Below are positions 1-64,000 of a stretch of 64,000 bases of DNA, in pieces. Each line of letters opens with the position of its first letter. Position 1 is the stretch's first letter. Location: contig JBFIHX010000003.1 in the NCBI GenBank assembly GCA_041601615.1, positions 282,007 through 346,006 on the forward strand. Reading direction: 5' to 3'. The stretch comes from Thermoplasmatota archaeon. GTDB lineage: Archaea; Thermoplasmatota; E2; JACPAO01; JAHFTW01. The notes below the pieces were generated by a model. The model saw only the letters and a program-made list of their open reading frames with translations, made no database searches and had not been told where the DNA came from. The position numbers were made by a program, and so were the translations under genes.

Positions 1-1025
1 CTCTCGTAGTAGGCAATGGCGACTTTGCCGTCGGCGCCGGCGGCGATGGCGGGAAACACCTTGCTGTGGTTGTTGTCGGCCGCATCGACGCGAATCTTGT
101 CGGTCCAGGTGCGTCCGTCGTCGCGGCTGCCTGCGACAAAGATTTCGACCGTACCGTTGATGGCTTCGCCCCAGGTGAGGTAGACGTTTCCGGCGTCGTC
201 GGCGGCTCCCATGACGAGACTGAGGCCGAGGCCAGCGCCGTCGAAGGCAGGCCCGACGCCTTCCTCCCAAAGCATCCCGTCACGGGTGACCGAAAAGGCA
301 GGGTATTCGTCGGCGAGGTTGGTCTCGGCGGCGGCCTCGGCCACGGCGTCGGCAAGGCCGGGGCTGCGGGTGTAGGTCAGGAAGACGCTGCCGGTCGTGG
401 GGTTCCAGAATCCGCCGCCGCCCCAGGAGCTGCCGTCGGTGACCAGCAAATGGCCGTCGGGGGTCTCGGCGGGGCCGGTGGGAAGCCACGTGACACCGCA
501 GTCGGTGGTCTTCATCACCGTCTGGTAGAACGTGGGGACTTGGTGCCAGTAGAGGTATGCGGTGCAGTCCTTGGTCGGCACAACGTATTGGCGGTCGCCC
601 ACGGGGCCGTTGCAAACCACGGGGTTGTTGGTCCACGTGGCACCCCCGTCCTGGGACACGGACACCGCATTGCAAGCCAGTGCGTAGAGGCGGCTTTCCC
701 ACACGACGCCGTCTGCGTCCACTGCAAGGTCTGGGTCGTTGTTGGGAATCAACGGAAACGGATTGCCAAGGTTCTGCCATGTCGAGCCGTTGTCGTCGCT
801 GCGGTAGACCTCGCTGAAGATGTTCGTAAACAACACGCCGTCAGGAGTCACGCCCATGCTGGACTCGCCGCCGCCCCGGGTCTCCGAGATGCGCGTGATG
901 GTGGACAAAAACGGAGCCGCAAAGGGGTCTGGGGCTCCCGGATTGGCCACGGGGTCATCCGAACCGCCGTCGAGGCAGCCGGCGAGGGCGGGGAGGGTCA
1001 GGAGGATGGCCAGGAGGGGGCGCAT
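1..1025 (-). CDS. Lipoprotein with BNR/Asp-box (sialidase-like beta-propeller) repeats; 3' end runs off the window
   Basis: Not in the ORF track; read manually from ATG at 1025: MRPLLAILLTLPALAGC (lipobox), then Asp-boxes YRSDDNGSTW, VSQDGGATW, TTDCGVTW, SRDDGRTW; frame open to the window edge. Confidence 0.8.
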   Translation of the reverse strand, partial: MRPLLAILLTLPALAGCLDGGSDDPVANPGAPDPFAAPFLSTITRISETRGGGESSMGVTPDGVLFTNIFSEVYRSDDNGSTWQNLGNPFPLIPNNDPDLAVDADGVVWESRLYALACNAVSVSQDGGATWTNNPVVCNGPVGDRQYVVPTKDCTAYLYWHQVPTFYQTVMKTTDCGVTWLPTGPAETPDGHLLVTDGSSWGGGGFWNPTTGSVFLTYTRSPGLADAVAEAAAETNLADEYPAFSVTRDGMLWEEGVGPAFDGAGLGLSLVMGAADDAGNVYLTWGEAINGTVEIFVAGSRDDGRTWTDKIRVDAADNNHSKVFPAIAAGADGKVAIAYYE

Positions 1026-1080
1026 GGGCCCCGTCGCGCGGTGGAGTGGGATAAGAGTTACCGACACTGGCTCGCGTCGG

Positions 1081-1848
1081 TTAGCCGCGGAGGCGTCGAC
1101 TCGTCCCAAACCGCCACACCACCGCCACATACAACCCCACCACAAACAGCGCAAGCCCTGCCAGACTCGGCCCAACGGGAAGATCGTGCACCCCAAGCAG
1201 CCCGGCTCGCTGTGCATCGACGATGTACAGGATGGGGTTCCACTTGCTTGCTGCCGCGAGGTTGGAGGGCAGTTCGGAGACGGGGTAGAACACGCCGCCA
1301 AGGAAGGTCAACGGGGTCAATAGGAATGTCTGCGGCACGAAGACGTGGTCCCAGCGGCTCGCGGCAAGGCCCGTGAGGATTCCGAGCAACGCAAACGCGA
1401 GGCAGCCGCCTACCAGAACCGCGATGGTCAGCGGCCAGTGGATGTTCCAGCCTTCGGCGACAGGAGCGGCGACGAGAATGGTCAAGACACCGATGAGGAC
1501 GCCTCGGAAGGCGCCGCTGGCGGCGTAGGCGAGTGCAATCTGCCAGTCGCGAAGCGGCGAGGTGAGCACGTCGTCGATGTAGCCGGCGCGCCGAGCATCG
1601 AAGAGGCTGCTGCCGGTGTTGCTGAAGGCGTTGGTGAGTGCGCCTTGGGCGACCAGGCCGGGAATCAGGAAGGTGAGGTAGGGAACATCGCCGAAGCTGC
1701 CGATGCGGCCGCCGAGTGCGTGGCCGAAGACGAACAAGAACAGAGCGGCGCTGACGACGGGGGGTACGATGGTTTGCACCCAGACGTTCATGAAGCGGGC
1801 AATCTCGCGGCGGGTGAGCATGTAGGTGCCGTAGAGTTCGCTGTTCAT
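1081..1848 (-). CDS. ABC-2 type exporter permease (YadH-like)
   Basis: About 6 TM segments, REIARF, FLIPGL, FLGGVFYP, NPILY motifs; overlaps the ATPase stop. Confidence 0.9.
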   Translation of the reverse strand: MNSELYGTYMLTRREIARFMNVWVQTIVPPVVSAALFLFVFGHALGGRIGSFGDVPYLTFLIPGLVAQGALTNAFSNTGSSLFDARRAGYIDDVLTSPLRDWQIALAYAASGAFRGVLIGVLTILVAAPVAEGWNIHWPLTIAVLVGGCLAFALLGILTGLAASRWDHVFVPQTFLLTPLTFLGGVFYPVSELPSNLAAASKWNPILYIVDAQRAGLLGVHDLPVGPSLAGLALFVVGLYVAVVWRFGTSRRLRG

Positions 1849-2786
1849 GGCGCGGCCTCCTTGCGTTTGGTGAGTTGCACGAAGACGTCTTCGAGGCGGC
1901 TCTGGCTCACTTCGAGGTCCACCACGTCCACCTGGTGCTCTTCGAGTCGGCGCAGCAGGCTTCGCATGGCTTTGGTGGGGTCCGTGGATTCCAGGACGTA
2001 TCGGCCGCGGCCATCGACTGCGAATCCGTACACGGCGGGGTCCACTTGCGGGTGGAGGTTTTCGGGAGTGACGACGACGCGGCGCACGCCGTATTTGGCG
2101 CGCAGATGGTCGGGGGCTCCGGATTCCACGACGCGTCCCTTGTCCATGACGGTGACGGTGCCGCAGAGCGCCTCGGCCTCTTCCAGGTAGTGCGTGGTGA
2201 GAAGGACGGTCATGCCTTCTTCCTCGTTGAGGCGGCGCACGTGTTCCCAGAGGTTGCGGCGCAGTTCCACGTCGACGCCGGCGGTGGGCTCGTCGAGCAC
2301 CAGGAGCTTCGGGTCGTGCATCAGGGCTCGAGCCAGGAGCAGGCGTCGCTTCATGCCGCCGCTGAGGGTGCTGCTGCGCTTTTGCCGATAATCGTAGAGG
2401 TCGAAGAATTTCAGGAGGTGGCGCGCGCGGTCGATCGCCTTGGCATAGGGCATGCCGAAGTAGCCGGCGTGGTAGGCGAGGATCCGTTCGAGACCCAAGA
2501 AGTCGTCAAAGTTCGGCTCTTGCGGGCAGACACCGATGAGGCGGCGGGCGGCGGCGGGGTCGGTCCAGCAGTTCTTGCCGAACACCTCGACGGTGCCGCT
2601 GGTGGGGCGCACGAGGCCGGTGATGGTGCCGATGGTGGTGGTCTTGCCTGCGCCGTTGGGCCCAAGGAGGCCAAAGAACGCGCCTTCGTCCACGGTGAGG
2701 TCGAGTCCGTCCACGGCGGGCTTGCCGTCGTAGGATTTGACGAGGTTCCGGATGCGGATGGCGGGCGCGTCGGTGGTGCTAGGCAC
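1845..2786 (-). CDS. ABC exporter ATP-binding subunit
   Basis: Walker A GPNGAGKTT, signature LSGGMKRR, Walker B LLVLDEPT, H-loop LTTHY. Confidence 0.95.
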   Translation of the reverse strand: MPSTTDAPAIRIRNLVKSYDGKPAVDGLDLTVDEGAFFGLLGPNGAGKTTTIGTITGLVRPTSGTVEVFGKNCWTDPAAARRLIGVCPQEPNFDDFLGLERILAYHAGYFGMPYAKAIDRARHLLKFFDLYDYRQKRSSTLSGGMKRRLLLARALMHDPKLLVLDEPTAGVDVELRRNLWEHVRRLNEEEGMTVLLTTHYLEEAEALCGTVTVMDKGRVVESGAPDHLRAKYGVRRVVVTPENLHPQVDPAVYGFAVDGRGRYVLESTDPTKAMRSLLRRLEEHQVDVVDLEVSQSRLEDVFVQLTKRKEAAP

Positions 2787-3144
2787 AGCTCAACACCCGC
2801 ACCCGGTACCGCTCGTCGTCTAGCGTGACGATGAGTTCCTTTTCGTCGCCGGCCACGCCGTAGTGGTCCCACAGCGCCGCTTCTTGCTCCGGGGTCCACT
2901 TCAGGTGTTCGTGTGCGCCGGCTTCGAGGCTGCGCAGAATGCGGTCGAGGTCGGGCCACATCGCTGCGTCGGATTGGGTCCAGGCTACGGCGACTGCGTC
3001 GGCGCTCGGTTCGCATTGGGTTTCTAGGCAGTGGCGGACTTCGAGCAGGGGTTCGCACTCGATGCAGCCGGAGGCGCCCACGAGAGCGAGCGCAAGGGTG
3101 AGAATGGCGAAGGTGGGAAGCAAGCGCACGGGCGGGGACCTCAC
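2779..3144 (-). CDS. Small secreted or lipoprotein, hypothetical
   Basis: Hydrophobic N-terminus ending ASGC; overlaps both neighbours in the operon. Confidence 0.6.
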
Positions 3145-4424
3145 CGGAAGCGGCGGTAGGTGTCGATGCCTCGGTAGGTGGCGGCGTCTCCGAGGCCTTC
3201 TTCGATGCGCAGAAGCTCGTTGTACTTGGCGACTCGGTCGCTGCGGGCGGGGGCGCCGGTTTTGATTTGGCCGGCGTTGGTGGCGACCGCGAGGTGCGCG
3301 ATGATCGAGTCTTCGGTCTCGCCGCTGCGGTGGCTGACGACGTTGCTGAATCCGGCGTTCTCGGCCATGCGCATGACGTCGAGGGTTTCGGTCAGGGTGC
3401 CGATTTGGTTGACCTTGATGAGGATGGAGTTGGCTTCCTTGTCTTGGATGCCGGTGGCGAGGCGTTGTTGGTTGGTGACGAAGAGGTCGTCGCCGACGAG
3501 TTGGCAGCGGTCGCCGAGTTTCTTGGTTTGGTGGATCCAGCCGGCGTGGTCGTCTTCGCTCATACCGTCTTCGATGCTGATGATGGGGAAGCGGTCTGCG
3601 AGGTCTTCGTAGAAGGCGACGGTTTCTTCGCTGCTCTTTTTGCCGTCGACGCCGAAGTCGTATTCGCCCTTCTTAGGGTCGTAGAATTCGGTGGCGGCAA
3701 CGTCGAGGGCGAGCAGGAGGTCGCTGCCCATTTCGTAGCCGGCGTTGCGGGCGGCTTTTTCGATGTAGGTCAGAGCGTCGACGTTGCTCGGGAGGTTGGG
3801 GGCGAAGCCGCCTTCGTCTCCTACGGCGGTGGCGAGTCCGTCGGCTTTGAGGGCCTTCTTGAGGTGGTGGTAGACCTCGACGCCCATGCGCATGGATTCT
3901 TGGAAGGTGTCGGCGCCGACGGGGGCGATCATGAATTCTTGGATGGACACGTTGTTGGCTGCGTGGGCGCCGCCGTTGAGGATGTTCATCAGGGGTACGG
4001 GGAGGACGCGACCGTTTTGGCCTCCGAGGTACATGTGGAGGGGCACTTGGAGCTCATCGGCGGCGGCGCGGGCGGTGGCGAGGCTCACGGCGAGTACGGC
4101 GTTGGCGCCGAGGTTGGCTTTGTTGGGGGAGTCGTCCAGTTCGAGCATCAAGTGGTCGATGCCGGTTTGGTCGAAGACGTCCATGCCTTGGACGGCGGCG
4201 GCGATTTGGTCGTTGACGTTGCGTACGGCGTCTTGGACGCCTTTGCCCATGTAGCGGGTGCCGCCGTCGCGTAGTTCGACGGCTTCGTGGGTGCCGGTGC
4301 TGGCGCCGCTGGGGACGATGGCGCGGCCCATGGCCCCGGTGTCGGTGACGACCTCCGCTTCTACCGTGGGGTTGCCTCGGCTGTCGAGCACTTCGCGAGC
4401 ATGGACGGACAGGATGCCGGTCAC
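3141..4424 (-). CDS. eno: Enolase
   Basis: [44 protein letters not shown]. Confidence 0.98.
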
Positions 4425-4489
4425 GAGGGGCGCGAGTGAGCGGTTCCATAAGACGGCGACGGCTCAAGCGGGCCGCGGCATGGGCTGTT

Positions 4490-5737
4490 TTAGTCGAAGC
4501 TGTGTGCGGTTTGGGCTTTCTCCTTAGCAACGCGCGTCACGCCCACGAACAGGGGCCGCACGAGGTGGATTTGGCGCACGGCAAGGGCCACCAGAAGCGG
4601 GGCGGCGGCTAGTGGCACGAAGGCGAACCACCAGCTTTGGGCATCGGGGATGATGTTGTTGTCGTAGCTGGGGCGCCATTGGTAGGCGGCAAGTAGCACG
4701 AATTGTACGGCGGCCCAGGCGACGAAGATGAGGCCGGCGGCGTGGGCGAGGACGAATGCTTTGGCGTCGCGGTTGGTGGCGCTGGTGATGACGCCTCCGA
4801 GGGTTGCGATGAAGCCGGCAAAGAAGGTGGTCCAGGCGGCGGCGGTGAGCACTTTGAGGCTGAAGCTTGCGTGGGCAAACAGGGGCACGCCGACGGTGTC
4901 GCTGGTGGGGGCGATGGTGAGGATGCCGCCGTAGAGGCCGTTGGCGTCGCTGCCGAAGCCGTCGCCTTCGAGGTCCACTTGCAGAATGGCGAGGTTGGCG
5001 CCGGCGCTGGCGCCCCAGGCACTGTACCAGTCGAGGCGGCCTTCGCAGACGGCGCTTTGGTTGCATTCGTTGTTGTCGCGGCGTTCGTCGCCGTCGAGGA
5101 TTTGGAAGCTCCAGGGAACCGCGAGCATGGCGACGAGGATGATGGCGGCGAGGGTGATGGTGCGGGTGTGTTGTTTGGCGGCGTCGCGTAGGCCGTCGCG
5201 GGTGCTGATGACGCCGGTTGCGACGCGAAGGAAGACTCGGAGCATGAACAGGGCGCCGCCGGCTATGAGCAGGGGGCTGATGATCCAGAGGCGGTCGGTT
5301 TCGTGGGGATTGCTGCTGAGCACCCCAAGCAAGGTGGTAAAGCCGGTGCCGATCCAGTAGGCGGTGCTTGCTAGTGCCATCCAGGCTCCGGTAGCACCCA
5401 CGAGGGCGAGGCCCCAGCCGGTGTAGCGGGCTACGTTGACGCCCATGGGCATGAGGCCGAAGATGAGCAGGAGCGTGCCTGCTACGAGTGCGATGAGGAT
5501 GCCGCTGAAGGCTATGTCGGGGTTGGGGAGGTTGTAGCGGCTGCCGGTGTCGAAGTCGGCTGCGATGTCTGCGACGCTGACGGTGTCGTCGTCGAGGCCG
5601 GCGCGGTTTTGGTCGGCGGGGTGGTCGACGATGCCGAAGGGGACGGCGAACTGGATGACCAGGAGTACAAGGGCTGTCAAGAATGCTACAAGCGAGGGGG
5701 TTCCGTAATGTCCGATTTTCATGCGCGTGCGGTCCAC
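4490..5737 (-). CDS. Polytopic membrane protein, paralog 1 of 3
   Basis: About 8 hydrophobic segments; motifs shared with the two upstream genes. Confidence 0.8.
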   Translation of the reverse strand: MDRTRMKIGHYGTPSLVAFLTALVLLVIQFAVPFGIVDHPADQNRAGLDDDTVSVADIAADFDTGSRYNLPNPDIAFSGILIALVAGTLLLIFGLMPMGVNVARYTGWGLALVGATGAWMALASTAYWIGTGFTTLLGVLSSNPHETDRLWIISPLLIAGGALFMLRVFLRVATGVISTRDGLRDAAKQHTRTITLAAIILVAMLAVPWSFQILDGDERRDNNECNQSAVCEGRLDWYSAWGASAGANLAILQVDLEGDGFGSDANGLYGGILTIAPTSDTVGVPLFAHASFSLKVLTAAAWTTFFAGFIATLGGVITSATNRDAKAFVLAHAAGLIFVAWAAVQFVLLAAYQWRPSYDNNIIPDAQSWWFAFVPLAAAPLLVALAVRQIHLVRPLFVGVTRVAKEKAQTAHSFD

Positions 5738-6871
5738 CTAGGCGTCAAAGTCTGCCGCCTTCGTGGCGGGAGAAGCGGCTCCCATGAAAGACTTCAGGGT
5801 CGGTAGGTGTTGCCGTAGGAGCATCCACGCGGGCACGAGCACCAAAAGCGGGAAGAATCCGGGAAGGAAGGTGTGCTCGGTCGTTCCGTTGGGTGTAAAC
5901 AGGACCCATGTGATGATGTAGAAGATGCAGGAGAGGGCCCAGAATAGGCCCACGGCCCAGATGCCGAGGTCTGCGGTGCGCAGGATCTTGGGGTCGGCGC
6001 CGGTGCTGACGTGGATGGCGGCGGCGGGCCAGACGAGGTGCCAAACGTAGGCGGTCCAGGTGAGGCCTAGGAGGATGTGGAGGGCGAGCGATAGGGCTCC
6101 GAAGTCGCCGTCGCGGGTGAAGCGCATGCGGCCACCGTCTACGCCTTCGGCGGGGGTGATGCTTTGGGCGTCTTCGGCGCTAAAAAAGTAGGGTGCGTCG
6201 TCGTCTCCGAGGTCAAAGTCGGCAAAGTCGCTGGTGCCGTCGGGCATGAGGCCGATGCTCCAGGGTACTAGGAGGATGGTGCCCATCATGGCGAGGGCGA
6301 GCACGGCGCTGCGGCCGTGGTGCTGGGCGCGTTCGCGTAGGTGGTCTTTGCTGCTGACGACGGTGGTCATCACTTTGAGGGAGAACACCAGAAGCGCCAT
6401 GGATGCGGCGGCGACGAATACGGGGCTGATGGCCCAGAAGTTGCTGAGGAATTTGGTGCCGAAGATGGTGCCGAGGAAGGTGCTGAATCCGGTGCCTACC
6501 GAATACATGCTGCTCATCCACATCAGTCCGGCGCCGAGGGCGGTCATGGCGCCGCCGCCGTAGCCGACCAAGCGTGCGGCGGTCACTTGCAGGGGTTGGT
6601 ATCCTAGGATGAGGAGGAGGGCGGCGCCGAATACGGCGAGGAGGGATCCGGCGAGGGTGACGGTGGGGCTTGGGTTGTTGGCCACGAGCTCGGCGGGCAG
6701 GAAGTCTCGTTGTTCCATGACGTCGCCGCGCCAAACCACTACGTCGTCGGGGGCTGCGGCGCTTCGGAACTCCACGACGCCGTAGGGCACGGCAAAGTGC
6801 AGCAGGAGAGCGGCGACGGCGAGGCCGGCGACGATCCAGGATGGGCGTCCGAAGTGTCCGTAGCTTTCCAT
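5738..6871 (-). CDS. Polytopic membrane protein, paralog 2 of 3
   Basis: FAVPYGVV, GTGFSTFLG, WAISP, LRERAQHH, VPWS match paralog 1. Confidence 0.8.
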   Translation of the reverse strand: MESYGHFGRPSWIVAGLAVAALLLHFAVPYGVVEFRSAAAPDDVVVWRGDVMEQRDFLPAELVANNPSPTVTLAGSLLAVFGAALLLILGYQPLQVTAARLVGYGGGAMTALGAGLMWMSSMYSVGTGFSTFLGTIFGTKFLSNFWAISPVFVAAASMALLVFSLKVMTTVVSSKDHLRERAQHHGRSAVLALAMMGTILLVPWSIGLMPDGTSDFADFDLGDDDAPYFFSAEDAQSITPAEGVDGGRMRFTRDGDFGALSLALHILLGLTWTAYVWHLVWPAAAIHVSTGADPKILRTADLGIWAVGLFWALSCIFYIITWVLFTPNGTTEHTFLPGFFPLLVLVPAWMLLRQHLPTLKSFMGAASPATKAADFDA

Positions 6872-6872
6872 G

Positions 6873-8045
6873 CTAATCGTAGGTGATGGGTTCGGGGAAG
6901 TCGTCTGCGAGTAGGGTGCCTGATTCGCGCATGAGGGTGCGGGAGATGGCGATTTGGGAGAGGAGGCCCATGAATACGGGAATCAGGGCGCCGAGGCCGA
7001 GGATAAGTCCGCGGTCGTCGATATCGGCGTTGGGGCGATGCAGCAGGAGCACGATGAGGCTTGTGAGAATGAACAGGCCGACGTTGGCGGTGATGCCGGC
7101 GTAGACGGAGCCTTGCCAGAGGTTGCCGAGGTTGCGGTCGCCTTGGGCGCCTAGGAGGGTGCCGTGGGTTCCAAGCACGGTTGCGAGGCCGGCAAGGAGG
7201 ACGGCGGAGAAGCCGAGCCAGAGGGCGCGGCCGAGGTCTTCGTATTGGACGAGGTTGCCTCGGTTGGTTTCTTCGGCGGCGCGGCTGGTGCCTTCGTGGA
7301 TGCGATAGGTGTCGTAGGCGCTGAACCAGAATGTGTCGTTGTCTGTGGCGGTGGCGCCGTTGTTGTTGCCGAGGTTGTCGGGCAGTTCTTGGGCGCTTAG
7401 TGGTGCTGCAAACAGCACGGCGAGGACGATGAGGGCCATCCAGCCGGCGCGGGTGTGCAATGCGGCTTGGGGGCGTAGGTCGAATTCGCCGGTGGCGCGT
7501 GCGGCGAGGCCTCGCGCTTGGACGATGACTGCGGCTAGTGCTAGGCCCAGGACGAGTGTCGGGGCGATGGTCCAGACACTGCTGTAGGCGTCGGGGGTAA
7601 ATGGACCGGTGCGAAGGAGCGCGGCGGGTGCGTCGAAGCCGGCGATGGTGTGCACGAGTGTTGTCAGGAGGCGGCCGGTCCAGAGGGCGCTGTAGTGGAT
7701 GGTGGCGGTGGCGCCTGCGAGGGTGGTGGCGAGGCCGGCCACGATGAGTCCATGGCGGTTGCGGCGGTCGCCGAGCCAGGCAAGTGCGGTTCCGGTGGCA
7801 AGCACGACGGCGGAGATGGCTCCGTATAGGGCTGCGGCGCCGGGGACGGTTTCATGGTCGAGGTCCCAGGAGAGTTGGTCCCACCAGAAGCGCAGTTCCG
7901 TGGTGGAGGTCTGGTTGGGCGCTTCGTCTTGCAAGAAAACGTGGGGTGCTGCGGCCAGCACGGTGAGTGCTAGGCCTGCGAGCACTAGCGCGGCAAAGAG
8001 GGCTCGCGAGGGGCGTTTTTCGGGTTGTGTTGTTGCGTCAACCAC
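6873..8045 (-). CDS. Polytopic membrane protein, paralog 3 of 3
   Basis: WTIAP, LRPQAALHTR, WFSA motifs in the same order as in paralogs 1 and 2. Confidence 0.75.
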   Translation of the reverse strand: MVDATTQPEKRPSRALFAALVLAGLALTVLAAAPHVFLQDEAPNQTSTTELRFWWDQLSWDLDHETVPGAAALYGAISAVVLATGTALAWLGDRRNRHGLIVAGLATTLAGATATIHYSALWTGRLLTTLVHTIAGFDAPAALLRTGPFTPDAYSSVWTIAPTLVLGLALAAVIVQARGLAARATGEFDLRPQAALHTRAGWMALIVLAVLFAAPLSAQELPDNLGNNNGATATDNDTFWFSAYDTYRIHEGTSRAAEETNRGNLVQYEDLGRALWLGFSAVLLAGLATVLGTHGTLLGAQGDRNLGNLWQGSVYAGITANVGLFILTSLIVLLLHRPNADIDDRGLILGLGALIPVFMGLLSQIAISRTLMRESGTLLADDFPEPITYD

Positions 8046-8075
8046 CGGGAATCGGGCAACGACCCTGGGCCGGGG

Positions 8076-9158
8076 TCAAAAGGTTTGGGCGGGTAGGCTT
8101 GAAACGACTCGGTCCAGCGCCGCCAGCCCCTCTCGCAGTGGCCCGGGTTTGATGCCGAGGCTGATTCGAACGTGTCCGGGGGTCCCGAAGCCTTCGCCGG
8201 GAATGACGAGGACGCCGTTTTGGATGGCTTGGATTGCAATTTCGGTCGCCTCATGCATGGCGGGAAACGCCGTGAGTCCGATGGGTCCTGCATCGCGGCC
8301 GGTATCTTCGCACCAAGTTTGGTAGATGGCGTGCGTGGCGGCGAGGCGTTGGTCCAATAATTCGCGTGCTTCGGCTTCGCGGGCAAGCAGGTGCAGGCCG
8401 ATGCGGGAGCCGACGACGGGGTTGGAAAGGGAGGCGAGGCGGTGTACCTGCATGATGCGGTCCGTGTCGGGGGCGGTGGCGGCGAGCCAGCCGGTGCGGA
8501 TGCCGGGGGCCCCCCAGCATTTGTTGAATCCGCTGGTGGTGATGCAGGCGTCGTGTTGGTCGGCGGCGATGACGTGGTCTGTGAGTTCGCGGTAGACTTG
8601 GTCCACGAGTACGCGGGCGCCGACGTTGGCGGCGATGGCTCCGAGTGCTTCCAGGTCCTCGGCGCTGGCGGCGGCCCCGGTGGGGTTGTTGGGGCTGGTG
8701 AGGAGAACGAGTGCGGTGTTCGAGTCGGTGGCTTTTGCTACGTCGGCGGGGTCGAGTCGCCAGTTTTGGCCGGGGTCGCGGTCTACGAATCGGACTTCGG
8801 CGCCAAGGCCTCGGGCAAGGTGTGGCAGTGGCGCGTAGTAGGGTCGTTCGCAGACCACGTTGCAGCCGGGGCCAAGGAAGGTCAGGAGGGTGGCGAGGTT
8901 GGCGCCGGTGGTGCCGGAGGTGACGATGAGTTCGTCGTCGGCGCGGTTCCAGCGCTGGGCAAGGGCCGCACGCAATTCGGTGGCGGGGTCGAGGTCTATC
9001 CAGGCTAGGTCTTTGGCTTCGAGTTCGAGGCCGTCGAGGCGGCCGGCCCAGGGGGCGACGAAGGCACTGGAACCCAGGTTGTGCTTCGGCGCGCCGTGCT
9101 TCCATGCTCGGGCGAGCCATTCCACGTGGTCGAAGGCTGGAAACTCCACGCGCTGCAA
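8076..9158 (-). CDS. PLP-dependent aminotransferase class I/II
   Basis: TSPNNPTG, VDQVY, GFNKCWGAPGIRTGW (PLP lysine). Confidence 0.9.
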   Translation of the reverse strand: MQRVEFPAFDHVEWLARAWKHGAPKHNLGSSAFVAPWAGRLDGLELEAKDLAWIDLDPATELRAALAQRWNRADDELIVTSGTTGANLATLLTFLGPGCNVVCERPYYAPLPHLARGLGAEVRFVDRDPGQNWRLDPADVAKATDSNTALVLLTSPNNPTGAAASAEDLEALGAIAANVGARVLVDQVYRELTDHVIAADQHDACITTSGFNKCWGAPGIRTGWLAATAPDTDRIMQVHRLASLSNPVVGSRIGLHLLAREAEARELLDQRLAATHAIYQTWCEDTGRDAGPIGLTAFPAMHEATEIAIQAIQNGVLVIPGEGFGTPGHVRISLGIKPGPLREGLAALDRVVSSLPAQTF

Positions 9159-9236
9159 CAGCGGCTGGCCTTCATTTGTCTGGCGACCCCCTACGCCTAT
9201 GGTTTATCTGGAACGGTTCGATGGCGAACCGCCCTC

Positions 9237-10403
9237 ATGGACCCTCGGTTTCCCGCGATGCTCCTGTTGCCGTTGCTGCTCTTGCCCCTAGTTGATCCCA
9301 TTGCCGCGCAATCGGCCCCGGTGCCGGGCGCGGGCGCGAATCCTGAGCCCACGGTGCTGTTTTTGACGGGGATTGTGGACGAGGGGATCGATGGATCGAG
9401 CGGCAATACGCTTGGCGACACTTTGGCAGGAACGGATCAATCGGTGACACTCTTGCCTTTGGTGGGCGGCTCCATCCAACTTCCCGGGGTCGGACAACAG
9501 GAGGCCACTTGGGACAGCACCGAGCCGTGGCCAGAGGACCATGAATTGTTGGCCGACGTGCGCGTGGATGTGTGGATTCAAGGAGTTGCCAAATTGCGCG
9601 TCGAACTGTACGACGTGGCTCCGGATGGCGCGGTTCGGCTCTTGGGCGAGGATGTGCGTACCGTCAGCCGCCAGGAAACCGCCCCGATTCTGGCGACCTT
9701 TGAGTTGGCAACGGAGGGCGAGGTGATGCAGCAGTACCACGGTTTGCGGCTTCTAGTCGCCATTGATGACCTGACCAGCATCGTCACTTTGCACTACGAT
9801 GCCGCCGATACGCCTGCCGCGGTAACCCTCACGCATGCGCCGCTCGACTCGGACAAGGACGGCATCCGCGACCGGGAAGAACGAGCGCTCGGAACGGACC
9901 CCCTTGACCCCAAGGACCCCGACGACCGCATCTCCGACTCCGACCGCGATGGACTTTCGGACACCCGCGAACGGAGCCTCGGAACCAACCCCGACAATCC
10001 AGATTCCGATGGCGACGGTTGGAGCGACGGCGCCGAAGTCGTGCTCGGAACCAATCCCCTAGACGGCGCCGACTTGCCCACGGACACGGACGCCGACGGC
10101 CTCGCGGACGCATGGGAACGCAGGCACTTTGGCGACCTCTCGGCCAACGCGGATGGCGACCCGGATGGCGACGGGCTCGTGAACATGCTGGAACAACAAT
10201 ACGGAACCAATCCAAGAGACGCGGACTCGGACGACGACGGCACCGACGACGGCATGGAAGTGGCGCAAGGACGCGACCCACGCGACGCCGTGGACCGCAG
10301 CGACCCAGAGCCCCGCGTGGTGGAACTCGTGGCCGGCATCCTCCTTGCCCTCGCGACCATTTCCTTTGCCACCGTCGGCCTACTTCGGAGGCACGCCCTA
10401 TGA
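9237..10403 (+). CDS. Secreted, C-terminally anchored protein with DxDxDG (thrombospondin-3-like, Ca-binding) repeats
   Basis: Signal peptide, repeated D(S/T)DxDGxxDxxE..GT(N/D)P units, C-terminal TM followed by RR. Confidence 0.85.
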   Translation: MDPRFPAMLLLPLLLLPLVDPIAAQSAPVPGAGANPEPTVLFLTGIVDEGIDGSSGNTLGDTLAGTDQSVTLLPLVGGSIQLPGVGQQEATWDSTEPWPEDHELLADVRVDVWIQGVAKLRVELYDVAPDGAVRLLGEDVRTVSRQETAPILATFELATEGEVMQQYHGLRLLVAIDDLTSIVTLHYDAADTPAAVTLTHAPLDSDKDGIRDREERALGTDPLDPKDPDDRISDSDRDGLSDTRERSLGTNPDNPDSDGDGWSDGAEVVLGTNPLDGADLPTDTDADGLADAWERRHFGDLSANADGDPDGDGLVNMLEQQYGTNPRDADSDDDGTDDGMEVAQGRDPRDAVDRSDPEPRVVELVAGILLALATISFATVGLLRRHAL

Positions 10404-10657
10404 GAAAACGGAGCATCCGATTCCTGCTCAAATGGAGCTTTCCGCTGACGTTTGCCCTGCTCGCTTTCGTGGTCGCGGACTTCTGGCTGTGGAACAGTGA
10501 GGCGATGATCGTCTTGCTTGGCCTCATGACCCTCCTGTTGGTCGCGGTGCTCGTGTTGCTCGTCCTCGAAGACCGCCCCAAATTCCTGCGCATCGACCTC
10601 GACGAACGCATCGAACCCTCGACCACCGTCATCTACCCTCGTGATCCTCATGGCTGA
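10400..10657 (+). CDS. Small 2-TM membrane protein
   Basis: ATG at 10400 overlaps upstream TGA (ATGA); MRKRSIRFLLKWSFPL..., two hydrophobic helices. Confidence 0.75.
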   Translation: MRKRSIRFLLKWSFPLTFALLAFVVADFWLWNSEAMIVLLGLMTLLLVAVLVLLVLEDRPKFLRIDLDERIEPSTTVIYPRDPHG

Positions 10658-11624
10658 ACTCGACATCCTGCCCGCTTGGGCCATCCACTACCTCAACGAG
10701 AACATCCTCGACCACGCTCGCGTGCTCAATGCACTGCCCATCGAGGACGGACGCAACTCGTACCTCCTGAACACCAGCCGAGGCGCCTTGATCTTGTCCA
10801 AGAAGCGATTCGGGGAGCCGCATCACTGGCTCCTTCCGTTGCCGGGCACCCGCGTGGACTTCGACTGCGATGTGTGCTCCGAGCGGATGGGATTCATCAA
10901 CCCCGAAGTGCCCCGCATGGTTCACTGTCCACATTGCGCCGCCGAGTACACCCTCGTCGAAGAAGCCGGAGAGCTCCTACTGATGCCCAGTGAAACCATC
11001 GTGGACCTCGAATCCGAGCCAACAGGGTCGCCCGAGCCGGACCCGTTGCCGCCAGCACCCCCGGAACCGCGCCCGGAGCCCGAGCCGGAACCAGAGCCTG
11101 AACCCTACACCGAACCTGAACCCGGCCCCCTCCCTCCGGCATCACTCGAGGCCGCCCCCGCCACCGCCGCCGCAAGTAGCGCAGTTCGATCCGGCGACTA
11201 CCGCGACTACTTGGGCGACGTCCATCCAGTCATGGAAGTGGAGGGCATTGGACCCGTGTATGCTGCCAATCTCAAACGCATCGGCGTCCTGACCACAGCC
11301 CGCCTCTGCTACGAGGATGCCGAAAGCCTCGCCGAACGCATCGGAGCCCGGCAAAAAACGGTCGAATCCTGGCAGGACATGGCCCAACTCATGAAAATCA
11401 AAGGCGTCGGACCACAGTACGCCGAAGTGCTCGTGCGCAGCGGCATTCGAATGGACGAGCTGCGCCGCCGCAGCCCCACTCGCATCGCCGACGAAGTCAA
11501 CGCGTACCACGACAGCCTAGACACCAATGTGCTGGGAAACCGCGTCACCCCGAAACGCGTGGCGCGCTGGCAAGAGACCGCCAAGTCCATGCAGCGCGTC
11601 AAGCAACCCGTTCCCCTCGAATAA
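10650..11624 (+). CDS. Zn-ribbon + Pro-rich linker + DUF4332-like helix-hairpin-helix protein
   Basis: CDVC..CPHC, PEPEP linker, VEGIGPVYA and IKGVGPQYAEVL HhH motifs. Confidence 0.8.
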   Translation: MAELDILPAWAIHYLNENILDHARVLNALPIEDGRNSYLLNTSRGALILSKKRFGEPHHWLLPLPGTRVDFDCDVCSERMGFINPEVPRMVHCPHCAAEYTLVEEAGELLLMPSETIVDLESEPTGSPEPDPLPPAPPEPRPEPEPEPEPEPYTEPEPGPLPPASLEAAPATAAASSAVRSGDYRDYLGDVHPVMEVEGIGPVYAANLKRIGVLTTARLCYEDAESLAERIGARQKTVESWQDMAQLMKIKGVGPQYAEVLVRSGIRMDELRRRSPTRIADEVNAYHDSLDTNVLGNRVTPKRVARWQETAKSMQRVKQPVPLE

Positions 11625-11693
11625 GCGACGCCGTCGCCAGAAAAGCAAGGCATCGGTTTCAAACCCTCCTCCGGTCTCGGCCGCCTCGTCGCC

Positions 11694-12149
11694 ATGTACG
11701 CCTGCCCCCACTGCGACTCCACGAAGATGTTCATGGCCTACAAGGATGGCCACCTTCTGCGCGTCCTCGAAGACCACGAAGACGTGGACGGACTTTCCGA
11801 AGTCAGCGAACTCTTGTGCGTCGACTGCAACGAATGGTTCCAGAACCCCTACCAAGACTCTCATGGTCGAACCCTGACGGGCGAACTCGTCACCATCACC
11901 GGCCTCAAGAGCAAAGGCACCATCAAAGTGGTCGCAAGCGGCCTCCAGTTCCCGTTCCACTACGACACGTACGAATCCGAAGCCGCCGAGGCACTGCGCG
12001 GCCAACCCGCCGAATTCATCTCGGACCTGCGCGAATTCAGTGAACACCGCGACCACACCCTTGGCCTGCGCGTCAAAGAAGTAGGCAACCCCAACACCTG
12101 GGTCTACCGCCTCGACCGCCGCCGCCTCTGGAAAGCATTGCGCACCTAG
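11694..12149 (+). CDS. Hypothetical Zn-ribbon protein
   Basis: CPHC...CVDC; host-like codon usage. Confidence 0.7.
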   Translation: MYACPHCDSTKMFMAYKDGHLLRVLEDHEDVDGLSEVSELLCVDCNEWFQNPYQDSHGRTLTGELVTITGLKSKGTIKVVASGLQFPFHYDTYESEAAEALRGQPAEFISDLREFSEHRDHTLGLRVKEVGNPNTWVYRLDRRRLWKALRT

Positions 12150-12206
12150 TCCCCCCGCTCCGACTCGGTTCGCGCAGTTCAAGACCCGGGGCCAAATCGA
12201 TTGACA

Positions 12207-12404
12207 ATGGACATCACTCCGCTCGTCTCCGCTGGAGACTTCGCCGCCCCGACGCCGATCATCATCGCCATCGTCCTGATTGTCCTGGGCCTGCTGATCA
12301 TCCGGTTCGTCCTGAAAACCGTCTTTACCCTGGCAAAAATCGGCATCCTGGTGGCGATTGGCGTCGCCGCCTACCTTGGAATCTCGGTGCTGCTCGGCTC
12401 GTAA
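12207..12404 (+). CDS. Small 2-TM membrane protein
   Basis: Two hydrophobic helices. Confidence 0.7.
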   Translation: MDITPLVSAGDFAAPTPIIIAIVLIVLGLLIIRFVLKTVFTLAKIGILVAIGVAAYLGISVLLGS

Positions 12405-12949
12405 TCGCCAAGCACCGCAGCATCCGTTGAATCGCCGAGGTCCAACTCTCTAGGATCAAAAACCGTAACGTCCGGCGCCGGCCAGCCTGCCTCGCGCACC
12501 GCATCCAAAGCCGGCCCCACCGCGTCCCACGCTTCGTCCTCCTCCAGCGACAATATGGCAATGCGCAGCGGGGTTCTTGGGTCGCCCGCCGTGTCGCCAT
12601 CGGCTCGGTACGCGTGGATGGATTCGAAAGGCCCATGGAATCCGGAGCGGAATGCATCCAAGGTCCTAGCCCGCACGTCCGGCACCTCCAACCCGCGCAA
12701 GAGGTCCGCCACCGGCCCCGCCCGCCACCGAATGACCGCGTCGCGTCCAGGCCGCAGCTTATCGAGCGCTTCCAAGGCCTCCAAATCGTCCACCACCCGC
12801 CCAGCTGTTGCCGTCGGAACCCCTGCCGCCCGGGCGAGCCCCCGCAGCGTCCAAGGCCCGAATCCGGCTCGAAGCTCATCCAGTACCGCCCCCGCGCTGC
12901 GACGGCCAAGCACAGTAAGCAATGGGTTGTCGGCAAGCACCACAACCAT
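12371..12949 (-). CDS. wHTH protein with degenerate nucleotidyltransferase-like C-terminal domain
   Basis: TLRGLARAAGVPTATAGRVVDDL HTH; C-terminal half has MNT-like spacing but no GS/DxD motif. Confidence 0.6.
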   Translation of the reverse strand: MVVVLADNPLLTVLGRRSAGAVLDELRAGFGPWTLRGLARAAGVPTATAGRVVDDLEALEALDKLRPGRDAVIRWRAGPVADLLRGLEVPDVRARTLDAFRSGFHGPFESIHAYRADGDTAGDPRTPLRIAILSLEEDEAWDAVGPALDAVREAGWPAPDVTVFDPRELDLGDSTDAAVLGDYEPSSTEIPR

Positions 12950-12968
12950 TGTATCAAAATTGGTACAA
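12949..12968. promoter_or_regulatory. Inverted-repeat operator overlapping the start of the wHTH gene
   Basis: TTGTATCAA-AA-TTGGTACAA, an AT-rich near-perfect palindrome in GC-rich DNA. Confidence 0.6.
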
Positions 12969-13051
12969 TAGCTCTTTCTCCCGTACACGCGCCCACCGGA
13001 CCCAAACAGACAGGCAAAGCGGTCAAATAGGGGCGCTATGTGGGCCGCAAC

Positions 13052-13804
13052 ATGGCTCTAGCCCGTGCCCGCCAAGCTGCCCGCCGCGTCAAGGACCGAT
13101 GGAAGTCCAAGCAATGGTACACCATCTCGGCCCCCGCCGCGTTCAACAACCACCTGCTTGGCGAGACCTTCGCCGACGAACCCCAAAAGCTCATCGGCCG
13201 CACCAGCGAAGTCACACTCCAAGACCTCACGGGCGACATGCGCCAAATGCACGTCAAGCTGACCTTCAAAGTCAACGAAGTCAACGACATGCAGGCCAAG
13301 ACTGTCTTCACTGGCCACAACATGACCAGTGACTACGTGCGCCGCCTCACCCGCCGCGGGCACACCAAGATCCCCGCCGTCTTCGACGTCAAGACCAAGG
13401 ACGGCAGCCGCCTCCGTGTCAAGCCGTTCGCCATCACCGACCGCCGCGCCCAAACCGGCGCCGCCCAGGACATCCGCCGCATCATGGTGGAACACATCGA
13501 GAAGGCCGCCAAGGAGAACACCCTCAGCGGATTCCTGAAGCTCGTCCTGATGGGCGAACTCAGCAACACGATCTACAAGGACGCCCGCAAGATTCACCCC
13601 CTGCGCCGCGTCGAGATCGCCAAGACGGAAGTCCTCAGCGCCCCCTCGATCGAAGTCGACGAAACCCCCATCATCGTCGTCGAAGAAGAGGTCGAAGAGA
13701 CGGAAGAGAGCGAGGAAGACCTCGACGCCGGCCTCATCGAGAGCGACTCCGAAGACGAGGAATCCGAAGCTGAATCGGCCGACGACGACTCCGAAGAAGA
13801 GTAA
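13052..13804 (+). CDS. rps3ae: 30S ribosomal protein S3Ae (eS1) with acidic C-terminal tail
   Basis: KDRWKSKQWY, LIGRTSEVTLQDLTGD, DYVRRL, IHPLRRVEIAK. Confidence 0.95.
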   Translation: MALARARQAARRVKDRWKSKQWYTISAPAAFNNHLLGETFADEPQKLIGRTSEVTLQDLTGDMRQMHVKLTFKVNEVNDMQAKTVFTGHNMTSDYVRRLTRRGHTKIPAVFDVKTKDGSRLRVKPFAITDRRAQTGAAQDIRRIMVEHIEKAAKENTLSGFLKLVLMGELSNTIYKDARKIHPLRRVEIAKTEVLSAPSIEVDETPIIVVEEEVEETEESEEDLDAGLIESDSEDEESEAESADDDSEEE

Positions 13805-13814
13805 GCCCACGAGG

Positions 13815-13844
13815 CTCCCCTTTCCCCCTTCCCCTCCCCCTTCT
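13815..13844 (+). terminator. Polypyrimidine tract, putative terminator
   Basis: ctcccctttcccccttcccctcccccttct immediately after the rps3ae stop. Confidence 0.45.
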
Positions 13845-13848
13845 GTGG

Positions 13849-13920
13849 GGGCCTATAGGGTAGTGGATATCCTTTCGGCCTTCGAAGCCGAAAACCCCGG
13901 TTCGAATCCGGGTAGGCCCG
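13849..13920 (+). tRNA. tRNA-Arg(TCG)
   Basis: Acceptor GGGCCTA/TAGGCCC, anticodon loop CT-TCG-AA, T-arm GGTTCGAATCC; no encoded CCA. Confidence 0.95.
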
Positions 13921-14030
13921 TTTTGCAGCACCCCGCAAGGGGATGCTTTACTGAAACAAGTCTCGTGGGGGCTAGGTGCCCCCGTTTGCGCGCCCCAAAG
14001 GAGCTGAGCCTAACGCCGGGCGCAGTGGGT

Positions 14031-14351
14031 TGCGAGGAGCAGGATGGTTTGCGGAGGCCGAGCGCAGCGAGGTTTCCGTAAACCGAGGGCGCGTAGCGCC
14101 CGGAGACTGCGGCTCGCATTGAGCGCAGCGAAATGCGAGGAGCAGGATGGGAGTGGGGAGCCCGGAGGGCGACCCCGACCTCCTGCGTCTCGCATTCGAG
14201 CGAGCGCAGCGAGAGAGAATGCGAGGAGCAGGATTCGACGATAAGCGAATGCGAGCATTCGCTCATCGATCTCGCTCTCTTCGTTCGCGAGCAAATCCTG
14301 CTCGCGCAAAATGCCCGGTCGGGGACCGGGCATGAATGCGAGGAGCAGGAT
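14031..14351. repeat. Array of four direct copies of the tRNA-Leu 3' end (TGCGAGGAGCAGGAT) separated by unique structured spacers
   Basis: Copies start at 14031, 14134, 14220 and 14337 (the tRNA itself); periods 103, 86 and 117 bp. Confidence 0.9.
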
Positions 14352-14418
14352 TCGAACCTGCGAACCACTAAGGACCAGCCCCTCAAGCTGGCGTCGTTGG
14401 CCGCTTGACTATCCTCGC
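14337..14418 (-). tRNA. tRNA-Leu(GAG)
   Basis: GCGAGGA acceptor, CCAGC-TTGAGGG-GCTGG anticodon arm, variable arm, GGTTCGAATCC. Confidence 0.95.
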
Positions 14419-14465
14419 GATGTGTTGGCGGATGCTGTTGTTCGTCCCGCTTGGAGACGAACAAG

Positions 14466-14549
14466 CGCGACGAGGGAGATTTGAACTCCCGTGGGAAGAA
14501 TCCCAGAGGCTTAGCAGGCCCCCGCAATACCGAGCTATGCGATCGTCGC
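14466..14549 (-). tRNA. tRNA-Ser(GCT)
   Basis: GCGACGA/TCGTCGC acceptor, GGGGC-CTGCTAA-GCCTC anticodon arm, long variable arm, GTTCAAATC. Confidence 0.93.
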
Positions 14550-14681
14550 TTGCGGATGTCGGCTCGGAGCCCCGTGCCGAAGGCGGGCGACTTGGGTAGG
14601 GGTTATCACCATTTCGTCTGGCGCTGGCTGGAGCTTGGGCGTGGTGGAGGCGGTTTGGGCGTAGGTCTGGGGTCGTTTTGG

Positions 14682-15362
14682 GTGCCGATTGCTTATGTGG
14701 TTCGTCGGCTCGGGCGGGTCGTGCGGTTCGTGGATGGTCGGCTGCTGATGTGGTTGCTCGTGGCGGTGTTTGCTTCGGGTGTGCCCTTGGCGGTTTGGTT
14801 TGATGCGGATGCGACGCGGGCGGTGTCGTTGGTGGAGCGATGGCTGCGGGGGGCGCACGCGGTTTCCACGGCGTTGCTGGTGTTGGGGACTGTGTTGCAC
14901 TTGGTCATGCGGCTTCGGGGGCGCGTGGAGCCGCGGGTGGTCCGGTGGGGCGGTTTGTCGCTGGCGTTTGTGGGCCTTGCTGCGGCGACGGGCGCGCTCG
15001 TGGACCAGACGGGGCACGGGGCGCGAGCGTGGGCACGCCTTGGATTGGATGTGGGTGCGGTTTCGGCGGTTGCTGTGGTGCATGTGGCGTTTGCTTCGGT
15101 GCTGGTGGCGTTGGGCGTGTATGTTCATGTGGCGCGCAAGTCTCGGGTGCGGATTTTTGGCGGTTGGCAAAGTGCTGCGATTTCGTTGGTCCTGGTGGTC
15201 CTCGGCGTCGCGTTGTTGCCGGGCGTGGCTCCGGGTGCCGGTTCTGGGCACATTGCGACGGTTGCCGTGGCGCCGGGCGGCTTTGCGTGGCCGGTGTTGG
15301 TGGGCCTCGTGGTAGCTGTGGGTGCGCGCTGGTTGTCTTCTTGGCGTGGCGGCCTAGCGTAG
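14682..15362 (+). CDS. Divergent cytochrome b N-terminal-like membrane protein (start uncertain)
   Basis: LRGAH..(13)..LH and VVH..(14)..VH His pairs on TM helices. Confidence 0.55.
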   Translation: MPIAYVVRRLGRVVRFVDGRLLMWLLVAVFASGVPLAVWFDADATRAVSLVERWLRGAHAVSTALLVLGTVLHLVMRLRGRVEPRVVRWGGLSLAFVGLAAATGALVDQTGHGARAWARLGLDVGAVSAVAVVHVAFASVLVALGVYVHVARKSRVRIFGGWQSAAISLVLVVLGVALLPGVAPGAGSGHIATVAVAPGGFAWPVLVGLVVAVGARWLSSWRGGLA

Positions 15363-16313
15363 AAAGTGGACGCCTGATTCGTCCACAGTGGCGCGAAGCT
15401 CGCTTGCTTCCCTGGCGAAGTCGCTGGAAAAGGGCGCACTGCGCGCCTCGAAGCGCTGCACCACGTCGAGGAGGGTGATGTTCCAGCCGCCGTCTTGGTG
15501 CGCCGAGGCTTCGATTTGCCAGACGAGGGGGCCGATGCTGGCCATGAGGAATCCGTCGTAGGCGGAGGTCTGCCGAATGGCCGCTACGGCGCCTGTGGAG
15601 CCTGCTGGGAGGTGCCAGGGGTACCATGCGGAGTCGAGAACGGTGTCGCCGCGCATCAAGTCCACGCGTGTGCCCTCGGCTTGTTCGTCCACGACGATCC
15701 ATTCCAATGGGTGTCGCGTGGCGTAGGTGTCGCCGTCGGGGGCCGAGAGAACGCGCACGCCTCCAAGCACCAGTAGGACGAGTACGATTACGGCTCCGGC
15801 TTGCAGCACGCGGGCGTCGCTCCAGTGTCGGCGCCAGCGCAACCACAATACGCCTGCGGCCGGCGGGGCAAGCCACCAAACAATCCAGTAGTACCATTCG
15901 AGACTCCATGGTGTCGGAGAAAGGGGCCAGAAGAGGGGGATGCCGTGGTGCGTGATGCCGTCGAGCAAGAGGTGGCTCCAAGCGCCGAGCAAGAGGGGGC
16001 GCCACGCTCCAGGCCACCAGCGAGCCGCCGAGAGGCTGTTCCAGCGACGCGACAGCCGCCCAAGGAGCCGCACGAACAGCCACGCCGCCACAGGAGCCCC
16101 GAGAAGGCTGTGGCTTGCGCCTCGATGTTGCAACCAGTACAGGGAATCAAAGTACGACAAAGGCGCCACGAATGCGTCTAGGTCCGGCGCGAAGGCCGAG
16201 GCGGCCGCCACGAGGCCGTAGGAGGTCGCGGATGCGTGGCTTGGGCGCCCTAAGGCGGCGAATAAGATGATGCCCGCAGCGTAGCCCAAAAGGACGTGGG
16301 TGAAGACATCCAC
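15354..16313 (-). CDS. Membrane metal-dependent hydrolase (YdjM-like)
   Basis: MDVFTH, APDLD, HRGASHS, SHLLLD, GIPLFWP. Confidence 0.9.
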   Translation of the reverse strand: MDVFTHVLLGYAAGIILFAALGRPSHASATSYGLVAAASAFAPDLDAFVAPLSYFDSLYWLQHRGASHSLLGAPVAAWLFVRLLGRLSRRWNSLSAARWWPGAWRPLLLGAWSHLLLDGITHHGIPLFWPLSPTPWSLEWYYWIVWWLAPPAAGVLWLRWRRHWSDARVLQAGAVIVLVLLVLGGVRVLSAPDGDTYATRHPLEWIVVDEQAEGTRVDLMRGDTVLDSAWYPWHLPAGSTGAVAAIRQTSAYDGFLMASIGPLVWQIEASAHQDGGWNITLLDVVQRFEARSAPFSSDFAREASELRATVDESGVHFLR

Positions 16314-16367
16314 GGACACCGCCAGCGAGCAAGCCGGTTGAGGGTTTGCCGAAGGGGCGGTGCAGAC

Positions 16368-16400
16368 CTACTTCGTAAGCACCGTCTTCACGGCGTCCAG
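16368..16400 (-). repeat. Displaced, recoded copy of the transketolase C-subunit 3' end (LDAVKTVLTK*)
   Basis: 23/33 nt and 8/10 aa identical to 16460-16492 (LDAVRAVLTK*). Confidence 0.8.
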
Positions 16401-16459
16401 CCGCGTGCTGCACTTCGCTTCGCTCGTACCGCTGCGGGCTCGATGGCTCCGTTTGGCCC

Positions 16460-17431
16460 TTACTTCGTAAGGACCGCTCGGACCGCATCGAGCATTTTCG
16501 GTTGATCGACCTCGAAGTGCTGGTACAGTTCCTCGGGGGTGCCGCTGGTGGTGAAGCTGCGCACACCGATGCGGTGCAGCACACCGCCGGTGGCGTGCTC
16601 GGCCATCACTTCGGCAACTGCACTTCCGAGACCGTTGTGGATGAAGTGGTCCTCGGCGGTGACGATGCGACCGGTCTCGTGGGCACACTTGGAAACGAGC
16701 GCCTCGTCGATGGGCTTGATGCTGGCCATGTTGACGACACGGACACTGATGCCCTCGGCTTTGGCTTGCTTGGCCACTTGCAGGCTCTCGTTGACGTGCG
16801 GGCCACTGGCGATGAGGGTGACGTCCTCGCCGTCTTGGACAATCTGGCCCTTGCCCCATTTGAATTCGTAGTCGTCGTCGTGGAACATCGGCACGCCTGC
16901 GCGAGTGCTGCGCATGTAGCAGGGGCCCTTGCGTTCGTACATGGCGTGGACGGCGGAGCGCGCCTCGTTGGCGTCTGCCGGGGACACGACATACATGTTG
17001 GGCAAGGTGCGCATGATTCCGATGTCTTCGAGGCCGTGGGCGCTGCTGCCGTCTTGGCCGGTCATCAGACCACCGTGGCTGCCGCAGAACTTGACGTTGA
17101 GGCCCTGGCGCCCGACGCAGTTGCGGATCTGCTCCCAGCCGCGTTCGAGGAAGACTGCGAAGGTGCTGACGAAGGGCGTCTTGCCCATGTGCGCAAGGCC
17201 GCCGGCGGTGGTGACCATGTCCTGTTCGCTGATGCCCATTTGCACGAAGCGCTCGGGCCATTGGGCTTCGAACCAGTTGCTGCGCGTGCTTCCGGCAAGG
17301 TCCGCGTCGAGGGCGACCACTTCAGGGTGCAAGGCGCCGACTTCCAGGAGGCCGCGTCCGTAGCCGTCGCGGATGGCAACCTTGTCACCTAGTTTCCAGT
17401 TGAATGTCTTCGCGGTGGTGGCGGCTCCCAT
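16460..17431 (-). CDS. Transketolase C-terminal subunit
   Basis: LDADLAGST, GISEQDM, GQDGSSAH, TAEDH..GLG; ATG at 17431 overlaps the upstream stop. Confidence 0.93.
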   Translation of the reverse strand: MGAATTAKTFNWKLGDKVAIRDGYGRGLLEVGALHPEVVALDADLAGSTRSNWFEAQWPERFVQMGISEQDMVTTAGGLAHMGKTPFVSTFAVFLERGWEQIRNCVGRQGLNVKFCGSHGGLMTGQDGSSAHGLEDIGIMRTLPNMYVVSPADANEARSAVHAMYERKGPCYMRSTRAGVPMFHDDDYEFKWGKGQIVQDGEDVTLIASGPHVNESLQVAKQAKAEGISVRVVNMASIKPIDEALVSKCAHETGRIVTAEDHFIHNGLGSAVAEVMAEHATGGVLHRIGVRSFTTSGTPEELYQHFEVDQPKMLDAVRAVLTK

Positions 17432-18333
17432 CAGTCGTCCTCCAGGTTCTTGGGTCCCCATGTTTCGCCGAGTTGGCGCATCGCTTCGACCATTTCGTCG
17501 GTGGTGAGGGAGCGGCCGTGGAAGTCGGCCTGGCCTTCCATGAAGTCTACGCCGTGGCCCTTGTCCGTGTCGAAGACGATGCAAGTGGGTTTGCCCTTCG
17601 TGGCGGCGGCTTCCTTGAAGGCGGCGTCGCAGGCGGCAAGATCGTGGCCGTCGCATTCGATGACATGGAACCCAAAGGCGCGGAACTTGGCACCGACGGG
17701 ATCAACGTTCTTGACTTGGGCGCAGGGGCCATCGATTTGGACCTTGTTCCAGTCCACGAGGACGCAGACGGAATCGAGTTTGTAGTGCGCAGCAGTGAGG
17801 GCAGATTCCCAGATGTTGCCCTCTTGCAGTTCGCCGTCGCCAAGCGTCACGTAGACGCGGCCCTTGTTGCCGTCCATGCGCTTGGCAAGGGCAACACCGT
17901 TGCCATATCCGAGGCCCATGCCGAGGCTGCCTGTGCTCATTTCGATGCCGGGAATCTTGCGGTCTACGTGGCCTTGAAGAAGGCCCCCGAGGCGGCGCAA
18001 GCGACGGAACTCCTTCTTGTCGTAGTAGCCCATTTCGCCGAGCACCGCGTAGATGCCGGGGGCGCAGTGGCCCTTCGAAAGGATGAACACGTCTCGATCT
18101 GGGTCCTTGGCCGCGGCTTGCGCCGGGCTCATGTGCAAGTGGTTGTAGTACAGCACGGACAGGAAGTCGATCATCGAGAACGACCCGCCCGGGTGACCCG
18201 AGCCAGCGTCGAAGATCATGTTCAAGATCGCCACGCGCGACTTGCGCGTCCGCTCTGCCAGTTCTTCTAGAGAGAGCGGCCCCTGTACCGCCGTGGATGC
18301 AGCCACGGAGGCGGCGAGACGGCGTTGTGTCAA
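17431..18333 (-). CDS. Transketolase N-terminal (TPP-binding) subunit; true start probably ~18285
   Basis: SGHPGGS, ILSKGH, TGSLGMG, GDGELQEG. Confidence 0.93.
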   Translation of the reverse strand: MTQRRLAASVAASTAVQGPLSLEELAERTRKSRVAILNMIFDAGSGHPGGSFSMIDFLSVLYYNHLHMSPAQAAAKDPDRDVFILSKGHCAPGIYAVLGEMGYYDKKEFRRLRRLGGLLQGHVDRKIPGIEMSTGSLGMGLGYGNGVALAKRMDGNKGRVYVTLGDGELQEGNIWESALTAAHYKLDSVCVLVDWNKVQIDGPCAQVKNVDPVGAKFRAFGFHVIECDGHDLAACDAAFKEAAATKGKPTCIVFDTDKGHGVDFMEGQADFHGRSLTTDEMVEAMRQLGETWGPKNLEDD

Positions 18334-18423
18334 AAGGGTTCGGGGATATCGTTGCAGCTACTCTGGCGCCCGGGCATGCCCACCAACAGAAACCCTATGT
18401 GCCTCTAGTCCACCCCCGCTTCT

Positions 18424-19212
18424 ATGCGCACCCTCTGGATTGCCCTCGTCGTACTCGCTACTGCTCTTGCAGGTTGCTCTGACGACACCAAAGCGCCCGT
18501 GGACCCTGCGACCGAATGCGATGGAATCTATGCGGATGATGTTTGCACGCCGCACGTCGAACCCCGCATCACGGTGTCGGGTCTGCCTCCGAGCATCGGC
18601 GCCTACAGTACAGTGGCTTTTGAGTGGAGCATCGACAACGGCACCCGCGGCACTGCGTCCGAGCCGGTGCACTCCATGGACAGTCGCATCTTGGTCAGCA
18701 ACGAAGCTGGCACGGTCTCCAACATGACGGGTCCGGACGAGTGGGGCATGGAGCTTGCCCGTGAGCAACACCAGAACTTGCCCGGCAGCTTCGAGGCGAG
18801 CCTCTCCTGGGAAACCATGGAAATGCTGTACCTGCGCGGTTACATGCTGATTGAGGGCGAGAACGTCTGGACGGACCTTGGCACGATCAACATCACGGCC
18901 GTAGAGCCCACGGGCAAGGTCGCAGTTGTGTCCATCGAAGGTGTTCCGCCGGGCCTGGATGAGTCCACGGTCGGCATCGTCGTGGGAGACGCTTTCATGA
19001 TTTCCAATGGCCAGCCAACGGACTACACCGCGGTCTTTGACTGCTCGAATGGCGTCTCGGTGCCGGAACTCGCAGTTCCTGCCAGCGGCGACAGCGACGT
19101 GGTGCTGTTTGATGCACCCACGAGCTGTTCCTACACGCTTCAGCCGGCTCTCCTTTCGGGCTCCTCGTCGCCCCTTGACATCGATGGCACGGTCAACGTC
19201 AACCGTCCCTAG
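18424..19212 (+). CDS. Lipoprotein, hypothetical
   Basis: Lipobox LAGC after hydrophobic leader; acidic beta-rich body. Confidence 0.8.
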   Translation: MRTLWIALVVLATALAGCSDDTKAPVDPATECDGIYADDVCTPHVEPRITVSGLPPSIGAYSTVAFEWSIDNGTRGTASEPVHSMDSRILVSNEAGTVSNMTGPDEWGMELAREQHQNLPGSFEASLSWETMEMLYLRGYMLIEGENVWTDLGTINITAVEPTGKVAVVSIEGVPPGLDESTVGIVVGDAFMISNGQPTDYTAVFDCSNGVSVPELAVPASGDSDVVLFDAPTSCSYTLQPALLSGSSSPLDIDGTVNVNRP

Positions 19213-19274
19213 GCCGGAGTGGTTTCTGGGGCCTATCCCACACCTTGAAAGGCCTGCGCGTCGGTGGCGACAGC

Positions 19275-20147
19275 GTGCGCGAGTACCACGACCGGTTGGT
19301 GTCCTGCGAGACCCTGTTCGAGAACCTAGACCAAGGCTGGGTGGTGTTCGATTGCCGACATGATCTTGCGGACGCTGAAGCAGGTCCCGGTGCCTACGCT
19401 CGTGGGCATATTCCGGGCTCGCTGCATGCGCATGTGGATCGCGATTTGAGCAGTCCCGTGGGAGACGGTGTGCGCGGTCGCCATCCTCTGCCGGACCCTG
19501 AGAAATTCGCGGCGTGGTTGCGTGCCTCCGGCGTCGACTCCGAGTCGCAAGTGGTGTGCTACGATGATGCTGGCGGAGCTTGGGCGGCGCGCCTTTGGTG
19601 GCTGCTTCGATTCTACGGCCACGGCCACGTCGCGGTTTTGGATGGTGGATTGCGCCGCTGGCAGGCGCTTGATTTGCCAGTGACGACCAAGATTCCGTCC
19701 ACCGTGGCCGGTTCATTCGAGGGCGACCCGGGGCGTATGCCAACCGTGGATGCACTGCGCATCGAGACCAACATAGGCAAGCGGCGCGAGGCGCTGCAAG
19801 TGGTGGATGCACGGGCTGCGGAGCGTTTTCGCGGCGATGTGGAGCCCTTGGATCCTGTGGCTGGGCATATTCCAGGCGCTCTGAACCTGCCGTTTGCCGG
19901 CAACGTTGGCTCGGACGGTCGGTTTCTGAGTCCGGACGAATTGCGTGCTCGTTACGAAGATGCGCTTGGGGTCCAGGAGGTGTCGCGGGTCGCGGTGTAT
20001 TGTGGCAGCGGTGTAACTGCCGCACACGACGTCCTGGCCATGGAGGTGGCGGGCATGGGAACGGCGTCGTTGTATCCCGGTTCTTGGAGTGAATGGTGCC
20101 AGCCTGCCGCCGGGCGAGCGGTGGAGACAGGGGACGCTCCAGTTTAG
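19275..20147 (+). CDS. sseA: Two-domain rhodanese / 3-mercaptopyruvate sulfurtransferase
   Basis: GHIPGS, GRHPLP, AARLWWLL, YCGSGVTA, LYPGSWSEW. Confidence 0.9.
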   Translation: MREYHDRLVSCETLFENLDQGWVVFDCRHDLADAEAGPGAYARGHIPGSLHAHVDRDLSSPVGDGVRGRHPLPDPEKFAAWLRASGVDSESQVVCYDDAGGAWAARLWWLLRFYGHGHVAVLDGGLRRWQALDLPVTTKIPSTVAGSFEGDPGRMPTVDALRIETNIGKRREALQVVDARAAERFRGDVEPLDPVAGHIPGALNLPFAGNVGSDGRFLSPDELRARYEDALGVQEVSRVAVYCGSGVTAAHDVLAMEVAGMGTASLYPGSWSEWCQPAAGRAVETGDAPV

Positions 20148-20548
20148 TCTCGTGTGGCTTCGGAATCGTCCAAGACGCCGGCTACGACCGCGATGCCGAG
20201 TGCTGAGTACGCCACGGCAAGTGCAAGGTTTCCGGTGACAGCGGCGTACCCCCATAGGTTCCATAGCACCACGGCCCAGGAGGAGAGGGTTGCAAACCAG
20301 AGGGCGGCGGGGACGTGGTAGGTTCGCAATGGATCAAGCAGGACGGCGGCCACGGCGAGCGCGACGACGCCTGCCTTGACGGCAATGAGCCCTCGCCAAC
20401 CGGCGCCGTCCAAAACGGGCTCTAGGAGGGGGTTGGATTCGGTTCCCCCCACGCGCAGCGCAAGGAGGGTGCTTGCTACGTCGAATGCCTGAGCACAAGC
20501 AAGCAACAGAAGCGGAATTCCGCAGCGTCGTAGCTTGTGGCCCGCCAT
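20144..20548 (-). CDS. DUF5658-like membrane protein
   Basis: D..ST...L..G..E.NP motif, 4 TM. Confidence 0.65.
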   Translation of the reverse strand: MAGHKLRRCGIPLLLLACAQAFDVASTLLALRVGGTESNPLLEPVLDGAGWRGLIAVKAGVVALAVAAVLLDPLRTYHVPAALWFATLSSWAVVLWNLWGYAAVTGNLALAVAYSALGIAVVAGVLDDSEATRD

Positions 20549-20606
20549 GAGGAGGTTGTTTTGTTGGCGACCTTGAAGAGCCCATGGGGCAGGTGCGGAA
20601 GGAGCG

Positions 20607-21089
20607 TCAGCCGCCGTAGATCAAGCGGCCTAGGGCGCTGAAGCCGGCGACGAATGCCGTGAACCAAATCATTTGGGCGATGGCGCCAAGCACGAGGCCG
20701 ATGACGGCCATGGGGCGGCCTTTGAGTTTGCCGGGGCCGGTTTGTGCGATGCCGCCGATGCCGAGGGCGAGGGCGACGATGCCGGCGATGGGGATGAACA
20801 CAAGGAGGCCTAGTACGAGGCTGGCGATGGCGAGGCCGCTGTACTCTTTGTTCTCGGCCTTTTTTTGGGCCTTTTTCTCGGCTTCGGCCGTGGCTTTGGC
20901 AAGTTCCGCGCCGGGTGCTGCGAATCCTTGGGATTGGAACGTGTAGCTCCCGGTTCCTGCCGTGTAGCTGCCGGTACCTGCGTCGCCTGGAACGCGTCCG
21001 CCTCCGAATCCGCATACGGGACAGTTTGCGTCGGCGCCGGGAGCGGCCCGGAACGAGGACGCGCAGCGGGGACAGACGACCTCAACCAC
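20607..21089 (-). CDS. Zn-ribbon + DUF4190-like membrane protein
   Basis: CPRC/CPVC; LAIASLVLG...KGRPMAVIGLVLG. Confidence 0.75.
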   Translation of the reverse strand: MVEVVCPRCASSFRAAPGADANCPVCGFGGGRVPGDAGTGSYTAGTGSYTFQSQGFAAPGAELAKATAEAEKKAQKKAENKEYSGLAIASLVLGLLVFIPIAGIVALALGIGGIAQTGPGKLKGRPMAVIGLVLGAIAQMIWFTAFVAGFSALGRLIYGG

Positions 21090-21309
21090 GGGTCATCGAG
21101 TCAAGGCTGCGCTTGAAGGGTTTGCGGGTGGACCGTTTGTGTTCCCGCCACCATGGCCCAGGCGGAAGACGCATAATCACAGCTCGGGCAAGTGTGTCAA
21201 TTGTTCAAGCGTGGCGGCGGATAACCGGAGGGTGCAGGCGAGCGGAATCGGATGGGAGGAAGAGGTCCGGAAGCAAGCACGGACACAAGCGTTGGCCTGC
21301 TGCACACAA

Positions 21310-21333
21310 CTGGGCGACACAAAACGTCATCAA
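21310..21333 (+). promoter_or_regulatory. Conserved promoter/operator box, copy 1
   Basis: CTGGGCGACACAAAACGTCATCAA, 22 bp before the ATG; 23/24 identical to copy 2. Confidence 0.7.
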
Positions 21334-21355
21334 CCGAGACAAGGTTGTTGCGCCG

Positions 21356-22294
21356 ATGCGCGCGGCCTTGGTGCTCGTACTGCTTGCCCTGACTTCCCTT
21401 TCCGGATGTGCCGAGAACGGCCCGAAGGACGAAGGCGGCGACCCATACGACGATTTCGAATACGAAAAGGACTCGGAAACGGGAGTCATCCTGGGCGTTG
21501 TGGTTGACCAGGCGATTGTTCCGGTGGCCGACGCAACCGTGACCGTGGAGGTGGGCGGCAATCAGCTCACCAAAACCAGCGACCAGAACGGACGCTTCGT
21601 GTTTGCGGGCCTAGAGCCCGGCACCTACTTCGTGGTGGCCAAGAAAATCGCCTATGAGCCCGTCCAATCCAGCGTCGTAGTGGTGGCGGGCGTCGAAGAA
21701 CCTCCGATTCTCAAGTTGCAAATTGAGCGCCTCTTCAACCAAGACCCATACATGCAGACCCAGCGGTTTGCCGGCTTCGTGGGTTGCGCGTACAGTCTCA
21801 TTTTGATCAGCAGCACCTGTGTCAACGACTACACCCGCGTTGATCCCACCGGAACCTGCCCCAACGGCTGCCTGCCGCAGACGACGGGCGTCGTGGACCA
21901 GCGCGAATACCGCAGTGAAGTCAATGCCGGTTGGCAGACGATTTTGTGGGAAATGGTCTGGGATAGCAGTGTGAGCGGCACGGCCGAACAAATGGCCATC
22001 ACTGTAAGCTACGCCGAGCGCGTGGGTGCAGGCCACTGGTATGCAAGTTCCCGCATGCCCCAGCCGTACCGGATGCAAGTGAACGTTGGAGAGCCCGGCC
22101 CCGGCGCTCAGATTCCCGCCGACACGCCCGAATTCATTGACCCCGAAGGCCAAGACAACCTCTGGAACATGATCGGCGCCGGCCCGAGCGATGTGGCCGT
22201 TCAGCAAGAAGTGGAGATCTTCCAGAGCAACTTCTACTTCGGGCAGCCTCCGGAAGGATGGGCGCTTCTCAACGGCGACGAGAACCCCTTCTAG
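21356..22294 (+). CDS. Lipoprotein with carboxypeptidase-regulatory-like (transthyretin-like) domain, paralog A
   Basis: LSGC lipobox; GVVVDQAIVPV...GRFVF..LEPGTY. Confidence 0.85.
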   Translation: MRAALVLVLLALTSLSGCAENGPKDEGGDPYDDFEYEKDSETGVILGVVVDQAIVPVADATVTVEVGGNQLTKTSDQNGRFVFAGLEPGTYFVVAKKIAYEPVQSSVVVVAGVEEPPILKLQIERLFNQDPYMQTQRFAGFVGCAYSLILISSTCVNDYTRVDPTGTCPNGCLPQTTGVVDQREYRSEVNAGWQTILWEMVWDSSVSGTAEQMAITVSYAERVGAGHWYASSRMPQPYRMQVNVGEPGPGAQIPADTPEFIDPEGQDNLWNMIGAGPSDVAVQQEVEIFQSNFYFGQPPEGWALLNGDENPF

Positions 22295-22344
22295 GGCCCC
22301 CGACCGCACTGCAGCCGCGCCGGCAGGAGCCACCAAGGATTCGC

Positions 22345-22368
22345 CTGGGCGACACAAAATGTCATCAA
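22345..22368 (+). promoter_or_regulatory. Conserved promoter/operator box, copy 2
   Basis: CTGGGCGACACAAAATGTCATCAA containing GACA-N5-TGTC, 22 bp before the ATG. Confidence 0.7.
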
Positions 22369-22390
22369 TCCCAGCCGGAGTCCTCGTGCG

Positions 22391-23335
22391 ATGCGTGCGA
22401 TGTTCATCGTTGCGGTGCTCGCCTTTGCGACTCTCGCGGGATGCGCCGACCCAGCCCCTACCGGAACCGATGAGCCTGACGGGTTCAAGGACGTCAAAGT
22501 GGAGGTGGACGAACAGCACGGAGTCATCCTTGGCGTCGTGGTGGACCAAGCCATCGTTCCGATCGCGGACGTGAAGGTATCCACCGACGTGGGCGGAAAA
22601 ACCATCGAAAAAACCACGGACGCCCAGGGGCGCTTTGTCTTTGACCGTGTACCGGAAGGGACCTACTTCCTGACCTCCGAAAAGCTCGGCTACGAAGCAA
22701 GCCAGATCAGCGCCACGGTCGTTGCCGGCGTCAAGGACCCTGCGGTTTTGAAAATCCAAATGGCGGCCACGTTCAGCGGCACTCCGTACATGGTGCCGTT
22801 CCAGTTCACGGGCTTCATCGCGTGCAGCTACTCGTACTCCGGGGGCGTCGGAATCAACGCACCTTGCATCACCGATTACACCTCCATTGGCTACCCCGGC
22901 GGCGCAGCGCCCATTCTTCGCGAAATCCAAGGAGACAGCCGCGACTGGCTCACCGAGGTCAACCCCGGCTGGAAGAGCCACGTCACGGAAATGGTCTGGG
23001 AAGCAAGTGCCCAGGGAACCTCAGACCGACTCGGTGTCACCATAAGCTTCGAGGGTCGCACCGCAAGCCACTGGTACAGCTCCGATGGCGGCCCGTCGCC
23101 TTTGCTTTCCCGGCTCGACCAAGGCACCACCCACCCCACAAATCAGGGTGACCCAGCGCAAGTGCCCGAAGAAGGACTGCCCAATTTGTTGTCCTTTGTG
23201 GGCGTGCGCCGACCCGATGGGGAAATACTCGCCTTGGCCGTCGAACAGGAGTTTGAGTCCTTCACGCACACGTTCTACAACCTCGGTGCGCCGGAAGGAT
23301 GGTCTTTCATCGCCGGCGACGGAAACCCGTTCTAA
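22391..23335 (+). CDS. Lipoprotein with carboxypeptidase-regulatory-like domain, paralog B
   Basis: LAGC lipobox; colinear with paralog A through to PEGW....GD.NPF. Confidence 0.85.
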   Translation: MRAMFIVAVLAFATLAGCADPAPTGTDEPDGFKDVKVEVDEQHGVILGVVVDQAIVPIADVKVSTDVGGKTIEKTTDAQGRFVFDRVPEGTYFLTSEKLGYEASQISATVVAGVKDPAVLKIQMAATFSGTPYMVPFQFTGFIACSYSYSGGVGINAPCITDYTSIGYPGGAAPILREIQGDSRDWLTEVNPGWKSHVTEMVWEASAQGTSDRLGVTISFEGRTASHWYSSDGGPSPLLSRLDQGTTHPTNQGDPAQVPEEGLPNLLSFVGVRRPDGEILALAVEQEFESFTHTFYNLGAPEGWSFIAGDGNPF

Positions 23336-23410
23336 CACGGATCTCGCCGGGTACATTCGCTTCCGTCTCCCCCCTCTTACCTTTCAAGTTCCCGGCGGCG
23401 ATCCTGGGGT

Positions 23411-23632
23411 ATGGCCACAAGCACGCTTGTCCTAGTCGTCCTCGCCGCCAGCCTCCTTTCGGTGGTGCCCACCGCAACGGCACACGAGGTCTGCGCTCCG
23501 ACTCCGCCTACCCAACCTACCGTAGATATTTGCAGTGGCGATGACACTTGCATGCCTGGAATCGATCCATGCCTACACAACCGATACTGCGTCCGGGTCA
23601 ACTCCATCGGTCCCTGCTTGACCCTGCTATGA
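23411..23632 (+). CDS. Small secreted Cys-rich peptide
   Basis: Signal peptide ending ATA; 6 Cys in a ~49 aa mature region. Confidence 0.65.
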   Translation: MATSTLVLVVLAASLLSVVPTATAHEVCAPTPPTQPTVDICSGDDTCMPGIDPCLHNRYCVRVNSIGPCLTLL

Positions 23633-24934
23633 TAGGTCGGGCAAACGGAAATCCGCCTTGCCTGGGTCCGTAACGCGCGCCGCCCACCCGGTGGGCCTCG
23701 GTTCGTCGCAGGGGCTCATCAGGAGACCAGATCGTAGTTTGGGTACGAAGTACGTCGCTTTTTGCGGCATCAAGTGCCCCTCGCTTGCAACATCGAGCAC
23801 AGCTTCCACGGGTTCGCCCGCGAGCAGCACCACGGCGGGGAATTCGCCGCTGCGTACGCGCTGCACCGCTTCTACGTCGCTCCGGGTGTACTTCAGGTGC
23901 TCTTCGACGTTCTCGGGCACGAGTCCCCAGGAGGCTTGCAGGAGGTGGTCGTGCAGGATGGTGACGGCGAGCCGGTCGAGCGTGCCACGCCCTTGGTCCA
24001 GCGCCACGTCGTCGCGGAGCGAGAGTTTCCAGGCGCGAACGGTGCCCGCTTCAAGACCGGCGACCGTGACGATCTTCGGGTCGTTGTTTACGGCGGCGCG
24101 CAGGGCCGCGGCTGCTGCCTCGTCGCTCTCGGGTAGGTTCATTTCTTCGGCGTTCCAGCGTTGTGCGGCTGCGATTGCGGCTGCCAGGGACGGGAATGGG
24201 TAGTCAATGATGAGTCGATCCGTGGGCTTGATGCTAAGCCCGGCGTCCGAATCCCGCACCAGACAAACTAGGATGCTGCCGTCTTCGTCGCGGCCGGTCT
24301 CTTGCCAGTGCTTGAGTTGGGTCGCGTAGCGGTGGTGGCCGTCTGCGATGACCACGGTGCGGTCGTCAAATTGCGCAGTAACTTCTTCCACGGCCTCGCT
24401 GCGATCCACGCGCCACAAAACGTGCTCCATGCCTTCCTCGTCGCGCAAACGCGCCAATTCGTCGAAGGCGCTGCCGCGAAGGACTTCCTCGACCCAGCCG
24501 CGCTCATCGCGGTAGAGCATCCAAATCGATTCCAAGTTGGTGTCTGTGGTGCGTAGGATTTCGAGGCGGTCGCTGCGCTTTTTCGGGAGCGTGTGCTCGT
24601 GGCGGCGGATGGTTTCGTAGTCGGGATCCACGGCGATGCGTGCAAAGAAACCGGTCATGACGCCGCCCGCGTGGTGGACTTCGTATAGGTAGTACCCGGC
24701 TTTTTCATCGCGGGCAATGGTGCCGTCTGCCTGCCATTTTTTGAGTGTCTCGGCGCAAGCTCGGTAGCGACCTTCATCGCCCTTGGGGAGCGTCAATTCG
24801 CAGATGTTGTGCGCATCGGCAGCAACGAAAGCATCCCGTTCTTCCGCCGTGAGCACATCGTGCGGCGGGCTCGTAACAGAAGAAATATCGTCGCGGGTGT
24901 ACCGGAGGGCACGGAAGGGGGCAATCTGGACCAC
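23627..24934 (-). CDS. DUF1015 family protein
   Basis: PFRALRY, SPPHDV, HEHT, IADGHHRY, MPQKATYFVPKL.SGL. Confidence 0.9.
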   Translation of the reverse strand: MVQIAPFRALRYTRDDISSVTSPPHDVLTAEERDAFVAADAHNICELTLPKGDEGRYRACAETLKKWQADGTIARDEKAGYYLYEVHHAGGVMTGFFARIAVDPDYETIRRHEHTLPKKRSDRLEILRTTDTNLESIWMLYRDERGWVEEVLRGSAFDELARLRDEEGMEHVLWRVDRSEAVEEVTAQFDDRTVVIADGHHRYATQLKHWQETGRDEDGSILVCLVRDSDAGLSIKPTDRLIIDYPFPSLAAAIAAAQRWNAEEMNLPESDEAAAAALRAAVNNDPKIVTVAGLEAGTVRAWKLSLRDDVALDQGRGTLDRLAVTILHDHLLQASWGLVPENVEEHLKYTRSDVEAVQRVRSGEFPAVVLLAGEPVEAVLDVASEGHLMPQKATYFVPKLRSGLLMSPCDEPRPTGWAARVTDPGKADFRLPDLS

Positions 24935-24972
24935 AAGCGGCGCACGGGGCGGGTGCAATTGAATGGATTGGC

Positions 24973-25578
24973 CTACGGCCGGGCTGGCCGGGACTGATTT
25001 TGCACCTGCGCCAACCGCGCACACACCGCGTCCGCATCAGGGGCAGCAAACAAAACCACGGCCCGCACGTCCTGGCCGGCGAGGTTCTGCCAGAGGCGCT
25101 TTGCCGTCTCGTCTCGTCGCCCTATCAGCCATGTGCGCAGCTCCGGCACGCGCAGGACGTAGTGGTCCACGAACCGCTCCATGGCGGCTTGGCTCGTGGC
25201 GGCCTCGAAGCCCTCCTTTTTGACCAGTTTGTCCAATTTTTTCAAGCCCTTCTTGGGTGGTTCCGTGCCTTCCGCGTGGATGACGCCGACACGGGTGCCG
25301 GTGCGTGTTGCCCACGCCTTCGCTTCTCGCCAGAGCACATCGGGGCGCGTGCCGGCGCCGGTCGCCTTGACTGCCCCTAGGAGGCGTTCGTTGTAGGGAT
25401 CAAGGTGGCCCGCGCGAACACTGTCCCAATCGGCGCGGCTGCGGTCAAGCAGCAGAAGCGGCGGTCGCAGGGCGTCGAGGGTGGCGATGGCGGCGGCGGC
25501 CTCCTTGGGGTCGTGCGGGGCGGCTTCGAGCACTTGCAAAGTTGCGCGTCCCAGTTGCACAAACCGAGGTGCCTTCAT
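24973..25578 (-). CDS. Hypothetical protein
   Basis: ATG overlaps upstream stop; host-like codon usage. Confidence 0.6.
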   Translation of the reverse strand: MKAPRFVQLGRATLQVLEAAPHDPKEAAAAIATLDALRPPLLLLDRSRADWDSVRAGHLDPYNERLLGAVKATGAGTRPDVLWREAKAWATRTGTRVGVIHAEGTEPPKKGLKKLDKLVKKEGFEAATSQAAMERFVDHYVLRVPELRTWLIGRRDETAKRLWQNLAGQDVRAVVLFAAPDADAVCARLAQVQNQSRPARP

Positions 25579-26114
25579 TCCCCACCGTAATGGGGCCCGC
25601 GCAGGGTCGCCCACTTACCCGCGATGTGGTCGCGGCGGTACCCGAGGTAGCGCTGGCCGTTATGGTAGGCCATTTCGGCGATGGCCTCGTCGTCCGTTTT
25701 GACGACCTTGCATGGAACGCCCACGGCGAGGCTACGCGGGGGAATCTGGAAACCGTTCGGAACCACCGCTCCGGCGCCCACGACGCTGTGGTGGCCAACG
25801 ACCGCCTTGTCGAGGACGGTGGCGTTCATGCCAATGATCGAATGGGCGCCGATGGTGGCTCCGTGGATGACGGCGCCGTGCCCGACGCTCGCTTCTTCCT
25901 CAATGACCACGGGGTTGCCCGCGTGCGTGTGCAGGACGACACAGTCTTGCACGTTGCTGCCACGCCGCATGGTCAAGGGCTCAATGTCGCCGCGCAGCAC
26001 TGCGTTGGGGCCAATGAAGCAATCTGCCTCCACTTCGACTTGCCCAATCAGCACCGCGCCCTCGCAGATGTACGCACTTGGGTGCACCCGTGGGGCGACG
26101 GGGGTCCGGTCCAT
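25575..26114 (-). CDS. Gamma-carbonic anhydrase family hexapeptide-repeat protein
   Basis: AVLRGD, SNVQD..VLH, VGHGAVIHG, IGMNA. Confidence 0.92.
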   Translation of the reverse strand: MDRTPVAPRVHPSAYICEGAVLIGQVEVEADCFIGPNAVLRGDIEPLTMRRGSNVQDCVVLHTHAGNPVVIEEEASVGHGAVIHGATIGAHSIIGMNATVLDKAVVGHHSVVGAGAVVPNGFQIPPRSLAVGVPCKVVKTDDEAIAEMAYHNGQRYLGYRRDHIAGKWATLRGPHYGGE

Positions 26115-26155
26115 GTTCACAATCATTAAGCCGTGGCGCCGGGGATAGCGGTTTC

Positions 26156-27265
26156 GTGCGAAGCGCGGCGCTGATCCTACTTCTGTTGGGTGTGACTCTC
26201 TCGGGTTGCTTTGGCGGCAACGAGGTCGCGACTCCGGACGATGTGTGCGAGGACGAGCAGGTCTTGTGTGATCCGGAGCAATACTTCGGGGACCACTTCT
26301 GCGAGAAAAACGACGTGCGACCCCGCATCTATGCCCCCGACACCAAAGGCCCTGATAGCGACGCAAACCCCTGGGTCATCGGCGACTACTGGGAATACAG
26401 CCTCAAAGTCAATGACGAAGATTTGGGCAAAACCAAGCTCGTCTACTACGCCATCCAGGACCAGGGTGCTCACTACATGGCCGGAACGCCGACCCGCGAG
26501 GAAGCGCTCCAGCACGCACTGTTCAGCACCAATCCCGTCATCGGCCGTGTTCACCGAACCCTCTATTCGCCCCACGAATCAGGCAGCCACGCGGACATGT
26601 TCTTGTTCCCGTTGTGCCAAGGCAGCACTTGGAAGGACACGTTCTTTGGCACTGAATTTACCTTCAGGGCAAGCCGCCAAACCATCAACTTGCCCGATGG
26701 CAGCAGCGACCCGCTCGGCTTCCTTATCAAAGGCACCGCCACGGACGGTAGCAGGGTCGAACACACCTACAGCCCCATGGCGAAGTGGTTCACGGCCATC
26801 CACCTAGACCGCGCCGACGGCGAAAGCGTCGACATGGACCTCACCGACACGGGCTCCGGCTACAAGGGCAAAGCCTACTTCCTGCGTGGCCAAAAAGACG
26901 AATCGTTCGACTTGTCCACGTTCAGCAGCAGCCGCTCGGAAGTTGTGGTTCGAGAGGACGGCAAAGAAGGTCCCTACGACAAAATCGGCCTCCACATTGA
27001 CGTGGAACGCACGGAAGGCACCGGTCGTGTGGACGTGCGCATCATGGATCCAGGCGGCAACGTCGCGGCGTGCATGACGCTCGTCGGAAGTGGCCCCGCC
27101 GGAGGTTCTGTCCCGGCCGGCTGCTCGGCGAGTGAAATCATCATGGAAACAGCCTACCTTCCCGGCGACTGGACCGTCGAAGTGCAGTTGCCAGTGCTGG
27201 GCGGAACACGCATCAGTGGCGATGTACGCCTCGTGTCCATCTACGACCGCAGTGGCACCGCGTAG
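26156..27265 (+). CDS. Lipoprotein, hypothetical
   Basis: LSGC lipobox; W..GDYWEY and FPL..G.TW motifs also seen in 50759-52564. Confidence 0.8.
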   Translation: MRSAALILLLLGVTLSGCFGGNEVATPDDVCEDEQVLCDPEQYFGDHFCEKNDVRPRIYAPDTKGPDSDANPWVIGDYWEYSLKVNDEDLGKTKLVYYAIQDQGAHYMAGTPTREEALQHALFSTNPVIGRVHRTLYSPHESGSHADMFLFPLCQGSTWKDTFFGTEFTFRASRQTINLPDGSSDPLGFLIKGTATDGSRVEHTYSPMAKWFTAIHLDRADGESVDMDLTDTGSGYKGKAYFLRGQKDESFDLSTFSSSRSEVVVREDGKEGPYDKIGLHIDVERTEGTGRVDVRIMDPGGNVAACMTLVGSGPAGGSVPAGCSASEIIMETAYLPGDWTVEVQLPVLGGTRISGDVRLVSIYDRSGTA

Positions 27266-27279
27266 CAGGAAACCGGAAC

Positions 27280-28230
27280 CTAACGCACGCGCACGTCGTG
27301 GACCTTCCCAGACATCGAAATGATGCGGCCCGCCGGCCCCGGCTTGACCTTCTCGCCGGTCTCGGGGTCCGATGCGTGCCGGAAGAACTCCTCCACCCAC
27401 GCACGAAACACGTCCGGTTCATCGTGGCTGCGCTCCATTTCAGTCAGCGCCTTGTGGGCGCGGGGGTCGGAGGCGAATGGTTCCAATTTGGCAAAGTCCA
27501 CGGCGGTCTTGAGAGGCAACTCGCGTCCCATTTCCGAGCGCCGAACCATAAGAAATCCAATCACCAGTCCAGCCGCCAACCCTCCAAGGTGGGCTGCAAA
27601 CGCGATGTTGCTGCTGTTGCCACTGACCCACAGGTACGCGGTTTGGAGGCCGGCGCCAATCATGGCGAACACCAATACGGGTGCGCGGATCCAGAAGAAA
27701 ATCGGACCGCCGGGAATGGGTAGCCGCATCCGTTCCTTGGGGTATGCGCCGCCAAATCCGCCGAGGATTCCAAACACAGCGCCCGATGCACCTACGAGGC
27801 GAATCGGATCGCCCCAGCCGATGCCCACTTGCAAGAGTGCCGCAAACGCCCCGGTGAGCAGGTAGAGGATGGTGAAGCGGCGGTGACCGATGCGTTCCTC
27901 GAACGGCATGCCGAAGATGAGCAGCATCAGCATGTTGCCGAAAATGTGGCCCGCGTCGGCGTGGATGAACATGCTCGTAACGAGTCGCAGACCCGCCACG
28001 GGTTTCGCCGCGTACAAATCGGAGCCGTTGAGCGCCAACTCCAGAAGCACCGTCGGCGCTCGAAACAGATGGGTGCCTTGCACCACTTGGTCGGGGCCAA
28101 ACGCGGTCAGCACGAACACGAGCACGTTGGTGATGACAAGTGCGCCCACGGCGAGGAACCGGCCGCTGAATGCGACGACGATTCCGGCGACGATGATGGC
28201 GATGGCAAGAAGGGATACGAAAGAGAACAT
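27280..28230 (-). CDS. Rhomboid family intramembrane serine protease
   Basis: TSMFIH...HIFGNM, GASGA, AHLGG. Confidence 0.93.
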   Translation of the reverse strand: MFSFVSLLAIAIIVAGIVVAFSGRFLAVGALVITNVLVFVLTAFGPDQVVQGTHLFRAPTVLLELALNGSDLYAAKPVAGLRLVTSMFIHADAGHIFGNMLMLLIFGMPFEERIGHRRFTILYLLTGAFAALLQVGIGWGDPIRLVGASGAVFGILGGFGGAYPKERMRLPIPGGPIFFWIRAPVLVFAMIGAGLQTAYLWVSGNSSNIAFAAHLGGLAAGLVIGFLMVRRSEMGRELPLKTAVDFAKLEPFASDPRAHKALTEMERSHDEPDVFRAWVEEFFRHASDPETGEKVKPGPAGRIISMSGKVHDVRVR

Positions 28231-29894
28231 CACCGGCGCAACACCCCCAGCACCAGCAGGGCGGCGAAAAGCATTGGCCACGGGGGACTTGATGCTTCGA
28301 GCGTACGCTCCTGAGGTTCCCGCGCATCGCGGTCGAACAGGCCACCGAACCACGCCGCAGCCTCGGGGCTGTCAAGGAGCACGCCAAATTCGCGGTTGTT
28401 GCTGCGGCTGTGGTGGTTTTGGTTCATGGAGCCCACGTAGCTCCAGCGGTCGTCCACCACCACGCCTTTGTTGTGCAACCACAGGGGTCCACCGAATTCC
28501 GCCGCGTCGATGCCTTGCGCGGCGAGGGCCGAAAGCACAGGCCGATTGCCGTCGTCATCGCGCGAAAACGGAGCCGCCGCCCGCGCCGCGATGGTGGCTC
28601 CTTGCTCATCTGCCTGCAACAACGCCGAATACAATCCGTCGCGGCCGCTCCAGCCAAGCAAATTCGAAGCGGCCAATCGAAGGTCCAATTGCTGCACACG
28701 CACCGAGGATTGGGCGCCGCGCACCAAATCCAGAACGGGGTCCCTGCTAGGATCGGCAGTCATGTCGGGAGTCAGCACGAGCCGCACCGGAACATGCGCA
28801 AGCATGGGCGGCAACGGAACGGGCACATAGGTACCATCGCGGTCCGGGAATCGAAGCACCTCCTGGGCCGGCCCAGCAACAAACGGCGCAACGTCCCACG
28901 CGGCGCGATCCTCGGCAAGGACGGACCAGACGGCGTCGGCAATTTCGGCGTCGTGCAGCACAACGCCCCCGCCGCGACTGCCCCAAGTGGGAATCTGCGG
29001 AAAGGAAGACGGCACTCCGTTGTCCGATTGAATCGCCACGGCATCGTCCACGATGAGCACCTTCAGATGGTGGTAGGCGTAGCGGCCACGACTCGCGAGC
29101 ACAGCCTCTCCGCCTGCTGCTTCGATGCGTCGAAGCGCGTCATTTCGCTCCCGTTGCTCGGCTTCGTCCATGCCCACGGGGCGGTCCTGCACCAATACCT
29201 GCAACGGAACGCGGCCGGCAGCCTCTACGAGAGCATCCGCAAGCCAGGGTGCTCGAAGGTCGTAAATGTGCAGCGCTGCACGGTTCGTGGCCGAGTCCAA
29301 CAAGTCAGACCAGACGCGAAGGCAGTGGTCGGGACACGCATAGGGTTGCACGCGATCCGCCACCATCCAATCAAATTGGACGCTGGACTCCCCAACTCGA
29401 TGCATGCGCGGAGTTTGCCAATCGGCGACGGTATCAGTGTCCACGAGCGCGCCGGTTGCGTCCTCGAAGCGGTGGTACACGAGTCCCGGTGACTTGTACG
29501 AGATCGAACCCTGCATCCCTGGGGTCGAGCCGTCACCCCACGCAAACGAATCCACGACGGCGCCCAAGGGATCCACGAGGCGCACGTCATCACCGTCATT
29601 GCCAAGCCGCAAGGACAAACCCGACGCAGCGGGCGCCGCACCACCAAACGAGGACCAAATTTCCGAGTTGCCCACAAACCAGCCTGGGCCCGACAGGGAG
29701 CCTTGGGGAAGCGGCCAAGAATCCTCCCCGTCCGACAAGCTCCAACCAGCAAGGTCCGTTCCGTCGCCCCAAAGCGCCACCGCCTCGTCGCCAGGTCCAG
29801 CGCCGGGCAAGTCCGGAACCACCGCCAACAGAAGGGGAGCGCCAGCGACGGAGGGGAAGAGCAACAACAAAAGCAACGACCTGTGCACAACCAC
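28230..29894 (-). CDS. Phospholipase D family protein with lamin-tail-like N-terminal domain
   Basis: Two HKD motifs (HLKVLIVD, HNKGVVVD), GSMN, NREFG; signal peptide and C-terminal TM. Confidence 0.88.
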   Translation of the reverse strand: MVVHRSLLLLLLFPSVAGAPLLLAVVPDLPGAGPGDEAVALWGDGTDLAGWSLSDGEDSWPLPQGSLSGPGWFVGNSEIWSSFGGAAPAASGLSLRLGNDGDDVRLVDPLGAVVDSFAWGDGSTPGMQGSISYKSPGLVYHRFEDATGALVDTDTVADWQTPRMHRVGESSVQFDWMVADRVQPYACPDHCLRVWSDLLDSATNRAALHIYDLRAPWLADALVEAAGRVPLQVLVQDRPVGMDEAEQRERNDALRRIEAAGGEAVLASRGRYAYHHLKVLIVDDAVAIQSDNGVPSSFPQIPTWGSRGGGVVLHDAEIADAVWSVLAEDRAAWDVAPFVAGPAQEVLRFPDRDGTYVPVPLPPMLAHVPVRLVLTPDMTADPSRDPVLDLVRGAQSSVRVQQLDLRLAASNLLGWSGRDGLYSALLQADEQGATIAARAAAPFSRDDDGNRPVLSALAAQGIDAAEFGGPLWLHNKGVVVDDRWSYVGSMNQNHHSRSNNREFGVLLDSPEAAAWFGGLFDRDAREPQERTLEASSPPWPMLFAALLVLGVLRR

Positions 29895-30129
29895 CCACCC
29901 GTGAATCCTCCTTAAGCACCGTAGTACAGGCGTTGGTATCCCGATTGCAGCCGTGCTGCGAAAGGCGTCCAAGGATCGCCCGCAAATGCAGTTTTTTGGC
30001 GTCGAGGTGGGGGGTGATGCAAGATGCAGGCACAGAGCCAGATACTTGGCACAAACGGAGCGCAAAATTGGTTGGAAAAGTAGGGGTGAGGAAAGGAAGG
30101 AAAGAGAGGGGAAGTGTGCGGGGGCGCGG

Positions 30130-30276
30130 TTATGCGCCGCGGCTTTCCTTCGCCTTCATGCGGAGGTTCTGCGTGTGGCACTTGCGGCAGCGGGTCGCCT
30201 TGGGTGCGTTGGTCGCACCGCAGTGCATGCAGATCTTCTTGTTGAGGCGCCGAGCGACGGCTTCCGGGAAGGCCAT
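30130..30276 (-). CDS. rpl40e: 50S ribosomal protein L40e
   Basis: [33 protein letters not shown]. Confidence 0.95.
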
Positions 30277-30424
30277 GGTGCAGTCTCCTAAGTAGGCTGC
30301 GCGACTCGGGTGTCGTATATAGCGATGTTGGGGGTCAAAGGGGTGCCGCCCATCGAGTTGGGGGGGGGAAAATGGAGGAAGGGAGGGGGAGAGGGGAAAG
30401 TCGGGTCGGCGGGCGGCGGTTCGA

Positions 30425-31021
30425 TTAGGGATCGCCGAGGCCACATTGACCGGTGGCGTGGTGGACGCCTGGGCTCCAGGATACGTTGCAGTTCCATGGG
30501 GTCTTGTCGTTGAGGTCGTAGTCTGCGTCGGCGCCGGAGCAGAACGTCGTTGGGGGGGCTGGGGGCCAGGGCAGAATGTCGATGATTTCGTCGAGGATGG
30601 TGGCGGAGCTGGCTGCAGGTCGGTGGATTTCGGGCGTGGTGGCGTAGAGGAGGTTGCCGCAGGTGGCATTTACGGAGCCACATTGGCTCTGGCCTGAGAC
30701 ATAGGGGCGCGTTTCGCCGCTTGCGTACACATCGACCCAGGTGTTCAGGCACAACGCGGATTTGCGAAGTGCGGGTCGGCAGGAGGCGCTTCCTCCTGTG
30801 GGTCCCATGCTGCCGATTTCGCAGCTCCAGTATCCTACGGGTTGCACATCGAATGTCGTGATTCCTGCGATGGTGGTGAATGTGATGGTGGATACGGGGG
30901 CCAGTCCTCCGTCGGCGCTGTCGGCGAGTTGGTGTACGAGCGATACGGCGTCGTCTATGGTTTGGGCGTAGCTGGCGGGTACGCTAAAGAGCGCAACGAC
31001 CAGGATGATTGTAAGCTTCAT
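30425..31021 (-). CDS. Secreted Cys-rich protein
   Basis: Signal peptide ending SYA; 8 Cys. Confidence 0.7.
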
Positions 31022-31335
31022 GGTTTATTTCCTAACCTCATTTCGAGGCAATCGAGAATGATTACCAGATGAATTTAGTTTGTGTTTGGTTTGTTACCCC
31101 CTTAATAACGGGCCAATTCGGCCAAACAGACACTATTTTTACGGGGATTGGGAAATTTTGCCTTCTCGAAGCGAGCGAGAGGCGGGGGCTGGAAGCCCTC
31201 GAGCGAAGCATGCCGCTCCTCAGAAAGGGAGGACAAATTTTGATTGCGCGGAAAAAAAGTGGAGAGAAAGTGGGGAAGGGAGAAAGGGGGAATGACGGGG
31301 CCCCTGTGCCGGGTGTTGCGCCGGCGCAATGTTCC

Positions 31336-32169
31336 TTATGCGCCAGCCTTGGCGGCCTCAATCCAGCGCTTGGCGCGGCCGACACCCACGTCGGCCTTCT
31401 GGATTGCGGTCTTGCGTCCGGCTTCGAGCGTGTGGATTCGTGCCACGAGGTCCTCGGCATTCTGTGCTGCTAGGTCCTTGGGGCTGGTGATGCCAGCGCG
31501 CACGAGGAGTTCGGCGAACTGCGGTCCAATGCCCGAAAGCTGCATGAGTGCACCCATCGCTTGCCACTGACGGCCCAGTTCTTCCGTGACATCGGCGAAC
31601 TTGGCGATGTCCTTGAGGGGGGCCTTGATCAATTGCGGGATGGTGATGATGCCGTTGGCGTTGAGGCGGCTTGCGAACTTCTCACCGATGCCTTCGATGA
31701 TGATGACGTGTTGTTTTTCCTCGCCTGCATCGAACTTGATGTGCACGGGTGGCCGGTCGATGTACTTGATGACCTCGACGGGCTTTTCCACGATTTTCTC
31801 CACGACGCGGATCTTTTCGACCGGTTTTTCCACGACCTTTTCGACGACGCGGACCGTCTCCACGGGCTTGTCGACGTATTCGACGCGCGTCACCGGCTTC
31901 TCGACTGTTTGGTCGCGGATGATGCGGCCGGGGAACGCCTTGTGGCGGCCAACGAGGAAAATCAGCGTGAACACCACGAGGGCGATTAGGGAGCCGAGCA
32001 CTAGCCACTTGAGGCGGGATTCCCACCAAAGGACGTCTGCGACAGCGAGGCAGAAGATGCTGACTGCGGAGATGATGAAGATCCAGTACAGGCTCCTGCG
32101 TTCCTGGATGGCCACGTCCCAGCCTCCGTGTGTTCCGGTGTAGGGTCCTGCTTCTAGGGTCTTGTTCAT
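31336..32169 (-). CDS. 2-TM protein with VEK(P/V) repeats and DUF4332-like HhH domain
   Basis: IEGIGEKFA and [12 protein letters not shown]; ATGA overlap with the upstream gene. Confidence 0.85.
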
Positions 32170-33425
32170 AGGGTCCACCTTCGGGTGAGGGCGAGGATGC
32201 TGACGAGCGCAGCGGTTGCGCCGAGGCCGCCAGCGGCGGGAAGATAGTCGACCGAGCCAAGGAGGCTGTTGTCGGCTTTGGTAGATGGGCTTGGACTGCC
32301 GCCGTCCCCGGGGCCGCCCGTGCCAGTTCCGTTGCCCGCGCCGCCGGGGGGCGTCGTGGGGGTCGTGGTTCCGGAGCCAGGGTCGTTGGGGTCCAGCGGG
32401 TCGGTGCCGGCGGTCACTTCGTCGCCGTCGTCGTGGCCGTCACCATCGGTGTCGGGGTCCAGCGGGTCCGTGCCGCGATCTACTTCGTCGCCATCGAGGA
32501 GGCCGTCTCCGTCTGTATCCGGATTCAGCGGATCGGTGCCTTCGGTCGCCTCGTCGCCGTCCGACAAGCCGTCCGCGTCCGTGTCCGGGTTGTTCGGGTC
32601 TGTGCCTGCGTCCTGCTCTTGCAGGTTGCTGCTGCCGTCGCCGTCCGGGTCGTCGTCGGCACCTTGGGTGAGGTTGCCAAAGTGTGTGATTTCCCAACTG
32701 TCCAGGAGGCCGTCGTTGTCGGAGTCGAGTGGAACCTCAAAGCCCGTGGTCATCCAGAACGGAACGTCCGTCGAAGCGGTATCGGTGGTGGCAAGGGCCA
32801 CGCCCGAAGCAATGCCGGCCACCAGTTCCTCCGTGCGCGCCTCGGCGCCAAGCCAGCTCGTGGACACAAACAGATCAGGGCCAATGTCTGCATCGAGGGC
32901 GGCGCCAGTGGCGGTGACCACCAAGTCGCCAAGTTCGGCATCGGTTTCGGTCGACGCAACCAGAACGCCATCGAGGTAGACTTCCACGAAGCTGTCAAAG
33001 TAACCGTAGACGAGTCCAGCCATTTGCAGCTCAAACTGGTACACGAATTCCACCACAAGGTCCGCGACGCCTTCAGGCTCAATGGGGTCCACGATCGCAC
33101 GCGCCGAAATCAGCGTATCACCACTCAGAACAGACACTCCAATGAGGCTGGATTCTGCGACCGTAACACCCAGTTGCAATCGTTCGCAGTCGTCCCCGGC
33201 GGTCCCGATGCGCACTTGCAGCAAGTCGAGGGCGCCGTTGAGGGTGATGGCGGGGGAGACGAGGAACGCGTCACCTTCTGGATCTTCGATCCAAATGTCC
33301 GCCGGGATGCAAGTCGTTTCCTGTGCCTGAATAGCGGGCACCAACAGGAAAGCGACCAAAAGCCACCCCAGTGGTAGAACTAGGTTTTGGTGAGCCACGG
33401 CTCCAATGGGGCCACGTTCATACAA
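32166..33425 (-). CDS. Secreted, C-terminally anchored DxDxDG-repeat protein (start may be 33398)
   Basis: Signal peptide, GTDPL.PDTDGDG repeats, Gly/Pro linker, TM followed by RR. Confidence 0.85.
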
Positions 33426-33556
33426 TAACCTTTGGTGCTGTTTCTAGGTTATCGAACAGGAGAAAAAATCCGGTCTTGCCTCGTGTTGCGATGTGGGCGC
33501 CATTCGCGGCGCAGAGCGGCCCGGGCCCTTTTCAAGCCCCCCGAGGTCGCCCCGTC

Positions 33557-35113
33557 GTGTCCGTGGAAGCCAAGGTCGCCGACCTGCGAGAACGCAAGGC
33601 CGATTCCCTGCAAGGCGGAGGTCCTGCACGCATCGAAAAGCAGCACGCGGCGGGCAAGTACACCGCCCGCGAACGCATCGACCTCCTGCTCGACGCCGGC
33701 AGTTTCCAGGAGTTGGATGCTCTGCGCGAGCACGACTGCCACGACTTTGGCATGCAGGACAAGTCCGTTCCTGGTGATGGCGTCGTGACGGGCTTCGGCA
33801 CCGTCGCGGGCCGGCTCGTGTACGTCTTTGCGCAGGATTTCACGGTTTTTGGTGGCAGCCTCGGCCTCGTCTATGCAGAAAAAATCTGCAAGGTCATGGA
33901 TCTCGCGGTGCAAAACGGAGCCCCCGTCATCGGCCTCAACGATTCGGGCGGCGCTCGCATCCAAGAAGGCGTCATGAGCCTCGGTGGCTACGCGGAGATT
34001 TTCTACCGCAACACCCGCGCTTCGGGTGTCGTGCCGCAAATCTCGGCCATCCTTGGTCCCTGTGCCGGCGGCGCCGTGTACTCGCCTGCCATCACCGACT
34101 TTGTCATGATGGTGGACCAAACCAGCCACATGTTCATCACCGGCCCCGAAGTGATCAAAACAGTCACGGGTGAAGAAGTCGGCTTCGACGAACTGGGCGG
34201 CGCCCACGCCCACGCGGCAACCTCCGGCGTGTGCCACCAAGTGTTCGACGACGAAGAGAGCCTCATTGCCGGCATCCGCGACCTTCTGTCGTACCTACCC
34301 AGCAACAACCTCGCTGAGCCTCCCGTCGTGCCCGCCACGGACGACCCGGCTCGCATGGAGATGGACCTTTTGCGCATCGTGCCCGATTCGCCTGACAAGC
34401 CCTACGACATTGTGGAGGTGATTCGCGCCGTGGTGGACAATGGACGGTTCAACGAGATCCAACCCGAATTTGCCCGCAACATCGTCACCGGATTTGCCCG
34501 ACTCAACGGCCGCAGCATCGGTGTCGTCGCGAACCAGCCCGCCGTATTTGCCGGTGTCCTGGACATTGACGCAAGCAGCAAGGCTGCCCGTTTCGTGCGC
34601 TTCTGCGACGCCTTCGGCATTCCGCTCGTGACGTTCGTGGACGTGCCTGGCTTCTTACCCGGTGTCGCCCAGGAGCACGGCGGCATCATTCGCCATGGTG
34701 CCAAGCTGCTGTATGCGTACTCGGAAGCGACCGTTCCCAAACTCACCGTCATCACGCGAAAAGCATACGGCGGCGCCTACGACGTGATGTGCAGCAAGCA
34801 CATTCGCGCCGATTTGAACGTCGCGTGGCCGACGGCGGAAATCGCGGTCATGGGCTCGGAGGGTGCCGTGAACATCATCCACCGCGCCGAACTGAAGGGC
34901 CTCGAAGGTGCCGCATTGGAGGCAAAGCGCGCCGAGCTCGTGGCCGACTACCGCGCCAAGTTTGCCAATCCGTATGTGGCGGCGCGCAAGGGCTACATCG
35001 ACGACGTGATTGAGCCGCAGGAGACGCGGCCGGTGCTGATCAAGACCTTGGAGACCTTGGTCAACAAGCGCCAGGACGGGCCCAAGCGAAAGCACGGCAA
35101 TATCCCGTTGTAG
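33557..35113 (+). CDS. pccB: Acyl-CoA carboxylase beta (carboxyltransferase) subunit
   Basis: [41 protein letters not shown]. Confidence 0.95.
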
Positions 35114-35481
35114 AGCGACGGGGGGTCGGTGGCGTGGCCGAGCGGAGCGGGAGCCGTCCGCCAGGATCGATATTCTGGAAGGCGGCAAGGCGTCACAACG
35201 GCGAGGCGGCTCGTTTTCGATGCTGCTTGGGGTTGACGATGTGACCAACACTACGTAGATATCAAAATACTACGTAACTCTACACGCCACAACCCTAAGT
35301 ACCGCGCCCAACGAGTATGGTTTGGGGTGCGCAGTACACCACTGCACACTTCGACACACAGAGGCGGCCCGGTGCCTTCCGACAGCACTCGGAACAACGC
35401 ATCAAACCACCGACCTACCATGGGCCCAGACACCACTGAGCTCCGGCCATCCTGGCCAAACACCGGGCCGCCACCACCCCT

Positions 35482-35523
35482 CCCACCACTTTCCTCCATC
35501 CCACCACTTTCCTCCATCCCACC
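35482..35523. repeat. 18-bp tandem repeat (cccaccactttcctccat) x2 in a pyrimidine-rich tract
   Basis: Read directly from the sequence. Confidence 0.7.
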
Positions 35524-35601
35524 CTCCTTCTGTCCCTCCCCCCTTTCTCCACTGCGTCTTCCTTCCCTCCCGTCCACTCCAACCCAATCCACAGGATCCC
35601 C

Positions 35602-35781
35602 ATGTTCTCAACCTTCCTCATCGGCATCGTGATCGCCTCTCTGCTGGCCCTCGCCGTTCTGCTTGTGATTCCCCAAAGCCAAGAAAGCACCACACCCGCC
35701 GCCCTTCCCTGGGTCGGCCTCGTGCTCGCCGTCCTGTTTGCCGCCCTGGGCTTCGTAGGCGGCTTCGCCATGGGGTCCTAG
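35602..35781 (+). CDS. Small 2-TM membrane protein (59 aa)
   Basis: Below the ORF-track cutoff; MFSTFLIGIVIASLLALAVLLV...GFAMGS*. Confidence 0.6.
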   Translation: MFSTFLIGIVIASLLALAVLLVIPQSQESTTPAALPWVGLVLAVLFAALGFVGGFAMGS

Positions 35782-35946
35782 CATGATCGGACAATGCTTC
35801 CTGGCGCGCCTGAACCTCCTTCGAGGCGTACGATTTCGATTCGACGCCGACGACCTGCTCGACTAGCCCACGCCGCGCCCGCGCAGGCCACTAAAACGTC
35901 CTTGGTGAGTGAAACGGTCAAGTGCAGGAGCACGCGTCGCCCCCGC

Positions 35947-36165
35947 ATGGGACTCTTCCAGAAGCTGTTTGCACGAAACAAGCAGGCCAGCGCCACCACG
36001 ACCACCGCCACGGAAACCATGGAGGTCGAAGTCAACAAGGGCAAAGCCGATGTCGCGCCCGTCAAGGCTACCACCACGCGCTGCGCCGCCACCACCAAAG
36101 CTGGCACCCCCTGCAAGCGCAACGCCGCAGGCACCGGAACGTTCTGCGGCACGCACAGCAACTAG
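35947..36165 (+). CDS. Small protein with C-x8-C-x9-C-x2-H (DUF5763-like) motif
   Basis: RCAATTKAGTPCKRNAAGTGTFCGTH. Confidence 0.7.
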   Translation: MGLFQKLFARNKQASATTTTATETMEVEVNKGKADVAPVKATTTRCAATTKAGTPCKRNAAGTGTFCGTHSN

Positions 36166-36265
36166 ACGACGCGAACCTTCCTTTTCCCTCTCTTTTTCCC
36201 AAATCTCGGCCCTGCATCGCATCGCTTCCTTTGAGTAGGGCCAGGAGCGTAGCGGGCCGAACACC

Positions 36266-36913
36266 ATGGGATTCTGGACCTGGCTCAACCCGCTCAACTG
36301 GTTCCGTCGCCGCGCTGCACCCGAAGAAGTGCCCGCCGCCGCACCGACCACGACCTCCGAGACGACCGTGGTCGCAACACCCACCGTCGCCAAGACCGCC
36401 GCACCCGCCACCAAGAAGGCAGCCCCCAAAGCAGCCCCTAAGGCCGCGACGAAGGCAGCCGCGGCGCCGGCTGCAAAGAAAGCCGCAGCCAAGGCACCCG
36501 CAAAACCGGCCACCAAGGCCGCCGCCGCACCCGCAAAGAAGGCCGCAGCCACTGCAAAAGCGACCGCCCAGTGCGCCGCCCTCACCGCCGCTGGCGGACA
36601 ATGCAAGCGCACCGCTCGTGACACTAGCAAATACTGCGCCAGCCACAAGGGCTACCGCCCCCCAGCCAAGGCTGCCAAGAAGACCGACACCAAGCCCGTA
36701 GGCTCCAAGGTCAAGGACACGCTGCCCTCCACGCGCCGCTCGCACGTCACGCACAACGGCTACAAGCTCTACCAAAAGGGCAACCGCTTCTACTTCAGCA
36801 AGAAGTCCCACGCGGAAGCCAAAGCTGGCGGCGCCGACCCCGTCTACGAGATGCCCATGGGACGCGAAGTCGTCGTGACCCCCAACGGCCTACCGGTTCT
36901 CAAGACCAAGTAG
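36266..36913 (+). CDS. Histone-H1-like Ala/Lys/Pro-rich protein with C-x8-C-x9-C-x2-H motif and basic C-terminal domain
   Basis: PAKKAA-type repeats; QCAALTAAGGQCKR...YCASH; FYFSKK...NGLPVLK. Confidence 0.75.
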   Translation: MGFWTWLNPLNWFRRRAAPEEVPAAAPTTTSETTVVATPTVAKTAAPATKKAAPKAAPKAATKAAAAPAAKKAAAKAPAKPATKAAAAPAKKAAATAKATAQCAALTAAGGQCKRTARDTSKYCASHKGYRPPAKAAKKTDTKPVGSKVKDTLPSTRRSHVTHNGYKLYQKGNRFYFSKKSHAEAKAGGADPVYEMPMGREVVVTPNGLPVLKTK

Positions 36914-37066
36914 ACACCACAGGGCCACGCGCATGGGCGCCCGCGCTCGGCTCGGCCCAGCTTTTTCCTTTACTTTCTCTCCTTCGCTTCCTTTCCTTTG
37001 CATGCCCGGAGGTAGCTTCACAGCCCCCTCCCTCCCCCTTAAATCGATGCCCCGAGACTGTCCAAC

Positions 37067-39121
37067 GTGGCGTTTCGCGTCGTCAGCCCCTTCGAGCCCG
37101 CAGGCGACCAAGGGCCGGCCATCGATTCCATCGTCAACGGCATCCAGCGCGGGCTCCGCTACCAGACGCTCCAAGGCGTCACAGGTGTCGGCAAGACCTA
37201 CATCATGGCCAAGACCATCGAGCGGGTCCAAAAACCGACACTGATCATCTGCCACAACAAAACCCTCGCCGCCCAACTCTACGAAGAAATGAAGGCGTTC
37301 TTCCCAGACAACGCCGTCGAATACTTCGTCAGCTACTACGACTACTACCAACCCGAAGCCTACGTCCCCCAATCGGACACCTACATCGCCAAGGAATCCG
37401 ACGTCAACAAAGAGATCGAAAAACTACGCCACGCCGCCACGGTCTCGCTCATGACCCGCGACGACGTCATCGTGGTCGCCTCCGTCTCCTGCATCTACGG
37501 CCTCGGCTCCCCCCAGGACTACAAGGAACAACACCTCCTCGTCCACAAAGGCCAGGATCTGGAACGCAAAGCCCTCACCGGCCGCCTCGTCGACATCTAC
37601 TACGAACGCAACGACGCCGATCTGAAACCCGGCACCTTCCGCGTCCGAGGCGACGTGGTGGACATCCTGCCACCTGGCGACGAACACCCCCTGCGCATCG
37701 AACTCTGGGGCGACGAAGTGGATGCCGTCAAGCGCGTCCACCTCGTCACCGGCGAAACGATGCACGACTACGAGAGCCTCACCATCTTCCCCGCCAAGCA
37801 CTGGGTCATCCCCGACGACCAAATGCAAGCGGCCATCCAACGCATCCGCACCCAACTCGACGCCCGCCTCTTCGAGCTACGATCCCAGCAAAAAATCCTC
37901 GAAGCCGCCCGCCTCGAACAACGCACCCGCTTCGACATGGAAATGCTGCAAGAAGTGGGCTTCTGCTCAGGCATCGAAAACTACAGCCAACCGCTCTCGG
38001 GCCGCGCCGCCGGCGACCCAGGCTGGTGTCTGCTCGACTACTTCCCCGAAGACTGGCTCTGCATCATGGACGAGTCCCACGTCTCCGTGCCCCAAGTGGG
38101 CGGCATGTACAAAGGCGACCGCGTCCGCAAAGAAACCCTCATCGACTGGGGCTTCCGCCTCCCCTCCGCCCTCGACAACAGGCCCCTCAAATTCCCCGAA
38201 TTCGAACGCAAAGTGCCCCGCTTCGTCTTCACAACAGCCACCCCAGGCCCCTTCGAGCGCGACCACGAACAGAACCACGTCGAAGCGGTCGTGCGCCCCA
38301 CCGGCCTCGTTGACCCGCCCGTGGAAGTACGCCCCATCACCGGCCAAGTAGACGACCTCTACGGAGAGATCCTCAAAACCACGGCCCGCGGCGAGCGCGT
38401 GCTCATCACAACGCTCACCAAGAAAATGGCCGAAGAGCTGACGAAGTACTACGACGGACTCGGGCTCAAAGTCACCTACCTCCACAGCGACATCGATACC
38501 CTCGAGCGCATCATCATCCTCGAAAAGCTGCGCAAAGGCGAATTCGACATCCTCGTCGGCATCAACCTCCTGCGCGAAGGCCTGGATTTGCCCGAGGTGT
38601 CCTTGGTGGCGATCTTCGACGCCGACAAAATTGGCTTCCTGCGCAGCGCCACCTCGCTCATTCAAACCATCGGCCGCGCCAGCCGCAACAGCAACGGCCG
38701 CGTCATCATGTACGCCGACCGCGAAAGCGACGCCATGAAAATCGCCCTCGAAGAAACCGCCCGCCGCCGCGAAAAGCAGCTTGCCTACAACAAAGAACAC
38801 GGCATCACCCCCACCACCGTCGTGCGTAGCATCAAAGGCATGGAAATCGAAGGTGTGCGCGTCGGCGCCAAGAAAGAAACCCTCACCGTTGCCAGCGCCA
38901 AGGACCTCAGCAAATCGGACCTCGACAAACTCGTTGCAGAACTGGAACGACAAATGCAGGAAGCCGCCAAGGGCTGGGACTTCGAGCGCGCCGCGTTGTT
39001 GCGCGATGAAGTCATTGAACTGAAGTCGCGGGGAGCAAAGCCGGATGAGCCCAGCGAACGGCAGAAGAAAGGCAAGGAAGCGGTTGAAGGGCGGGTTGGG
39101 AAACGGAAGGCGAGTGGGTGA
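37067..39121 (+). CDS. uvrB: Excinuclease ABC subunit B
   Basis: GVTGVGKT, HNKTLAAQL, YYDYYQPEAY, DESH, GINLLREGLD, C-terminal UVR domain. Confidence 0.98.
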   Translation: MAFRVVSPFEPAGDQGPAIDSIVNGIQRGLRYQTLQGVTGVGKTYIMAKTIERVQKPTLIICHNKTLAAQLYEEMKAFFPDNAVEYFVSYYDYYQPEAYVPQSDTYIAKESDVNKEIEKLRHAATVSLMTRDDVIVVASVSCIYGLGSPQDYKEQHLLVHKGQDLERKALTGRLVDIYYERNDADLKPGTFRVRGDVVDILPPGDEHPLRIELWGDEVDAVKRVHLVTGETMHDYESLTIFPAKHWVIPDDQMQAAIQRIRTQLDARLFELRSQQKILEAARLEQRTRFDMEMLQEVGFCSGIENYSQPLSGRAAGDPGWCLLDYFPEDWLCIMDESHVSVPQVGGMYKGDRVRKETLIDWGFRLPSALDNRPLKFPEFERKVPRFVFTTATPGPFERDHEQNHVEAVVRPTGLVDPPVEVRPITGQVDDLYGEILKTTARGERVLITTLTKKMAEELTKYYDGLGLKVTYLHSDIDTLERIIILEKLRKGEFDILVGINLLREGLDLPEVSLVAIFDADKIGFLRSATSLIQTIGRASRNSNGRVIMYADRESDAMKIALEETARRREKQLAYNKEHGITPTTVVRSIKGMEIEGVRVGAKKETLTVASAKDLSKSDLDKLVAELERQMQEAAKGWDFERAALLRDEVIELKSRGAKPDEPSERQKKGKEAVEGRVGKRKASG

Positions 39122-39706
39122 GTGGGCTAGAGTATTGGCGCCCCTGCAAACTACAACGAATTAATTCATTATTTAGACAAAGGATTGAATTGAAGATTCT
39201 AATATAGTGCAATATTGGTGTCTCAGCACATATAATCATGGGGTGTGGTGGGTTAACCATATGTTTCTATCTAATTTTTGTGAATGCAGGTCAAAAAACA
39301 TAAACACTTATGTTGTCAATTATAACCCTCCATTTAATAAACACATGGGTCTCATGTAAAGTAAATCATAAATAATAAAGCTTTTCAATTATATTATCGC
39401 ATTAATCATTAGATATTCATGCGTGGTGGCAATATTTACTTAAGCTGAGCAATTTGGTTCATTGCACGCAAAGTATTAGTGGGACCCTCTTGATTCTGAC
39501 GCAGAGTGGAATCTCCAGGCCTAGTAACTGGGGCATGTTTGATTTCATAGCTACCAGATAGGTGGTAATATGCATTCTACAATAATAAAGCCATATCGCG
39601 ATCAATATAATTGCAAAGCTCTCAATACAGAAATACAATTAAGGCCATCGCTAAATATGAGACTTATTGTCCCACCTGCTCATATATTTTCCATGGAGTA
39701 TTTAAT

Positions 39707-42700
39707 ATGATACCTATTTTAGTTTACAAGCGTCCTCCACACCTGGGCTCTCGTGCATTGTTCATGGTCGCACTCCTTGTTGTTTCGGCATTGTTTTCCT
39801 TCCCGGCCATCCAGGCTGCGGGTACGTCAAGCTCCCTGGTCGGCTACTGGCCCATGGAAGAAACATCTGGGGCCGTGATTGCAGATGTCTCGGGCTTGGA
39901 TAACGATGGGTCCCTCACTATTACGGGCAGTACAGGTGCCATCTCGGGGGCGTCATGGGTAGATGGGGTCGAAGGAAATGCGCTTTCCTTTGATGGCGAC
40001 GACAGCATTACCGTTTCTGATCATAATAATTTTGATTTAACTGACTACTCAATATCACTGTGGATAAAGATGAATGACGTTGGCGCCTGCAACTACCATG
40101 GATTAGTGACGCATGGGGGGGCAGTAGATTATATAAACTATCAAGTATATATTGACTGTGATTGGGTAACATTAAAATCTGATGATGCTGCAGGGAACCA
40201 AAAAAAGTATTTCTCATCATTCAAGCCGGCCGCTGGCAAATGGGAGCACATTATGTGGACTTTTGAAGCGAATAAAGAAATTAATTTTTATGCAAATGGT
40301 CAGCTTTGGAACACTTGGGCCATCAGTCACTCGCCGTACCAATCAAATCAAGCAATTTTTCTCGGAAAAGGCGTGTACTGGGCGCCCCCGATGCGAGGCG
40401 CTATGGATGAAATTAGAATCTATCATCGGGCCCTTTCTGAAGCAGAGGCTATGGAAGAATTTGTTGGGGTGCCTTCGGGACATGGCGTGGTCGCCGAGTG
40501 GAATTTTGATGAGGGATCTGGATCAGAAGTCTATGATAAGCATGTGTGGCAAAAGGGGCGATATGGGGGTGGTGTCAATCTTGATGGATCAGACGAGTAC
40601 ATCAAGGTGGCTAGGTCCAGTTCCATTGCTCCTGATGACACATTTACCATTATGGCATGGATTCGATCCGATTCCAATATTATAGGACACATAATTAGCT
40701 GGGGGGATAATTCTAACGGTTTACGGCGATCATTGCTAGCATGGAATGGGGGGTCGGGCCCTGATCAAAAGCTCTACTTTAGTGGCCATGGGTCGGCGTC
40801 AAATCTTGATAGCGGATTCACAATCAATGATGGGGCTTGGCACCACCTTGCAATCACCAGGGATTCATCCGGAGTCGTACGAACGTACATGGATGGCGTA
40901 GCAGGAAATTCGGGAACTCCCGCACTTTCTGCATATACTGGAAATGATATTCTCATAGGGGCCAATCCGGCGTATGGAGAAAATTTTAAAGGATCTATAG
41001 ATGATGCCCGCATATATAATAAAACGCTTTCAAATAATGATATTGAAGCCATCATGTGGAATCAAATTGGTGCGCCTCAAACGCTCACTGCTTCAGCAGG
41101 GCCGGGCTCTCGAACCATCAGTCTGGCGTGGTCTGCCCCCGCCGATATTGGGACGGGCTCCGCGGCTGCATACGAGATTCACCGGTCTCATCAAACGGGT
41201 GGGCCCTACGCCTACGTCGGAACCACCGCGTCGACCACGTATCTTGACTCCAACCTCTACAGCCAACCGTACTACTATGTGGTCAAGGCCATCAATGGGC
41301 AGGGCACGGGCTCAGCTTCGAACCAAGCAAACGCCAGCCCGGCCGGCGCCCCTTCCTCACCGAACGATGGATTTGACCCCTCCAAATATGTGCCCGAAGC
41401 CCTCACTGGAAACACTCCGTTTGGTGGCGCGGCCCTCAAAAGCCCCTGCGCCTGCCAAGGTGCCCCGAACAGCGTCCACTTGCCCATGGGGGAATTTGTT
41501 GCGGATTTCCCGCTGCTTCATATTGAAAATGACCGCGGCTCGGATTTTGAATTCACTTTGAACCATCGAACCATCGCCAACCCGGATGGCAACAAATCAC
41601 TTGCCTGGGGCTGGGACGCGTCCTGGTTCCGCAGCCTCGAAGCTGATGGTTCCAACTATCTCTACCATTCGGGCAATGGTCACGCCCTGACCTTTACGCC
41701 CTTGAGTGGGGGCCAGTATGCGGGTCCTGCGGGGTCCTACGCAAAACTTGTCCCCGTCTCCGGAGGATTTGAGCTCCATGATCGGGCAGGCACTATCGGG
41801 GTGTTTTCGGCGAGCGAATCCTACCGTCTGACCAAAACCCTGGATGAAGCGGGCAATGAATGGTCGCTACAGTACCACAGTGATGGCTCGCTCTATCGCA
41901 TCGTGGATCCACACAACCGCATAATTACGTTGAGTTATCTTTCTGGCGATAAAGTGGCATCCAATCCGTTCTTTGACCTCCATGGCCGACCCCTTCTAGA
42001 GTCGATCACTGATTTCTCTGGGCGCCGTGCCGAGATCGGATACGACCATGCAACTGGAAACATCAAGACGATCACCACCACGGGCTCCGCCTTCGGCGAG
42101 CCGTTCGAAACGCGGTTTGGTTACGATGATTTTGGCATTATCAAAATTTGGGATAATGAGGGCCAAGAATATCTAAGAAACCACTTCGATCGGCATGGGC
42201 GAGTCGTTGAGCAGGAGCTCCTTGACGGTGTCGGAACCACCCAATACCTTCGTTTTGATTATGATTACAACGGGCGAACAACCGTGACAACCGACGCCAA
42301 CGGCAATGAAGTGGAATGGGATTTCGACCACAGCGGAACGCGTCGCATCGTTCCAAGCGCCCGGACTGAATTCACGCGGAATCTTCGAGAATCTGGATTC
42401 GAGGACCCTGTACAATACGTAACCGAGTACGCTTACAATGCCCAGGATGAAGTGACGAAAGTCACATTCCCCAAAGGCAACTCCGTCAGCTACGGCTACG
42501 ACTCCACCACAGACATCTTTGCCAAGGGCAACCTGCGCACCGTGGTCCAAGACCCTGGCCCTGTCCGCGCCCTGCGCGACGATGGGTCCTATCAACCACA
42601 GATTGAAATTGAATATGTGTATGACTCTGCGTACAATGTAGTGACAAAAATCATTGAGTCACGTGGCAAGGATGCGACGTATGAGCCGCAAAATGGCGGC

Positions 42701-45700
42701 AATCAGAGTGCAGCGCGATACACGACTCGAATCTTCTATGATTTCGAAGAGACCAGCAGCCTCGATTACAACGGTGATGGGGTCACGAACAGCACGGACC
42801 GACGCCCTGTGAAGATCGTATACCCCACCATCCATCCGACGGGAAGCAGCATCCACACTGCGTTCTCATCCGCCTACAGTGGACAGGCTCGGGCCGAGTA
42901 CTTTGAGTGGAACAGTGCGGGGCAGCTCGTGGCACACGTGGACGCGGAGGGGAATCGAGAAAATCGGACCTATTTTGCTGCCAGCGGAGCCCATTCGAAT
43001 CCCTTTGACCGGGAAGGGTACCTTGCATCCGTTGTCGTCGATCCCGAAGGGCTAGCCCTAGCGTCATCATTCGAGTACAGCCCGTATGGCGCAATCATGG
43101 GGATCACGGACCCCAAAGGCAACGAGCGCTTGTTTGAACTCGATGCGCGTGGCCGGATCATTCAGGAAACTGGTCCTGGCTCCACAGCATACCGGACCAA
43201 ATGGGCGTACAACAACAACGATGAACTTGTCCAACTGGAACGCGAAACAGATGCTTCCACTGATACGTACTCTACTCGCGAGTATGCTTACGATGGCCTG
43301 GGGCGTCTCGTAGAAGAGAAGGTCCATGCCACACGCTCCAGCTTCATTGTCGGGGCACTTACAGGTCATCCCACGCCCACGTCGGACACCTTCAGCATCC
43401 ACTATGCCTATGACGGCAATGGGCAGCTCATCCAACGTGTGAACGGCGCTGGCGACGAAGAGACATGGACGTACGACGAACGTGGACTTCTGCTTTCTCA
43501 GAGTGTCGGCGAAGGAAATGGCACCTACACATACGATGGGAATGGAAATTTGCTTGCGCACCAGGACCCGACCGGTTCCGTGACTTGGTTCCAGCACGAT
43601 GGATTCGACCGACCAGCGGCCCGGGTCGATTCCTTGGGCATGCTCAGTATGACCCATTACGACCCGGCAGGAAACATCGTACGCGAACGAGGCTATGCTC
43701 CAGCGCTCTTTTCCGGTTCACCCTCGGGCCGTCCATCCAGCCTTGACTTTGATCGCTTCGATCAAAGCGCAACCTCTCTTCAGTATGATCGACTGTACAG
43801 ATACGACGAGGCGAACCAGGGCTACAGGGCGGATGAGCGCCACTTCTTTTACCAGTCTGGTCATACCCGCGCTTCCACCGTCAACACGTTGTCGCCGTCT
43901 GATGAATGGGATACCAGCCTGCGCGAATACGACGGCATCGGACAAGTCGTTCGGACCGTGAACGACAACAAACACGCGACCACGCATGAGTATGATGCCG
44001 CTCAACGTCTCAAGAAATCCACGGATGTCCTCTCGAACTCGATCAAATTTAACTATGACAAGAACAGCAACGTGCTATCGGTCACGGAAGTCGAACAGTT
44101 GGCAAGCGGCTCCCCAGCAGTCGCATATGTGACTGGCTACAGCTACGATGAAGAAAATCGGCTCACGAAAATCACCAACCCAGACACTACAGAAAAGTCG
44201 TTCAACTATGATGGTCGAGACAACCTTGTCAAGACTATCGATGAACTTGGCAACGTCGTACACACATACTTTGACTATGCAGATCGACCCTGGGTCGTAG
44301 CGCGTGAATTGCGCGTCGGTGGTACTGGCGCTGGAAACATTACGAATTTGATCGAGACCGTGACTCTCTGGGATGGGGCCCATCGGCCTCAACACCAATG
44401 CGACGGAAACGGAGAATGCACCTCATACGACTATGCCGGGGCCTCAGGTCTGCTTCGCAAGGAGACCCACCCGGATGGCATCGTCGTTCAACACAGGTAT
44501 GACGCAGACGGTAGCAGAATTCAGACCACCTTCAACAATGGAAAGCAGCTTGCGATGTCCTACGACGAGCTGGAGCGCTTGGTTCGCCTCGATGTGGACG
44601 TTGATCAGGCAATCATCGGCACTACTCAACAGACGTTTGCGTATGATCCCATGGGACGCCTTGTCCGCACGACTGACAATGGAATCCTGAATGCCGGAAT
44701 TCTTTCCAGGTCCAACGCAATCACAACCACGCAGGAGTATGACTCTTTGGGTATGCTTGTTGGTGAATCGCAAAAAGGCCAGAATATTTCCCATGTGCGG
44801 GATGGTGTCGGATCAATCATCAAGAGTATCTATCCGAATGGTCGTGCAATTTTTAGGACCTACGACAACCTGGAACGATTGAACCATGTCTGGGACAGCA
44901 AAGGCTTCATCGCCGATCATGCCTACGATGGTGGGCATTTGGTGGAAAAATCATTTGGAAGCTCTACTGTGCCCGTTCTCACCTCCAGCTACGAGTTTGA
45001 CGACATGCGACGCATCACCCAATTGGAGCACAGTAAGAGCGGCGGCTCCCTGTTTGCCGGCCAAAAAGTCCGGTTCAACGACGCCGGGGCGCCGACCGCG
45101 CTGGAATTCCTTCCCAATTCCGTTTCAGGCTTGGACCAATTGCTCGGGTTGGATTCTGGGTACCGGACAACCTCCTGGAAGAGTGGAAATCTCAATGCAG
45201 GCACGACAAGCATCTCTGGGGGGACTTCGCACTCGTGGGGTTTGGATGCCGCCAACAACTGGAATTCCTTCAACACAGGATCATCCTGTTCGAGAAAACA
45301 TGGTTCCGGAAATCAGATTCTGACCCAGACTTGCGGGGGGACAACGGCGTCCTTCAACCATGACCTTAATGGGAATATCATCCTTGATGATGAGTTCCAG
45401 TATTATTATGATTTCTTGAACCGCCTCGTCCGAGTGGATAATAAAATATCAGGCGAGCCAGTTATGGCCTTTGGTTATGATGCTCTTGGCAGGCGAGTTC
45501 TCAAGGTAGTTGCTGAGGATCTGGAGGCGCTATCGCCTGGCGGCGTAGAAGTCGGCGTGGACACTTTCTTTACGTTTAGTGGGCAGCACGTGATTCAAGA
45601 ATCGCAGCCATTCGAACCTGGTTATTTTCCGTCGTTGGCTGCGTTTGCTCCTGTTCGTGTGATTCGGCAGTGGACGCATGGGTCTGCGGTCGATGAGGTT

Positions 45701-46861
45701 TTGTCGATGACTTTGGATGAAAATGATGGGGTCTTGGATTCATCGGATCGGCGATTCTTCTACCTGTATGATGCGCTTGGGAGTGTTCAGGGTTTGGTGG
45801 ATGAGTCGGGAAAATTGGTGGAGGGCTATTCGTATGATGCGTATGGTCGTCCAATGGTTCGGACTCCCGGAACAAGCGGAGGCGTGCTTTGGACCAGTGC
45901 AGATACCGTCACAGTAGGCGGAGCAGGTAGTCTCGACAATCCGTTCCTGTTTACGGGTCGGTACTGGGACTCCGAGATCAGCAAGTACCACTACCGCGCA
46001 AGGACGTACGACCCCGAACTGGGGCGGTTCATGTCCAGGGATCCTATTGGAAATTGGGGTGACTCCGGAAACCTAGGAAACGGATATGCGTACGTCGGCA
46101 ACAGTCCCTGGCAGTACACGGATCCGTATGGGTTGTGTCCGTCGTGCATTGGTGCGGTTGTTGGTGCTGCGGTTGGGGCGTTGTGGCAATTTGGCTCCTA
46201 TTCCTATCGGGTTGCCTCTACGGATGCAACATGGGATAATCAGGCGCTTTCGGATGATCTTAAATTTGGACTCATTGCGGGTGCCGTCATTGGAGCCACG
46301 GGTGGTCTCGGGGCGGGTGTTACTGGGACTGTCGCAGCCGGCGGTGCCAGTGCTGGCGCAGTGTTTGGGACGACCGTGGCTGTTGGGGCAGCGGAAGGGA
46401 TTGTAGGCCAAGCCACCTTTGATTATCTTAACGACGGCGCAATCAATGACGGTTTGCAGGCTTATGCGGGCGCAGCAGCATTCGGGGCTGTTACAGCGGG
46501 GGCAGGGTATGGGGTGGGAGCGCTTTGGAAAGCTAAAGGGGGCGCGCGCCTTGCCAATTTAAAAACTGTCGACTCTTTTGAAACGAGTGATAATCTCATA
46601 AAAGTTGGCGGTCGTTCATTTCAACTTACGGGGCATGCATCAGAACGCATGATTGAGCGCGGTATATCGCGGGATTCACTGGTAGAAGTTTTAAATAACC
46701 AACCATTCGTATATAAACATGGTGGAACCACAAAATACGGTTATTTTGACCCATCAACCAACATATTTGCAGCCACGGCAGATGGAAAAATCGCGACAGT
46801 TATACAGGGTGCACGAGTAAGGCCATATGTAGAAAATCTAGGGTGGACTCCATGGAAATGA
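39707..46861 (+). CDS. Secreted RHS/YD-repeat polymorphic toxin: signal peptide, 2x LamG, FN3, DUF6531-like, YD repeats, RHS core, Gly-rich linker, DUF4258-like toxin
   Basis: LVGYWPMEE/MDEIRIY (LamG), ISLAWSAP/YYYVVKA (FN3), many YD..G repeats, RTYDPELGRFMSRDP, YTDPYGL, TGHASERMIERGI. Confidence 0.93.
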   Translation: MIPILVYKRPPHLGSRALFMVALLVVSALFSFPAIQAAGTSSSLVGYWPMEETSGAVIADVSGLDNDGSLTITGSTGAISGASWVDGVEGNALSFDGDDSITVSDHNNFDLTDYSISLWIKMNDVGACNYHGLVTHGGAVDYINYQVYIDCDWVTLKSDDAAGNQKKYFSSFKPAAGKWEHIMWTFEANKEINFYANGQLWNTWAISHSPYQSNQAIFLGKGVYWAPPMRGAMDEIRIYHRALSEAEAMEEFVGVPSGHGVVAEWNFDEGSGSEVYDKHVWQKGRYGGGVNLDGSDEYIKVARSSSIAPDDTFTIMAWIRSDSNIIGHIISWGDNSNGLRRSLLAWNGGSGPDQKLYFSGHGSASNLDSGFTINDGAWHHLAITRDSSGVVRTYMDGVAGNSGTPALSAYTGNDILIGANPAYGENFKGSIDDARIYNKTLSNNDIEAIMWNQIGAPQTLTASAGPGSRTISLAWSAPADIGTGSAAAYEIHRSHQTGGPYAYVGTTASTTYLDSNLYSQPYYYVVKAINGQGTGSASNQANASPAGAPSSPNDGFDPSKYVPEALTGNTPFGGAALKSPCACQGAPNSVHLPMGEFVADFPLLHIENDRGSDFEFTLNHRTIANPDGNKSLAWGWDASWFRSLEADGSNYLYHSGNGHALTFTPLSGGQYAGPAGSYAKLVPVSGGFELHDRAGTIGVFSASESYRLTKTLDEAGNEWSLQYHSDGSLYRIVDPHNRIITLSYLSGDKVASNPFFDLHGRPLLESITDFSGRRAEIGYDHATGNIKTITTTGSAFGEPFETRFGYDDFGIIKIWDNEGQEYLRNHFDRHGRVVEQELLDGVGTTQYLRFDYDYNGRTTVTTDANGNEVEWDFDHSGTRRIVPSARTEFTRNLRESGFEDPVQYVTEYAYNAQDEVTKVTFPKGNSVSYGYDSTTDIFAKGNLRTVVQDPGPVRALRDDGSYQPQIEIEYVYDSAYNVVTKIIESRGKDATYEPQNGGNQSAARYTTRIFYDFEETSSLDYNGDGVTNSTDRRPVKIVYPTIHPTGSSIHTAFSSAYSGQARAEYFEWNSAGQLVAHVDAEGNRENRTYFAASGAHSNPFDREGYLASVVVDPEGLALASSFEYSPYGAIMGITDPKGNERLFELDARGRIIQETGPGSTAYRTKWAYNNNDELVQLERETDASTDTYSTREYAYDGLGRLVEEKVHATRSSFIVGALTGHPTPTSDTFSIHYAYDGNGQLIQRVNGAGDEETWTYDERGLLLSQSVGEGNGTYTYDGNGNLLAHQDPTGSVTWFQHDGFDRPAARVDSLGMLSMTHYDPAGNIVRERGYAPALFSGSPSGRPSSLDFDRFDQSATSLQYDRLYRYDEANQGYRADERHFFYQSGHTRASTVNTLSPSDEWDTSLREYDGIGQVVRTVNDNKHATTHEYDAAQRLKKSTDVLSNSIKFNYDKNSNVLSVTEVEQLASGSPAVAYVTGYSYDEENRLTKITNPDTTEKSFNYDGRDNLVKTIDELGNVVHTYFDYADRPWVVARELRVGGTGAGNITNLIETVTLWDGAHRPQHQCDGNGECTSYDYAGASGLLRKETHPDGIVVQHRYDADGSRIQTTFNNGKQLAMSYDELERLVRLDVDVDQAIIGTTQQTFAYDPMGRLVRTTDNGILNAGILSRSNAITTTQEYDSLGMLVGESQKGQNISHVRDGVGSIIKSIYPNGRAIFRTYDNLERLNHVWDSKGFIADHAYDGGHLVEKSFGSSTVPVLTSSYEFDDMRRITQLEHSKSGGSLFAGQKVRFNDAGAPTALEFLPNSVSGLDQLLGLDSGYRTTSWKSGNLNAGTTSISGGTSHSWGLDAANNWNSFNTGSSCSRKHGSGNQILTQTCGGTTASFNHDLNGNIILDDEFQYYYDFLNRLVRVDNKISGEPVMAFGYDALGRRVLKVVAEDLEALSPGGVEVGVDTFFTFSGQHVIQESQPFEPGYFPSLAAFAPVRVIRQWTHGSAVDEVLSMTLDENDGVLDSSDRRFFYLYDALGSVQGLVDESGKLVEGYSYDAYGRPMVRTPGTSGGVLWTSADTVTVGGAGSLDNPFLFTGRYWDSEISKYHYRARTYDPELGRFMSRDPIGNWGDSGNLGNGYAYVGNSPWQYTDPYGLCPSCIGAVVGAAVGALWQFGSYSYRVASTDATWDNQALSDDLKFGLIAGAVIGATGGLGAGVTGTVAAGGASAGAVFGTTVAVGAAEGIVGQATFDYLNDGAINDGLQAYAGAAAFGAVTAGAGYGVGALWKAKGGARLANLKTVDSFETSDNLIKVGGRSFQLTGHASERMIERGISRDSLVEVLNNQPFVYKHGGTTKYGYFDPSTNIFAATADGKIATVIQGARVRPYVENLGWTPWK

Positions 46862-47070
46862 CATACGACTCAGAAGCTGATGCAGCATCTATTCTATTTA
46901 CTCCTATTTTTCCCGGCATTTCAAGGAAATCGTTTCCCATTGACATCAATGGTCGGGCGTTTACCTTTGATTTCAATGACGCTGGGCAGCTTGTGTCGAT
47001 TGAAATATTAGATGCTAGCACAATTTTGCCAGGGTTAAAGAAGATGGGGGCGGACGCAGAGAACAAATAA
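46852..47070 (+). CDS. DUF2283-like immunity/antitoxin protein
   Basis: M.MTYDSEADAASI...DFNDAGQLVSIEILDAS; overlaps the toxin stop. Confidence 0.85.
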   Translation: MEMTYDSEADAASILFTPIFPGISRKSFPIDINGRAFTFDFNDAGQLVSIEILDASTILPGLKKMGADAENK

Positions 47071-47280
47071 ACCTTACATGGCCCCCACTGGAAAAAATTT
47101 AGTAGCATATTCCAATATGCGGTTAAACTTAAATAAATGAACATTAAGACACGCATTGACGGCATAAATATTGGTGTACTGTGGCAGTAGCTATAGGCGT
47201 TTATCTAGGTAAATTCAGTGAATCAAAAAAATACATTGGGTTGTGGCGATTCCGCTTCTACAAAGGGTCCGGGTTTCTAT

Positions 47281-48185
47281 GACAATCCATTCCTATTTAC
47301 GGGTCGGTTCTGGGATGCGCACATCGAGAAATACACTACCGTGCCCGCACCTACGACCTCGAAATGGGTCGCTTCCTGAGCCGTGATCCAATCGGTGTCT
47401 GGGGTGATTCAGGCAATCTTGGCAATCCGTATGCGTATGTCGGGAATCAGCCGTGGCAGTACACGGATCCGTATGGGTTGTGTCCCACGTGCCTTGCGGG
47501 TGCTGTCGCGGGACTGGTCGCAGGCGTGGCCATTTACGGCGTCGCCGTCGCTACAACGGACGCTGATTTTTCTTGGAAACATCTTGGGCTTGCTGCGGCC
47601 ATCGGCACCGCCGGAGGAGCACTGATAGGCACCGGTGTCGGCATCGGAGCCGGGGCCGGAATGTTTTCCAGCATTGGCGGTGCGGTCGTAGCGGGTGCGG
47701 GCGAAGGAATCCTTACCAGTGTAACTCTTGACACACTTGATGATGCAGCTGTCAATGAGGGTGTGGGAGCATATGCTGCTTCAGCGGCGACGGGGGCCAT
47801 TACAAACGGGGCATTTGCTTCTTTGGGCAAGGGTGTATCGGCGTGGAAAGGCACGCGAGGAAACTCAATCGATGAAATTTGGCCCCCTAACCGAGGCTTT
47901 GCGCACGAGCCTGTGGATCATATCCTTTTACCCGGGGTACGCGTTAATCGGTATGGTTCAGAGGCAGGTACATTTGTCTCCCCGCAAGGCGTGTCATTCT
48001 CTATGCGTGCTCTCCCCGATGCCAGCTTGGCCCGACCGTTTACAACATACGTGGTAGAGGAATCAATCCGAGTTCGGAGTGGGTTATCAGCACCATGGTT
48101 TGGCCAAGAAGGGTTAGGTATCCAATATGAGTTATCTCGACCAGTGAAAGATTTGATCCAAGATGGATTTTTGAGGAGAATATAG
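47281..48185 (+). pseudogene. Orphan RHS-core cassette with TNT-like (NAD+ glycohydrolase) toxin domain
   Basis: Core homology starts at 47281 with a 1-nt deletion near 47335; WPPNRGF, NRYGS..GTF.SP, RALP, PWFGQ.G.G.QY. Confidence 0.85.
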
Positions 48186-48186
48186 C

Positions 48187-48456
48187 ATGAATAGAAAAAA
48201 ATTAGCAAAAATTCTCCTATCTGAGGGATTTCCTCCGTATTCTTTTGAATTTGGGAATTTATGGCCTCTTGACGATGCATTCACCATCAGGGAGGGTCTG
48301 CATGGGTGGCATGTCAAGTATGCCGAAAGGGGGCAGATAAGGAATTGCGGCACTTTCGATTCCGAAAACGATGCTTGTAATTTTTTATACATGGAAATGG
48401 TGGATGCATGGCCAGAAGAACTTAGGAAAAATGTTAAAAATAACAAAAAAACATAG
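48187..48456 (+). CDS. Immunity protein for the TNT-like cassette (Imm59-like)
   Basis: Immediately downstream; W.V.YAERG....FDSE.DAC motif. Confidence 0.75.
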   Translation: MNRKKLAKILLSEGFPPYSFEFGNLWPLDDAFTIREGLHGWHVKYAERGQIRNCGTFDSENDACNFLYMEMVDAWPEELRKNVKNNKKT

Positions 48457-48620
48457 CCCTAAAAATAGCATAGGGCCCCCCATTATTGCCACTATTTCTA
48501 GCATTAGTAAATTTATTATTTTTCAATAATAAAATAAGCCGACGTAAAGAATGATAAATTACTTAGCGCATTTATCTACCACAAAATCGAAATCATAAAA
48601 CTTGTTTTTATTGCAATCCC

Positions 48621-49557
48621 CTGGGACTCCGAGATCAGCAAGTACCACTACCGTGCCCGGACGTATGATCCGGAGCTAGGTCGGTTCATGTCCCGAGATC
48701 CTATTGGAAACTGGGGAGACTCCGGAAACCTAGGAAACGGATATGCGTACGTCGGCAACAGTCCCTGGCAGTACACGGATCCGTACGGGTTGTGTCCCTC
48801 ATGTTTCGGCGCAGTAGTAGGTGCCGCAGCTGGTGCGTTGTGGCAGTTTGGATCCTATTCCTATCGGGTTGCCTCTACGGATGCAACATGGGATAATCAG
48901 GCGCTTTCTGACGATCTTAAATTTGGGCTTCTTGCGGGTGCTGTCATTGGATCCACTGGTGGTCTTGGGGCCAGTATTACTGGCGCCGTAACCGCCGGCG
49001 GTGCTGGAGCGGGGACGGTGTTTGGCGCAACGCTGGCGGTAGGGGCCGCCGAGGGAGTCGTGGGCCAAGCCGCATTTGATTTCCTGGATGATGGTTCCTT
49101 CAATGATGGCTTGCAGGCTTACGCAGGGGCCGCGGCGTTTGGTGCTGCTACCGCCGGGGCAGGATATGGGGCAGGGGCACTTTGGAAGGCAGGGCGAGGG
49201 GCGCATGGGGGTGTGACCAATGGGGCCAGCGAGACCATTGATAACTTTGGCAGAGGGGCAATATCCAGTCCATACACCCGCTCCGGAACACTGACCAATG
49301 ATGCCGTTGCGAATTCATTTGAGATTGAACTAAAGGGGGGCATACGCAATTCTCGGGTCGTTCAACAACTGACTTCAGATGGAAGTTCCATCGACGATTG
49401 GGGCAAATTCGCGACCCGCCAATGGCATGATTCGCCGAGTGGGTCATTCCAGCCGCACTTCTACCGGAACAAAGTGTCCGGACAAGTGAACTACGAAATC
49501 GACTATAAATCCGTGCTGCATCCGAAAAGCATGTTCCCGCTCGGAGGCGGAAGATGA
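48621..49557 (+). pseudogene. Orphan RHS-core cassette with unassigned toxin domain
   Basis: 48621-49190 closely matches the main RHS core and linker, then a different tip (LTSDGS.I.DWGKF.T...HFY.N..SG.V.Y..DYK). Confidence 0.85.
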
Positions 49558-49886
49558 AAGTCAAGGCGGGGCCTCTTGCGAAGGAGGGCTGGTTCGCGGA
49601 AGCCGAGTACGTGGTGTTGGGCATAACCATGCACCCGAAATGGGGATGCCGTTTCATCGTTGAGGAGAGTCCCGATAATCCGGGCCTCCATCCATACGGA
49701 GAAGTCGTGCTTACCGATGGACGTGTGCCAACTTTGTGGCACGCCGCCATTGACGAGGATGGGTCTTTCTCCCTACAGCCGGAGGAATGGACTGCCGAGT
49801 TCTGGCAGGCATACGAAAATGGTGACCCGGCTGCATGGGAAGTCTATCGAAAGGTCAAACAGCGCCTTGAAAAGGAGTCCGCATAG
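49554..49886 (+). CDS. Putative immunity protein for orphan cassette 2
   Basis: ATGA overlap with the toxin; small acidic protein with EYVVLGI and FWQAYENGDP. Confidence 0.75.
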   Translation: MKVKAGPLAKEGWFAEAEYVVLGITMHPKWGCRFIVEESPDNPGLHPYGEVVLTDGRVPTLWHAAIDEDGSFSLQPEEWTAEFWQAYENGDPAAWEVYRKVKQRLEKESA

Positions 49887-50322
49887 AATGAGGTAATCCC
49901 AGTGCCCCAAACCGCATAGTGGAGAACCCGTTTGGCAACGCTTCGAGCCCAGTCGTCGAGATCGCCGTCGTTCACGACGGCAGGGGGTGCACCAGCGGCG
50001 TGAATCACCTGGAAGGCATTACGAACCCCATGCATATCTGCGATGTGAACAACGATTCTTGCCACCGCGTCTCATCCCCTGTTCGAGCGACGAACTCGAT
50101 CAAATCCTTGCCTTCGAAAGCATCTCGTTGAGCGTGAAGGTAGGATTGCAGGGACATTGACGCGCCGCCGAATTCCATTGGCAAGGTACAGAATTACATT
50201 TATAGGGTCTCGATGGCGCCAACAACGGGGACTCTTTGACTCGCACCGGAACGACATTCACGCAAGCGCACGGGGCTGGTAGCCTCGTCAACGCATACGT
50301 TGGAAACCAATCGAGGCAAAAA

Positions 50323-50493
50323 ATCAGCAAATACCACTACCGTGCCCGCACGTATGATCCGGAGCTAGGTCGGGTCATGTCCCGAGATCCTATTGGAAAC
50401 TGGGGAGACTCCGGAAACCTAGGCAACGGGTATGCGTACGTCTGCAACAGTCCTTGTCAGTACACGAGTCTTCTTGGGGGTCGGGTGAGGTGA
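50323..50493 (+). pseudogene. RHS-core remnant without a toxin tip
   Basis: ISKYHYRARTYDPELGRVMSRDP...YAYVCNSPCQYT; homology stops just before DPYG. Confidence 0.8.
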
Positions 50494-50758
50494 TTGATTC
50501 TATGGCCTCTCTCCGAGGCTTTCATTCGCAAACTGGCGAGAGTAAGGTTTGATTCATTTCTGCCACCAACATTCACGCGCAATCCGTAGTCCGCAGGGTA
50601 AAGCATGCTGGTGTCCTCGACCCACATCATTTCAACAACCCAACGCCCATTTCCCCTGGAAAACCGCCGTCAAAACAACGGAATGGCCAATATCCTCATA
50701 AAGGACGAGCCGAGGTCATTGCTGAGTCGGTGGGCGTTGCCCATCTATCGGTGAGCAC

Positions 50759-52564
50759 ATGATCCTAGGACTGAGCACAAAGACAGCAGCCTCCATTGGC
50801 GTGGCGGCGACCCTCATGGTGGTCGCCATCACCAGCGCCGTCGTCATGGCAGGCGACGAAGAATTCGACGCCATCCAAGCCCCGCGCTGGCAGGCCGGAT
50901 ACGCATTCGCCTACGACGTCACCGGGCAAATCGAGTACCTGCTCGACGTTCCCGGAGAAGCCAGCGGCGGCGACTCGTTCTCCTTCGGGCCCGTTCCAAT
51001 TGAAAAAGAGATTCTGTCCACCAAGTTTGACCTCGACGGCAAGCCGCTCTATGTGGGCGCTGCCACCTTCCCGCTTGGCCACTTCCTGGCCCAAGGCATG
51101 GACTTCGAGTTCCCCGACCTCGCCGTCTACCCCACCGCCGACCGCCAAAGCGACCTGTCCCCCGTCGGCGTGCAAATCAGCAGCGACGGCGACGGCCTCG
51201 AATTTGGCCCCGACGCCCCAATCACCTACCTTGACTTCCCGCTCACCCATGGCAAGCGCTGGAGCACCACCATGAAAGTCGCCGACTTGTTCGGAGAAGC
51301 CGATTTCCTAGAAGGCACCGAATACATGGACCTCGACGAAGTGCTCGTCCAGGGCGAAGTTGGATCCATGCAGAAGCTCGACTTGCCCATCGGAACCGTC
51401 GACGCCGTCCGCGTGGACATCAGCTACACTCCCATTGGCCTCCAGAAGGCCGTCGCCCAGGCCCGCAGCGACGCCGAGAAGTTCGGCGTCGACGTGGAGC
51501 GCCTCAACGTCCAACTCGGCGTGCACGAAATTGCGTACTACGCTCCCGAGTACCAAAGCATCGTCAAGGACCAATTCGTCGTGCGCGCCCTCGTAGACGC
51601 CGCCCTCGACTACAACGGCGACCACTGGGAGGTCTACACCGAGGCCACCGGCACCGCCCTCGTCGAACTGACCGGCGCACGCCTCCTAAAGGGCCCCGAA
51701 CGCAGCACCAGCGAAATCCTGCGCATCCTGCGCGGCGACGCCCCGGTTGCCGACGCCCACGGCGAAATCATTCCCGAAAGCATCTACGACGTCTTCATCG
51801 ACAGCGACTCCTCCCGCGTCAACGCCGCCAAGAGCCCCGTCGTGCATTTCTCCAGCGACCTGAGCGGCGTCGACAGCCTCCCAAGCGAACACAAACTCGT
51901 CTACAAAATGGTCCGGCCCGATGGCAGCACCTACAAGAGCGCAGCCGGCAAAGCGACCTGGGACGTCACCGTAGACGAACCCGGCAGCTACACCGTCATC
52001 CTCCAAGCCATTGCTGGCGACGGCCGCGTCTTCTCACAAGACTCCATGCCGCTCGTGGCCAACTGGCACCAAACCATCTCCGGTGGATGCCCCGTCGTCA
52101 CAAGCAGCACCATGATGCCCTGCGACCGCGTCGGTTTGCCCGTCAATCTCGGAGTCGATGCGCTCTCGGTTGCCGCCTACGTCAACGGCACCACCCTCGC
52201 AAACGGCCGCCTCACCGTCAGCAGCCCCTCCGACTCGTTCAGTGGAAGCCGCGAAGGCGACGGCGCCTACCGCATTGTCCTCGAAGACTTCGATCACCGC
52301 GACCTCGGTCGCAACTGGAACGGGGCCTACAGCAGCTTTGGCTTCGGCGAGAACGTCGACTACGTCATCGACATCCTGTATGGCGCCCCCGACACCCGCG
52401 TCCACGACGACGTCGGCGAAGACGGCGGCACCGGCGGACAACTTGCCATGCAAGACCCCCGAAGCATGAGCAGCTTTGGCGCTCCCCTTGGATCGTTCTT
52501 GGAGCAGCTGAGTGAGGGCAAGAAACCCTTTTTGCAGGCCGAACTCGAAGGGCTGCTGTCCTGA
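50759..52564 (+). CDS. Secreted or membrane-anchored acidic protein, hypothetical (PKD-like segment)
   Basis: N-terminal hydrophobic helix; APRWQAG, LDFPL..GK.W, DEPGSYTVIL. Confidence 0.75.
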   Translation: MILGLSTKTAASIGVAATLMVVAITSAVVMAGDEEFDAIQAPRWQAGYAFAYDVTGQIEYLLDVPGEASGGDSFSFGPVPIEKEILSTKFDLDGKPLYVGAATFPLGHFLAQGMDFEFPDLAVYPTADRQSDLSPVGVQISSDGDGLEFGPDAPITYLDFPLTHGKRWSTTMKVADLFGEADFLEGTEYMDLDEVLVQGEVGSMQKLDLPIGTVDAVRVDISYTPIGLQKAVAQARSDAEKFGVDVERLNVQLGVHEIAYYAPEYQSIVKDQFVVRALVDAALDYNGDHWEVYTEATGTALVELTGARLLKGPERSTSEILRILRGDAPVADAHGEIIPESIYDVFIDSDSSRVNAAKSPVVHFSSDLSGVDSLPSEHKLVYKMVRPDGSTYKSAAGKATWDVTVDEPGSYTVILQAIAGDGRVFSQDSMPLVANWHQTISGGCPVVTSSTMMPCDRVGLPVNLGVDALSVAAYVNGTTLANGRLTVSSPSDSFSGSREGDGAYRIVLEDFDHRDLGRNWNGAYSSFGFGENVDYVIDILYGAPDTRVHDDVGEDGGTGGQLAMQDPRSMSSFGAPLGSFLEQLSEGKKPFLQAELEGLLS

Positions 52565-52634
52565 CCCGGCCCGGCCCCCGCCTTTTCTCTTCCTTCCCCC
52601 TTGCTTTTTGATGGCTGGCTGCGTCCGGCGCTTT

Positions 52635-53030
52635 GTGCCCCACGCCGACCTATGGTTCGACGGCGCCTGCTCTGGAAACCCCGGCCCCATGGGCGCAGGC
52701 GCGCTCGTAATCGTGGATGGCAAGCGGTTCGAGGTCAGTTCAGGCCCCGGCCGCGGCACCAACAACGAAGCTGAGTACCTCGGACTCATCGGTGGTCTCC
52801 GTAAGGCGCTCACGGAAGGCGCAACCACGGTGACCATCCAAGGCGACAGCCAACTGATTTTGCGCCAACTAGAAGGCAAGTATGCCGTGCGCGCCGCCAA
52901 CCTCCGGCCGTTCTACCAGGAAGCACTCGGCTTGCTTCGCAAGTTCTCAGGCTACGACTTGCTGTGGATTCCCCGCGAAGAAAACGAAGACGCGGACCGG
53001 CTCGCTCGCCTCGGCGCTGGCCAACGCTGA
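52635..53030 (+). CDS. rnhA: Ribonuclease HI
   Basis: FDGACSGNPG, TNNEAEY, GDSQL, WIPREENEDAD. Confidence 0.93.
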   Translation: MPHADLWFDGACSGNPGPMGAGALVIVDGKRFEVSSGPGRGTNNEAEYLGLIGGLRKALTEGATTVTIQGDSQLILRQLEGKYAVRAANLRPFYQEALGLLRKFSGYDLLWIPREENEDADRLARLGAGQR

Positions 53031-53079
53031 CGCCGCAGCAAACACAAACGGTCAAGCCCCCGGAGCCACTGGAGCCATT

Positions 53080-53598
53080 ATGGCCCGTGCCGGATGGCTC
53101 ACCAGCCTCTACTCGCTCGTGGACGAGCGTCTGCGCGCTTGGTCCAAGACCGCCAAGCGCAGCCTCCTGATGCTGCGGCTCACGGTCGCCGTGCTCATCA
53201 TTACGCTCCTAGGTCTCTACGGAGCCGCCGTGGGCGCCATTTTTTGGCCGGAATGGATCCGCTTCTGGTTTGCCGGCAGTGTCGTGGTCCTGTCCATTCC
53301 GCTCCTGGTCCTCGCAATCCTCGTGGCGCTGCCGTTGCGCCTCAAGAGCGTCACGCGCCTTATCGACAAAGGCTACCCTGGAAACGCACGGGAAATCGGC
53401 CTGCGCCTAGCTGCCCGCAAACTTCGAGACGAAAGCATCGAGACCGAAGAACTGCTTGCCGAGACCGCCTGGAATGAGGGCAAGAAGGCCTACCGCAAAT
53501 ACAGGCCGGCCGTGGACGAACTGCTGCGCGAAAAGGAAGCCAAGGCGGGGCAAGACGCGGAATCAAAGCGCTGGCGGGGCGGAAAGGACGACGAATAA
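53080..53598 (+). CDS. 2-TM membrane protein, hypothetical
   Basis: Two hydrophobic helices and a charged C-terminus. Confidence 0.7.
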   Translation: MARAGWLTSLYSLVDERLRAWSKTAKRSLLMLRLTVAVLIITLLGLYGAAVGAIFWPEWIRFWFAGSVVVLSIPLLVLAILVALPLRLKSVTRLIDKGYPGNAREIGLRLAARKLRDESIETEELLAETAWNEGKKAYRKYRPAVDELLREKEAKAGQDAESKRWRGGKDDE

Positions 53599-53652
53599 GC
53601 TAGTGGCTAGGCCCGCCAACCGTTCGGCAAGCCTCATGAGCCCTCCGCCATC

Positions 53653-56406
53653 TTGACGTTCGTGACGGGCGCGCCCCATCAACCAGCTCTGGGCAAGGCA
53701 CTTGGCAACATCGCTTTGGTCAGCGCCGCACGCGCCAAGACCACGGTGACCGTCATCGTGCTCTTGAGTCTCCTCGTGGGCTTTGGCATGGTTCACTTGC
53801 AGACCGACAGCGACCTGTTGAAGATCTTGCCCCGCGACAACCCGACCACCATGGCGGCACAAAACGCCAGCCAAGAGTTTCGCGGCTTCTACGACTTCGT
53901 CTACGTCTACTACAGCATCGACGAAGCCAAGTGCGAAGCGGTCCAGGGACAAATGCCCTTCAAATTCGGAGGCCAAGAACAAGACGCCGACGACCCGCGT
54001 TCCTGCGGCGACGTGCGCGACGAGACCTACGTGCGCGCCATGGACGAATTTTGGTCCTTCGTCCAGGCAGACATTCCGTTTGCCGAGTACAGCATTGATC
54101 TTAGCGGCATCCTCAAGGTCATCAACTACACCAACAGCGGCTTTGCCAACGACCAGCCCCAAGGCCGCCTTGACGCTCTTTTAGCCGGCGAATTCGACGC
54201 CCAGAATCCAGCACCCCCACGCGACGAAGCATACTCCATGCCCGGCACGGACCTCGTGGGCGCACTCCAATACGAAGGAGCCTGGCGCGGCGCCAACGCC
54301 GTCGACGACAGCATCAAAGACGTGGTCAGTCCGCAATTTACCGCCGGGCGCACCCTGTTGTTCTTTGACACGAGCCAAACGGACCTGTCGCGAGTGGACC
54401 TTGGCCGCGCCGTGTACGACATGGTGGACCACTACGAAGCTGCCATGCTTGCTTGCGACGACGGCCTTGCCGAAACTCCCTGTGAACTGCAATGGAACGT
54501 GTTCGACGGCGAATCCGGACTCGCGGTGCGCGGTGTGTCCGCCTTGGACGCCCACGCCAGCGACGTCACCAAGCAAGACATCAACAAACTCGCCCCGTTC
54601 GTAATCTGGGCCATTGTCGTCATCCTCTACGCCGCCTTCCGCGACGTGCGCGTCCTGATGGTCAGCGCCGCCAACCTCCTCGTCGCGTTCGTCTGGACCG
54701 CCGGGCTCATGGGATGGCTGGAGATTCCGTTCTCTGCCCTGAACATGACCATCGTGCCACTAATTCTGGGTGTCGGCATCGACTACGGCATCCACATGGT
54801 CAGCGAATACCTAGAACACAAAAGCGACGACGCCACGAACGAAGAGGCGTTCCGACTAGCCGGCAGCCGAGCCGGGATCGCCATGCTGATTTCGACCATC
54901 ACCACCAGCGCCGGGCTGCTCCTGATGATCCTCTCGCCAAGCATCCTCATGGCACAACTTGGCATCGTCAGCTCCCTTGCCCTCGCGGTGACCTTCCTGT
55001 TCACCCTCACGTTCATTCCCGCACTGCTCAGCCTCACAAGCAGCAGCCGTGTGCGCCGAACGCACCAAGGAAGCGAATTGTTTTTGCGCATGGCACGCGG
55101 CATCGCTCGCTACAAAGCCGTCACCATCGTCGGCCTCCTGCTGCTGAGCGGCGCCGCATTCGCCGCCCTGCAAGGACTCGAACCGGAGCCATTTGGCAAT
55201 CCCGAATTGAACTACCCCAAAGGCGACCGCGTCCGCGACGACAGCCAAGAGATTGGCGACCTGTTCTTCGGCGGCGATTTGGACACCCAGAGCAACTTCC
55301 TCGTCATCGAAGGCGACCTCACCGAGCCACGGGCGCACGAGTTCCTGGACGCTCTCGAAGTCGGCCTGGAAGAGCACACAGACATCCAAGGCATGACCGT
55401 CACCAGCATGACACGCATCGTGCGCGCTTGGAAAGCCGTCGAGCAAGGCACCCCCGACGCCGTCGTAAACCAAATCATCCTCGGCAACAGCGGCAACGAA
55501 GACCTCGAGAACATCGAATACCCCCAAACCCAAGCCGAAATCAAGCAAACACTCGATGACATCTTCGCCAGCCCCTTTGCCAACTTCATGACGGTCCTAT
55601 TGCAACCCGGCGAATACGACCTAGGCACCGTCACCTACGACACCAGCCAGGATCTCAGCTACGCAGAAGTCCAACGCATCTGGACCGCCACCTTCGAAGT
55701 CATCCACGAAACCCAACAGAGCCTCTACGGCACGGACCAACGCGACGCCGCCTACACCGGGCCGCAAGCGCATCCTTTCGGCAACAACGCCTTCAGCTAC
55801 CTCTTCATCGAAGAGCAACTCCCCTGGGTCAACTACGTCGCCGCCCTCGCCTTCGGCCTCGTCATCGTCATGATTGCAGCCCTCACCCGCAACGTGCGCG
55901 CCACCGCCTGCACCGCCGCCATCATGACCGTCACAAGCCTCTGGTGGCTCGGACTCCTACCCCTCATGGGCGTCGGACTCTCCGTAGGTCTGATGCTCCC
56001 CCTCGTGTTCATCATGGCCATCGGAAGCGACGACGCCATCCATCTCATCTGGAACATGGAACAAACTCGGGACCGCGAACGGGTTTACCGCTACGTCGGC
56101 AAAGCGGTCACCTTGACCACTGTGACAACCCTCGCCGCATTCGTCATCTTCAGCTTCCAAACCGACCTCCTCGTTCGACGCACCCTCCTTGCCACCGCCG
56201 CCGCCGTGGTCGTCATGTGGCTCAGTACCGTCGCCATCGTGCCCCTTTTCTATCCACCCCCGCCCGTGGCAGCACCCGTAGCCCGCCCCAACCGCCCCCG
56301 CACTGACGCCGCCCGTCACGCCAAGGCACGCAACAAAACCATCCCCGAATCCCGCACGTCCCTTCCTGCCCGCACCGAAAGCGAAGTGGCAGTGATTCGC
56401 CGATAA
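53653..56406 (+). CDS. MMPL/RND family transporter
   Basis: Two TM blocks with large loops; GVGIDYGIH and AIGSDDAIH. Confidence 0.9.
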   Translation: MTFVTGAPHQPALGKALGNIALVSAARAKTTVTVIVLLSLLVGFGMVHLQTDSDLLKILPRDNPTTMAAQNASQEFRGFYDFVYVYYSIDEAKCEAVQGQMPFKFGGQEQDADDPRSCGDVRDETYVRAMDEFWSFVQADIPFAEYSIDLSGILKVINYTNSGFANDQPQGRLDALLAGEFDAQNPAPPRDEAYSMPGTDLVGALQYEGAWRGANAVDDSIKDVVSPQFTAGRTLLFFDTSQTDLSRVDLGRAVYDMVDHYEAAMLACDDGLAETPCELQWNVFDGESGLAVRGVSALDAHASDVTKQDINKLAPFVIWAIVVILYAAFRDVRVLMVSAANLLVAFVWTAGLMGWLEIPFSALNMTIVPLILGVGIDYGIHMVSEYLEHKSDDATNEEAFRLAGSRAGIAMLISTITTSAGLLLMILSPSILMAQLGIVSSLALAVTFLFTLTFIPALLSLTSSSRVRRTHQGSELFLRMARGIARYKAVTIVGLLLLSGAAFAALQGLEPEPFGNPELNYPKGDRVRDDSQEIGDLFFGGDLDTQSNFLVIEGDLTEPRAHEFLDALEVGLEEHTDIQGMTVTSMTRIVRAWKAVEQGTPDAVVNQIILGNSGNEDLENIEYPQTQAEIKQTLDDIFASPFANFMTVLLQPGEYDLGTVTYDTSQDLSYAEVQRIWTATFEVIHETQQSLYGTDQRDAAYTGPQAHPFGNNAFSYLFIEEQLPWVNYVAALAFGLVIVMIAALTRNVRATACTAAIMTVTSLWWLGLLPLMGVGLSVGLMLPLVFIMAIGSDDAIHLIWNMEQTRDRERVYRYVGKAVTLTTVTTLAAFVIFSFQTDLLVRRTLLATAAAVVVMWLSTVAIVPLFYPPPPVAAPVARPNRPRTDAARHAKARNKTIPESRTSLPARTESEVAVIRR

Positions 56407-56539
56407 CACCCTGGAACGGGAACGCCGGCCGTGTCCCGGTGGGGCCGACCAGCACCGACCCGGACAGGGCCTCCATTCTCTGCTCCGGGCCGGTTCCCGC
56501 GCCGCCCGTCTTATCAAGCCCCCACCCCCGTGCACGCCT

Positions 56540-57271
56540 GTGCTGTGGGTGCTGCTCCTGGCCGGACTCGCCGCCGGATTCGTAAGCGGACTCATGGGCG
56601 TCGGCGGCGGCATCGTACTCACACCCGTGCTCCACTACGGACTCAAAATGTCCTGGAGCGACGCCGTCGCAACAAGCCTGCTCGTCATCGCGATCCAGTC
56701 CCCCCTCGGCGTCTACCGACACGCCAAACGAGGCGCCGTAGACTGGCCCACCGCAGGCGGACTCGCGGCAGGAGGCCTCCTGGGTGTCGCAATCGGCGAC
56801 CAAATCCTGCCCTACCTGCCCATCGGCGGCCTCAAATTGCTCTTTGCCGCCATCATGGCCGCAGCCGCCTGGCGACTCACCCGCCGCGCCCCCGCACCCC
56901 GTACCAACCGCCACCCATTCTGGCTCCTCGCCCTCGTCGGCCTCGGCGCTGGCATTCTCGCACGCCTCCTGGGAATCGGCGGCGGAATTCTCACCGTGCC
57001 CGCCCTCGGCCTCATGGGCGTACCCGTCCACCTCGCCGTCGGAAGCAGCCTCGTGCCCGTTTTCACCAACGCCGCAGCAGCCAGCGGAGCAAACCTCGCA
57101 CGCGGCCTCCCGTGGACAACCGCCTTGTGGCTCGCCGCCGGAGCACTCCCCGGCACCCTATTTGGCGTTCGAGCCGCCCACGCCTTGCCGCCCGCCGGCC
57201 TGCGCCGCGTCGTGGCCATTGGCCTCCTCGTAGCCGCCGCACTCATGGCCCTCGACAGCCTCACAACCTGA
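56540..57271 (+). CDS. TauE/SafE (sulfite exporter) family protein
   Basis: SGLMGVGGG and LLGIGGG repeats, AVATSL. Confidence 0.9.
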   Translation: MLWVLLLAGLAAGFVSGLMGVGGGIVLTPVLHYGLKMSWSDAVATSLLVIAIQSPLGVYRHAKRGAVDWPTAGGLAAGGLLGVAIGDQILPYLPIGGLKLLFAAIMAAAAWRLTRRAPAPRTNRHPFWLLALVGLGAGILARLLGIGGGILTVPALGLMGVPVHLAVGSSLVPVFTNAAAASGANLARGLPWTTALWLAAGALPGTLFGVRAAHALPPAGLRRVVAIGLLVAAALMALDSLTT

Positions 57272-57334
57272 CCATCCGACGCCAGGGCCCGTCGGCACAA
57301 CTTTGACCAACCCAATCGTAGACCTCGCCATCGG

Positions 57335-58153
57335 ATGTTCAAACGCATCCTCCTTCCCGTCGACCCAGCCCGGCCCTTCGCCGCCGCCAACGAGTACGCC
57401 GTCCAACTCGCCAAGCGGTTCAAGAGCAAACTGACAACCACCTACATCATCGACGACCAATTTCTTGGCCCCGCACACGAAGAAGCCGCCGCCAGCATCG
57501 ACGAGGCACTCGAATGGGTCGGCCAAGATGCCATGGACGACTTTGCCCGGCACCACACGGACGTTTCCTGCCAAAAGGTGCTCGCGTACGGCAACACCCC
57601 AACGGCGCTCTTCCAAACCGTCCTCCAAACAGGCAGCGACCTACTGGTGCTCGGCGGCTACCACTCCAAAGCACAACACAAAATCTGGGGCAGCACCGTA
57701 GTAGACATCGTCCACCACAGCGAACGACCCACATTCGTCGTACGCGAACACGGCCACCTTCCCGGACCAGGCGACTTTATCGTTGTACCCTTCGACGGCA
57801 GCGACCGACCCCTCGCCGTCCTGCCCCGCATCTGCAAATTTGCAGCCGCCCTCGGAGCCAGCATTGACCTCGTCCACGTCGCCCGCGTACGCGACTCCGA
57901 AGCCGCCCAACACACCCTCAACAAAGGCGCATGGATCGTCCGCGAACACGGCGTCGGCGTCGACACACACCTCCTGCAAAAAACCGCCCTGCGCGGCAAA
58001 GGACGCACCATACTGCACCACGCTCAAGCCACAAAATCACCCCTCATCGCCGCCAGCCGCCTCGGCCAATCCAGCACCCACACCGGCCGCAGCCACACCA
58101 TTAGCTGGCTCCTGGCCCACTCCCCACTCCCGGTGTGGGTGGTGCGCACATGA
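57335..58153 (+). CDS. Tandem-domain universal stress protein
   Basis: RILLPVD, DLLVLG, GST, IVVPFDGS, PVWVVR. Confidence 0.88.
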   Translation: MFKRILLPVDPARPFAAANEYAVQLAKRFKSKLTTTYIIDDQFLGPAHEEAAASIDEALEWVGQDAMDDFARHHTDVSCQKVLAYGNTPTALFQTVLQTGSDLLVLGGYHSKAQHKIWGSTVVDIVHHSERPTFVVREHGHLPGPGDFIVVPFDGSDRPLAVLPRICKFAAALGASIDLVHVARVRDSEAAQHTLNKGAWIVREHGVGVDTHLLQKTALRGKGRTILHHAQATKSPLIAASRLGQSSTHTGRSHTISWLLAHSPLPVWVVRT

Positions 58154-59562
58154 GCGGCACCCGCAAAGGCCCCGTACTCCTGCCCCCCTGGGACCTCGAA
58201 ACCGCTGCGCTGCGCAAAATCCTCGTCGGCGCCGGCCTCGCCACCATCCTCTTCCTCCTGCCGCCACCCCCTGGCCTCGAACGAGAAGGAAAAGACGCCC
58301 TCGCCCTATTCGTCGTCGTCCTCTACTTCTGGGCCACCGAAGCACTTCCCCTCCCCGTCACCGCCCTCGGAGCCGGCGTCGGACTCGTCTTGCTCGGAAT
58401 CGTAGAGCACCCCAACGACGCATGGGCCCCCTACGCACAGGACACCATTTTCTTCCTCCTCGGTAGCCTGATTCTCGCCGACGGAGTCATGAAAACCCAC
58501 GCAGACCGAGTCCTAGCCGCCCGATTCCTGCGCCGCGTCGGAGGCACCACCGACAGCCTCCTGTTCGGAACCGTCGCCGTCAGCGCCCTCTCGGCCATGT
58601 TCATCTCCAACCACGCAGTCGCAGCCGTGATGCTCCCGCTCATGCTGAGCATCCTACGCGGCACCCGACTCATCGAGCAAAAAAACATCGCCACCGCCCT
58701 CATGCTCGCCGTTGCATTCGGAGCCGGCATCGCAGGACTCGGCACCCCCAGCGGCGGCAGCCGCAACATCATCGTCCTCGGCTACCTCGACGAGCTACAC
58801 GGCATCAAAATCAGCTACCTCGACTGGACCCTGCGCGCCGCACCCATCACCCTCGCACTGATTCCCGTCGTCTACATCCTCCTCAAGCTCACCTTCCGAG
58901 TTCCCCGCGCCCGCATCGAAAGCAACGCCATCCCCCTCGAATCAGACCGACTTGACAACCAACAAACCCGCGTCCTCGTCATCATGGGCCTCACCGTCGC
59001 CCTATGGATCTGGAAAGGCACAAGCTGGGGCCTCGGAACCATCGCAGTCATGGGCGCCGTGCTGCTCTTCGTCACCGGCATCCTCGACTGGACCGATACC
59101 CGAAAACGAATCGCCTGGGGCGTCCCGCTCATCTACGGCGCCGCACTCGCACTCGGACAAGCCCTCCAAGACACCCACGCCGCAGACTGGCTCGCCACGG
59201 GACTCCTCGGACTCCCCATCTGGACCGGCCCAGGCGTTCTCCTCGCAGGATCCCTAATCTTGGCCACCATCCTCACCAACGTCATGAGCGACGGCGGAGC
59301 CGCAGCAGTGCTCGCGCCCGTCACCCTCAGCCTTGCAGCATTGAGCGGTGCCGACATCGCCAGCATAGGCATGATCACCGCCATCGGCGCCGCGTACGGA
59401 TTCCTCCTCGTCGTCGCCAATCCCGCCAACGTCATCACCTACCAAAGCGGCCTCTGGAGCCCCCGCGACCTCGTGCGCGCCGGCATCCCGCTCACACTCG
59501 TATGTCTCCTCGTCACGTACCTGGCAGCCACGCTTTACTGGCCGCTGCTCGGGCCCATCTAG
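58150..59562 (+). CDS. DASS/SLC13 sodium-coupled anion symporter
   Basis: WATEALP, MFISN, GLGTPSGG.RN, TNVMSD, NPAN. Confidence 0.9.
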   Translation: MSGTRKGPVLLPPWDLETAALRKILVGAGLATILFLLPPPPGLEREGKDALALFVVVLYFWATEALPLPVTALGAGVGLVLLGIVEHPNDAWAPYAQDTIFFLLGSLILADGVMKTHADRVLAARFLRRVGGTTDSLLFGTVAVSALSAMFISNHAVAAVMLPLMLSILRGTRLIEQKNIATALMLAVAFGAGIAGLGTPSGGSRNIIVLGYLDELHGIKISYLDWTLRAAPITLALIPVVYILLKLTFRVPRARIESNAIPLESDRLDNQQTRVLVIMGLTVALWIWKGTSWGLGTIAVMGAVLLFVTGILDWTDTRKRIAWGVPLIYGAALALGQALQDTHAADWLATGLLGLPIWTGPGVLLAGSLILATILTNVMSDGGAAAVLAPVTLSLAALSGADIASIGMITAIGAAYGFLLVVANPANVITYQSGLWSPRDLVRAGIPLTLVCLLVTYLAATLYWPLLGPI

Positions 59563-59631
59563 GTATGGCGCAAAACGTTCCGATCCACGGCCTTGTACGT
59601 CTTGACGCGGCCTAAGTCACGGACTGAGGCC
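59559..59631 (-). repeat. Displaced copy of the wHTH regulator 3' end (ASVRDLGRVKTYKAVDRNVLRHT*)
   Basis: 66/73 nt identical to 60750-60822. Confidence 0.92.
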
Positions 59632-59839
59632 GGGGCGTCATTCTTGTATTTCGACATTTCTCCAGCTTCACTAACGGCGTACCGAGTGCTTACTCCAAGC
59701 GTTCGCTCCTAGCATAGGTGGGCGAAACCATGCAAAAAATAAGCTAAGCGGCCCACATTAGTAAAGTATAATTCGCCACTAAAACATGAACAATTATAAT
59801 AAATATTACAACGCCATATATAATCTGTAAAAGCCACTG

Positions 59840-60655
59840 TTACCTTTCATGTTCACAAATGCTATCTTCAAAATTCAATATAGTGCCCTTAAATACTACT
59901 TCTAATGTTATTTGCGTTAGTGCTGGCCGTGTTATGGACATATCACTCATTATAAGTGGGGGTTGAAAATCCACCATTGTTAAATCCCCCAATGTCAACA
60001 CTGGGGACTTTTTGAGCACAACAACATTGGCCCCTCCGTCAGGGGAGTGCCAAAAATAGGCGAAATACTGTGTCGCTGAGCTTCCGCTAATAGGGCCAGG
60101 CCTAATCACCTCGATGATGGAAGGTTGATAGCCAGATGGGTTGATTGTTAATGTATATCCATCCAATGGTGATTGGGTTGTGGTAATATTGGCTTCGATG
60201 GTTTTGATGCCCTCTGATTTCATTTGCGAGGCCAGTAAACTATTATTATGAAAAATAGTATTGATATATCTCATAGTCACTGCATCTGGAAGAACATCTC
60301 GACAAGTTGCAGGGGGATAATAAGCGCTATGGGCTTCTAATGCAAATGTAATATTATTTATTTTCAAATCCTGCCACAATAACTCTTGACAAGTCAGTTC
60401 GATAGTATCTGCTGAATAGGTCAAACCCAGAGTTGCATTGCGCCAGCCATCAGGGGGCGAGTGAGGTCCGAATTGCCCACTTGGGCCAATCCATTCGTCC
60501 GCTACGGCTATGCCATGGCAGCCATTAAAGGATGCATAGTTGCTAGTAGGCAACATATCCTCATTTTGAATGACTATGGGGGTATATTCTGCATTGGAGA
60601 AAGTACAACCTGACATAGCAGCAGCTGCACATATCAACATTATCATTTTTAACAT
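59840..60655 (-). CDS. AT-rich lipoprotein, paralog of 62268-63068
   Basis: MSGC lipobox; shared C.GI, P.GW, LE....Y.PP..C...LP, FW.S and terminal Cys. Confidence 0.8.
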   Translation of the reverse strand: MLKMIMLICAAAAMSGCTFSNAEYTPIVIQNEDMLPTSNYASFNGCHGIAVADEWIGPSGQFGPHSPPDGWRNATLGLTYSADTIELTCQELLWQDLKINNITFALEAHSAYYPPATCRDVLPDAVTMRYINTIFHNNSLLASQMKSEGIKTIEANITTTQSPLDGYTLTINPSGYQPSIIEVIRPGPISGSSATQYFAYFWHSPDGGANVVVLKKSPVLTLGDLTMVDFQPPLIMSDMSITRPALTQITLEVVFKGTILNFEDSICEHER

Positions 60656-60749
60656 ATATCACCTGCATTTAAGCTACTAGAGTATCGCCTAAAAGTAAAA
60701 TTGTTTATTACGTGGGGGCCCCTTTGCTATTTATTTGTACTGGTTATAT

Positions 60750-62267
60750 CTATGTATGGCGCATAACGTTCCGATCTATGGCCTTGTACGTCTTGACGCG
60801 GCCTAAGTCGCGGACCGAAGCCAAGTTGTTGTCTACCAGTTTCTTGAGGCGGTGCTGTGCCGTGCTACGGCTCCAACCCCAACCCTCCGCTTCATCCAAG
60901 ACCGTGCGCTGAATCACGTCCGGGTGGTGCAACAACCACTGATACAGACGATCCACATCCGGATCCCGAAGCACAACCACCGCATCCCAATCGCCAAGAT
61001 GTTCCTGGTCACAATGGAAATACCGCATCGTCTGGCCATACTGCCGTTCAATCAGAACATCACATCGGCCAAGCACCGCGATATGATGCCGCGCCGTACC
61101 CGCTGCCATGTTCGTCTCTCGGATCAGCTCCCGGAACGTGGGCCCCGGGTTGGCGTCCACGTACTCGTAAATGGCACGACGGTTCGGGTGTTCGAGTGCA
61201 GCGTCCATGTCCAAGCGGGTGAACTGGCTCGCAATGTACGAAAGAAGCGCCTTGCCCTTCCAGACTAAGATTGCGATGAGGGTAAGCGAGGCCACGGATG
61301 CTGTGGCGGTTGTTGAGATGGGAACAGGAACGCCATCGAGAGAGGCGGATTGGAAGTTGGTGGAGATGACGGCGGTTCCCGTGTTGTTGGGGTATGTGTG
61401 TACATTTGATAATGTGATGTCGCCCACGCCACGGAGGGTTTCCCCGTTTACGGAGATGCCAAATTGGTCTAAGTTTTCGCTAGTTTGGAGGGATGGGAGG
61501 CGGATGGAGCCTGATGCGGAAACTGAGAGCCCTTGGCCTCCTTGAACGAAGGTGGTATTTGATGCATTGAGGGTGAGGAATCCATTTTGAGTATTCAAAC
61601 GCCAGGAATGTGTTTCAAAATAATATGGAATTTCCAAAGTATCGGTGTTTCTAGCGCAAAGTTTATTGTCGCACCACGAATCTAGGCCTTGAAATTCTAA
61701 TACAGTCACATTTAGAGCCATAATAGTTACACTATTGTCTGTATTGCCAACGCTCTTAATCATTGCGCCTCCTCCGCTTAATGTTGATTGTGGCCTGAAA
61801 GCATAATGTGGCAAATTTGCTTTAAAAATGTTAGAGTATGGGAGAATTAAATCTGAACTATGCTCCAAATTAAATAAACTCCCCTGCGATTTAAAATATA
61901 TGGACTCTGCTATTATTAATATTGAGCTCCAAGCGCCCCTACTTTTGCTTTCAAAGTAATTGCCATCTAAAACTGTAGATTCTGTGTCTCCCCACTCGCT
62001 GTGTACCTGGTATGAATTTTGTTGGATGCCGGGGCGGCGGTACTCATGGTATGGAAATTTTTCTGAACTTAATACATTATGTGTTTCTAATAATGATGTT
62101 GCGTGGCCAGTTGGAGGAATGATGACCAAGGCCCAGCCGTTCGAAAAACTCTCAAGTTCACCGGCCAATTGAATAGGAACCTCATAGTTTACTAATAATT
62201 CACCCTGCGCCGAAGGGGCTGTGGCAGAAAGTAAAAAAATTACAGAATATATTTGGAGCTTTATCAT
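60750..62267 (-). CDS. Membrane-anchored one-component regulator: extracellular domain, TM, double winged-HTH
   Basis: Signal peptide; TM near aa 320-340; LEHPNRRAIYEYV..NPG.TFREL...GTARHH..VL; second wHTH SRSTAQHRLKKL. Confidence 0.85.
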   Translation of the reverse strand: MIKLQIYSVIFLLSATAPSAQGELLVNYEVPIQLAGELESFSNGWALVIIPPTGHATSLLETHNVLSSEKFPYHEYRRPGIQQNSYQVHSEWGDTESTVLDGNYFESKSRGAWSSILIIAESIYFKSQGSLFNLEHSSDLILPYSNIFKANLPHYAFRPQSTLSGGGAMIKSVGNTDNSVTIMALNVTVLEFQGLDSWCDNKLCARNTDTLEIPYYFETHSWRLNTQNGFLTLNASNTTFVQGGQGLSVSASGSIRLPSLQTSENLDQFGISVNGETLRGVGDITLSNVHTYPNNTGTAVISTNFQSASLDGVPVPISTTATASVASLTLIAILVWKGKALLSYIASQFTRLDMDAALEHPNRRAIYEYVDANPGPTFRELIRETNMAAGTARHHIAVLGRCDVLIERQYGQTMRYFHCDQEHLGDWDAVVVLRDPDVDRLYQWLLHHPDVIQRTVLDEAEGWGWSRSTAQHRLKKLVDNNLASVRDLGRVKTYKAIDRNVMRHT

Positions 62268-63068
62268 TCACACATCCTCACAAAAAGAGTTCGTATAAAT
62301 AGTTAATGTCCCCTCTAACGTGGTATTATGGTAAGTTTGTCCAAGTTGTATCATGTTGCCGGATAAACTGTTCATGAAAAATGGCGCCGCGTACGAACTC
62401 ACAACAGGTGCTATATCTCCTACATCGCCTCGTAAAACATACTCAAACTGATAAAATAGGCCTTCAGTAGATTGCCAAAATAAAGCCATTTGGGTGTTTG
62501 TTCCTGGACTGGAATCAATATCTCCAATTTTTGAATATATATTAGTGCTGTTTGTGCCTACAGTGATATCAATTTCTTTACTTATTAAAGAATTAACATT
62601 AGTTTTAAAATCCCCAAGGAAGACTCTAGCCCCATATTTAAAAAATTGGAGAACCAATTTTTCATTATCAGCCACTATCGTCGGAATAAGGCGAATAAAT
62701 GTTCGTTCGGGTAGCTTATCTATGCAAGATTGGGGGGGTTCATAGATATTTGTTACCTCTAGCACAAGATTATGGGGCCCTCCCTCTACATCACCAATAC
62801 TAACATCAAGGCAATTTAGTATAAATAAAGTGACAGAATATGGAATGTTTAGTCGATTTTGTTCCCACCCAGCGGGCTTAAAAACAGGGGGATGTTCAGT
62901 AGATTGATTCAATCCCTCTTGAGCTATTGTTATGCCATCACATTCAGATAATATTACGGATTTCAGGGAGAATCCGTCGCCCATATCTTCAATTAATATA
63001 GGTTTGTCCATAACATTAAGACATCCAGATAGTGTTAATATCGCTATTGTTATGGCCCTGAGAAACAT
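62268..63068 (-). CDS. AT-rich lipoprotein, paralog of 59840-60655
   Basis: LSGC lipobox; colinear Cys pattern. Confidence 0.8.
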   Translation of the reverse strand: MFLRAITIAILTLSGCLNVMDKPILIEDMGDGFSLKSVILSECDGITIAQEGLNQSTEHPPVFKPAGWEQNRLNIPYSVTLFILNCLDVSIGDVEGGPHNLVLEVTNIYEPPQSCIDKLPERTFIRLIPTIVADNEKLVLQFFKYGARVFLGDFKTNVNSLISKEIDITVGTNSTNIYSKIGDIDSSPGTNTQMALFWQSTEGLFYQFEYVLRGDVGDIAPVVSSYAAPFFMNSLSGNMIQLGQTYHNTTLEGTLTIYTNSFCEDV

Positions 63069-63071
63069 ATA

Positions 63072-63398
63072 TTAGGTCCCCGTCTTATCTCGTGCTAATG
63101 CTATGAAACACTGTGCGGACGCAAGAGGGGCGTAGTAAAATTCAAATGTTCCCAGTTCTACAGTGCTGGGGCCTCCCGCGTCAACTCCAATAAATCTTAT
63201 TGTAATCTCTTCTATGCCTCCAATTCTCGGCTTAGGGATTACTGTTATGTCCTCCCCGTCGTATGTAAATGTAAAGAAGCAATTAGGCTGAATTTCAATC
63301 GGATAAATTCTAATAATTGGATTAGCAAGTACTGTGGAGGACAGTAATATCATTATGGCGGTTACATTCCGGGCGGCGCGTATTAGATCTCGACTCAT
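63072..63398 (-). CDS. Small secreted protein
   Basis: Signal-like leader ending VLA; 2 Cys; first gene of the AT-rich operon. Confidence 0.6.
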   Translation of the reverse strand: MSRDLIRAARNVTAIMILLSSTVLANPIIRIYPIEIQPNCFFTFTYDGEDITVIPKPRIGGIEEITIRFIGVDAGGPSTVELGTFEFYYAPLASAQCFIALARDKTGT

Positions 63399-63631
63399 GC
63401 TATACTCCAATCCCCCCTATGCCCTCCCGCACTTAAACGGACTAGCACGCCCCTTGGCTTCATTATTGGAAGTATTGCCCTCGTTTAAAACATTTGCCTA
63501 TCCAGAATGCTTCACATCAAGCCTGGGTAACAACTTGGTCAACAAAAATCCAAACACCATACCAAAAGGTATAGTGAAATCAATCATAACGGCTCATGCC
63601 GTCTCAAAGGGGGGAGAGGATCGCCGAGGTT

Positions 63632-63811
63632 TCAGGCCTTGGTTTGTTGTTTGCCCAGCGCAAGGCCGAGCACACCGAGCAGCACGAATACCAAGGTGGT
63701 GGAAAGCATGCCGACGTCGGTGATGGGGGTGCTTAGGAGTGCGACGCTCACGAGGAGCACGAGCAGGCCCACGACGAGGGCGGTGATGGAGAGAGTCTTT
63801 TGGGTGTCCAT
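63632..63811 (-). CDS. Small 2-TM membrane protein
   Basis: MDTQKTLSITALVVGLL...; two hydrophobic helices. Confidence 0.6.
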   Translation of the reverse strand: MDTQKTLSITALVVGLLVLLVSVALLSTPITDVGMLSTTLVFVLLGVLGLALGKQQTKA

Positions 63812-63972
63812 GTGGGGTTCACCTGGGGTAGGGGAAAAAAGGGTGCCGGACGCCTGCACCGTGGTCGGATGAGCCTCAAGAGTTCAGGCAAGACAGGCAA
63901 GCCAGTCTTGGTTCCTTGGCTGCCGACGCGAGCGTCGTTGGCCTTGGATTTGGACTCCGTTGGCTCCAATAG

Positions 63973-64000
63973 TGGGGCCACTGGGATTTGAACCCAGATC
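63973..64000 (-). tRNA. 3' part of a tRNA; anticodon outside the window (acceptor suggests Pro or Trp)
   Basis: Reverse complement GATCTGGGTTCAAATCCCAGTGGCCCCA = T-arm plus acceptor 3' strand. Confidence 0.8.

What the first reader, a model, noticed from the sequence alone, without database searches (positions are those of the whole stretch)
14031..14418. tRNA-Leu 3'-end array whose unique spacers fold back on the repeat and carry GNA mini-hairpins
Seen: the last 15-19 nt of tRNA-Leu recur at 14220, 14134 and 14031 with unrelated spacers (periods 117, 86, 103 bp). Every spacer ends in an imperfect inverted copy of the repeat (CTGC-GG-CTCGCA; CTCCTGC-GT-CTCGCA; AATCCTGCTC-GCGCA), so the repeat can pair within one strand. 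Internal hairpins include GGTTTGCGGAGGCC/GGTTTCCGTAAACC, whose G-T pairs favour the + strand (antisense to the tRNA), GGGCGC-GTA-GCGCCC, and three copies of GA-GC-GCA-GC-GA. Established: tRNA 3' ends are common integrase attachment sites, GC-GNA-GC is an unusually stable DNA mini-hairpin, and integron attC and CTXphi attP recombine as folded ssDNA. Inference: three sequential integrations of ~100 bp non-coding elements, each restoring the tRNA end, forming a chronological array with no enzyme encoded nearby.
Basis: partly seen in the sequence, partly recalled or inferred. Interest (0 to 1): 0.85.

Follow-up and report, generated by a model that had tools for sequence, protein, structure and literature searches.

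The report
Hairpin modules trailing tRNA-Leu genes
Behind a leucine tRNA gene of a marine archaeon lie three folded units, each built around a copy of that tRNA's own tail, and because the same kind of unit follows leucine tRNA genes across this archaeal group it looks like a conserved, undescribed feature and not like three foreign insertions.

Summary
The last 15 nt of tRNA-Leu(GAG) recur exactly at window 14220, 14134 and 14031. Each unit also holds an imperfect inverted copy and a GAGCGCAGCGA cap, and folds better than shuffles on both strands.

The genome is archaeal (Thermoplasmatota). The array is not a local accident. Two other tRNA-Leu genes of this genome carry the same unit type, each matched to its own tRNA tail. 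No other tRNA does, apart from tandem tRNA gene pairs.

Across relatives, 34 of 92 tRNA-Leu loci in 18 genomes have such units: families f1 and f3 do, 13 loci of f2 and 5 outgroup loci do not. Against a congener whose flanking DNA is 68% identical, unit C is 96.6% and unit A 84.5% identical. A three-helix fold of the unit-A type covaries across four genera. Arrays change by tandem duplication and unit loss.

No Cas1 was found in 31 genomes of the order. Arrays occur in genomes without an integron integrase, and the units fail an attC model.

Best reading: a conserved tRNA-Leu tail module that duplicates locally, probably acting on the tRNA-Leu trailer. The function and the acting strand are unproven. 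Serial integration of 100-bp elements is not supported, but it is not excluded.

The parts
14337..14418 (-). tRNA-Leu (anticodon GAG). Its last 15 nt are the repeated tail; no CCA is encoded.
14220..14336 (-). Unit C, next to the tRNA. Read on the tRNA strand it holds: a 10-bp hairpin (14311-14333) followed by TTTT, an inverted tail copy (14294-14308), two inner hairpins, and a tail copy (14220-14234, with identity reaching into the T-loop).
   Evidence: 96.6% identical to G002
14134..14219 (-). Unit B: a pyrimidine linker with the cap (14202-14212), an inverted tail copy (14181-14197), one inner hairpin and a tail copy (14134-14148). It is absent from the orthologous array of congener G002.
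14031..14133 (-). Unit A: a linker with the cap (14121-14131), an inverted tail copy (14107-14120), hairpin P2 (14087-14101), hairpin P3 (14046-14059 with 14071-14084, capped at 14060-14070) and a tail copy (14031-14045).
14465..14549 (-). tRNA-Ser (GCT), upstream in the same orientation. This neighbour is conserved in relatives and carries no such units.
13849..13920 (+). tRNA-Arg (TCG), convergent with the array and 110 nt from unit A. Context only.

Best explanation
The array is three copies of a lineage-specific structured module that belongs to tRNA-Leu genes in one order of Thermoplasmatota archaea. It is not a record of foreign insertions.

Read on the tRNA strand, a module has four parts:
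- a short linker with a small triloop-capped hairpin;
- a stretch complementary to the tRNA's T-stem and acceptor 3' strand, which equals the acceptor 5' strand plus the T-stem 5' strand, usually with 2-3 central mismatches;
- one or two further hairpins;
- a copy of the last 13-22 nt of the tRNA, ending at the discriminator.

Shown: modules are inherited with the tRNA-Leu genes. They multiply and are lost by recombination between tail copies (tandem duplication, unit loss, duplicated proximal flank). They are exchanged between tRNA-Leu loci. They stay matched to the neighbouring tRNA.

Inferred, and my commitment: the module acts in cis on the tRNA-Leu transcription unit. The trailer RNA folds into helices that imitate the acceptor/T-arm 'top half' of tRNA-Leu and end at a tRNA-like 3' terminus. 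Such helices could serve as handles or decoys for tRNA end-processing enzymes (RNase Z, RNase P, CCA-adding enzyme), or they could shape termination and trailer stability. The more distal units would be less constrained duplicates.

The acting strand, and whether the acting molecule is RNA or DNA, are not settled.
For: Specificity.
- In this genome 3 of 6 tRNA-Leu genes (GAG, CAG, CAA) have a downstream tail copy with at most 2 mismatches in 15 plus an inverted copy with at most 3.
- Among the other 42 tRNAs, only tandem gene pairs (Asp, Gly-GCC) have such a copy.
- In relatives, 18 of 46 tRNA-Leu loci have a copy with at most 1 mismatch. None of 16 other tRNAs does.

Distribution.
- 46 units lie in 34 of 92 tRNA-Leu loci, in 18 genomes.
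- By family the loci counts are f1 30/68, f3 4/6, f2 0/13 and class-level outgroups 0/5.
- All five anticodons are represented.

Match to the locus's own tRNA.
- The tail copy and the inverted copy follow GCGAG, GCAAG or GCATGC according to the locus.
- An inverted copy with at most 3 mismatches in 13 occurs in 26 of 46 units. It occurs in 15 of 920 shuffles.

Constraint.
- Against G002, unit C is 96.6% identical and unit A 84.5%. The tRNAs are 100% identical, the Ser-Leu spacer 40% and the next 1.4 kb 68%.
- G005, in another genus, has a C-type unit followed by an A-type unit in the same order.

Structure.
- Ten A-type units from 5 genomes in 4 genera support three helices. 91.4% of cells are paired, against 81.4% when shuffled.
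- 13 pairs change on both sides, against a shuffled mean of 5.3 (0 of 500 shuffles reach 13) and 0-4 when partners are slid.
- Mean fold z of all 46 units is -3.65 on the sense strand and -4.27 on the antisense strand.

Co-transcription is plausible.
- No T4 run lies between the tRNA and the units at the CAG locus (first one at +285) or the CAA locus (none within 400 nt).
- By contrast, 22 of 48 tRNAs have a T4 within 30 nt.

Local duplication.
- Near-identical tandem units occur in L046, L049, L082, L014 and L041.
- The G002 array reads C, A', A'', then a partial C.
- A 47-nt proximal flank is repeated at the CAA locus.
Against: - No RNA data exist. No RNA run holds this DNA, so transcription of the units is an inference.
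- At the window locus a hairpin plus TTTT lies between the tRNA and the first inverted copy. That could end transcription before the module.
- The inverted copy fits the preceding tail (usually the real tRNA end) better than its own downstream copy in 13 of 20 informative units. The reverse holds in 2, and 5 tie. This argues against selection on the minihelix-like pairing.
- The strand signals do not favour the tRNA strand. The antisense strand folds better in 30 of 46 units. Mismatches in the inverted copy comprise 51 transversions, 24 antisense-strand wobbles and 7 sense-strand wobbles. The purine-rich, structured form of the cap lies on the antisense strand in most linkers.
- Covariation and conservation would also arise in a folded-DNA element. 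Apparent double changes can also come from template switching within palindromes.
- All genomes are metagenome bins and the units are related to each other, so the counts are not independent.
Confidence: 0.4

Rival explanations
1. A DNA-level palindrome with no RNA role. A fold-back or template-switch replication error at the stable mini-hairpin just after tRNA-Leu created a tail / inverted tail / tail arrangement. Unequal recombination amplifies it. Gene conversion from the tRNA gene and correction within the palindrome keep it matched. It persists as structural or selfish DNA.
For: - The direct-inverted-direct layout around a short cap is what two template switches give.
- There is no consistent strand preference.
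- The inverted copy stays closest to the true tRNA end, while downstream copies decay without compensation.
- Tandem duplication and flank duplication are seen.
- The same cap crowns many unrelated hairpins in this genome: 53 sites, against 2-15 for six composition-matched controls.
Against: - Units are much better conserved than the neighbouring DNA (96.6% and 84.5% against 68% for the next 1.4 kb and 40% for the Ser-Leu spacer).
- Architecture and unit order are kept across genera.
- The central mismatch persists instead of being corrected to a perfect palindrome.
- The restriction to tRNA-Leu would need an added assumption.
Confidence: 0.25
2. The units are small non-coding mobile cassettes that enter the tail of tRNA-Leu genes by site-specific recombination, perhaps as folded single strands. 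Each restores the tRNA end, and the enzyme is supplied in trans.
For: - Whole units are present or absent exactly at the tail copies (unit B, G000 against G002).
- Unit order differs between G012 and G020.
- Identical units follow two different tRNA-Leu genes in G012 (L019 and L042).
- Unit A is 89% identical to the first unit at the CAG locus.
- The cap is shared with the genome's attC sites. G000 encodes an integron integrase (TIGR02249, 414.6 bits) and 58 attC-like sites.
- Many contigs of relatives end at these arrays.
Against: - The units fail the attC model built from this genome's own sites. In the window only the 18-nt cap matches, at E 1.7. The best hit in 35 sources is 17.3 bits at E 0.022.
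- The integrase was found in 9 of 25 f1 genomes and in 0 of 16 genomes outside f1. Arrays occur without it, for example in G006 (94% complete, 10 contigs) and G026.
- No Y1 transposase or reverse transcriptase was found in G000, and only 3 tyrosine-recombinase hits, none near a tRNA-Leu.
- No viral contig carries the tail as an attachment site: 15 hits, all chance matches without the T-loop context.
- An element's internal inverted copy should not match each new target.
- The high conservation and the fixed unit order speak for vertical descent.
Confidence: 0.12
3. The functional molecule is an RNA from the strand opposite the tRNA (the plus strand in the window, the same direction as rpS3Ae and tRNA-Arg). 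It would carry repeated stretches antisense to the tRNA-Leu tail inside capped hairpins.
For: - The antisense strand folds better in 30 of 46 units. For window units A and B the RNA z-scores are -4.5 and -4.6 against -1.9 and -3.0.
- Wobble-type mismatches favour this strand, 24 against 7.
- The stable purine form of the cap (a G-N-A triloop flanked by G/A) lies on this strand in most linkers.
Against: - Units of genus g5 and unit C fold better on the tRNA strand, and g5 units carry G-N-A caps on that strand.
- Downstream genes are not consistently convergent. In L005 a co-directional ORF starts right after the unit.
- No promoter or expression evidence exists.
- The strand richer in G and T always gains wobble pairs, so part of the signal is compositional.
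Confidence: 0.1
4. The units are footprints of a casposase (Cas1) that duplicates about 14-15 bp of target at tRNA-Leu ends. That would give a CRISPR-like repeat/insert array.
For: Methanosarcina mazei casposons insert at the 3' end of tRNA-Leu genes, give 14-bp target duplications with a conserved CGCA, and occur in tandem sharing the duplication (passages read in PMC4779613 and PMC6977970). The repeat length here is about 15 nt and the repeat ends in CGCA.
Against: - Cas1 (PF01867) was found in 0 of 31 genomes of the order. It occurs only in class-level outgroups that lack arrays.
- In M. mazei the duplication starts at the last 4 bp of the tRNA and runs downstream. Here it is the last 13-22 nt of the tRNA itself.
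- There are no terminal inverted repeats.
- The interiors are conserved and structured.
Confidence: 0.03

Closest known systems
Partial tRNA genes left by integrase-borne elements (att repeats at tRNA 3' ends)
   Same: An intact tRNA gene is followed by direct copies of its 3' part. The identity starts in or near the T-loop and ends at the tRNA end.
   Different: In the archaeal cases I read, the repeats are 44 bp and enclose about 9-23 kb of foreign DNA with an integrase (PMC9897764, passages). Here the copies are 13-22 nt long and 76-140 nt apart. There is no integrase. An inverted copy and conserved hairpins lie between the copies. The feature is restricted to tRNA-Leu and conserved across genera.
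Casposon target-site duplications at tRNA-Leu (Methanosarcina mazei)
   Same: Both are archaeal, both target the tRNA-Leu 3' end, both have a repeat of about 14 bp containing CGCA, and tandem elements share the repeat.
   Different: No Cas1 was found in the order. There are no terminal inverted repeats. The duplicated segment differs. The inserts are about 100 nt of conserved hairpins, not kilobase-scale transposons.
Integron attC sites
   Same: Both are imperfect palindromes able to fold as single strands. They carry the same GAGCGNAGCGAG cap as the 58 attC-like sites of this genome, which also encodes an integron integrase.
   Different: The units do not match the attC covariance model. They lack the TAAC...GTTA boxes seen in alignment A2. 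They occur in genomes where no integron integrase was found.
REP/BIME-type and other small palindromic intergenic repeats (recalled, not tested as a family)
   Same: Both are short non-coding palindromic units, often in small arrays, that break assemblies.
   Different: The units are not dispersed. BLAST finds them only at tRNA-Leu loci. Their arms derive from the adjacent tRNA. No Y1/RAYT-type transposase was found in G000.
tRNA-like processing handles (tRNA-like element before haloarchaeal 5S rRNA, tRNA-snoRNA units, mascRNA; recalled from memory)
   Same: A helix imitating the acceptor/T-arm and ending at a discriminator could be read by RNase Z, RNase P or the CCA-adding enzyme.
   Different: There is no expression or cleavage evidence here. 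The helix has central mismatches. The units score nothing against the Rfam tRNA model.

Membership tests
Integrase att relic / genomic island at a tRNA | Direct repeat equal to the 3' part of the tRNA | tested here: met
   Exact 15-mer occurs 3 times downstream of the gene.
Integrase att relic / genomic island at a tRNA | Tyrosine or serine integrase, and kilobases of foreign DNA between the repeats | tested here: not met
   The spacers are 71-102 nt. PF00589 gives 3 hits in G000, on contigs C16, C13 and C8, none at a tRNA-Leu. Serine recombinases were not searched.
Casposon target duplication | Cas1 casposase in the genome or lineage | tested here: not met
   PF01867 was found in 0 of 31 genomes of the order. 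These are bins 70-94% complete.
Casposon target duplication | Terminal inverted repeats bounding the insert | tested here: not met
   The spacer ends are not inverted copies of each other. They share a direct TCGCTGCGCTC.
Integron attC | Match to the attC structure and sequence model of the same genome | tested here: not met
   Model R1 finds 58 sites in G000. In the window units it matches only the 18-nt cap, at 11 bits and E 1.7.
Integron attC | Co-occurrence with an integron integrase | tested here: not met
   The integrase is present in G000. Arrays also occur in G002, G003, G006, G007, G010, G015, G022-G024 and G026, where none was found.
Known RNA family (Rfam 15), including tRNA or pseudo-tRNA | Covariance-model match | tested here: not met
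   Only the true tRNAs match, in the window region and in 8 array loci at E up to 0.1-1.
IS200/IS605-derived or REP-type palindromic elements | Y1 (HUH) transposase in the genome, and dispersed copies | tested here: not met
   PF01797 gives no hit in G000. The units have no copies away from tRNA-Leu loci.
CRISPR array | Repeats of about 24-47 nt with foreign-derived spacers and cas genes | tested here: not met
   The repeat is 15 nt. The spacers are conserved hairpins. No Cas1 was found. The size range is as quoted in PMC4779613.
tRNA-like processing handle (minihelix) | Transcribed and cut by RNase Z or RNase P at the mimic | not testable with these tools
   No RNA run holds the locus.

The most novel reading that the evidence does not exclude
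The units are enzyme-less mobile mini-cassettes of about 100 nt. They travel as folded single strands and are recombined into, and between, the tails of tRNA-Leu genes by a trans-acting host or integron-type recombinase. The arrays would then be true insertion records, a non-coding cassette system parallel to the integron in the same genome.
Probability: 0.1. Interest if true: 0.85.

Novelty: new variant of a known kind. Interest (0 to 1): 0.6.

Why it matters
Copies of tRNA tails downstream of tRNA genes are normally read as scars of integrated viruses and plasmids. Here the same signature marks a conserved, structured, isotype-specific module.

- It is kept matched to its own tRNA.
- It is found in at least 18 uncultured marine archaeal genomes.
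- It has no Rfam family.
- I found no description in the searches.

If it is transcribed, it would be a new class of tRNA-tethered structured RNA that reuses the tRNA's own top half. If it acts as DNA, it would be a new kind of tRNA-anchored palindromic element.

Either way it warns against calling genomic islands or 'integration records' from tRNA-tail repeats alone. It also gives a concrete target for small-RNA sequencing in Thermoplasmatota.

Tried and rejected
- RNA evidence: no RNA holder is listed for window 13000-15000.
- Contigs of runs X1-X4: X1 spans the array unchanged. The X2-X4 contigs break inside it. No joint skipping a unit was seen, so this says nothing about gain or loss.
- Viral attachment site: 15 IMG/VR contigs hold the 16-mer tail. 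None has the T-loop context or lies in a tRNA. All look like chance, mostly coding, matches.
- Unit-A core pattern: 0 viral contigs and 12 metagenome contigs, none next to a tRNA-Leu and all unrelated sequence.
- Genome-contig scan for two tails 72-102 nt apart: 4 loci. Two are Thermoplasmatota MAGs identical to the loci of G021 and G005. One is a DPANN MAG. One is an unrelated 60-nt tandem repeat in an Acidobacteriaceae MAG.
- Other negative tests, detailed above: Rfam, Cas1, Y1 transposase and reverse transcriptase, and the attC model on the units.
- C/D-box, H/ACA and bulge-helix-bulge readings were checked by eye only and dropped. I saw no boxes and no 3-nt bulges.
- A retroelement primer-binding-site reading was dropped. 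No TGG for CCA precedes the inverted copy, and no reverse transcriptase was found.
- One literature query failed on a term error.
- Supplementary tables of the casposon papers, which hold exact target duplications, could not be seen.

Full report
**What is in the window.**
- tRNA-Leu(GAG) lies at 14337-14418 on the minus strand. tRNA-Ser(GCT) lies just upstream of it (14465-14549, minus strand). A convergent tRNA-Arg(TCG) lies at 13849-13920.
- The last 15 nt of tRNA-Leu recur exactly at 14220, 14134 and 14031, with spacings of 117, 86 and 103. The 14-mer occurs nowhere else in the 2.79-Mb genome.
- Each of the three units also holds an imperfect inverted copy of the tail (14294-14308, 14181-14197, 14107-14120).
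- The 11-mer GAGCGCAGCGA sits at 14060, 14121 and 14202.
- Every unit, and every tail/cap/inverted-tail junction, folds better than 200 dinucleotide shuffles on both strands, with DNA and with RNA parameters (z -1.7 to -8.9).
The only correction is that the spacers are not wholly unrelated. A and B share their ends (D2, D3, D5), and A has a close relative elsewhere.
- A 10.4-kb contig from an independent assembly of run X1 covers the array without a difference. That run may be the source sample.

**Whose genome.**
- The gene ending at 13804 is ribosomal protein S3Ae (PF01015, E 5e-69). I recall this family as archaeal and eukaryotic.
- Two relatives' loci were found by pattern in named records. 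Both are 'Thermoplasmatota archaeon' MAGs. Their sequences equal the loci of G021 and G005.
- Runs holding the DNA are marine metagenomes.
- The genome is a 93%-complete bin of 30 contigs with 48 tRNAs, none with an encoded CCA at the Leu genes.

**The array is one instance of a tRNA-Leu-specific module.**
- In the same genome, tRNA-Leu(CAG) (contig C3:126776-126857) and tRNA-Leu(CAA) (C5:116512-116594) are followed by the same arrangement: tail, capped linker, inverted tail, hairpins, tail copy.
- The first CAG unit is 89% identical to window unit A over 74 nt.
- At each locus, both the direct and the inverted copy carry that locus's own acceptor sequence: GCGAG, GCAAG or GCATGC.
- Among all 48 tRNAs, a downstream tail copy with at most 2 mismatches in 15 exists only for these three Leu genes and for two tandem gene pairs (Asp, Gly-GCC). 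The background is 4-7 mismatches. The other three Leu calls (TAG, and two TAA) have none.
- BLAST finds unit sequences only at tRNA-Leu loci.

**Relatives.**
- I fetched tRNA-Leu loci from 33 further genomes.
- The criterion for a unit was a copy of the T-stem/acceptor 13-mer with at most 2 mismatches, chained within 260 nt. By that criterion there are 46 units in 34 of 92 tRNA-Leu loci, from 18 genomes. The median unit is 104 nt, and loci hold 1-3 units.
- By family the loci counts are f1 30/68 (17 of 24 genomes), f3 4/6 (all four loci of G026), f2 0/13, and class-level outgroups 0/5.
- All five anticodons occur (CAG 13 loci, GAG 10, TAG 6, TAA 3, CAA 2).
- 18 of 46 Leu loci have a copy with at most 1 mismatch in 15. 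None of 16 other tRNAs in the same loci does, mostly the neighbouring tRNA-Ser.
- Many loci are cut by contig ends, and the bins are 70-97% complete. Absences are therefore 'not found in those searched'.

**Anatomy.**
- On the tRNA strand, the tail (or the tRNA itself) is followed after 12-27 nt, in most units, by the inverted copy. The linker usually holds CTCGCTKCGCTCG or another small triloop hairpin.
- The inverted copy has at most 3 mismatches in 13 in 26 of 46 units, against 15 of 920 shuffles.
- Its T-stem part is almost invariant: 1-3 mismatches per position among 32 distinct sequences. The acceptor part carries 5-12 per position.
- The unit therefore reads as acceptor 5' strand plus T-stem 5' strand, then hairpins, then T-stem 3' strand plus acceptor 3' strand plus discriminator. 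That is the 'top half' of the tRNA with a large insert.
- Rfam's tRNA model does not see the units.

**Evidence for constraint.**
- G002 belongs to the same genus, yet its neighbouring 1.4 kb is only 68% identical and its Ser-Leu spacer 40%. Against it, unit C is 96.6% identical (113/117), unit A 84.5% and both tRNAs 100%.
- G005, in another genus, keeps a C-type unit (79% identity including the tRNA) followed by an A-type unit.
- Ten A-type units from G000, G002, G003, G005 and G010 align to three helices: the tail helix, GGGCGC-NNN-GCGCCC, and a variable capped hairpin.
- On that alignment 91.4% of cells are paired, against 81.4% when shuffled. 13 pairs change on both sides, against a shuffled mean of 5.3 (0 of 500 shuffles reach it) and 0-4 when partners are slid.
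- The structure was derived from these sequences, and the sequences are related to each other. The numbers therefore overstate independence.

**How arrays change.**
- Unit B is absent from G002, exactly from tail copy to tail copy.
- G002's array reads C, A', A'', then a partial second C that repeats the tRNA-proximal 80 nt.
- The CAA locus of G000 repeats the 47 nt that follow the tRNA after its last tail copy.
- L046, L049, L082, L014 and L041 hold near-identical tandem units.
- G012 has the same unit after its CAG and TAG genes, and G020 has related units in another order.
- These are the marks of unequal recombination and conversion between tail copies and between paralogous loci. The interiors of window units A, B and C themselves do not align to each other.

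**Enzymes.**
- G000 has no Cas1, no Y1 transposase and no RVT_1 hit. It has three tyrosine-recombinase hits.
- One hit is an integron integrase (TIGR02249, 414.6 bits). One sits beside tRNA-Met. One is a fragment.
- Cas1 was found in 0 of 31 genomes of the order.
- The integron integrase was found in 9 of 25 f1 genomes and in 0 of 16 others. Arrays occur in G006 (94% complete, 10 contigs), G026 and others without it.
- A covariance model built from ten attC-like sites of G000 finds 58 sites in the genome. In the units it matches only the cap. The units are therefore not attC sites, although they share the cap.

**Which strand, RNA or DNA.**
- This is open. The antisense strand folds better in 30 of 46 units. 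Units of genus g5 and unit C fold better on the tRNA strand.
- Mismatches in the inverted copy are mostly transversions: 51, against 24 antisense-type and 7 sense-type wobbles.
- The inverted copy fits the preceding tail better than the following one in 13 of 20 informative units. The reverse holds in 2.
- No T4 run separates the tRNA from the units at the CAG and CAA loci. At the window locus a hairpin plus TTTT does.
- GCGNAGC is a documented, extraordinarily stable DNA mini-hairpin. It is seen at single-strand initiation sites of phages and plasmids (PMC13037366, search listing and passages). That keeps a folded-DNA role alive.

**Verdict.**
- The finding is a real, conserved and, as far as my three literature searches go, undescribed tRNA-Leu tail module.
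- I commit, at 0.4, to a cis role on the tRNA-Leu transcription unit through trailer helices that imitate the tRNA's top half.

Noticed in passing
outside the window: G000 contig C16:112-13896 (attC-like sites) and C16:15942-17264 (integrase); further sites on C21, C25, C1, C11, C13, C26: This archaeal bin carries an integron. It has an integron integrase (TIGR02249, 414.6 bits) next to an array of at least 13 same-strand attC-like sites, and 58 attC-like sites genome-wide by a model built from ten of them. Orthologous integrases (69-74% identity) occur in 8 other genomes of family f1. Integrons in Archaea have been reported (preprint 10.1101/2022.02.06.479319, seen as a search listing only).
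   Followed up: partly
whole genome G000; in the window at 14060, 14121 and 14202: GAGCGNAGCGA caps many unrelated hairpins: 53 sites, against 2-15 for six composition-matched control motifs. The 12-mer GAGCGNAGCGAG is more frequent than its reversed control in most f1 genomes, but not in f2 or f3.
   Followed up: partly
outside the window: G000 C1:235820, C2:306597, C3:252360, C4:57850, C5:134662: A five-copy conserved element of unknown nature. It is a GC stem capped by GAGCGNAGCGAG, followed by gcccaaaa..tcgaac(t)ttttgaaggtc.
   Followed up: no
outside the window: G000 C4:235659/235742 and C9:74/157 (contig ends): A tandem repeat with an 83-nt period containing the same cap. It probably breaks the assembly.
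   Followed up: no
outside the window: G000 C13:21850-21926 and C13:22005-23159; C17:42804 and 52261: A classical contrast case. tRNA-Met lies directly beside a 384-aa tyrosine integrase gene. Exact copies of its 14-nt tail lie 9.5 kb apart on another contig, which suggests an ordinary integrated element.
   Followed up: no
locus L056:2412-2533 (a MAG titled Candidatus Iainarchaeum): An intron-containing tRNA-Leu(GAG)-like gene in an AT-rich DPANN bin. An exact 14-nt tail copy lies about 108 nt downstream, and no obvious inverted copy is present. The phenomenon, or simple att scars, may reach beyond Thermoplasmatota.
   Followed up: no
window 13040-13804 (+): Ribosomal protein S3Ae with an unusually long acidic C-terminal tail of about 50 residues rich in E, D and S.
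   Followed up: no
outside the window: G000 C3:126910-129417, just after the tRNA-Leu(CAG) units: Two ORFs of 357 and 474 aa. The second opens with an ATPase-like GKT motif. They may form a small inserted island at this tRNA-Leu gene. No family search was run.
   Followed up: no
loci L125, L126, L128, L129, L132-L134 (metagenome contigs of one sample): An unrelated repeated element that starts many short contigs. It ends in ...ggcagtctccgggcgcggagcgcccgaataac, followed by variable sequence. It was hit by chance with the unit-A core pattern.
   Followed up: no

What the first reader, a model, noticed from the sequence alone, without database searches (positions are those of the whole stretch)
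14031..60822. Hypothesis: a genome-wide system that inserts DNA by replacing gene 3' ends
Three unrelated targets in 64 kb (tRNA-Leu three times, transketolase, wHTH regulator) show new 3' end, then insert, then displaced old 3' end. Two further intergenic multi-hairpin elements have similar motifs (31153-31242, 35105-35201). The targets share no sequence, so one conventional site-specific integrase is a poor explanation; a structure-guided or homology-guided mechanism using folded single strands would fit. The unification is inference, no responsible enzyme is visible here, and the wHTH case lacks the clear fold-back.
Basis: inference. Interest (0 to 1): 0.8.

Follow-up and report, generated by a model that had tools for sequence, protein, structure and literature searches.

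The report
Hairpin inserts that duplicate gene ends
In this marine archaeon and its relatives, dozens of genes and some tRNA genes carry a short folded DNA insert right at their stop codon, followed by a second copy of the gene's last stretch; no described mobile element or enzyme found here explains this recurring pattern.

Summary
The pattern is real and genome-wide. tRNA-Leu(gag), the transketolase C-subunit gene and a wHTH gene each show intact 3' end (A1), insert (M), displaced copy (A2).

- **Census:** 30 of 1,928 predicted gene ends have a copy of their last 27 nt within 400 nt downstream, against 5 of 1,928 control 27-mers. So do 3 of 6 tRNA-Leu genes.
- **Boundary:** the repeat usually ends within 2 nt of the stop codon.
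- **Inserts:** 60-190 nt of GC-rich hairpins with GNA triloops, often the cap GAGCGNAGCGA, sometimes with a fold-back copy of the gene's own last codons. One family ("beta", 66 nt, covariation-supported) occurs only in this archaeal family: 18 of 24 other genomes, 0 of 16 outside it. It is flanked by such repeats in 16 of 20 copies here and 17 of 25 in relatives.
- **Relatives:** empty sites, different inserts at the same gene, unit gain or loss, and swapped end versions.
- **Divergence:** A1/A2 differences look coding-like (93 of 145 at third positions).
- **Assembly:** independent contigs from other samples bridge the transketolase structure.
- **Enzymes:** no RT, Y1-HUH, TnpB or Cas1. An integron integrase exists, but its attC-like sites lack such repeats (0 of 55).

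Best reading: duplicative insertion by host template switching, then recombination between the repeats. The mechanism is inferred.

The parts
14337..14418 (-). tRNA-Leu(gag), the target gene; its 3' end is copy A1
   Evidence: ARAGORN and Rfam tRNA, 52.5 bits
14220..14238 (-). Displaced copy 2 of the tRNA-Leu 3' end (19 nt)
   Evidence: Sequence read; census (downstream copies at +102, +188, +291)
14134..14148 (-). Displaced copy 3 of the tRNA-Leu 3' end (15 nt). It is followed, in tRNA direction, by a fold-back hairpin capped by GAGCGCAGCGA at 14121-14131
14031..14045 (-). Displaced copy 4 of the tRNA-Leu 3' end (15 nt), the most distal, next to the original downstream DNA
14046..14219 (+). 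Hairpin modules between the tRNA-Leu end copies, with caps at 14060, 14121 and 14202. The G.U pairs fit the + strand
   Evidence: Fold z-score -6.8 for 14015-14345. A homologous array lies behind tRNA-Leu(cag) elsewhere in the genome. Genome G002 lacks exactly one 86-nt unit
16460..17656 (-). Transketolase C-terminal subunit gene. Its last 30 nt (16460-16489) are end version 'R' (DAVRAVLTK*)
   Evidence: Pfam Transket_pyr and Transketolase_C; sequence
16398..16459 (-). Insert behind the transketolase stop. 16437-16459 is an imperfect inverted copy of the gene's last 26 nt (hairpin loop C-GAA-G at the last codon). A module capped by GAGCGAAGCGA (16415-16425) follows
   Evidence: RNA fold, z -3.4. 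A 29-nt core is identical in G002 although the gene is 84% identical
16368..16397 (-). Displaced transketolase end, version 'K' (DAVKTVLTK*), out of frame. It is the version in use in relative G002
35125..35190 (+). Weak beta-like hairpin module just after the carboxyltransferase stop (35113); no displaced copy was seen
   Evidence: Model R1, 20.2 bits, E 8e-4; fold
60748..60822 (-). Last 75 nt of the wHTH gene (60750-62267), copy A1
   Evidence: Repeat family D7, 91% identity; Pfam HTH domains
59632..60747 (-). 1,116-nt low-GC insert with a lipoprotein-like ORF at 59840-60655 (GC3 0.38; no Pfam or PHROGs hit)
   Evidence: It is absent in G001, where the symporter gene and the wHTH end lie about 76 nt apart
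59557..59631 (-). Displaced copy A2 of the wHTH 3' end. The repeat ends 2 nt past the stop codon

Best explanation
These are lineage-specific hairpin modules that sit between the stop codon and the T-rich terminator of many genes, and behind some tRNA genes. Each module was added by a duplicative event. The gene keeps an intact end (A1), the module (M) follows at the stop codon, and a second copy of the last 15-190 nt of the gene (A2) lies behind it, still joined to the original downstream DNA.

The most likely cause is template switching by the host's own replication or repair machinery:
1. A DNA 3' end that stops at the end of the gene folds back on a very stable C-GNA-G mini-hairpin and copies its own strand. 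This makes the fold-back arm.
2. Alternatively, or in addition, it copies a capped hairpin from another locus.
3. It then re-pairs upstream in the gene and copies the gene's end a second time.

Afterwards, ordinary homologous recombination between A1 and A2 does four things. It expands units into tandem arrays, deletes them (giving empty sites), swaps end versions, and keeps the copies alike.

Shown: the architecture, its frequency, its spread in the family, the structure of the modules, and gain, loss and shuffling between relatives. Inferred: the template-switch steps and the absence of a dedicated enzyme.
For: **Architecture and frequency**
- 30 of 1,928 gene ends against 5 of 1,928 controls.
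- 3 of 6 tRNA-Leu genes, and no other tRNA type among 48 tRNAs apart from tandem tRNA genes.
- Beta modules are flanked by direct repeats in 16 of 20 copies here. The figure is 0 of 55 for attC-like sites and 8 of 300 for random places. In other genomes of the family it is 17 of 25 beta loci, including tRNA-Met and tRNA-Gln 3' parts.

**Fold-back made from the local target**
- An exact inverted match of at least 8 nt between the last 30 nt of the gene and the first 60 nt after it occurs in 6 of 24 cases, against 3 of 240 control 30-mers.
- The same 20-nt cap (TGA-GGGCGNAGCCC-GAACGG) is followed by two different locus-specific fold-backs at two unrelated genes.
- The transketolase end plus tail forms a 55-nt hairpin centred on the last codon.

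**Inserts are heterogeneous**
- Of 23 inserts, 15 have no match elsewhere in the genome outside their own locus. This argues against one element with fixed ends.

**No candidate enzyme**
- RVT_1, Y1_Tnp, TnpB and Cas1 were not found in a 93%-complete genome, while the control genomes gave hits.

**Recombination between the copies**
- Tandem arrays of 87-147 nt units occur at gene ends, and several break contigs.
- G002 lacks exactly one unit of the tRNA-Leu array.
- The R and K transketolase ends are in swapped order in G000 and G002, and G001 has three ends.
- At the C2:181980 gene, A1 and A2 are about 94-99% alike within G000 and within G002, but about 77% alike between the two genomes, with the same left boundary.
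- There is a mosaic exchange of the 5' halves of A1 and A2 among G018 and G014.

**Not an assembly artefact**
- Logan contigs of three further samples bridge or overlap the transketolase structure with 0 differences.
Against: - The repeat's right boundary clusters at the stop codon: 8 of 14 dispersed gene-end repeats end within 6 nt of it. Several module families begin exactly at the stop. Random fork stalling does not obviously predict this, so either selection or a stop-codon-aware step is needed.
- Little of the insert sequence is templated from the local flanks. Coverage by inverted 8-mers is 252 nt against 173 nt in shuffles, out of 2,215 nt.
- The beta module has a sharp 3' end that abuts A2 (-6 to +7 nt in most loci) and is conserved under structural constraint. 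It therefore behaves like a discrete element.
- A1/A2 differences are coding-like: codon positions 1/2/3 = 30/22/93, and 82 synonymous against 39 non-synonymous codons. The stop is kept as a stop in 30 of 31 pairs. A decaying local duplicate should not look like this. An extra assumption is needed, namely that A2 was recently in use or is refreshed by recombination with empty-site alleles.
- No template switch has been observed directly.
Confidence: 0.4

Rival explanations
1. The modules (beta, epsilon, capped hairpins) are non-autonomous mobile elements moved in trans by an enzyme not yet recognised. One cut falls at the stop codon and the other at a variable distance upstream on the other strand, so filling in gives a long, variable target duplication. 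This would resemble SINE-type target-primed insertion or a single-strand hairpin transposon.
For: - Discrete families have conserved ends and structure. The beta model has 18 pairs; 91.5% of cells are paired against 34-45% when slid, 5 pairs show changes on both sides, and a U.G pair is conserved in 15 of 17 copies.
- The beta 3' end abuts A2.
- Modules start at the stop codon at unrelated genes.
- Different inserts occupy the same gene end in G000, G002 and G007, while G001, G003 and G013 have empty sites.
- When the two stops differ, the displaced copy has TAG in 9 of 12 pairs and the upstream copy never does. This is as if the module supplies a new stop.
- Beta is restricted to one family: 18 of 24 genomes against 0 of 16 outside.
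Against: - No RT, Y1-HUH, TnpB or Cas1 was found.
- The modules have no terminal inverted repeats.
- The duplications range from 15 to 192 nt, which no known transposase produces.
- 15 of 23 inserts have no relative elsewhere in the genome.
- Fold-back arms are made from the local target, which a pre-formed element cannot carry.
- Only a few enzyme families were tested, and MAGs are incomplete.
Confidence: 0.25
2. A piece of DNA from another strain, carrying its own version of the gene's 3' end plus the insert, is integrated by homology. That could be a single crossover of a small circle, or homology on one side only. The resident 3' end is thereby pushed downstream.
For: - A1/A2 differences look like differences between functional alleles: 93 of 145 are at third codon positions, and stop codons change to other stop codons.
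- G000's displaced K end of transketolase is the end in use in G002, and the reverse holds for R.
- G000's displaced end at the RDLDRVTP* gene is slightly closer to G002's working end (24/27) than to G000's own working end (20/27).
- The wHTH insert is foreign-looking DNA with GC3 of 0.38.
Against: - Many pairs are identical or nearly so (34/34, 39/39, 71/72).
- At the C2:181980 gene both genomes have the same boundary, and the copies are alike within but not between genomes.
- Circles of 100-250 bp are poor recombination substrates.
- The model explains spread between alleles of one gene, not how a new gene acquires a module.
- Fold-back arms are local.
- No empty-site variant or junction appeared in the four runs laid.
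Confidence: 0.15
3. Each case is the scar of a classical integrase-mediated integration into a gene's 3' end (tRNA or protein gene), with most of the element since deleted. Alternatively, the genome's integron integrase recombines these hairpins.
For: - 'New end, insert, old end' is what tRNA- and gene-targeting integrases produce (recalled knowledge).
- The genome has an integron integrase (TIGR02249, 414.7 bits against a cut-off of 265).
- It also has two further tyrosine-recombinase hits.
- The genome's attC-like sites carry the same cap motif.
- The wHTH insert is gene-sized.
Against: - Inserts of 60-190 nt at about 30 unrelated targets would need about 30 independent near-total deletions.
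- No integrase lies in or beside the window's inserts.
- 0 of 55 attC-like sites have flanking repeats, against 16 of 20 beta modules.
- Beta lacks the inverted core sites (...TAAC / GTTAG...) seen in the attC-like family.
- IntI over its cut-off was found in 8 of 24 other family genomes, yet G001, G002 and G023 have the architecture without a detected IntI. These MAGs are incomplete, however.
Confidence: 0.08
4. It is an assembly artefact: strain variants or hairpins made the assembler string two alleles in tandem.
For: The genome is a 30-contig metagenome-type assembly. Several contigs end inside such arrays, and the A1/A2 differences resemble strain differences.
Against: - Logan contigs, made by a different assembler, from samples X2 and X4 bridge the transketolase R-cap-K structure with 0 differences, and two overlapping X3 contigs cover it. 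An X1 contig spans the whole tRNA-Leu array, though X1 may be the source sample.
- The same architecture recurs in at least 12 other genomes at orthologous and other loci.
Confidence: 0.02

Closest known systems
REP/BIME elements of bacteria (mobilised by RAYT, a Y1-HUH transposase)
   Same: They are small GC-rich imperfect palindromes. They are multi-copy, lie just behind stop codons in 3' untranslated regions, and are often clustered. Their structure is conserved more than their sequence.
   Different: No Y1_Tnp gene was found. The elements here are flanked by long direct copies of the upstream gene's end, anchored at the stop codon. Some stems are built from the target itself. The lineage is archaeal.
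MITEs and SINE-like non-autonomous elements with target-site duplications
   Same: They are short non-coding inserts flanked by a direct duplication of the target. They form families of related copies and appear as presence/absence differences between relatives.
   Different: The modules have no terminal inverted repeats. The duplications are 15-192 nt and variable, not 2-15 nt and fixed. One edge is pinned to the stop codon. No parent transposase or RT was found.
Integrative elements that supply a replacement 3' end to their target gene (tRNA-targeting integrases; phages in icd of E. coli; recalled, not from a call)
   Same: The order is new 3' end, insert, displaced old 3' end. Differences between the two ends are synonymous, and tRNA genes are among the targets.
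   Different: The inserts are 60-190 nt with no genes and no integrase. Dozens of unrelated targets occur in one genome. Units form tandem arrays.
Integron attC sites (archaeal integrons: PMC9668308; abstract and matching passages read)
   Same: They are imperfect palindromes directly behind ORFs that act as folded single strands. This genome has an integron integrase and 59 attC-like sites, 11 of them with the same GAGCGNAGCGA cap at the apex.
   Different: The attC-like sites have inverted core sites and lie 0.7-1.9 kb apart in cassette arrays, with no flanking repeats (0 of 55). The beta and capped modules lack the cores and do have the repeats.
Templated insertions from snap-back and template-switch repair (polymerase-theta end joining, MMBIR/FoSTeS in eukaryotes; quasi-palindrome template switching in bacteria; recalled, with PMC10766183 and PMC3874155 seen only in a search listing)
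   Same: They combine an inverted copy of the flank, a direct duplication and short filler. They are nucleated by small hairpins. GCGNAGC is the 'extraordinarily stable' DNA mini-hairpin (PMC13037366, abstract in the listing).
   Different: Here the events recur at gene ends, share a conserved cap and whole module families, persist across genera and are under structural constraint. Repair scars elsewhere are one-off and unconstrained.
Rhs orphan C-terminal tip arrays
   Same: The window's own RHS gene (39611-46861) is followed by displaced C-terminal tips, another 'new end displaces old end' arrangement.
   Different: The units are kilobase-sized and carry toxin and immunity-type ORFs. There are no capped hairpins. 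The kind is known and is not part of the hairpin-module pattern.

Membership tests
Integrase-type integrative element (att duplication of a gene 3' end) | A tyrosine or serine integrase gene inside or next to the insert | tested here: not met
   No recombinase domain was found in the ORFs of 9-36 kb and 33-64 kb of the window. The genome's three Phage_integrase hits lie on contigs C16, C13 and C8, not near these loci.
Integrase-type integrative element (att duplication of a gene 3' end) | A kilobase-sized element with genes between the repeats | tested here: not met
   The inserts are 50-185 nt in 22 of 23 class-2 cases. Only the wHTH insert (1,116 nt, one ORF) is gene-sized.
MITE / IS-derived element | Terminal inverted repeats and a short target duplication of fixed length | tested here: not met
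   The aligned beta copies show no terminal inverted repeats. The flanking repeats range from 15 to 192 nt.
REP/RAYT or IS200/IS605-type hairpin element | A Y1-HUH transposase (Y1_Tnp) or TnpB gene in the genome | tested here: not met
   PF01797 and PF07282 gave 0 matches in G000 (93% complete), while 6 and 8 of the 14 control genomes gave hits.
Retroelement (SINE-like, group II intron, DGR) | A reverse transcriptase gene in the genome | tested here: not met
   PF00078 gave 0 matches in G000, while 3 control genomes gave hits.
Diversity-generating retroelement (variable and template repeats at a gene's 3' end) | Differences between the two repeats confined to adenines of the downstream (template) copy | tested here: not met
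   Of 160 differences in 30 pairs, the downstream copy has A at 37, C at 42, G at 56 and T at 25.
Casposon | A Cas1-type integrase, terminal inverted repeats and a 14-15 nt target duplication (tRNA-Leu among known targets; recalled) | tested here: not met
   PF01867 gave 0 matches. The 15-nt tRNA-Leu repeat fits, but the inserts are 71-102 nt with no inverted termini.
Integron (IntI + attC cassette array) | An integron-type integrase gene | tested here: met
   The ORF at G000:C16:15954-17264 scores 414.7 bits with TIGR02249 (cut-off 265). This applies to the genome, not to the window's inserts.
Integron (IntI + attC cassette array) | The hairpins in question are attC sites: inverted core sites R''/R' around an imperfect palindrome, spaced by cassette ORFs | tested here: not met
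   The attC-like family (...TAAC ... GTTAG...) forms arrays on C16, C21, C25 and others. None of its 59 hits lies on contig C3, which holds the window. The beta and capped modules lack these cores and differ in having flanking repeats: 16 of 20 against 0 of 55. No curated attC model was available.
Described RNA family (Rfam) | A match to a curated covariance model | tested here: not met
   Only tRNAs matched in window 13-36 kb at E<=1 (apart from one chance plastid hit on the antisense strand of tRNA-Ser), and in four module-bearing loci at E<=0.1 (again apart from one antisense chance hit on a tRNA).
Structured RNA or single-strand DNA element (beta module) | Base pairs kept through compensating changes | tested here: met
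   The test used 17 copies and 18 pairs. 91.5% of cells are paired against 34-45% when slid. 5 pairs have changes on both sides, and 0 of 500 shuffles reach the covariation score. The structure was drawn by me from these same sequences, so the slid control is generous to it.

The most novel reading that the evidence does not exclude
This could be a new class of mobile 3'-end modules whose insertion is anchored on the stop codon itself. One route is through the RNA: the message is cut at the stop codon by the translation machinery, joined to a hairpin module, and copied back into DNA. Another is an unrecognised enzyme that reads folded single strands. Either way, each insertion hands the gene a new stop and terminator hairpin and leaves the old end behind as a fossil. 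The same capped hairpin forms the apex of this genome's integron attC sites. The modules could therefore also show how ordinary genes acquire an attC-like hairpin at their 3' end, which would be the unsolved first step of integron cassette formation.
Probability: 0.15. Interest if true: 0.9.

Novelty: new variant of a known kind. Interest (0 to 1): 0.62.

Why it matters
About 1.5% of the genes of this archaeon, and some tRNA genes, have had their 3' ends rebuilt in the same stereotyped way, and so have genes across its whole family.

- If the cause is a mutational bias of the host's replication or repair at very stable mini-hairpins, it is a new, strong and lineage-specific source of 3'-end and terminator evolution. 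It would also be a natural record of template switching in archaea.
- If the cause is an unrecognised mobile system, it would be the first element known to target stop codons with long target duplications.
- Either way the displaced ends are dated fossils of earlier gene ends, and they break metagenome assemblies.
- The shared cap with the genome's attC-like sites offers a concrete place to look at how genes gain attC-type hairpins.

Tried and rejected
- **Rfam:** no family matches the modules.
- **DGR reading:** rejected. There is no RT, and the differences are not tied to adenines.
- **Casposon reading of the 15-nt tRNA-Leu repeat:** rejected. There is no Cas1 and no inverted termini.
- **C/D-box sRNA reading:** considered after PMC6009581 (matching passages read) and dropped. 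No C or D boxes were seen in the modules; this was checked by eye only.
- **Integron reading of the modules:** rejected. The integron itself is real.
- **uvrB/RHS island as a further case:** rejected. The uvrB end is not duplicated anywhere in the window.
- **Beta pattern scan of one genome per species:** 46 stretches matched. I looked at 10. Five, all from one Thermoplasmatota MAG, had a second hairpin or flanking repeats. One from another archaeal MAG had the first hairpin only. The 4 bacterial ones looked like chance matches inside coding DNA. The other 36 were judged from their titles only.
- **Second pattern search:** one search repeated a control that one search already contained.
- **Local templating of whole inserts:** only weakly above shuffles.
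- **Expression:** no RNA holder was listed.
- **Empty-site variants:** no joint at the transketolase or tRNA-Leu inserts appeared in the four runs laid. In X2-X4 the stretch 14142-14255 had no cover.
- **HVO_0163-type wHTH insert ORF:** no Pfam or PHROGs family.
- **Literature:** searches found no description of gene-end duplications around hairpin modules in archaea or bacteria. The Haloquadratum paper PMC3119063 (matching passages read) concerns other elements. Supplementary files were not consulted.

Full report
**What the window is.** The window is G000:C3:282007-346006 of a 2.79-Mb, 30-contig, 62% GC genome rated 93% complete. It is archaeal: it carries ribosomal protein S3Ae. Its relatives are metagenome-type genomes. 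One close relative's public record is titled 'Thermoplasmatota archaeon', and the DNA is held by marine-metagenome runs. Gene ends in my censuses come from a crude ORF filter of my own (at least 100 codons, third-position GC), not from a gene finder.

**The three cases.**
- *tRNA-Leu(gag), 14337-14418 (-).* It is followed, in its own direction, by three more copies of its last 15-19 nt, at 14220-14238, 14134-14148 and 14031-14045. Hairpin-rich spacers of 71-102 nt separate them, and three carry the cap GAGCGCAGCGA.
- *Transketolase C-subunit gene, 16460-17656 (-).* It ends DAVRAVLTK* (version 'R'). Next comes a 23-nt imperfect inverted copy of that end, then a module capped by GAGCGAAGCGA. Finally there is an out-of-frame second end, DAVKTVLTK* (version 'K', 16368-16397).
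- *wHTH gene, 60750-62267 (-).* Its last 75 nt are repeated at 91% identity behind a 1,116-nt low-GC insert with one lipoprotein-like ORF.
- *The two extra elements.* 35125-35190 is a weak member of the beta family described below. 31153-31242 is not better folded than shuffles.

**Genome-wide census.** For 1,928 predicted gene ends I searched the 10-400 nt downstream for the best copy of the last 27 nt.
- 30 ends score at least 20/27, against 5 for control 27-mers taken 100 nt upstream in the same genes. At least three of the 30 are doubtful: a tRNA-like tandem read as an ORF, a probable internal protein repeat, and one 20/27 match.
- Of 48 tRNA genes, only tRNA-Leu(gag), (cag) and (caa) have downstream copies of their 3' end with caps. 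The Asp and Gly hits are tandem tRNA genes.
- In an unbiased list of 154 local direct repeats (at least 20 nt, 40-500 nt apart), 64 lie inside genes, 19 span a gene end and 71 are other. Of the 14 dispersed gene-end repeats, 8 end within 6 nt of the stop codon.

There are two classes:
1. Tandem arrays of a unit [gene end + module] of 87-147 nt. Several of these end contigs.
2. A1-M-A2 followed by the original downstream DNA. The repeats are 27-192 nt long and their right edge lies at the stop codon.

**The inserts.**
- *Cap.* GAGCGNAGCGA occurs 53 times, against 16 for the pattern read backwards. My hand estimate from base composition is about 10. The flanking stems differ from copy to copy but stay complementary. 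The cap contains GCGNAGC, described as an extraordinarily stable DNA mini-hairpin (PMC13037366, abstract in a search listing).
- *Fusion to the stop.* The cap is often fused to the stop codon (T-GAGCG...).
- *Families.* Several module families exist. 'Beta' has a first hairpin with a conserved U.G pair and an inner GNA-capped stem, and a second hairpin with a T-rich loop. Other families include 'epsilon' and a 20-nt cap, TGA-GGGCGNAGCCC-GAACGG. Of 23 class-2 inserts, 15 have no relative elsewhere in the genome.
- *Fold-backs.* In a subset the arm after the cap is the reverse complement of the gene's own last codons. An exact match of at least 8 nt occurs in 6 of 24 cases, against 3 of 240 controls. 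That arm must have been made at the locus.
- *Beta structure.* It is supported by covariation.
- *Rfam.* No family matches these modules.

**Relatives.**
- *Spread of the cap.* It is enriched in most genomes of the same family (for example 46 against 10, 41 against 6, 69 against 21), but not in most genomes of the neighbouring families.
- *Spread of beta.* A covariance model of beta finds it in 18 of 24 other genomes of the family and in 0 of 16 outside it.
- *Flanking repeats.* I examined 25 of the 28 non-G000 loci returned, dropping one weak hit and two at contig starts. Beta is flanked by direct repeats in 17. The downstream copy starts -6 to +7 nt from the end of beta in most. Two of these repeats are the 3' 50-61 nt of tRNA-Met and tRNA-Gln. 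In G000 the figure is 16 of 20, against 8 of 300 random places.
- *Orthologous sites are dynamic:*
  - The gene at C3:92487 is filled in G000 and empty in G002.
  - The gene at C2:181980 is filled in G000 and G002 with the same left boundary, and empty in G001.
  - The GGKISLGF* gene has a capped fold-back in G000 and G007 and a beta module in G002. It is empty in G001, G003 and G013. The original T-rich downstream DNA always follows the last copy.
  - The RDLDRVTP* gene has different inserts in G000, G001, G012 and probably G005, and none in four others.
  - G002 lacks exactly one 86-nt unit of the tRNA-Leu array.
  - The R and K transketolase ends stand in opposite order in G000 and G002, and G001 has three ends.
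  - G001 has the wHTH gene next to the symporter gene without the 1.1-kb insert.

**How the two copies differ.**
- In 31 pairs (470 codons), 82 differing codons are synonymous and 39 are not. The differences fall 30/22/93 on codon positions 1/2/3.
- The displaced copy keeps a stop in 30 of 31 pairs.
- Where the two stops differ (12 pairs), the displaced copy has TAG in 9 and the working copy never does. Genome-wide stop use is TGA 681, TAG 606, TAA 326.
- The differences are not tied to adenines.
[quoted passage not shown] Among three genomes of another genus, the 5' halves of the two copies have been exchanged.

Together this shows ongoing recombination between the copies. It also shows that the displaced copy does not decay like junk. 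Two explanations would fit. The displaced copy may have been in use recently. Or it may be overwritten by recombination with working ends from empty-site alleles in the population. The second explanation is inference.

**Not an artefact.** Logan contigs, made by another assembler from three other samples of the same study, cover the transketolase R-cap-K structure with no differences: X2 and X4 bridge it, and two overlapping X3 contigs span it. A contig of X1, possibly the source sample, spans the whole tRNA-Leu array.

**Enzymes.**
- RVT_1, Y1_Tnp, the TnpB domain and Cas1 gave no match in G000, while the control genomes gave hits.
- There are three tyrosine-recombinase hits. The strongest is an integron integrase, with an array of 11 attC-like sites just 5' of it. 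In all there are 59 such sites.
- IntI over its cut-off occurs in 9 of 41 genomes searched, all in this family.
- The attC-like sites share the cap but have no flanking repeats (0 of 55; 4 sites near contig ends were dropped). The integron is therefore a separate feature.

**Mechanism.** The facts to explain are these:
- one edge at the stop codon;
- a variable upstream edge;
- a cap or module that is not local;
- in a subset, a fold-back arm that is local;
- a sharp 3' end of beta against A2;
- the oldest copy lying distal, with the original stop and downstream DNA;
- array growth, loss and shuffling.

I think the most likely cause (0.4) is template switching by host replication or repair at very stable mini-hairpins, followed by homologous recombination between the repeats. 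A dedicated trans-acting enzyme (0.25) would better explain the stop-codon anchoring and the discrete families, but no candidate was found. Integrase scars or integron action (0.08) and assembly artefact (0.02) are unlikely. All of these mechanisms are inferred; none was observed.

**Limits.**
- Gene ends were called crudely.
- The relatives are incomplete MAGs and are not independent of one another.
- Only a handful of enzyme families were tested.
- No RNA data were available.
- Supplementary files of papers were not seen.
- The comparisons with icd-integrating phages, casposon targets, polymerase-theta repair and RelE-type cleavage are recalled, not from calls.

Noticed in passing
G000:C16:110-17264 (outside the window); also C21, C25, C26, C1, C11, C13, C5: This archaeal genome holds a complete integron. 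The integrase scores 414.7 bits with TIGR02249 (cut-off 265). An array of 11 attC-like sites lies just 5' of it, and there are 59 attC-like sites in all. IntI over its cut-off occurs in 9 of 41 related genomes searched, all in one family. The published survey of archaeal integrons found only six IntIs in 75 MAGs (PMC9668308).
   Followed up: partly
window 39611-50493: In a 44-56% GC island, an RHS-repeat protein (2,416 aa) is followed by displaced C-terminal tips (repeat family at 45977, 47322, 48634, 50323). One tip has a TNT-toxin domain (47364-48185). This is an ordinary Rhs orphan-tip array. The neighbouring uvrB 3' end is not duplicated.
   Followed up: partly
G000:C5:116251-116518 (locus L022:252-519): A 122-nt unit repeated 2.2 times lies just upstream of tRNA-Leu(caa). 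The unit begins and ends like a tRNA-Leu (acceptor and T arm), but neither ARAGORN nor Rfam calls it.
   Followed up: partly
G000 contig ends: C9:1-209, C10:4-230, C14:63346-63603, C12:72204-72362, C9:94044-94181, C18:31222-31454, C4:235659-235753: Several contigs stop inside tandem arrays of hairpin modules. These arrays are therefore longer than assembled, and they are a cause of assembly breaks in this lineage.
   Followed up: no
locus L035 (G002:C85:5100-5850) against window 13849-14418: In G002 the tRNA-Arg/S3Ae neighbourhood faces tRNA-Leu(cag). In G000 it faces tRNA-Leu(gag). This is a rearrangement between tRNA-Leu loci that both carry module arrays.
   Followed up: no
window 60831-60882: A stretch of about 50 nt inside the wHTH gene recurs on many contigs of G012, G017 and G005 and on G000:C26. 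The wHTH gene thus belongs to a multi-copy family. G000's copy has much lower GC than the orthologue in G001.
   Followed up: no
window 32385-32582 and 9081-10403: Two large secreted-type proteins carry bacterial TSP3 repeats (66-nt coding repeats). They account for some of the intragenic local repeats in the census.
   Followed up: no

Follow-up and report, generated by a model that had tools for sequence, protein, structure and literature searches.

Silently re-coded copies of the transketolase terminus and of other gene ends in a Thermoplasmatota archaeon

Introduction

The gene for the transketolase C-terminal subunit of the Thermoplasmatota archaeon studied here has two ends. The end in use is followed by a second version of nearly the same peptide and stop, spelled with different codons. 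How does a gene come to carry two differently coded ends, which of them is the native type, and does the same occur at other genes? A sequence-only reading of this DNA had proposed that a hairpin element of 92 bp supplied its own version of the terminus and displaced the original. We followed up this proposal in the window, i.e., the whole stretch of 64,000 nt that was analyzed, in the genome to which it belongs (G000), in the two other genomes of the same genus that were compared (G001 and G002) and in a genome of another genus (G006). The phenomenon is family-wide and unexplained.

Two ends of one transketolase gene

The gene (16460..17431, minus strand) contains the Pfam domains PF02779 (Transket_pyr) and PF02780 (Transketolase_C) and stops at a TAA (16460-16462). 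Its partner in this split transketolase is the N-subunit gene (17431-18333, minus strand). The working end, cassette B (16460..16492, minus strand), encodes LDAVRAVLTK followed by TAA and forms the 5′ arm of a hairpin. The displaced copy, cassette A (16368..16400, minus strand), encodes LDAVKTVLTK followed by TAG, is out of frame with the gene and is of the type that G002 uses as its true terminus. The offset from B to A is 92 nt, which places them in different reading frames, and the spacer between them is 59 nt. Both copies lie on the minus strand where the sequence-only reading had put them, and its count of ten differences, six of them silent, is correct: 10 of 33 nt differ, with five silent sense-codon changes and one stop-to-stop change, and the remainder exchange R for K and A for T. 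Over the last nine codons and the stop, the differences fall 2/1/6 on codon positions 1/2/3. The pair scores 23/33 matches with the stop kept in register. In a chance control that used reversed queries from 2198 called genes the maximum was also 23/33, reached by one gene.

A 37 nt linker (16401..16437, minus strand) lies between the hairpin and cassette A. It includes the S-core motif GAGCGNAGCGA at 16414-16425, and a near-identical linker separates both cassettes in G002. The linker carries the motif GAGCGAAGCGA on the minus strand. The GA-GC-GAA-GC-GA motif that had been pointed out in this spacer is real, and the S-core motif recurs beside tRNAs, but a stable linker hairpin was not found. 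By nearest-neighbour energies the linker's fold has a z of +0.72, i.e., no significant structure. On the other side of cassette A is the remnant of its partly lost 3′ arm (16355..16367, minus strand). Most of this arm is gone, and the stretch 16355-16400 folds weakly (−6.4 kcal/mol as DNA, z −0.86); the RNA folds of the A cassettes that are in use reach −23.3 kcal/mol in G002 and −25.6 kcal/mol in G001. The array region ends at a gene for a YdjM-family membrane protein (PF04307; 15354..16319, minus strand), which is also the neighbour in G002. The archaeal setting is apparent from the ribosomal protein S3Ae at 13040-13804. A search with the 59 nt spacer and with the 127 nt region found no second copy in the genome and returned matches of 12-16 nt only, mostly to the core motif. 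Apart from its 12 nt core the spacer is single-copy and is thus not a repeated mobile sequence.

The pair might also be no more than a local tandem duplication with decay of the unused copy, or an assembly chimera of two strains. The two copies are indeed a short-range direct repeat. The junction is covered by Logan contigs from four runs of one study (X1-X4, of which X1 and X2 may be the source), and the X4 contig breaks within the second copy, at 16374-16400. However, the other three runs bridge the junction, the X3 contig covers 15900-17011 unbroken, and 0 differences were found at the junction in any of the four. Since the junction is unchanged in separately assembled contigs, it is no one-off chimera, and the chimera that had been named as a way to refute the insertion fails.

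A hairpin over the stop codon

The working end is folded into a 56 nt hairpin (16438..16493, minus strand) that extends across the stop codon. In its 3′ arm (16438-16459) the final transketolase codons are repeated, imperfectly, in inverted orientation. The stems consist of an outer 8 bp, then 4 bp and an inner 9 bp, capped just before the stop codon by a GAA triloop that is closed by a C-G pair. Alone and as DNA, the hairpin folds at −19 kcal/mol (z −5.24), and one of 200 shuffles folded equally well; as RNA within a 171 nt stretch its z is −3.26. The pairing between the spacer and the in-use copy is as the sequence-only reading had described it, and the copy borne on the hairpin is the one used in G000, as it had also stated. 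The 70 nt fold centred on the transketolase stop (−36.7 kcal/mol) is at the 0.3 percentile among 1485 gene ends.

The hairpin is conserved in sequence between G000 and the G002 copy (identity at 51/56 positions), and five related terminus hairpins share one structure, with compensatory double changes in 6 of 20 pairs. Across the class of duplicated gene ends described below, copies in use have a mean folding energy of −26.3 kcal/mol, compared with −18.8 kcal/mol for the background (n = 19 vs. 1485, P = 6e−6), and displaced copies, at −19.1 kcal/mol (P = 0.36), fold no better than the background. We rejected the idea that every gene in this genome ends in a hairpin: gene ends and gene interiors average −18.8 and −19.2 kcal/mol, respectively (n = 1485). 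A census of 3 nt loops with 7 bp stems in which G-U pairs were tolerated was too noisy for use. Rfam at gathering score recovered three tRNAs and nothing else in the whole window, and at E ≤ 1 a single chance-level match among eight loci of the duplicated-end class.

The S-core and the tRNA-Leu array

The S-core GAGCGNAGCGA has 53 matches in the genome, against 16 in a reversed-sequence control. Of these 53, 36 are intergenic, in a genome that is 17% intergenic. The conserved part is an 11 nt apex, and the stems are made of local sequence. Twelve of the 36 intergenic copies lie within 70 nt after a same-strand stop, and two lie before an opposite-strand stop. In 4/36 the core shares its GA with a TGA stop and is followed by the final codons in inverted copy. 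The apex, with its 36 intergenic sites, is a concrete handle on the underlying factor or process.

S-cores are not confined to protein-coding genes. In the tRNA-Leu(gag) array (14020..14418, minus strand; tRNA at 14337-14418), the 3′-terminal 22 nt of the tRNA are recopied at 14217, 14131 and 14028. The direct-repeat family D1 has four copies here with spacings of 103, 86 and 117, and S-cores sit between the copies of the tRNA's 3′ end, on the antisense strand. The tRNA-Leu array shows the same architecture as the transketolase array.

These structures could be read as selected mRNA 3′-end structures that act in termination, mRNA stability or the control of translation termination, with the extra copies as by-products. 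The compensatory changes would then maintain the hairpins, and the location of S-cores behind same-strand stops, some of them sharing the GA of a TGA, would follow. We regard this as quite improbable, because gene ends overall show no more structure than interiors, a T-run, as expected of an intrinsic terminator, is absent from the sequence 3′ of 16438, the tRNA-Leu core is on the antisense strand, and structure alone leaves the silent re-coding unexplained. A role in the mRNA is compatible with the array explanation given below rather than opposed to it.

The same locus in relatives

The transketolase C-subunit of G000 shares 96% amino-acid identity with its orthologue in G002 and 87% with that in G001. 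Among the 41 genomes searched, the LDAVRAVLTK-type C-terminus is common to G002 and G001 only; other genera of the family within this set have a different C-terminus and no second copy. A scan of metagenome contigs with the transketolase protein recovered 383 relatives, none of the same genus, the best being 67-68% identical.

In G002 the order of the cassettes is the reverse of that in G000. The KT version is in use and is followed by the near-identical linker and then by the RA version with its hairpin. Beyond this hairpin are a weakly aligning linker-like stretch, a gap of 31 nt and then the downstream flank of G000. The gap falls exactly at the position of cassette A in G000. In G001 the order is A0-core-B-core-C, with at least three copies, the third of which runs off the contig. 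The working end in G001 (LSAVREVLTK*) is in its own hairpin, the second copy (DAVRTVLTK*) is in a hairpin as well, and core hairpins are found between the copies. Cassette B is thus present in both relatives, unused and 3′ of the gene, and in G002 it has one silent difference in 30 nt.

Which copy changed was judged from the identities to the relatives' ends. The working end of G002 is 0.91 identical to the displaced copy of G000 (two silent differences in 30 nt) and 0.70 identical to the in-use copy, which supports the sequence-only reading in taking the displaced copy as the native type. Elsewhere along the gene, G000 and G002 are 0.78-0.96 identical per 45 nt window, and the last window falls to 0.73. 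The proposal of a fresh insertion of 92 bp does not hold at transketolase. Both G001 and G002 contain both types of copy, in the other order, and neither of these two same-genus genomes has an empty transketolase allele. What separates G000 from G002 is explained best by a shift of register within an array that was already there, and not by a fresh 92 bp insertion.

A genome-wide class of duplicated gene ends

A crude gene calling, based on the G+C of the three codon positions, yielded 2224 genes that cover 85% of the genome. Of 2198 genes, 18 repeat the last 30 nt plus stop 10-400 nt downstream with at least 24/33 matches and 27 do so with at least 22/33; reversed queries from the 2198 gave 0 and 2, respectively. 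The transketolase pair, with its 23 matches, falls just under the cut that defines the 18-pair set. A repeat of C-termini at the peptide level, which the sequence-only reading had suggested scanning for genome-wide, is found in excess: among 10752 open frames the last 10 residues are re-encoded downstream at 10, 9 and 8 of 10 residues in 19, 11 and 11 cases, respectively, against 3, 5 and 4 in the upstream control. A look-up by peptide motif favours copies that keep the peptide and was used only for copies already located by DNA. The duplicated segment is 30 to 195 nt long, depending on the locus, and the phenomenon reaches about 1% of the called genes in G000, plus a tRNA.

In the 18 pairs, 21, 18 and 80 differences fall on codon positions 1, 2 and 3, respectively, and 73 codon changes are silent against 27 replacements. 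The stop is in register in 16 of the 18. This bias has P = 4.6e−14 against equal thirds and P = 8e−7 against 0.45, an author's approximation for one neutral and one constrained copy. Over all 24 diverged pairs, which include nine weaker ones, several of them chance-like, the distribution is 62/49/107. Because the differences fall 21/18/80 on codon positions, the copies of this class appear to have been shaped as working gene ends, and neutral decay of an unused duplicate is rejected. The sequence-only reading had suggested that selection on the protein shaped both transketolase ends, and the class agrees with it. The same bias argues against a plain tandem duplication with a decaying copy. In addition, relatives use the other copy, and the architecture recurs in G001, G002 and G006. 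We therefore find a plain duplication or a two-strain chimera hardly credible.

The 400 kb of G006 that were scanned have 5/267 genes with at least 22 matches, against 0 controls. By inspection, three of these loci have the full build, including a minimal pair with a 57 nt period, co-varying arms and an E-like module.

Empty alleles, E modules and an island

Other loci of the class differ among the genomes in whether the extra copy is present. At L116 the alleles of G002 and of G001 are both empty; on inspection, the ends in use there look like the displaced copy of G000 at both edges. Over the whole tract G002 is 0.77 identical to the displaced copy vs. 0.68 to the in-use copy, and G001 is 0.76 identical to both. 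Repeats of more than 30 bp flank the insert at L116 and are single in the empty genome. At L111 G002 is empty and G001 has three extra DRVTP* copies; all differences among the seven DRVTP* copies are at the third codon position. At L114 G001 is empty and nearer to the displaced copy (0.83 vs. 0.76). Empty alleles that end in the displaced type of copy, which the sequence-only reading had predicted for transketolase, are thus absent there from G001 and G002 but do exist at L116, L111 and L114. At L112 both G000 and G002 have arrays, and the working end of G002 is of the displaced type (0.94 vs. 0.73), an instance of conversion or swap. The acyl-CoA dehydrogenase gene of G000 has an A-B-A array with a period of 111 nt in which copy 3 is identical to copy 1, and the same array is found in G002. 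Between the two genomes, the unused B cassettes differ at 9/33 nt, with 6 of 7 changed codons silent, and the working copies differ at 2 nt.

A further repeated unit, the E module, is about 54 nt long and consists of an S-core hairpin and a second hairpin. Copies of this family were detected by profile search, as blastn-short was too insensitive. Exact-pattern copies number 11 in G000 and four in G002; the 36 other genomes of the order have none. A scan of a genome collection with the E pattern gave 65 matches, 61 of them single, chance-like matches in bacteria and four in the G002 MAG. The second copy of the gene end starts immediately after the last base of the module, which therefore has a fixed end. 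By inspection, 4/4 modules in G002 are at gene ends that also bear the module in G000. At these loci the copies of the end are nearly the same inside one genome, yet G000 and G002 differ from each other, a pattern that points to gene conversion.

At the nucS gene end, the same type of flanks encloses an island of 5.8 kb with lower GC, bounded by 20 nt direct repeats of E hairpin 2. The end copies here are about 80 nt long and, by inspection, differ silently only. No integrase was found by Pfam in or beside the island. In the G000 assembly, which is 93% complete, we found no Y1 (HUH) transposase (PF01797; the control was positive in 6/14 reference genomes), no Cas1 and no reverse transcriptase (PF00078). 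At 93% completeness an enzyme may have been missed. Tyrosine recombinases gave three matches in the genome, and no S-core was found near these three loci except for two cores within 15 kb on C16.

The original idea can be restated as a non-autonomous mini-element with a re-coded terminus of its own, whose insertion into a formerly empty transketolase allele pushed the native end 92 nt downstream. The layout fits this, with the re-coded copy in use, then the hairpin and linker, and then the copy of the native type. The empty alleles in relatives, the nucS island between matching flanks, and an E module that abuts the second copy at a fixed end and is confined to two of the genomes searched all speak for such an element. 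On the other hand, neither congener is empty at transketolase, where both have the two cassettes in the other order, and the 59 nt spacer is single-copy besides its core. None of the three enzymes searched for was found, and the island has no integrase. It is also hard to picture how an element could carry a tailored terminus for about 20 different genes unless it copied from its target. We consider such a mini-element unlikely.

Integrative elements are a related candidate. The arrays would then be the scars of larger site-specific elements whose attachment sites carry a substitute 3′ end, and whose repeated integration, excision and internal deletion left short remnants and stacked copies of the gene end. 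The stacked tRNA-Leu 3′ ends resemble the piles of attachment sites that occur at tRNA genes, the nucS island is flanked by 20 nt repeats and re-coded end copies, and the genome does have three tyrosine-recombinase matches. The icd/e14/icdC arrangement of Escherichia coli, as given in the part of PMC13626634 that concerns icd, is a precedent. We think this explanation distinctly unlikely, given that the island has no integrase inside or alongside, the transketolase linker is just 37 nt, and attachment sites have no inverted arm that pairs with the in-use copy. With about 20 protein targets, equally many lineages of elements would moreover be required.

A proposed array of terminus cassettes

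The explanation towards which we tentatively lean is that the transketolase gene ends in an old tandem array of terminus cassettes, and that G000 brought the hairpin cassette into use by recombination. Each cassette re-encodes the last ten codons and the stop codon. In G000 cassette B is fused in frame to the body of the gene, and the hairpin is made by B and its own inverted copy just past the stop. The array would be older than the three sampled species of the genus, and in the simplest history the ancestor would have had the order A-linker-B-linker-A; the acyl-CoA dehydrogenase gene of G000 has an array with such an A-B-A order today. In the lineage of G000, recombination between similar but non-identical cassettes would have removed the first unit, swapping the working terminus and leaving the length of the protein unchanged. 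In G002, A would have been kept in use and the last unit lost. From there, gene conversion, unequal crossing-over and the import of diverged alleles could carry cassettes to another register position or into another lineage.

The birth of a cassette is the least certain step. It may begin with a fold-back inverted copy at a stable mini-hairpin with a GNA triloop or S-core at the stop codon, accompanied by a long direct duplication of the terminus. The enzymes at work would be those of host replication and recombination rather than any encoded by an element. This preference for host recombination and replication follows from the Y1 transposase, Cas1 and reverse transcriptase searches, which found none. 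The cassettes differ almost only silently, even where neither is in use, so they are unlikely to have decayed in situ and appear shaped as real ends. Conversion and register change are directly visible in the genomes compared; import from diverged lineages is suggested by the empty alleles and by a silent divergence above that of the gene body.

Several observations weigh against this array model. Three genomes underlie the reconstruction of a three-unit ancestor; in one of these the array runs into a contig end, and in G002 the linker-like stretch aligns only weakly. Recombination between cassettes that are merely 70% identical should be rare. No donor lineage was seen for any cassette, and the metagenome scan gave no further same-genus alleles. 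A fold-back origin predicts copies that are identical at birth and needs an exchange step to arrive at silent re-coding; this passage from identical to silently re-coded copies is the weakest link of the explanation. The 5.8 kb island and the empty alleles elsewhere fit the insertion of a real mobile element at least equally well.

A bolder reading, which we think somewhat unlikely, is that a kind of mobile DNA not described so far, "terminus cassettes", services the 3′ ends of genes in this Thermoplasmatota family and silently re-codes them. The modules, short and self-complementary, would take the place of a gene's final 10-65 codons or a tRNA's 3′ end, leave older versions of the end stacked behind, and spread from lineage to lineage with no enzyme of their own. 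If so, the repeated silent re-coding could reflect a conflict in which gene ends are the targets of cleavage or insertion; a re-coded end would then be immune and the old end would be a decoy or a spare.

For annotation and evolutionary analysis it matters that gene ends in these genomes change by replacement of cassettes, which looks like a sudden rise in synonymous substitutions over the final 30-200 nt of a gene; the repeats also break assemblies. If copies are exchanged between lineages, this would be horizontal transfer in very short patches, invisible to ordinary gene trees.

Comparison with known systems

The closest comparison is with integrative elements in the E. coli icd gene, for which phage 21 is named alongside e14. 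In the e14 case, the working gene extends into the prophage and a C-terminal pseudogene is displaced downstream; the two versions differ mostly silently, recombination gives a working chimera and excision leads to parallel synonymous changes, according to the part of PMC13626634 that deals with icd. As far as that account goes, the transketolase locus is similar in that the insert provides the working 3′ end, and a displaced native end lies downstream and matches the working end of a relative (0.91 vs. 0.70). In contrast to e14, which is described there as 15 kb long, equipped with a recombination system and limited to one target, the insert here is 59 nt and the targets are many genes and a tRNA. 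The cargo and integrase of an integrative element were looked for between the transketolase copies, where there are only 59 nt. Also unlike e14/icd as portrayed there, each in-use copy here has a complementary arm, the copies are stacked in arrays, and no integrase was found.

Insertion with long target duplication was reportedly described by Nobusato in 2000. In this process, an insert is flanked by direct repeats longer than 30 bp, of which the empty genome has one copy (Furuta et al. 2010, PMC2853133). It occurs without mobility genes, some of the repeats overlap gene 3′ ends, and repeat length is variable. The cases in the portion of PMC2853133 that we draw on concern restriction-modification genes in bacteria with near-identical repeats, and no archaeal case survived the screen there. 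The repeats described here, unlike those, differ by silent re-coding, have the stop codon as their end point and are accompanied by hairpin modules. By the criterion of long target duplication, the transketolase repeats are 33 nt at 70% identity, compared in genomes that have no empty transketolase allele.

REP/BIME sequences resemble the structures described here in being short, G+C-rich hairpins just past gene ends with a short motif shared by many copies. Unlike with REP/BIME and their RAYT transposases, a Y1 transposase was not found here, and only the 11 nt apex is conserved, the stems being local. To our knowledge, REPs do not duplicate coding ends. An origin as a MITE or other IS-derived element was rejected, as there is no multi-copy family and the duplications of 30 to 195 nt are not target-site duplications of fixed length. 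A diversity-generating retroelement was rejected as well, since PF00078 gave 0 matches and the differences include C/G, T/C and G/C and are not adenine-only. A bypass of the T4 gene 60 type may be considered, since at the DNA level the stop is in or next to a hairpin apex and matching codons are present downstream.

Two general processes cover parts of the pattern. Template switching during replication (quasi-palindrome mutation) copies one arm of a hairpin from the other and can thereby form the hairpin, or improve it to full pairing, in a single event. It would explain arms that are complementary to the local coding sequence, but alone it gives no direct second copy, no shared apex motif and no silent re-coding. 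In Neisseria, the unexpressed partial pilS copies near the expressed pilE gene stay coding-shaped as donors. The pilS/pilE system varies the protein, whereas here the peptide stays the same and the nucleotide sequence changes.

Our literature searches found no description of this architecture, although the supplementary locus lists of PMC2853133 might hold relevant loci. None of the systems compared here combines a mini insert, an arm complementary to the coding end, a shared apex motif, stacked silent copies and sister species that use different copies. There is no described mechanism for these features together. What is already known is element-borne silent replacement of gene ends in a few large integrative elements, which is seen here in miniature; added to it here are the built-in hairpin, the stacking of alternative copies and their species-specific use.

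Repeats at tRNA genes

The repeated sequences are found at tRNA genes as well as at coding ends. Downstream of tRNA-Leu(gag), a minus-strand gene whose array lies at window 14020-14418, are three extra copies of the 3′-terminal 22 nt of the tRNA, with spacings of 103, 86, and 117 nt. Between the copies are S-core motifs (the short conserved hairpin-apex motif), on the antisense strand relative to the tRNA, and hairpins with GNA triloops. E modules (~54 nt, an S-core hairpin followed by a second hairpin, hairpin 2) occur in tandem units immediately 5′ to tRNA genes on two contigs of the same genome, G000 (C2:114776-115048 and C14:35615-35746). The C2 array consists of three units of 109 nt each. 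On both contigs every unit contains a copy of the tRNA's first 13-17 nt and of the region upstream of it, and thus the duplication reaches beyond 3′ ends.

A separate family of conserved ~60 nt hairpins also carries the S-core at its apex. Its arms are conserved too, and it differs from both the terminus hairpins and the E module. The approximately 10 copies in G000 are on contigs C1, C4, C5, C16, C21, and C25 (e.g., near C16:3837), and no Rfam match to the family was found among the loci scanned.

Arrays at coding ends

In the acyl-CoA dehydrogenase array (L118, G000:C4:110140-111542), the S-core of the middle cassette, with T at the variable position, reads in frame as Arg-Ala-stop. An S-core can thus provide the last residues and stop codon of a gene. 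At the nucS gene (L141, G000:C4:56500-65000, outside the window), the elements downstream of the gene end are, in order, an E module, a 5.8 kb island, a second copy of E hairpin 2, and an 80 nt copy of the nucS end with silent re-coding. G+C content is lower in the island (0.42-0.58), whose products are TPR and MarR-type proteins as well as two large proteins without a family; no integrase was found in it.

The assembly of sequencing run X4 breaks within the displaced transketolase cassette (window 16374-16400), where two contigs share a 27 nt overlap. S-core repeats are also located at contig starts or ends (C9:73 and C9:156; C4:235658 and C4:235741). Thus, such arrays fragment assemblies.

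Comparison with another genus

Three gene ends in G006, a genome of another genus, are built like the G000 arrays (G006:C3, L225-L238). One consists of just two stop-codon hairpins, a minimal pair set 57 nt apart, in which different codons specify the same five residues and the arms co-vary. At another, an E-like module directly adjoins the second copy.
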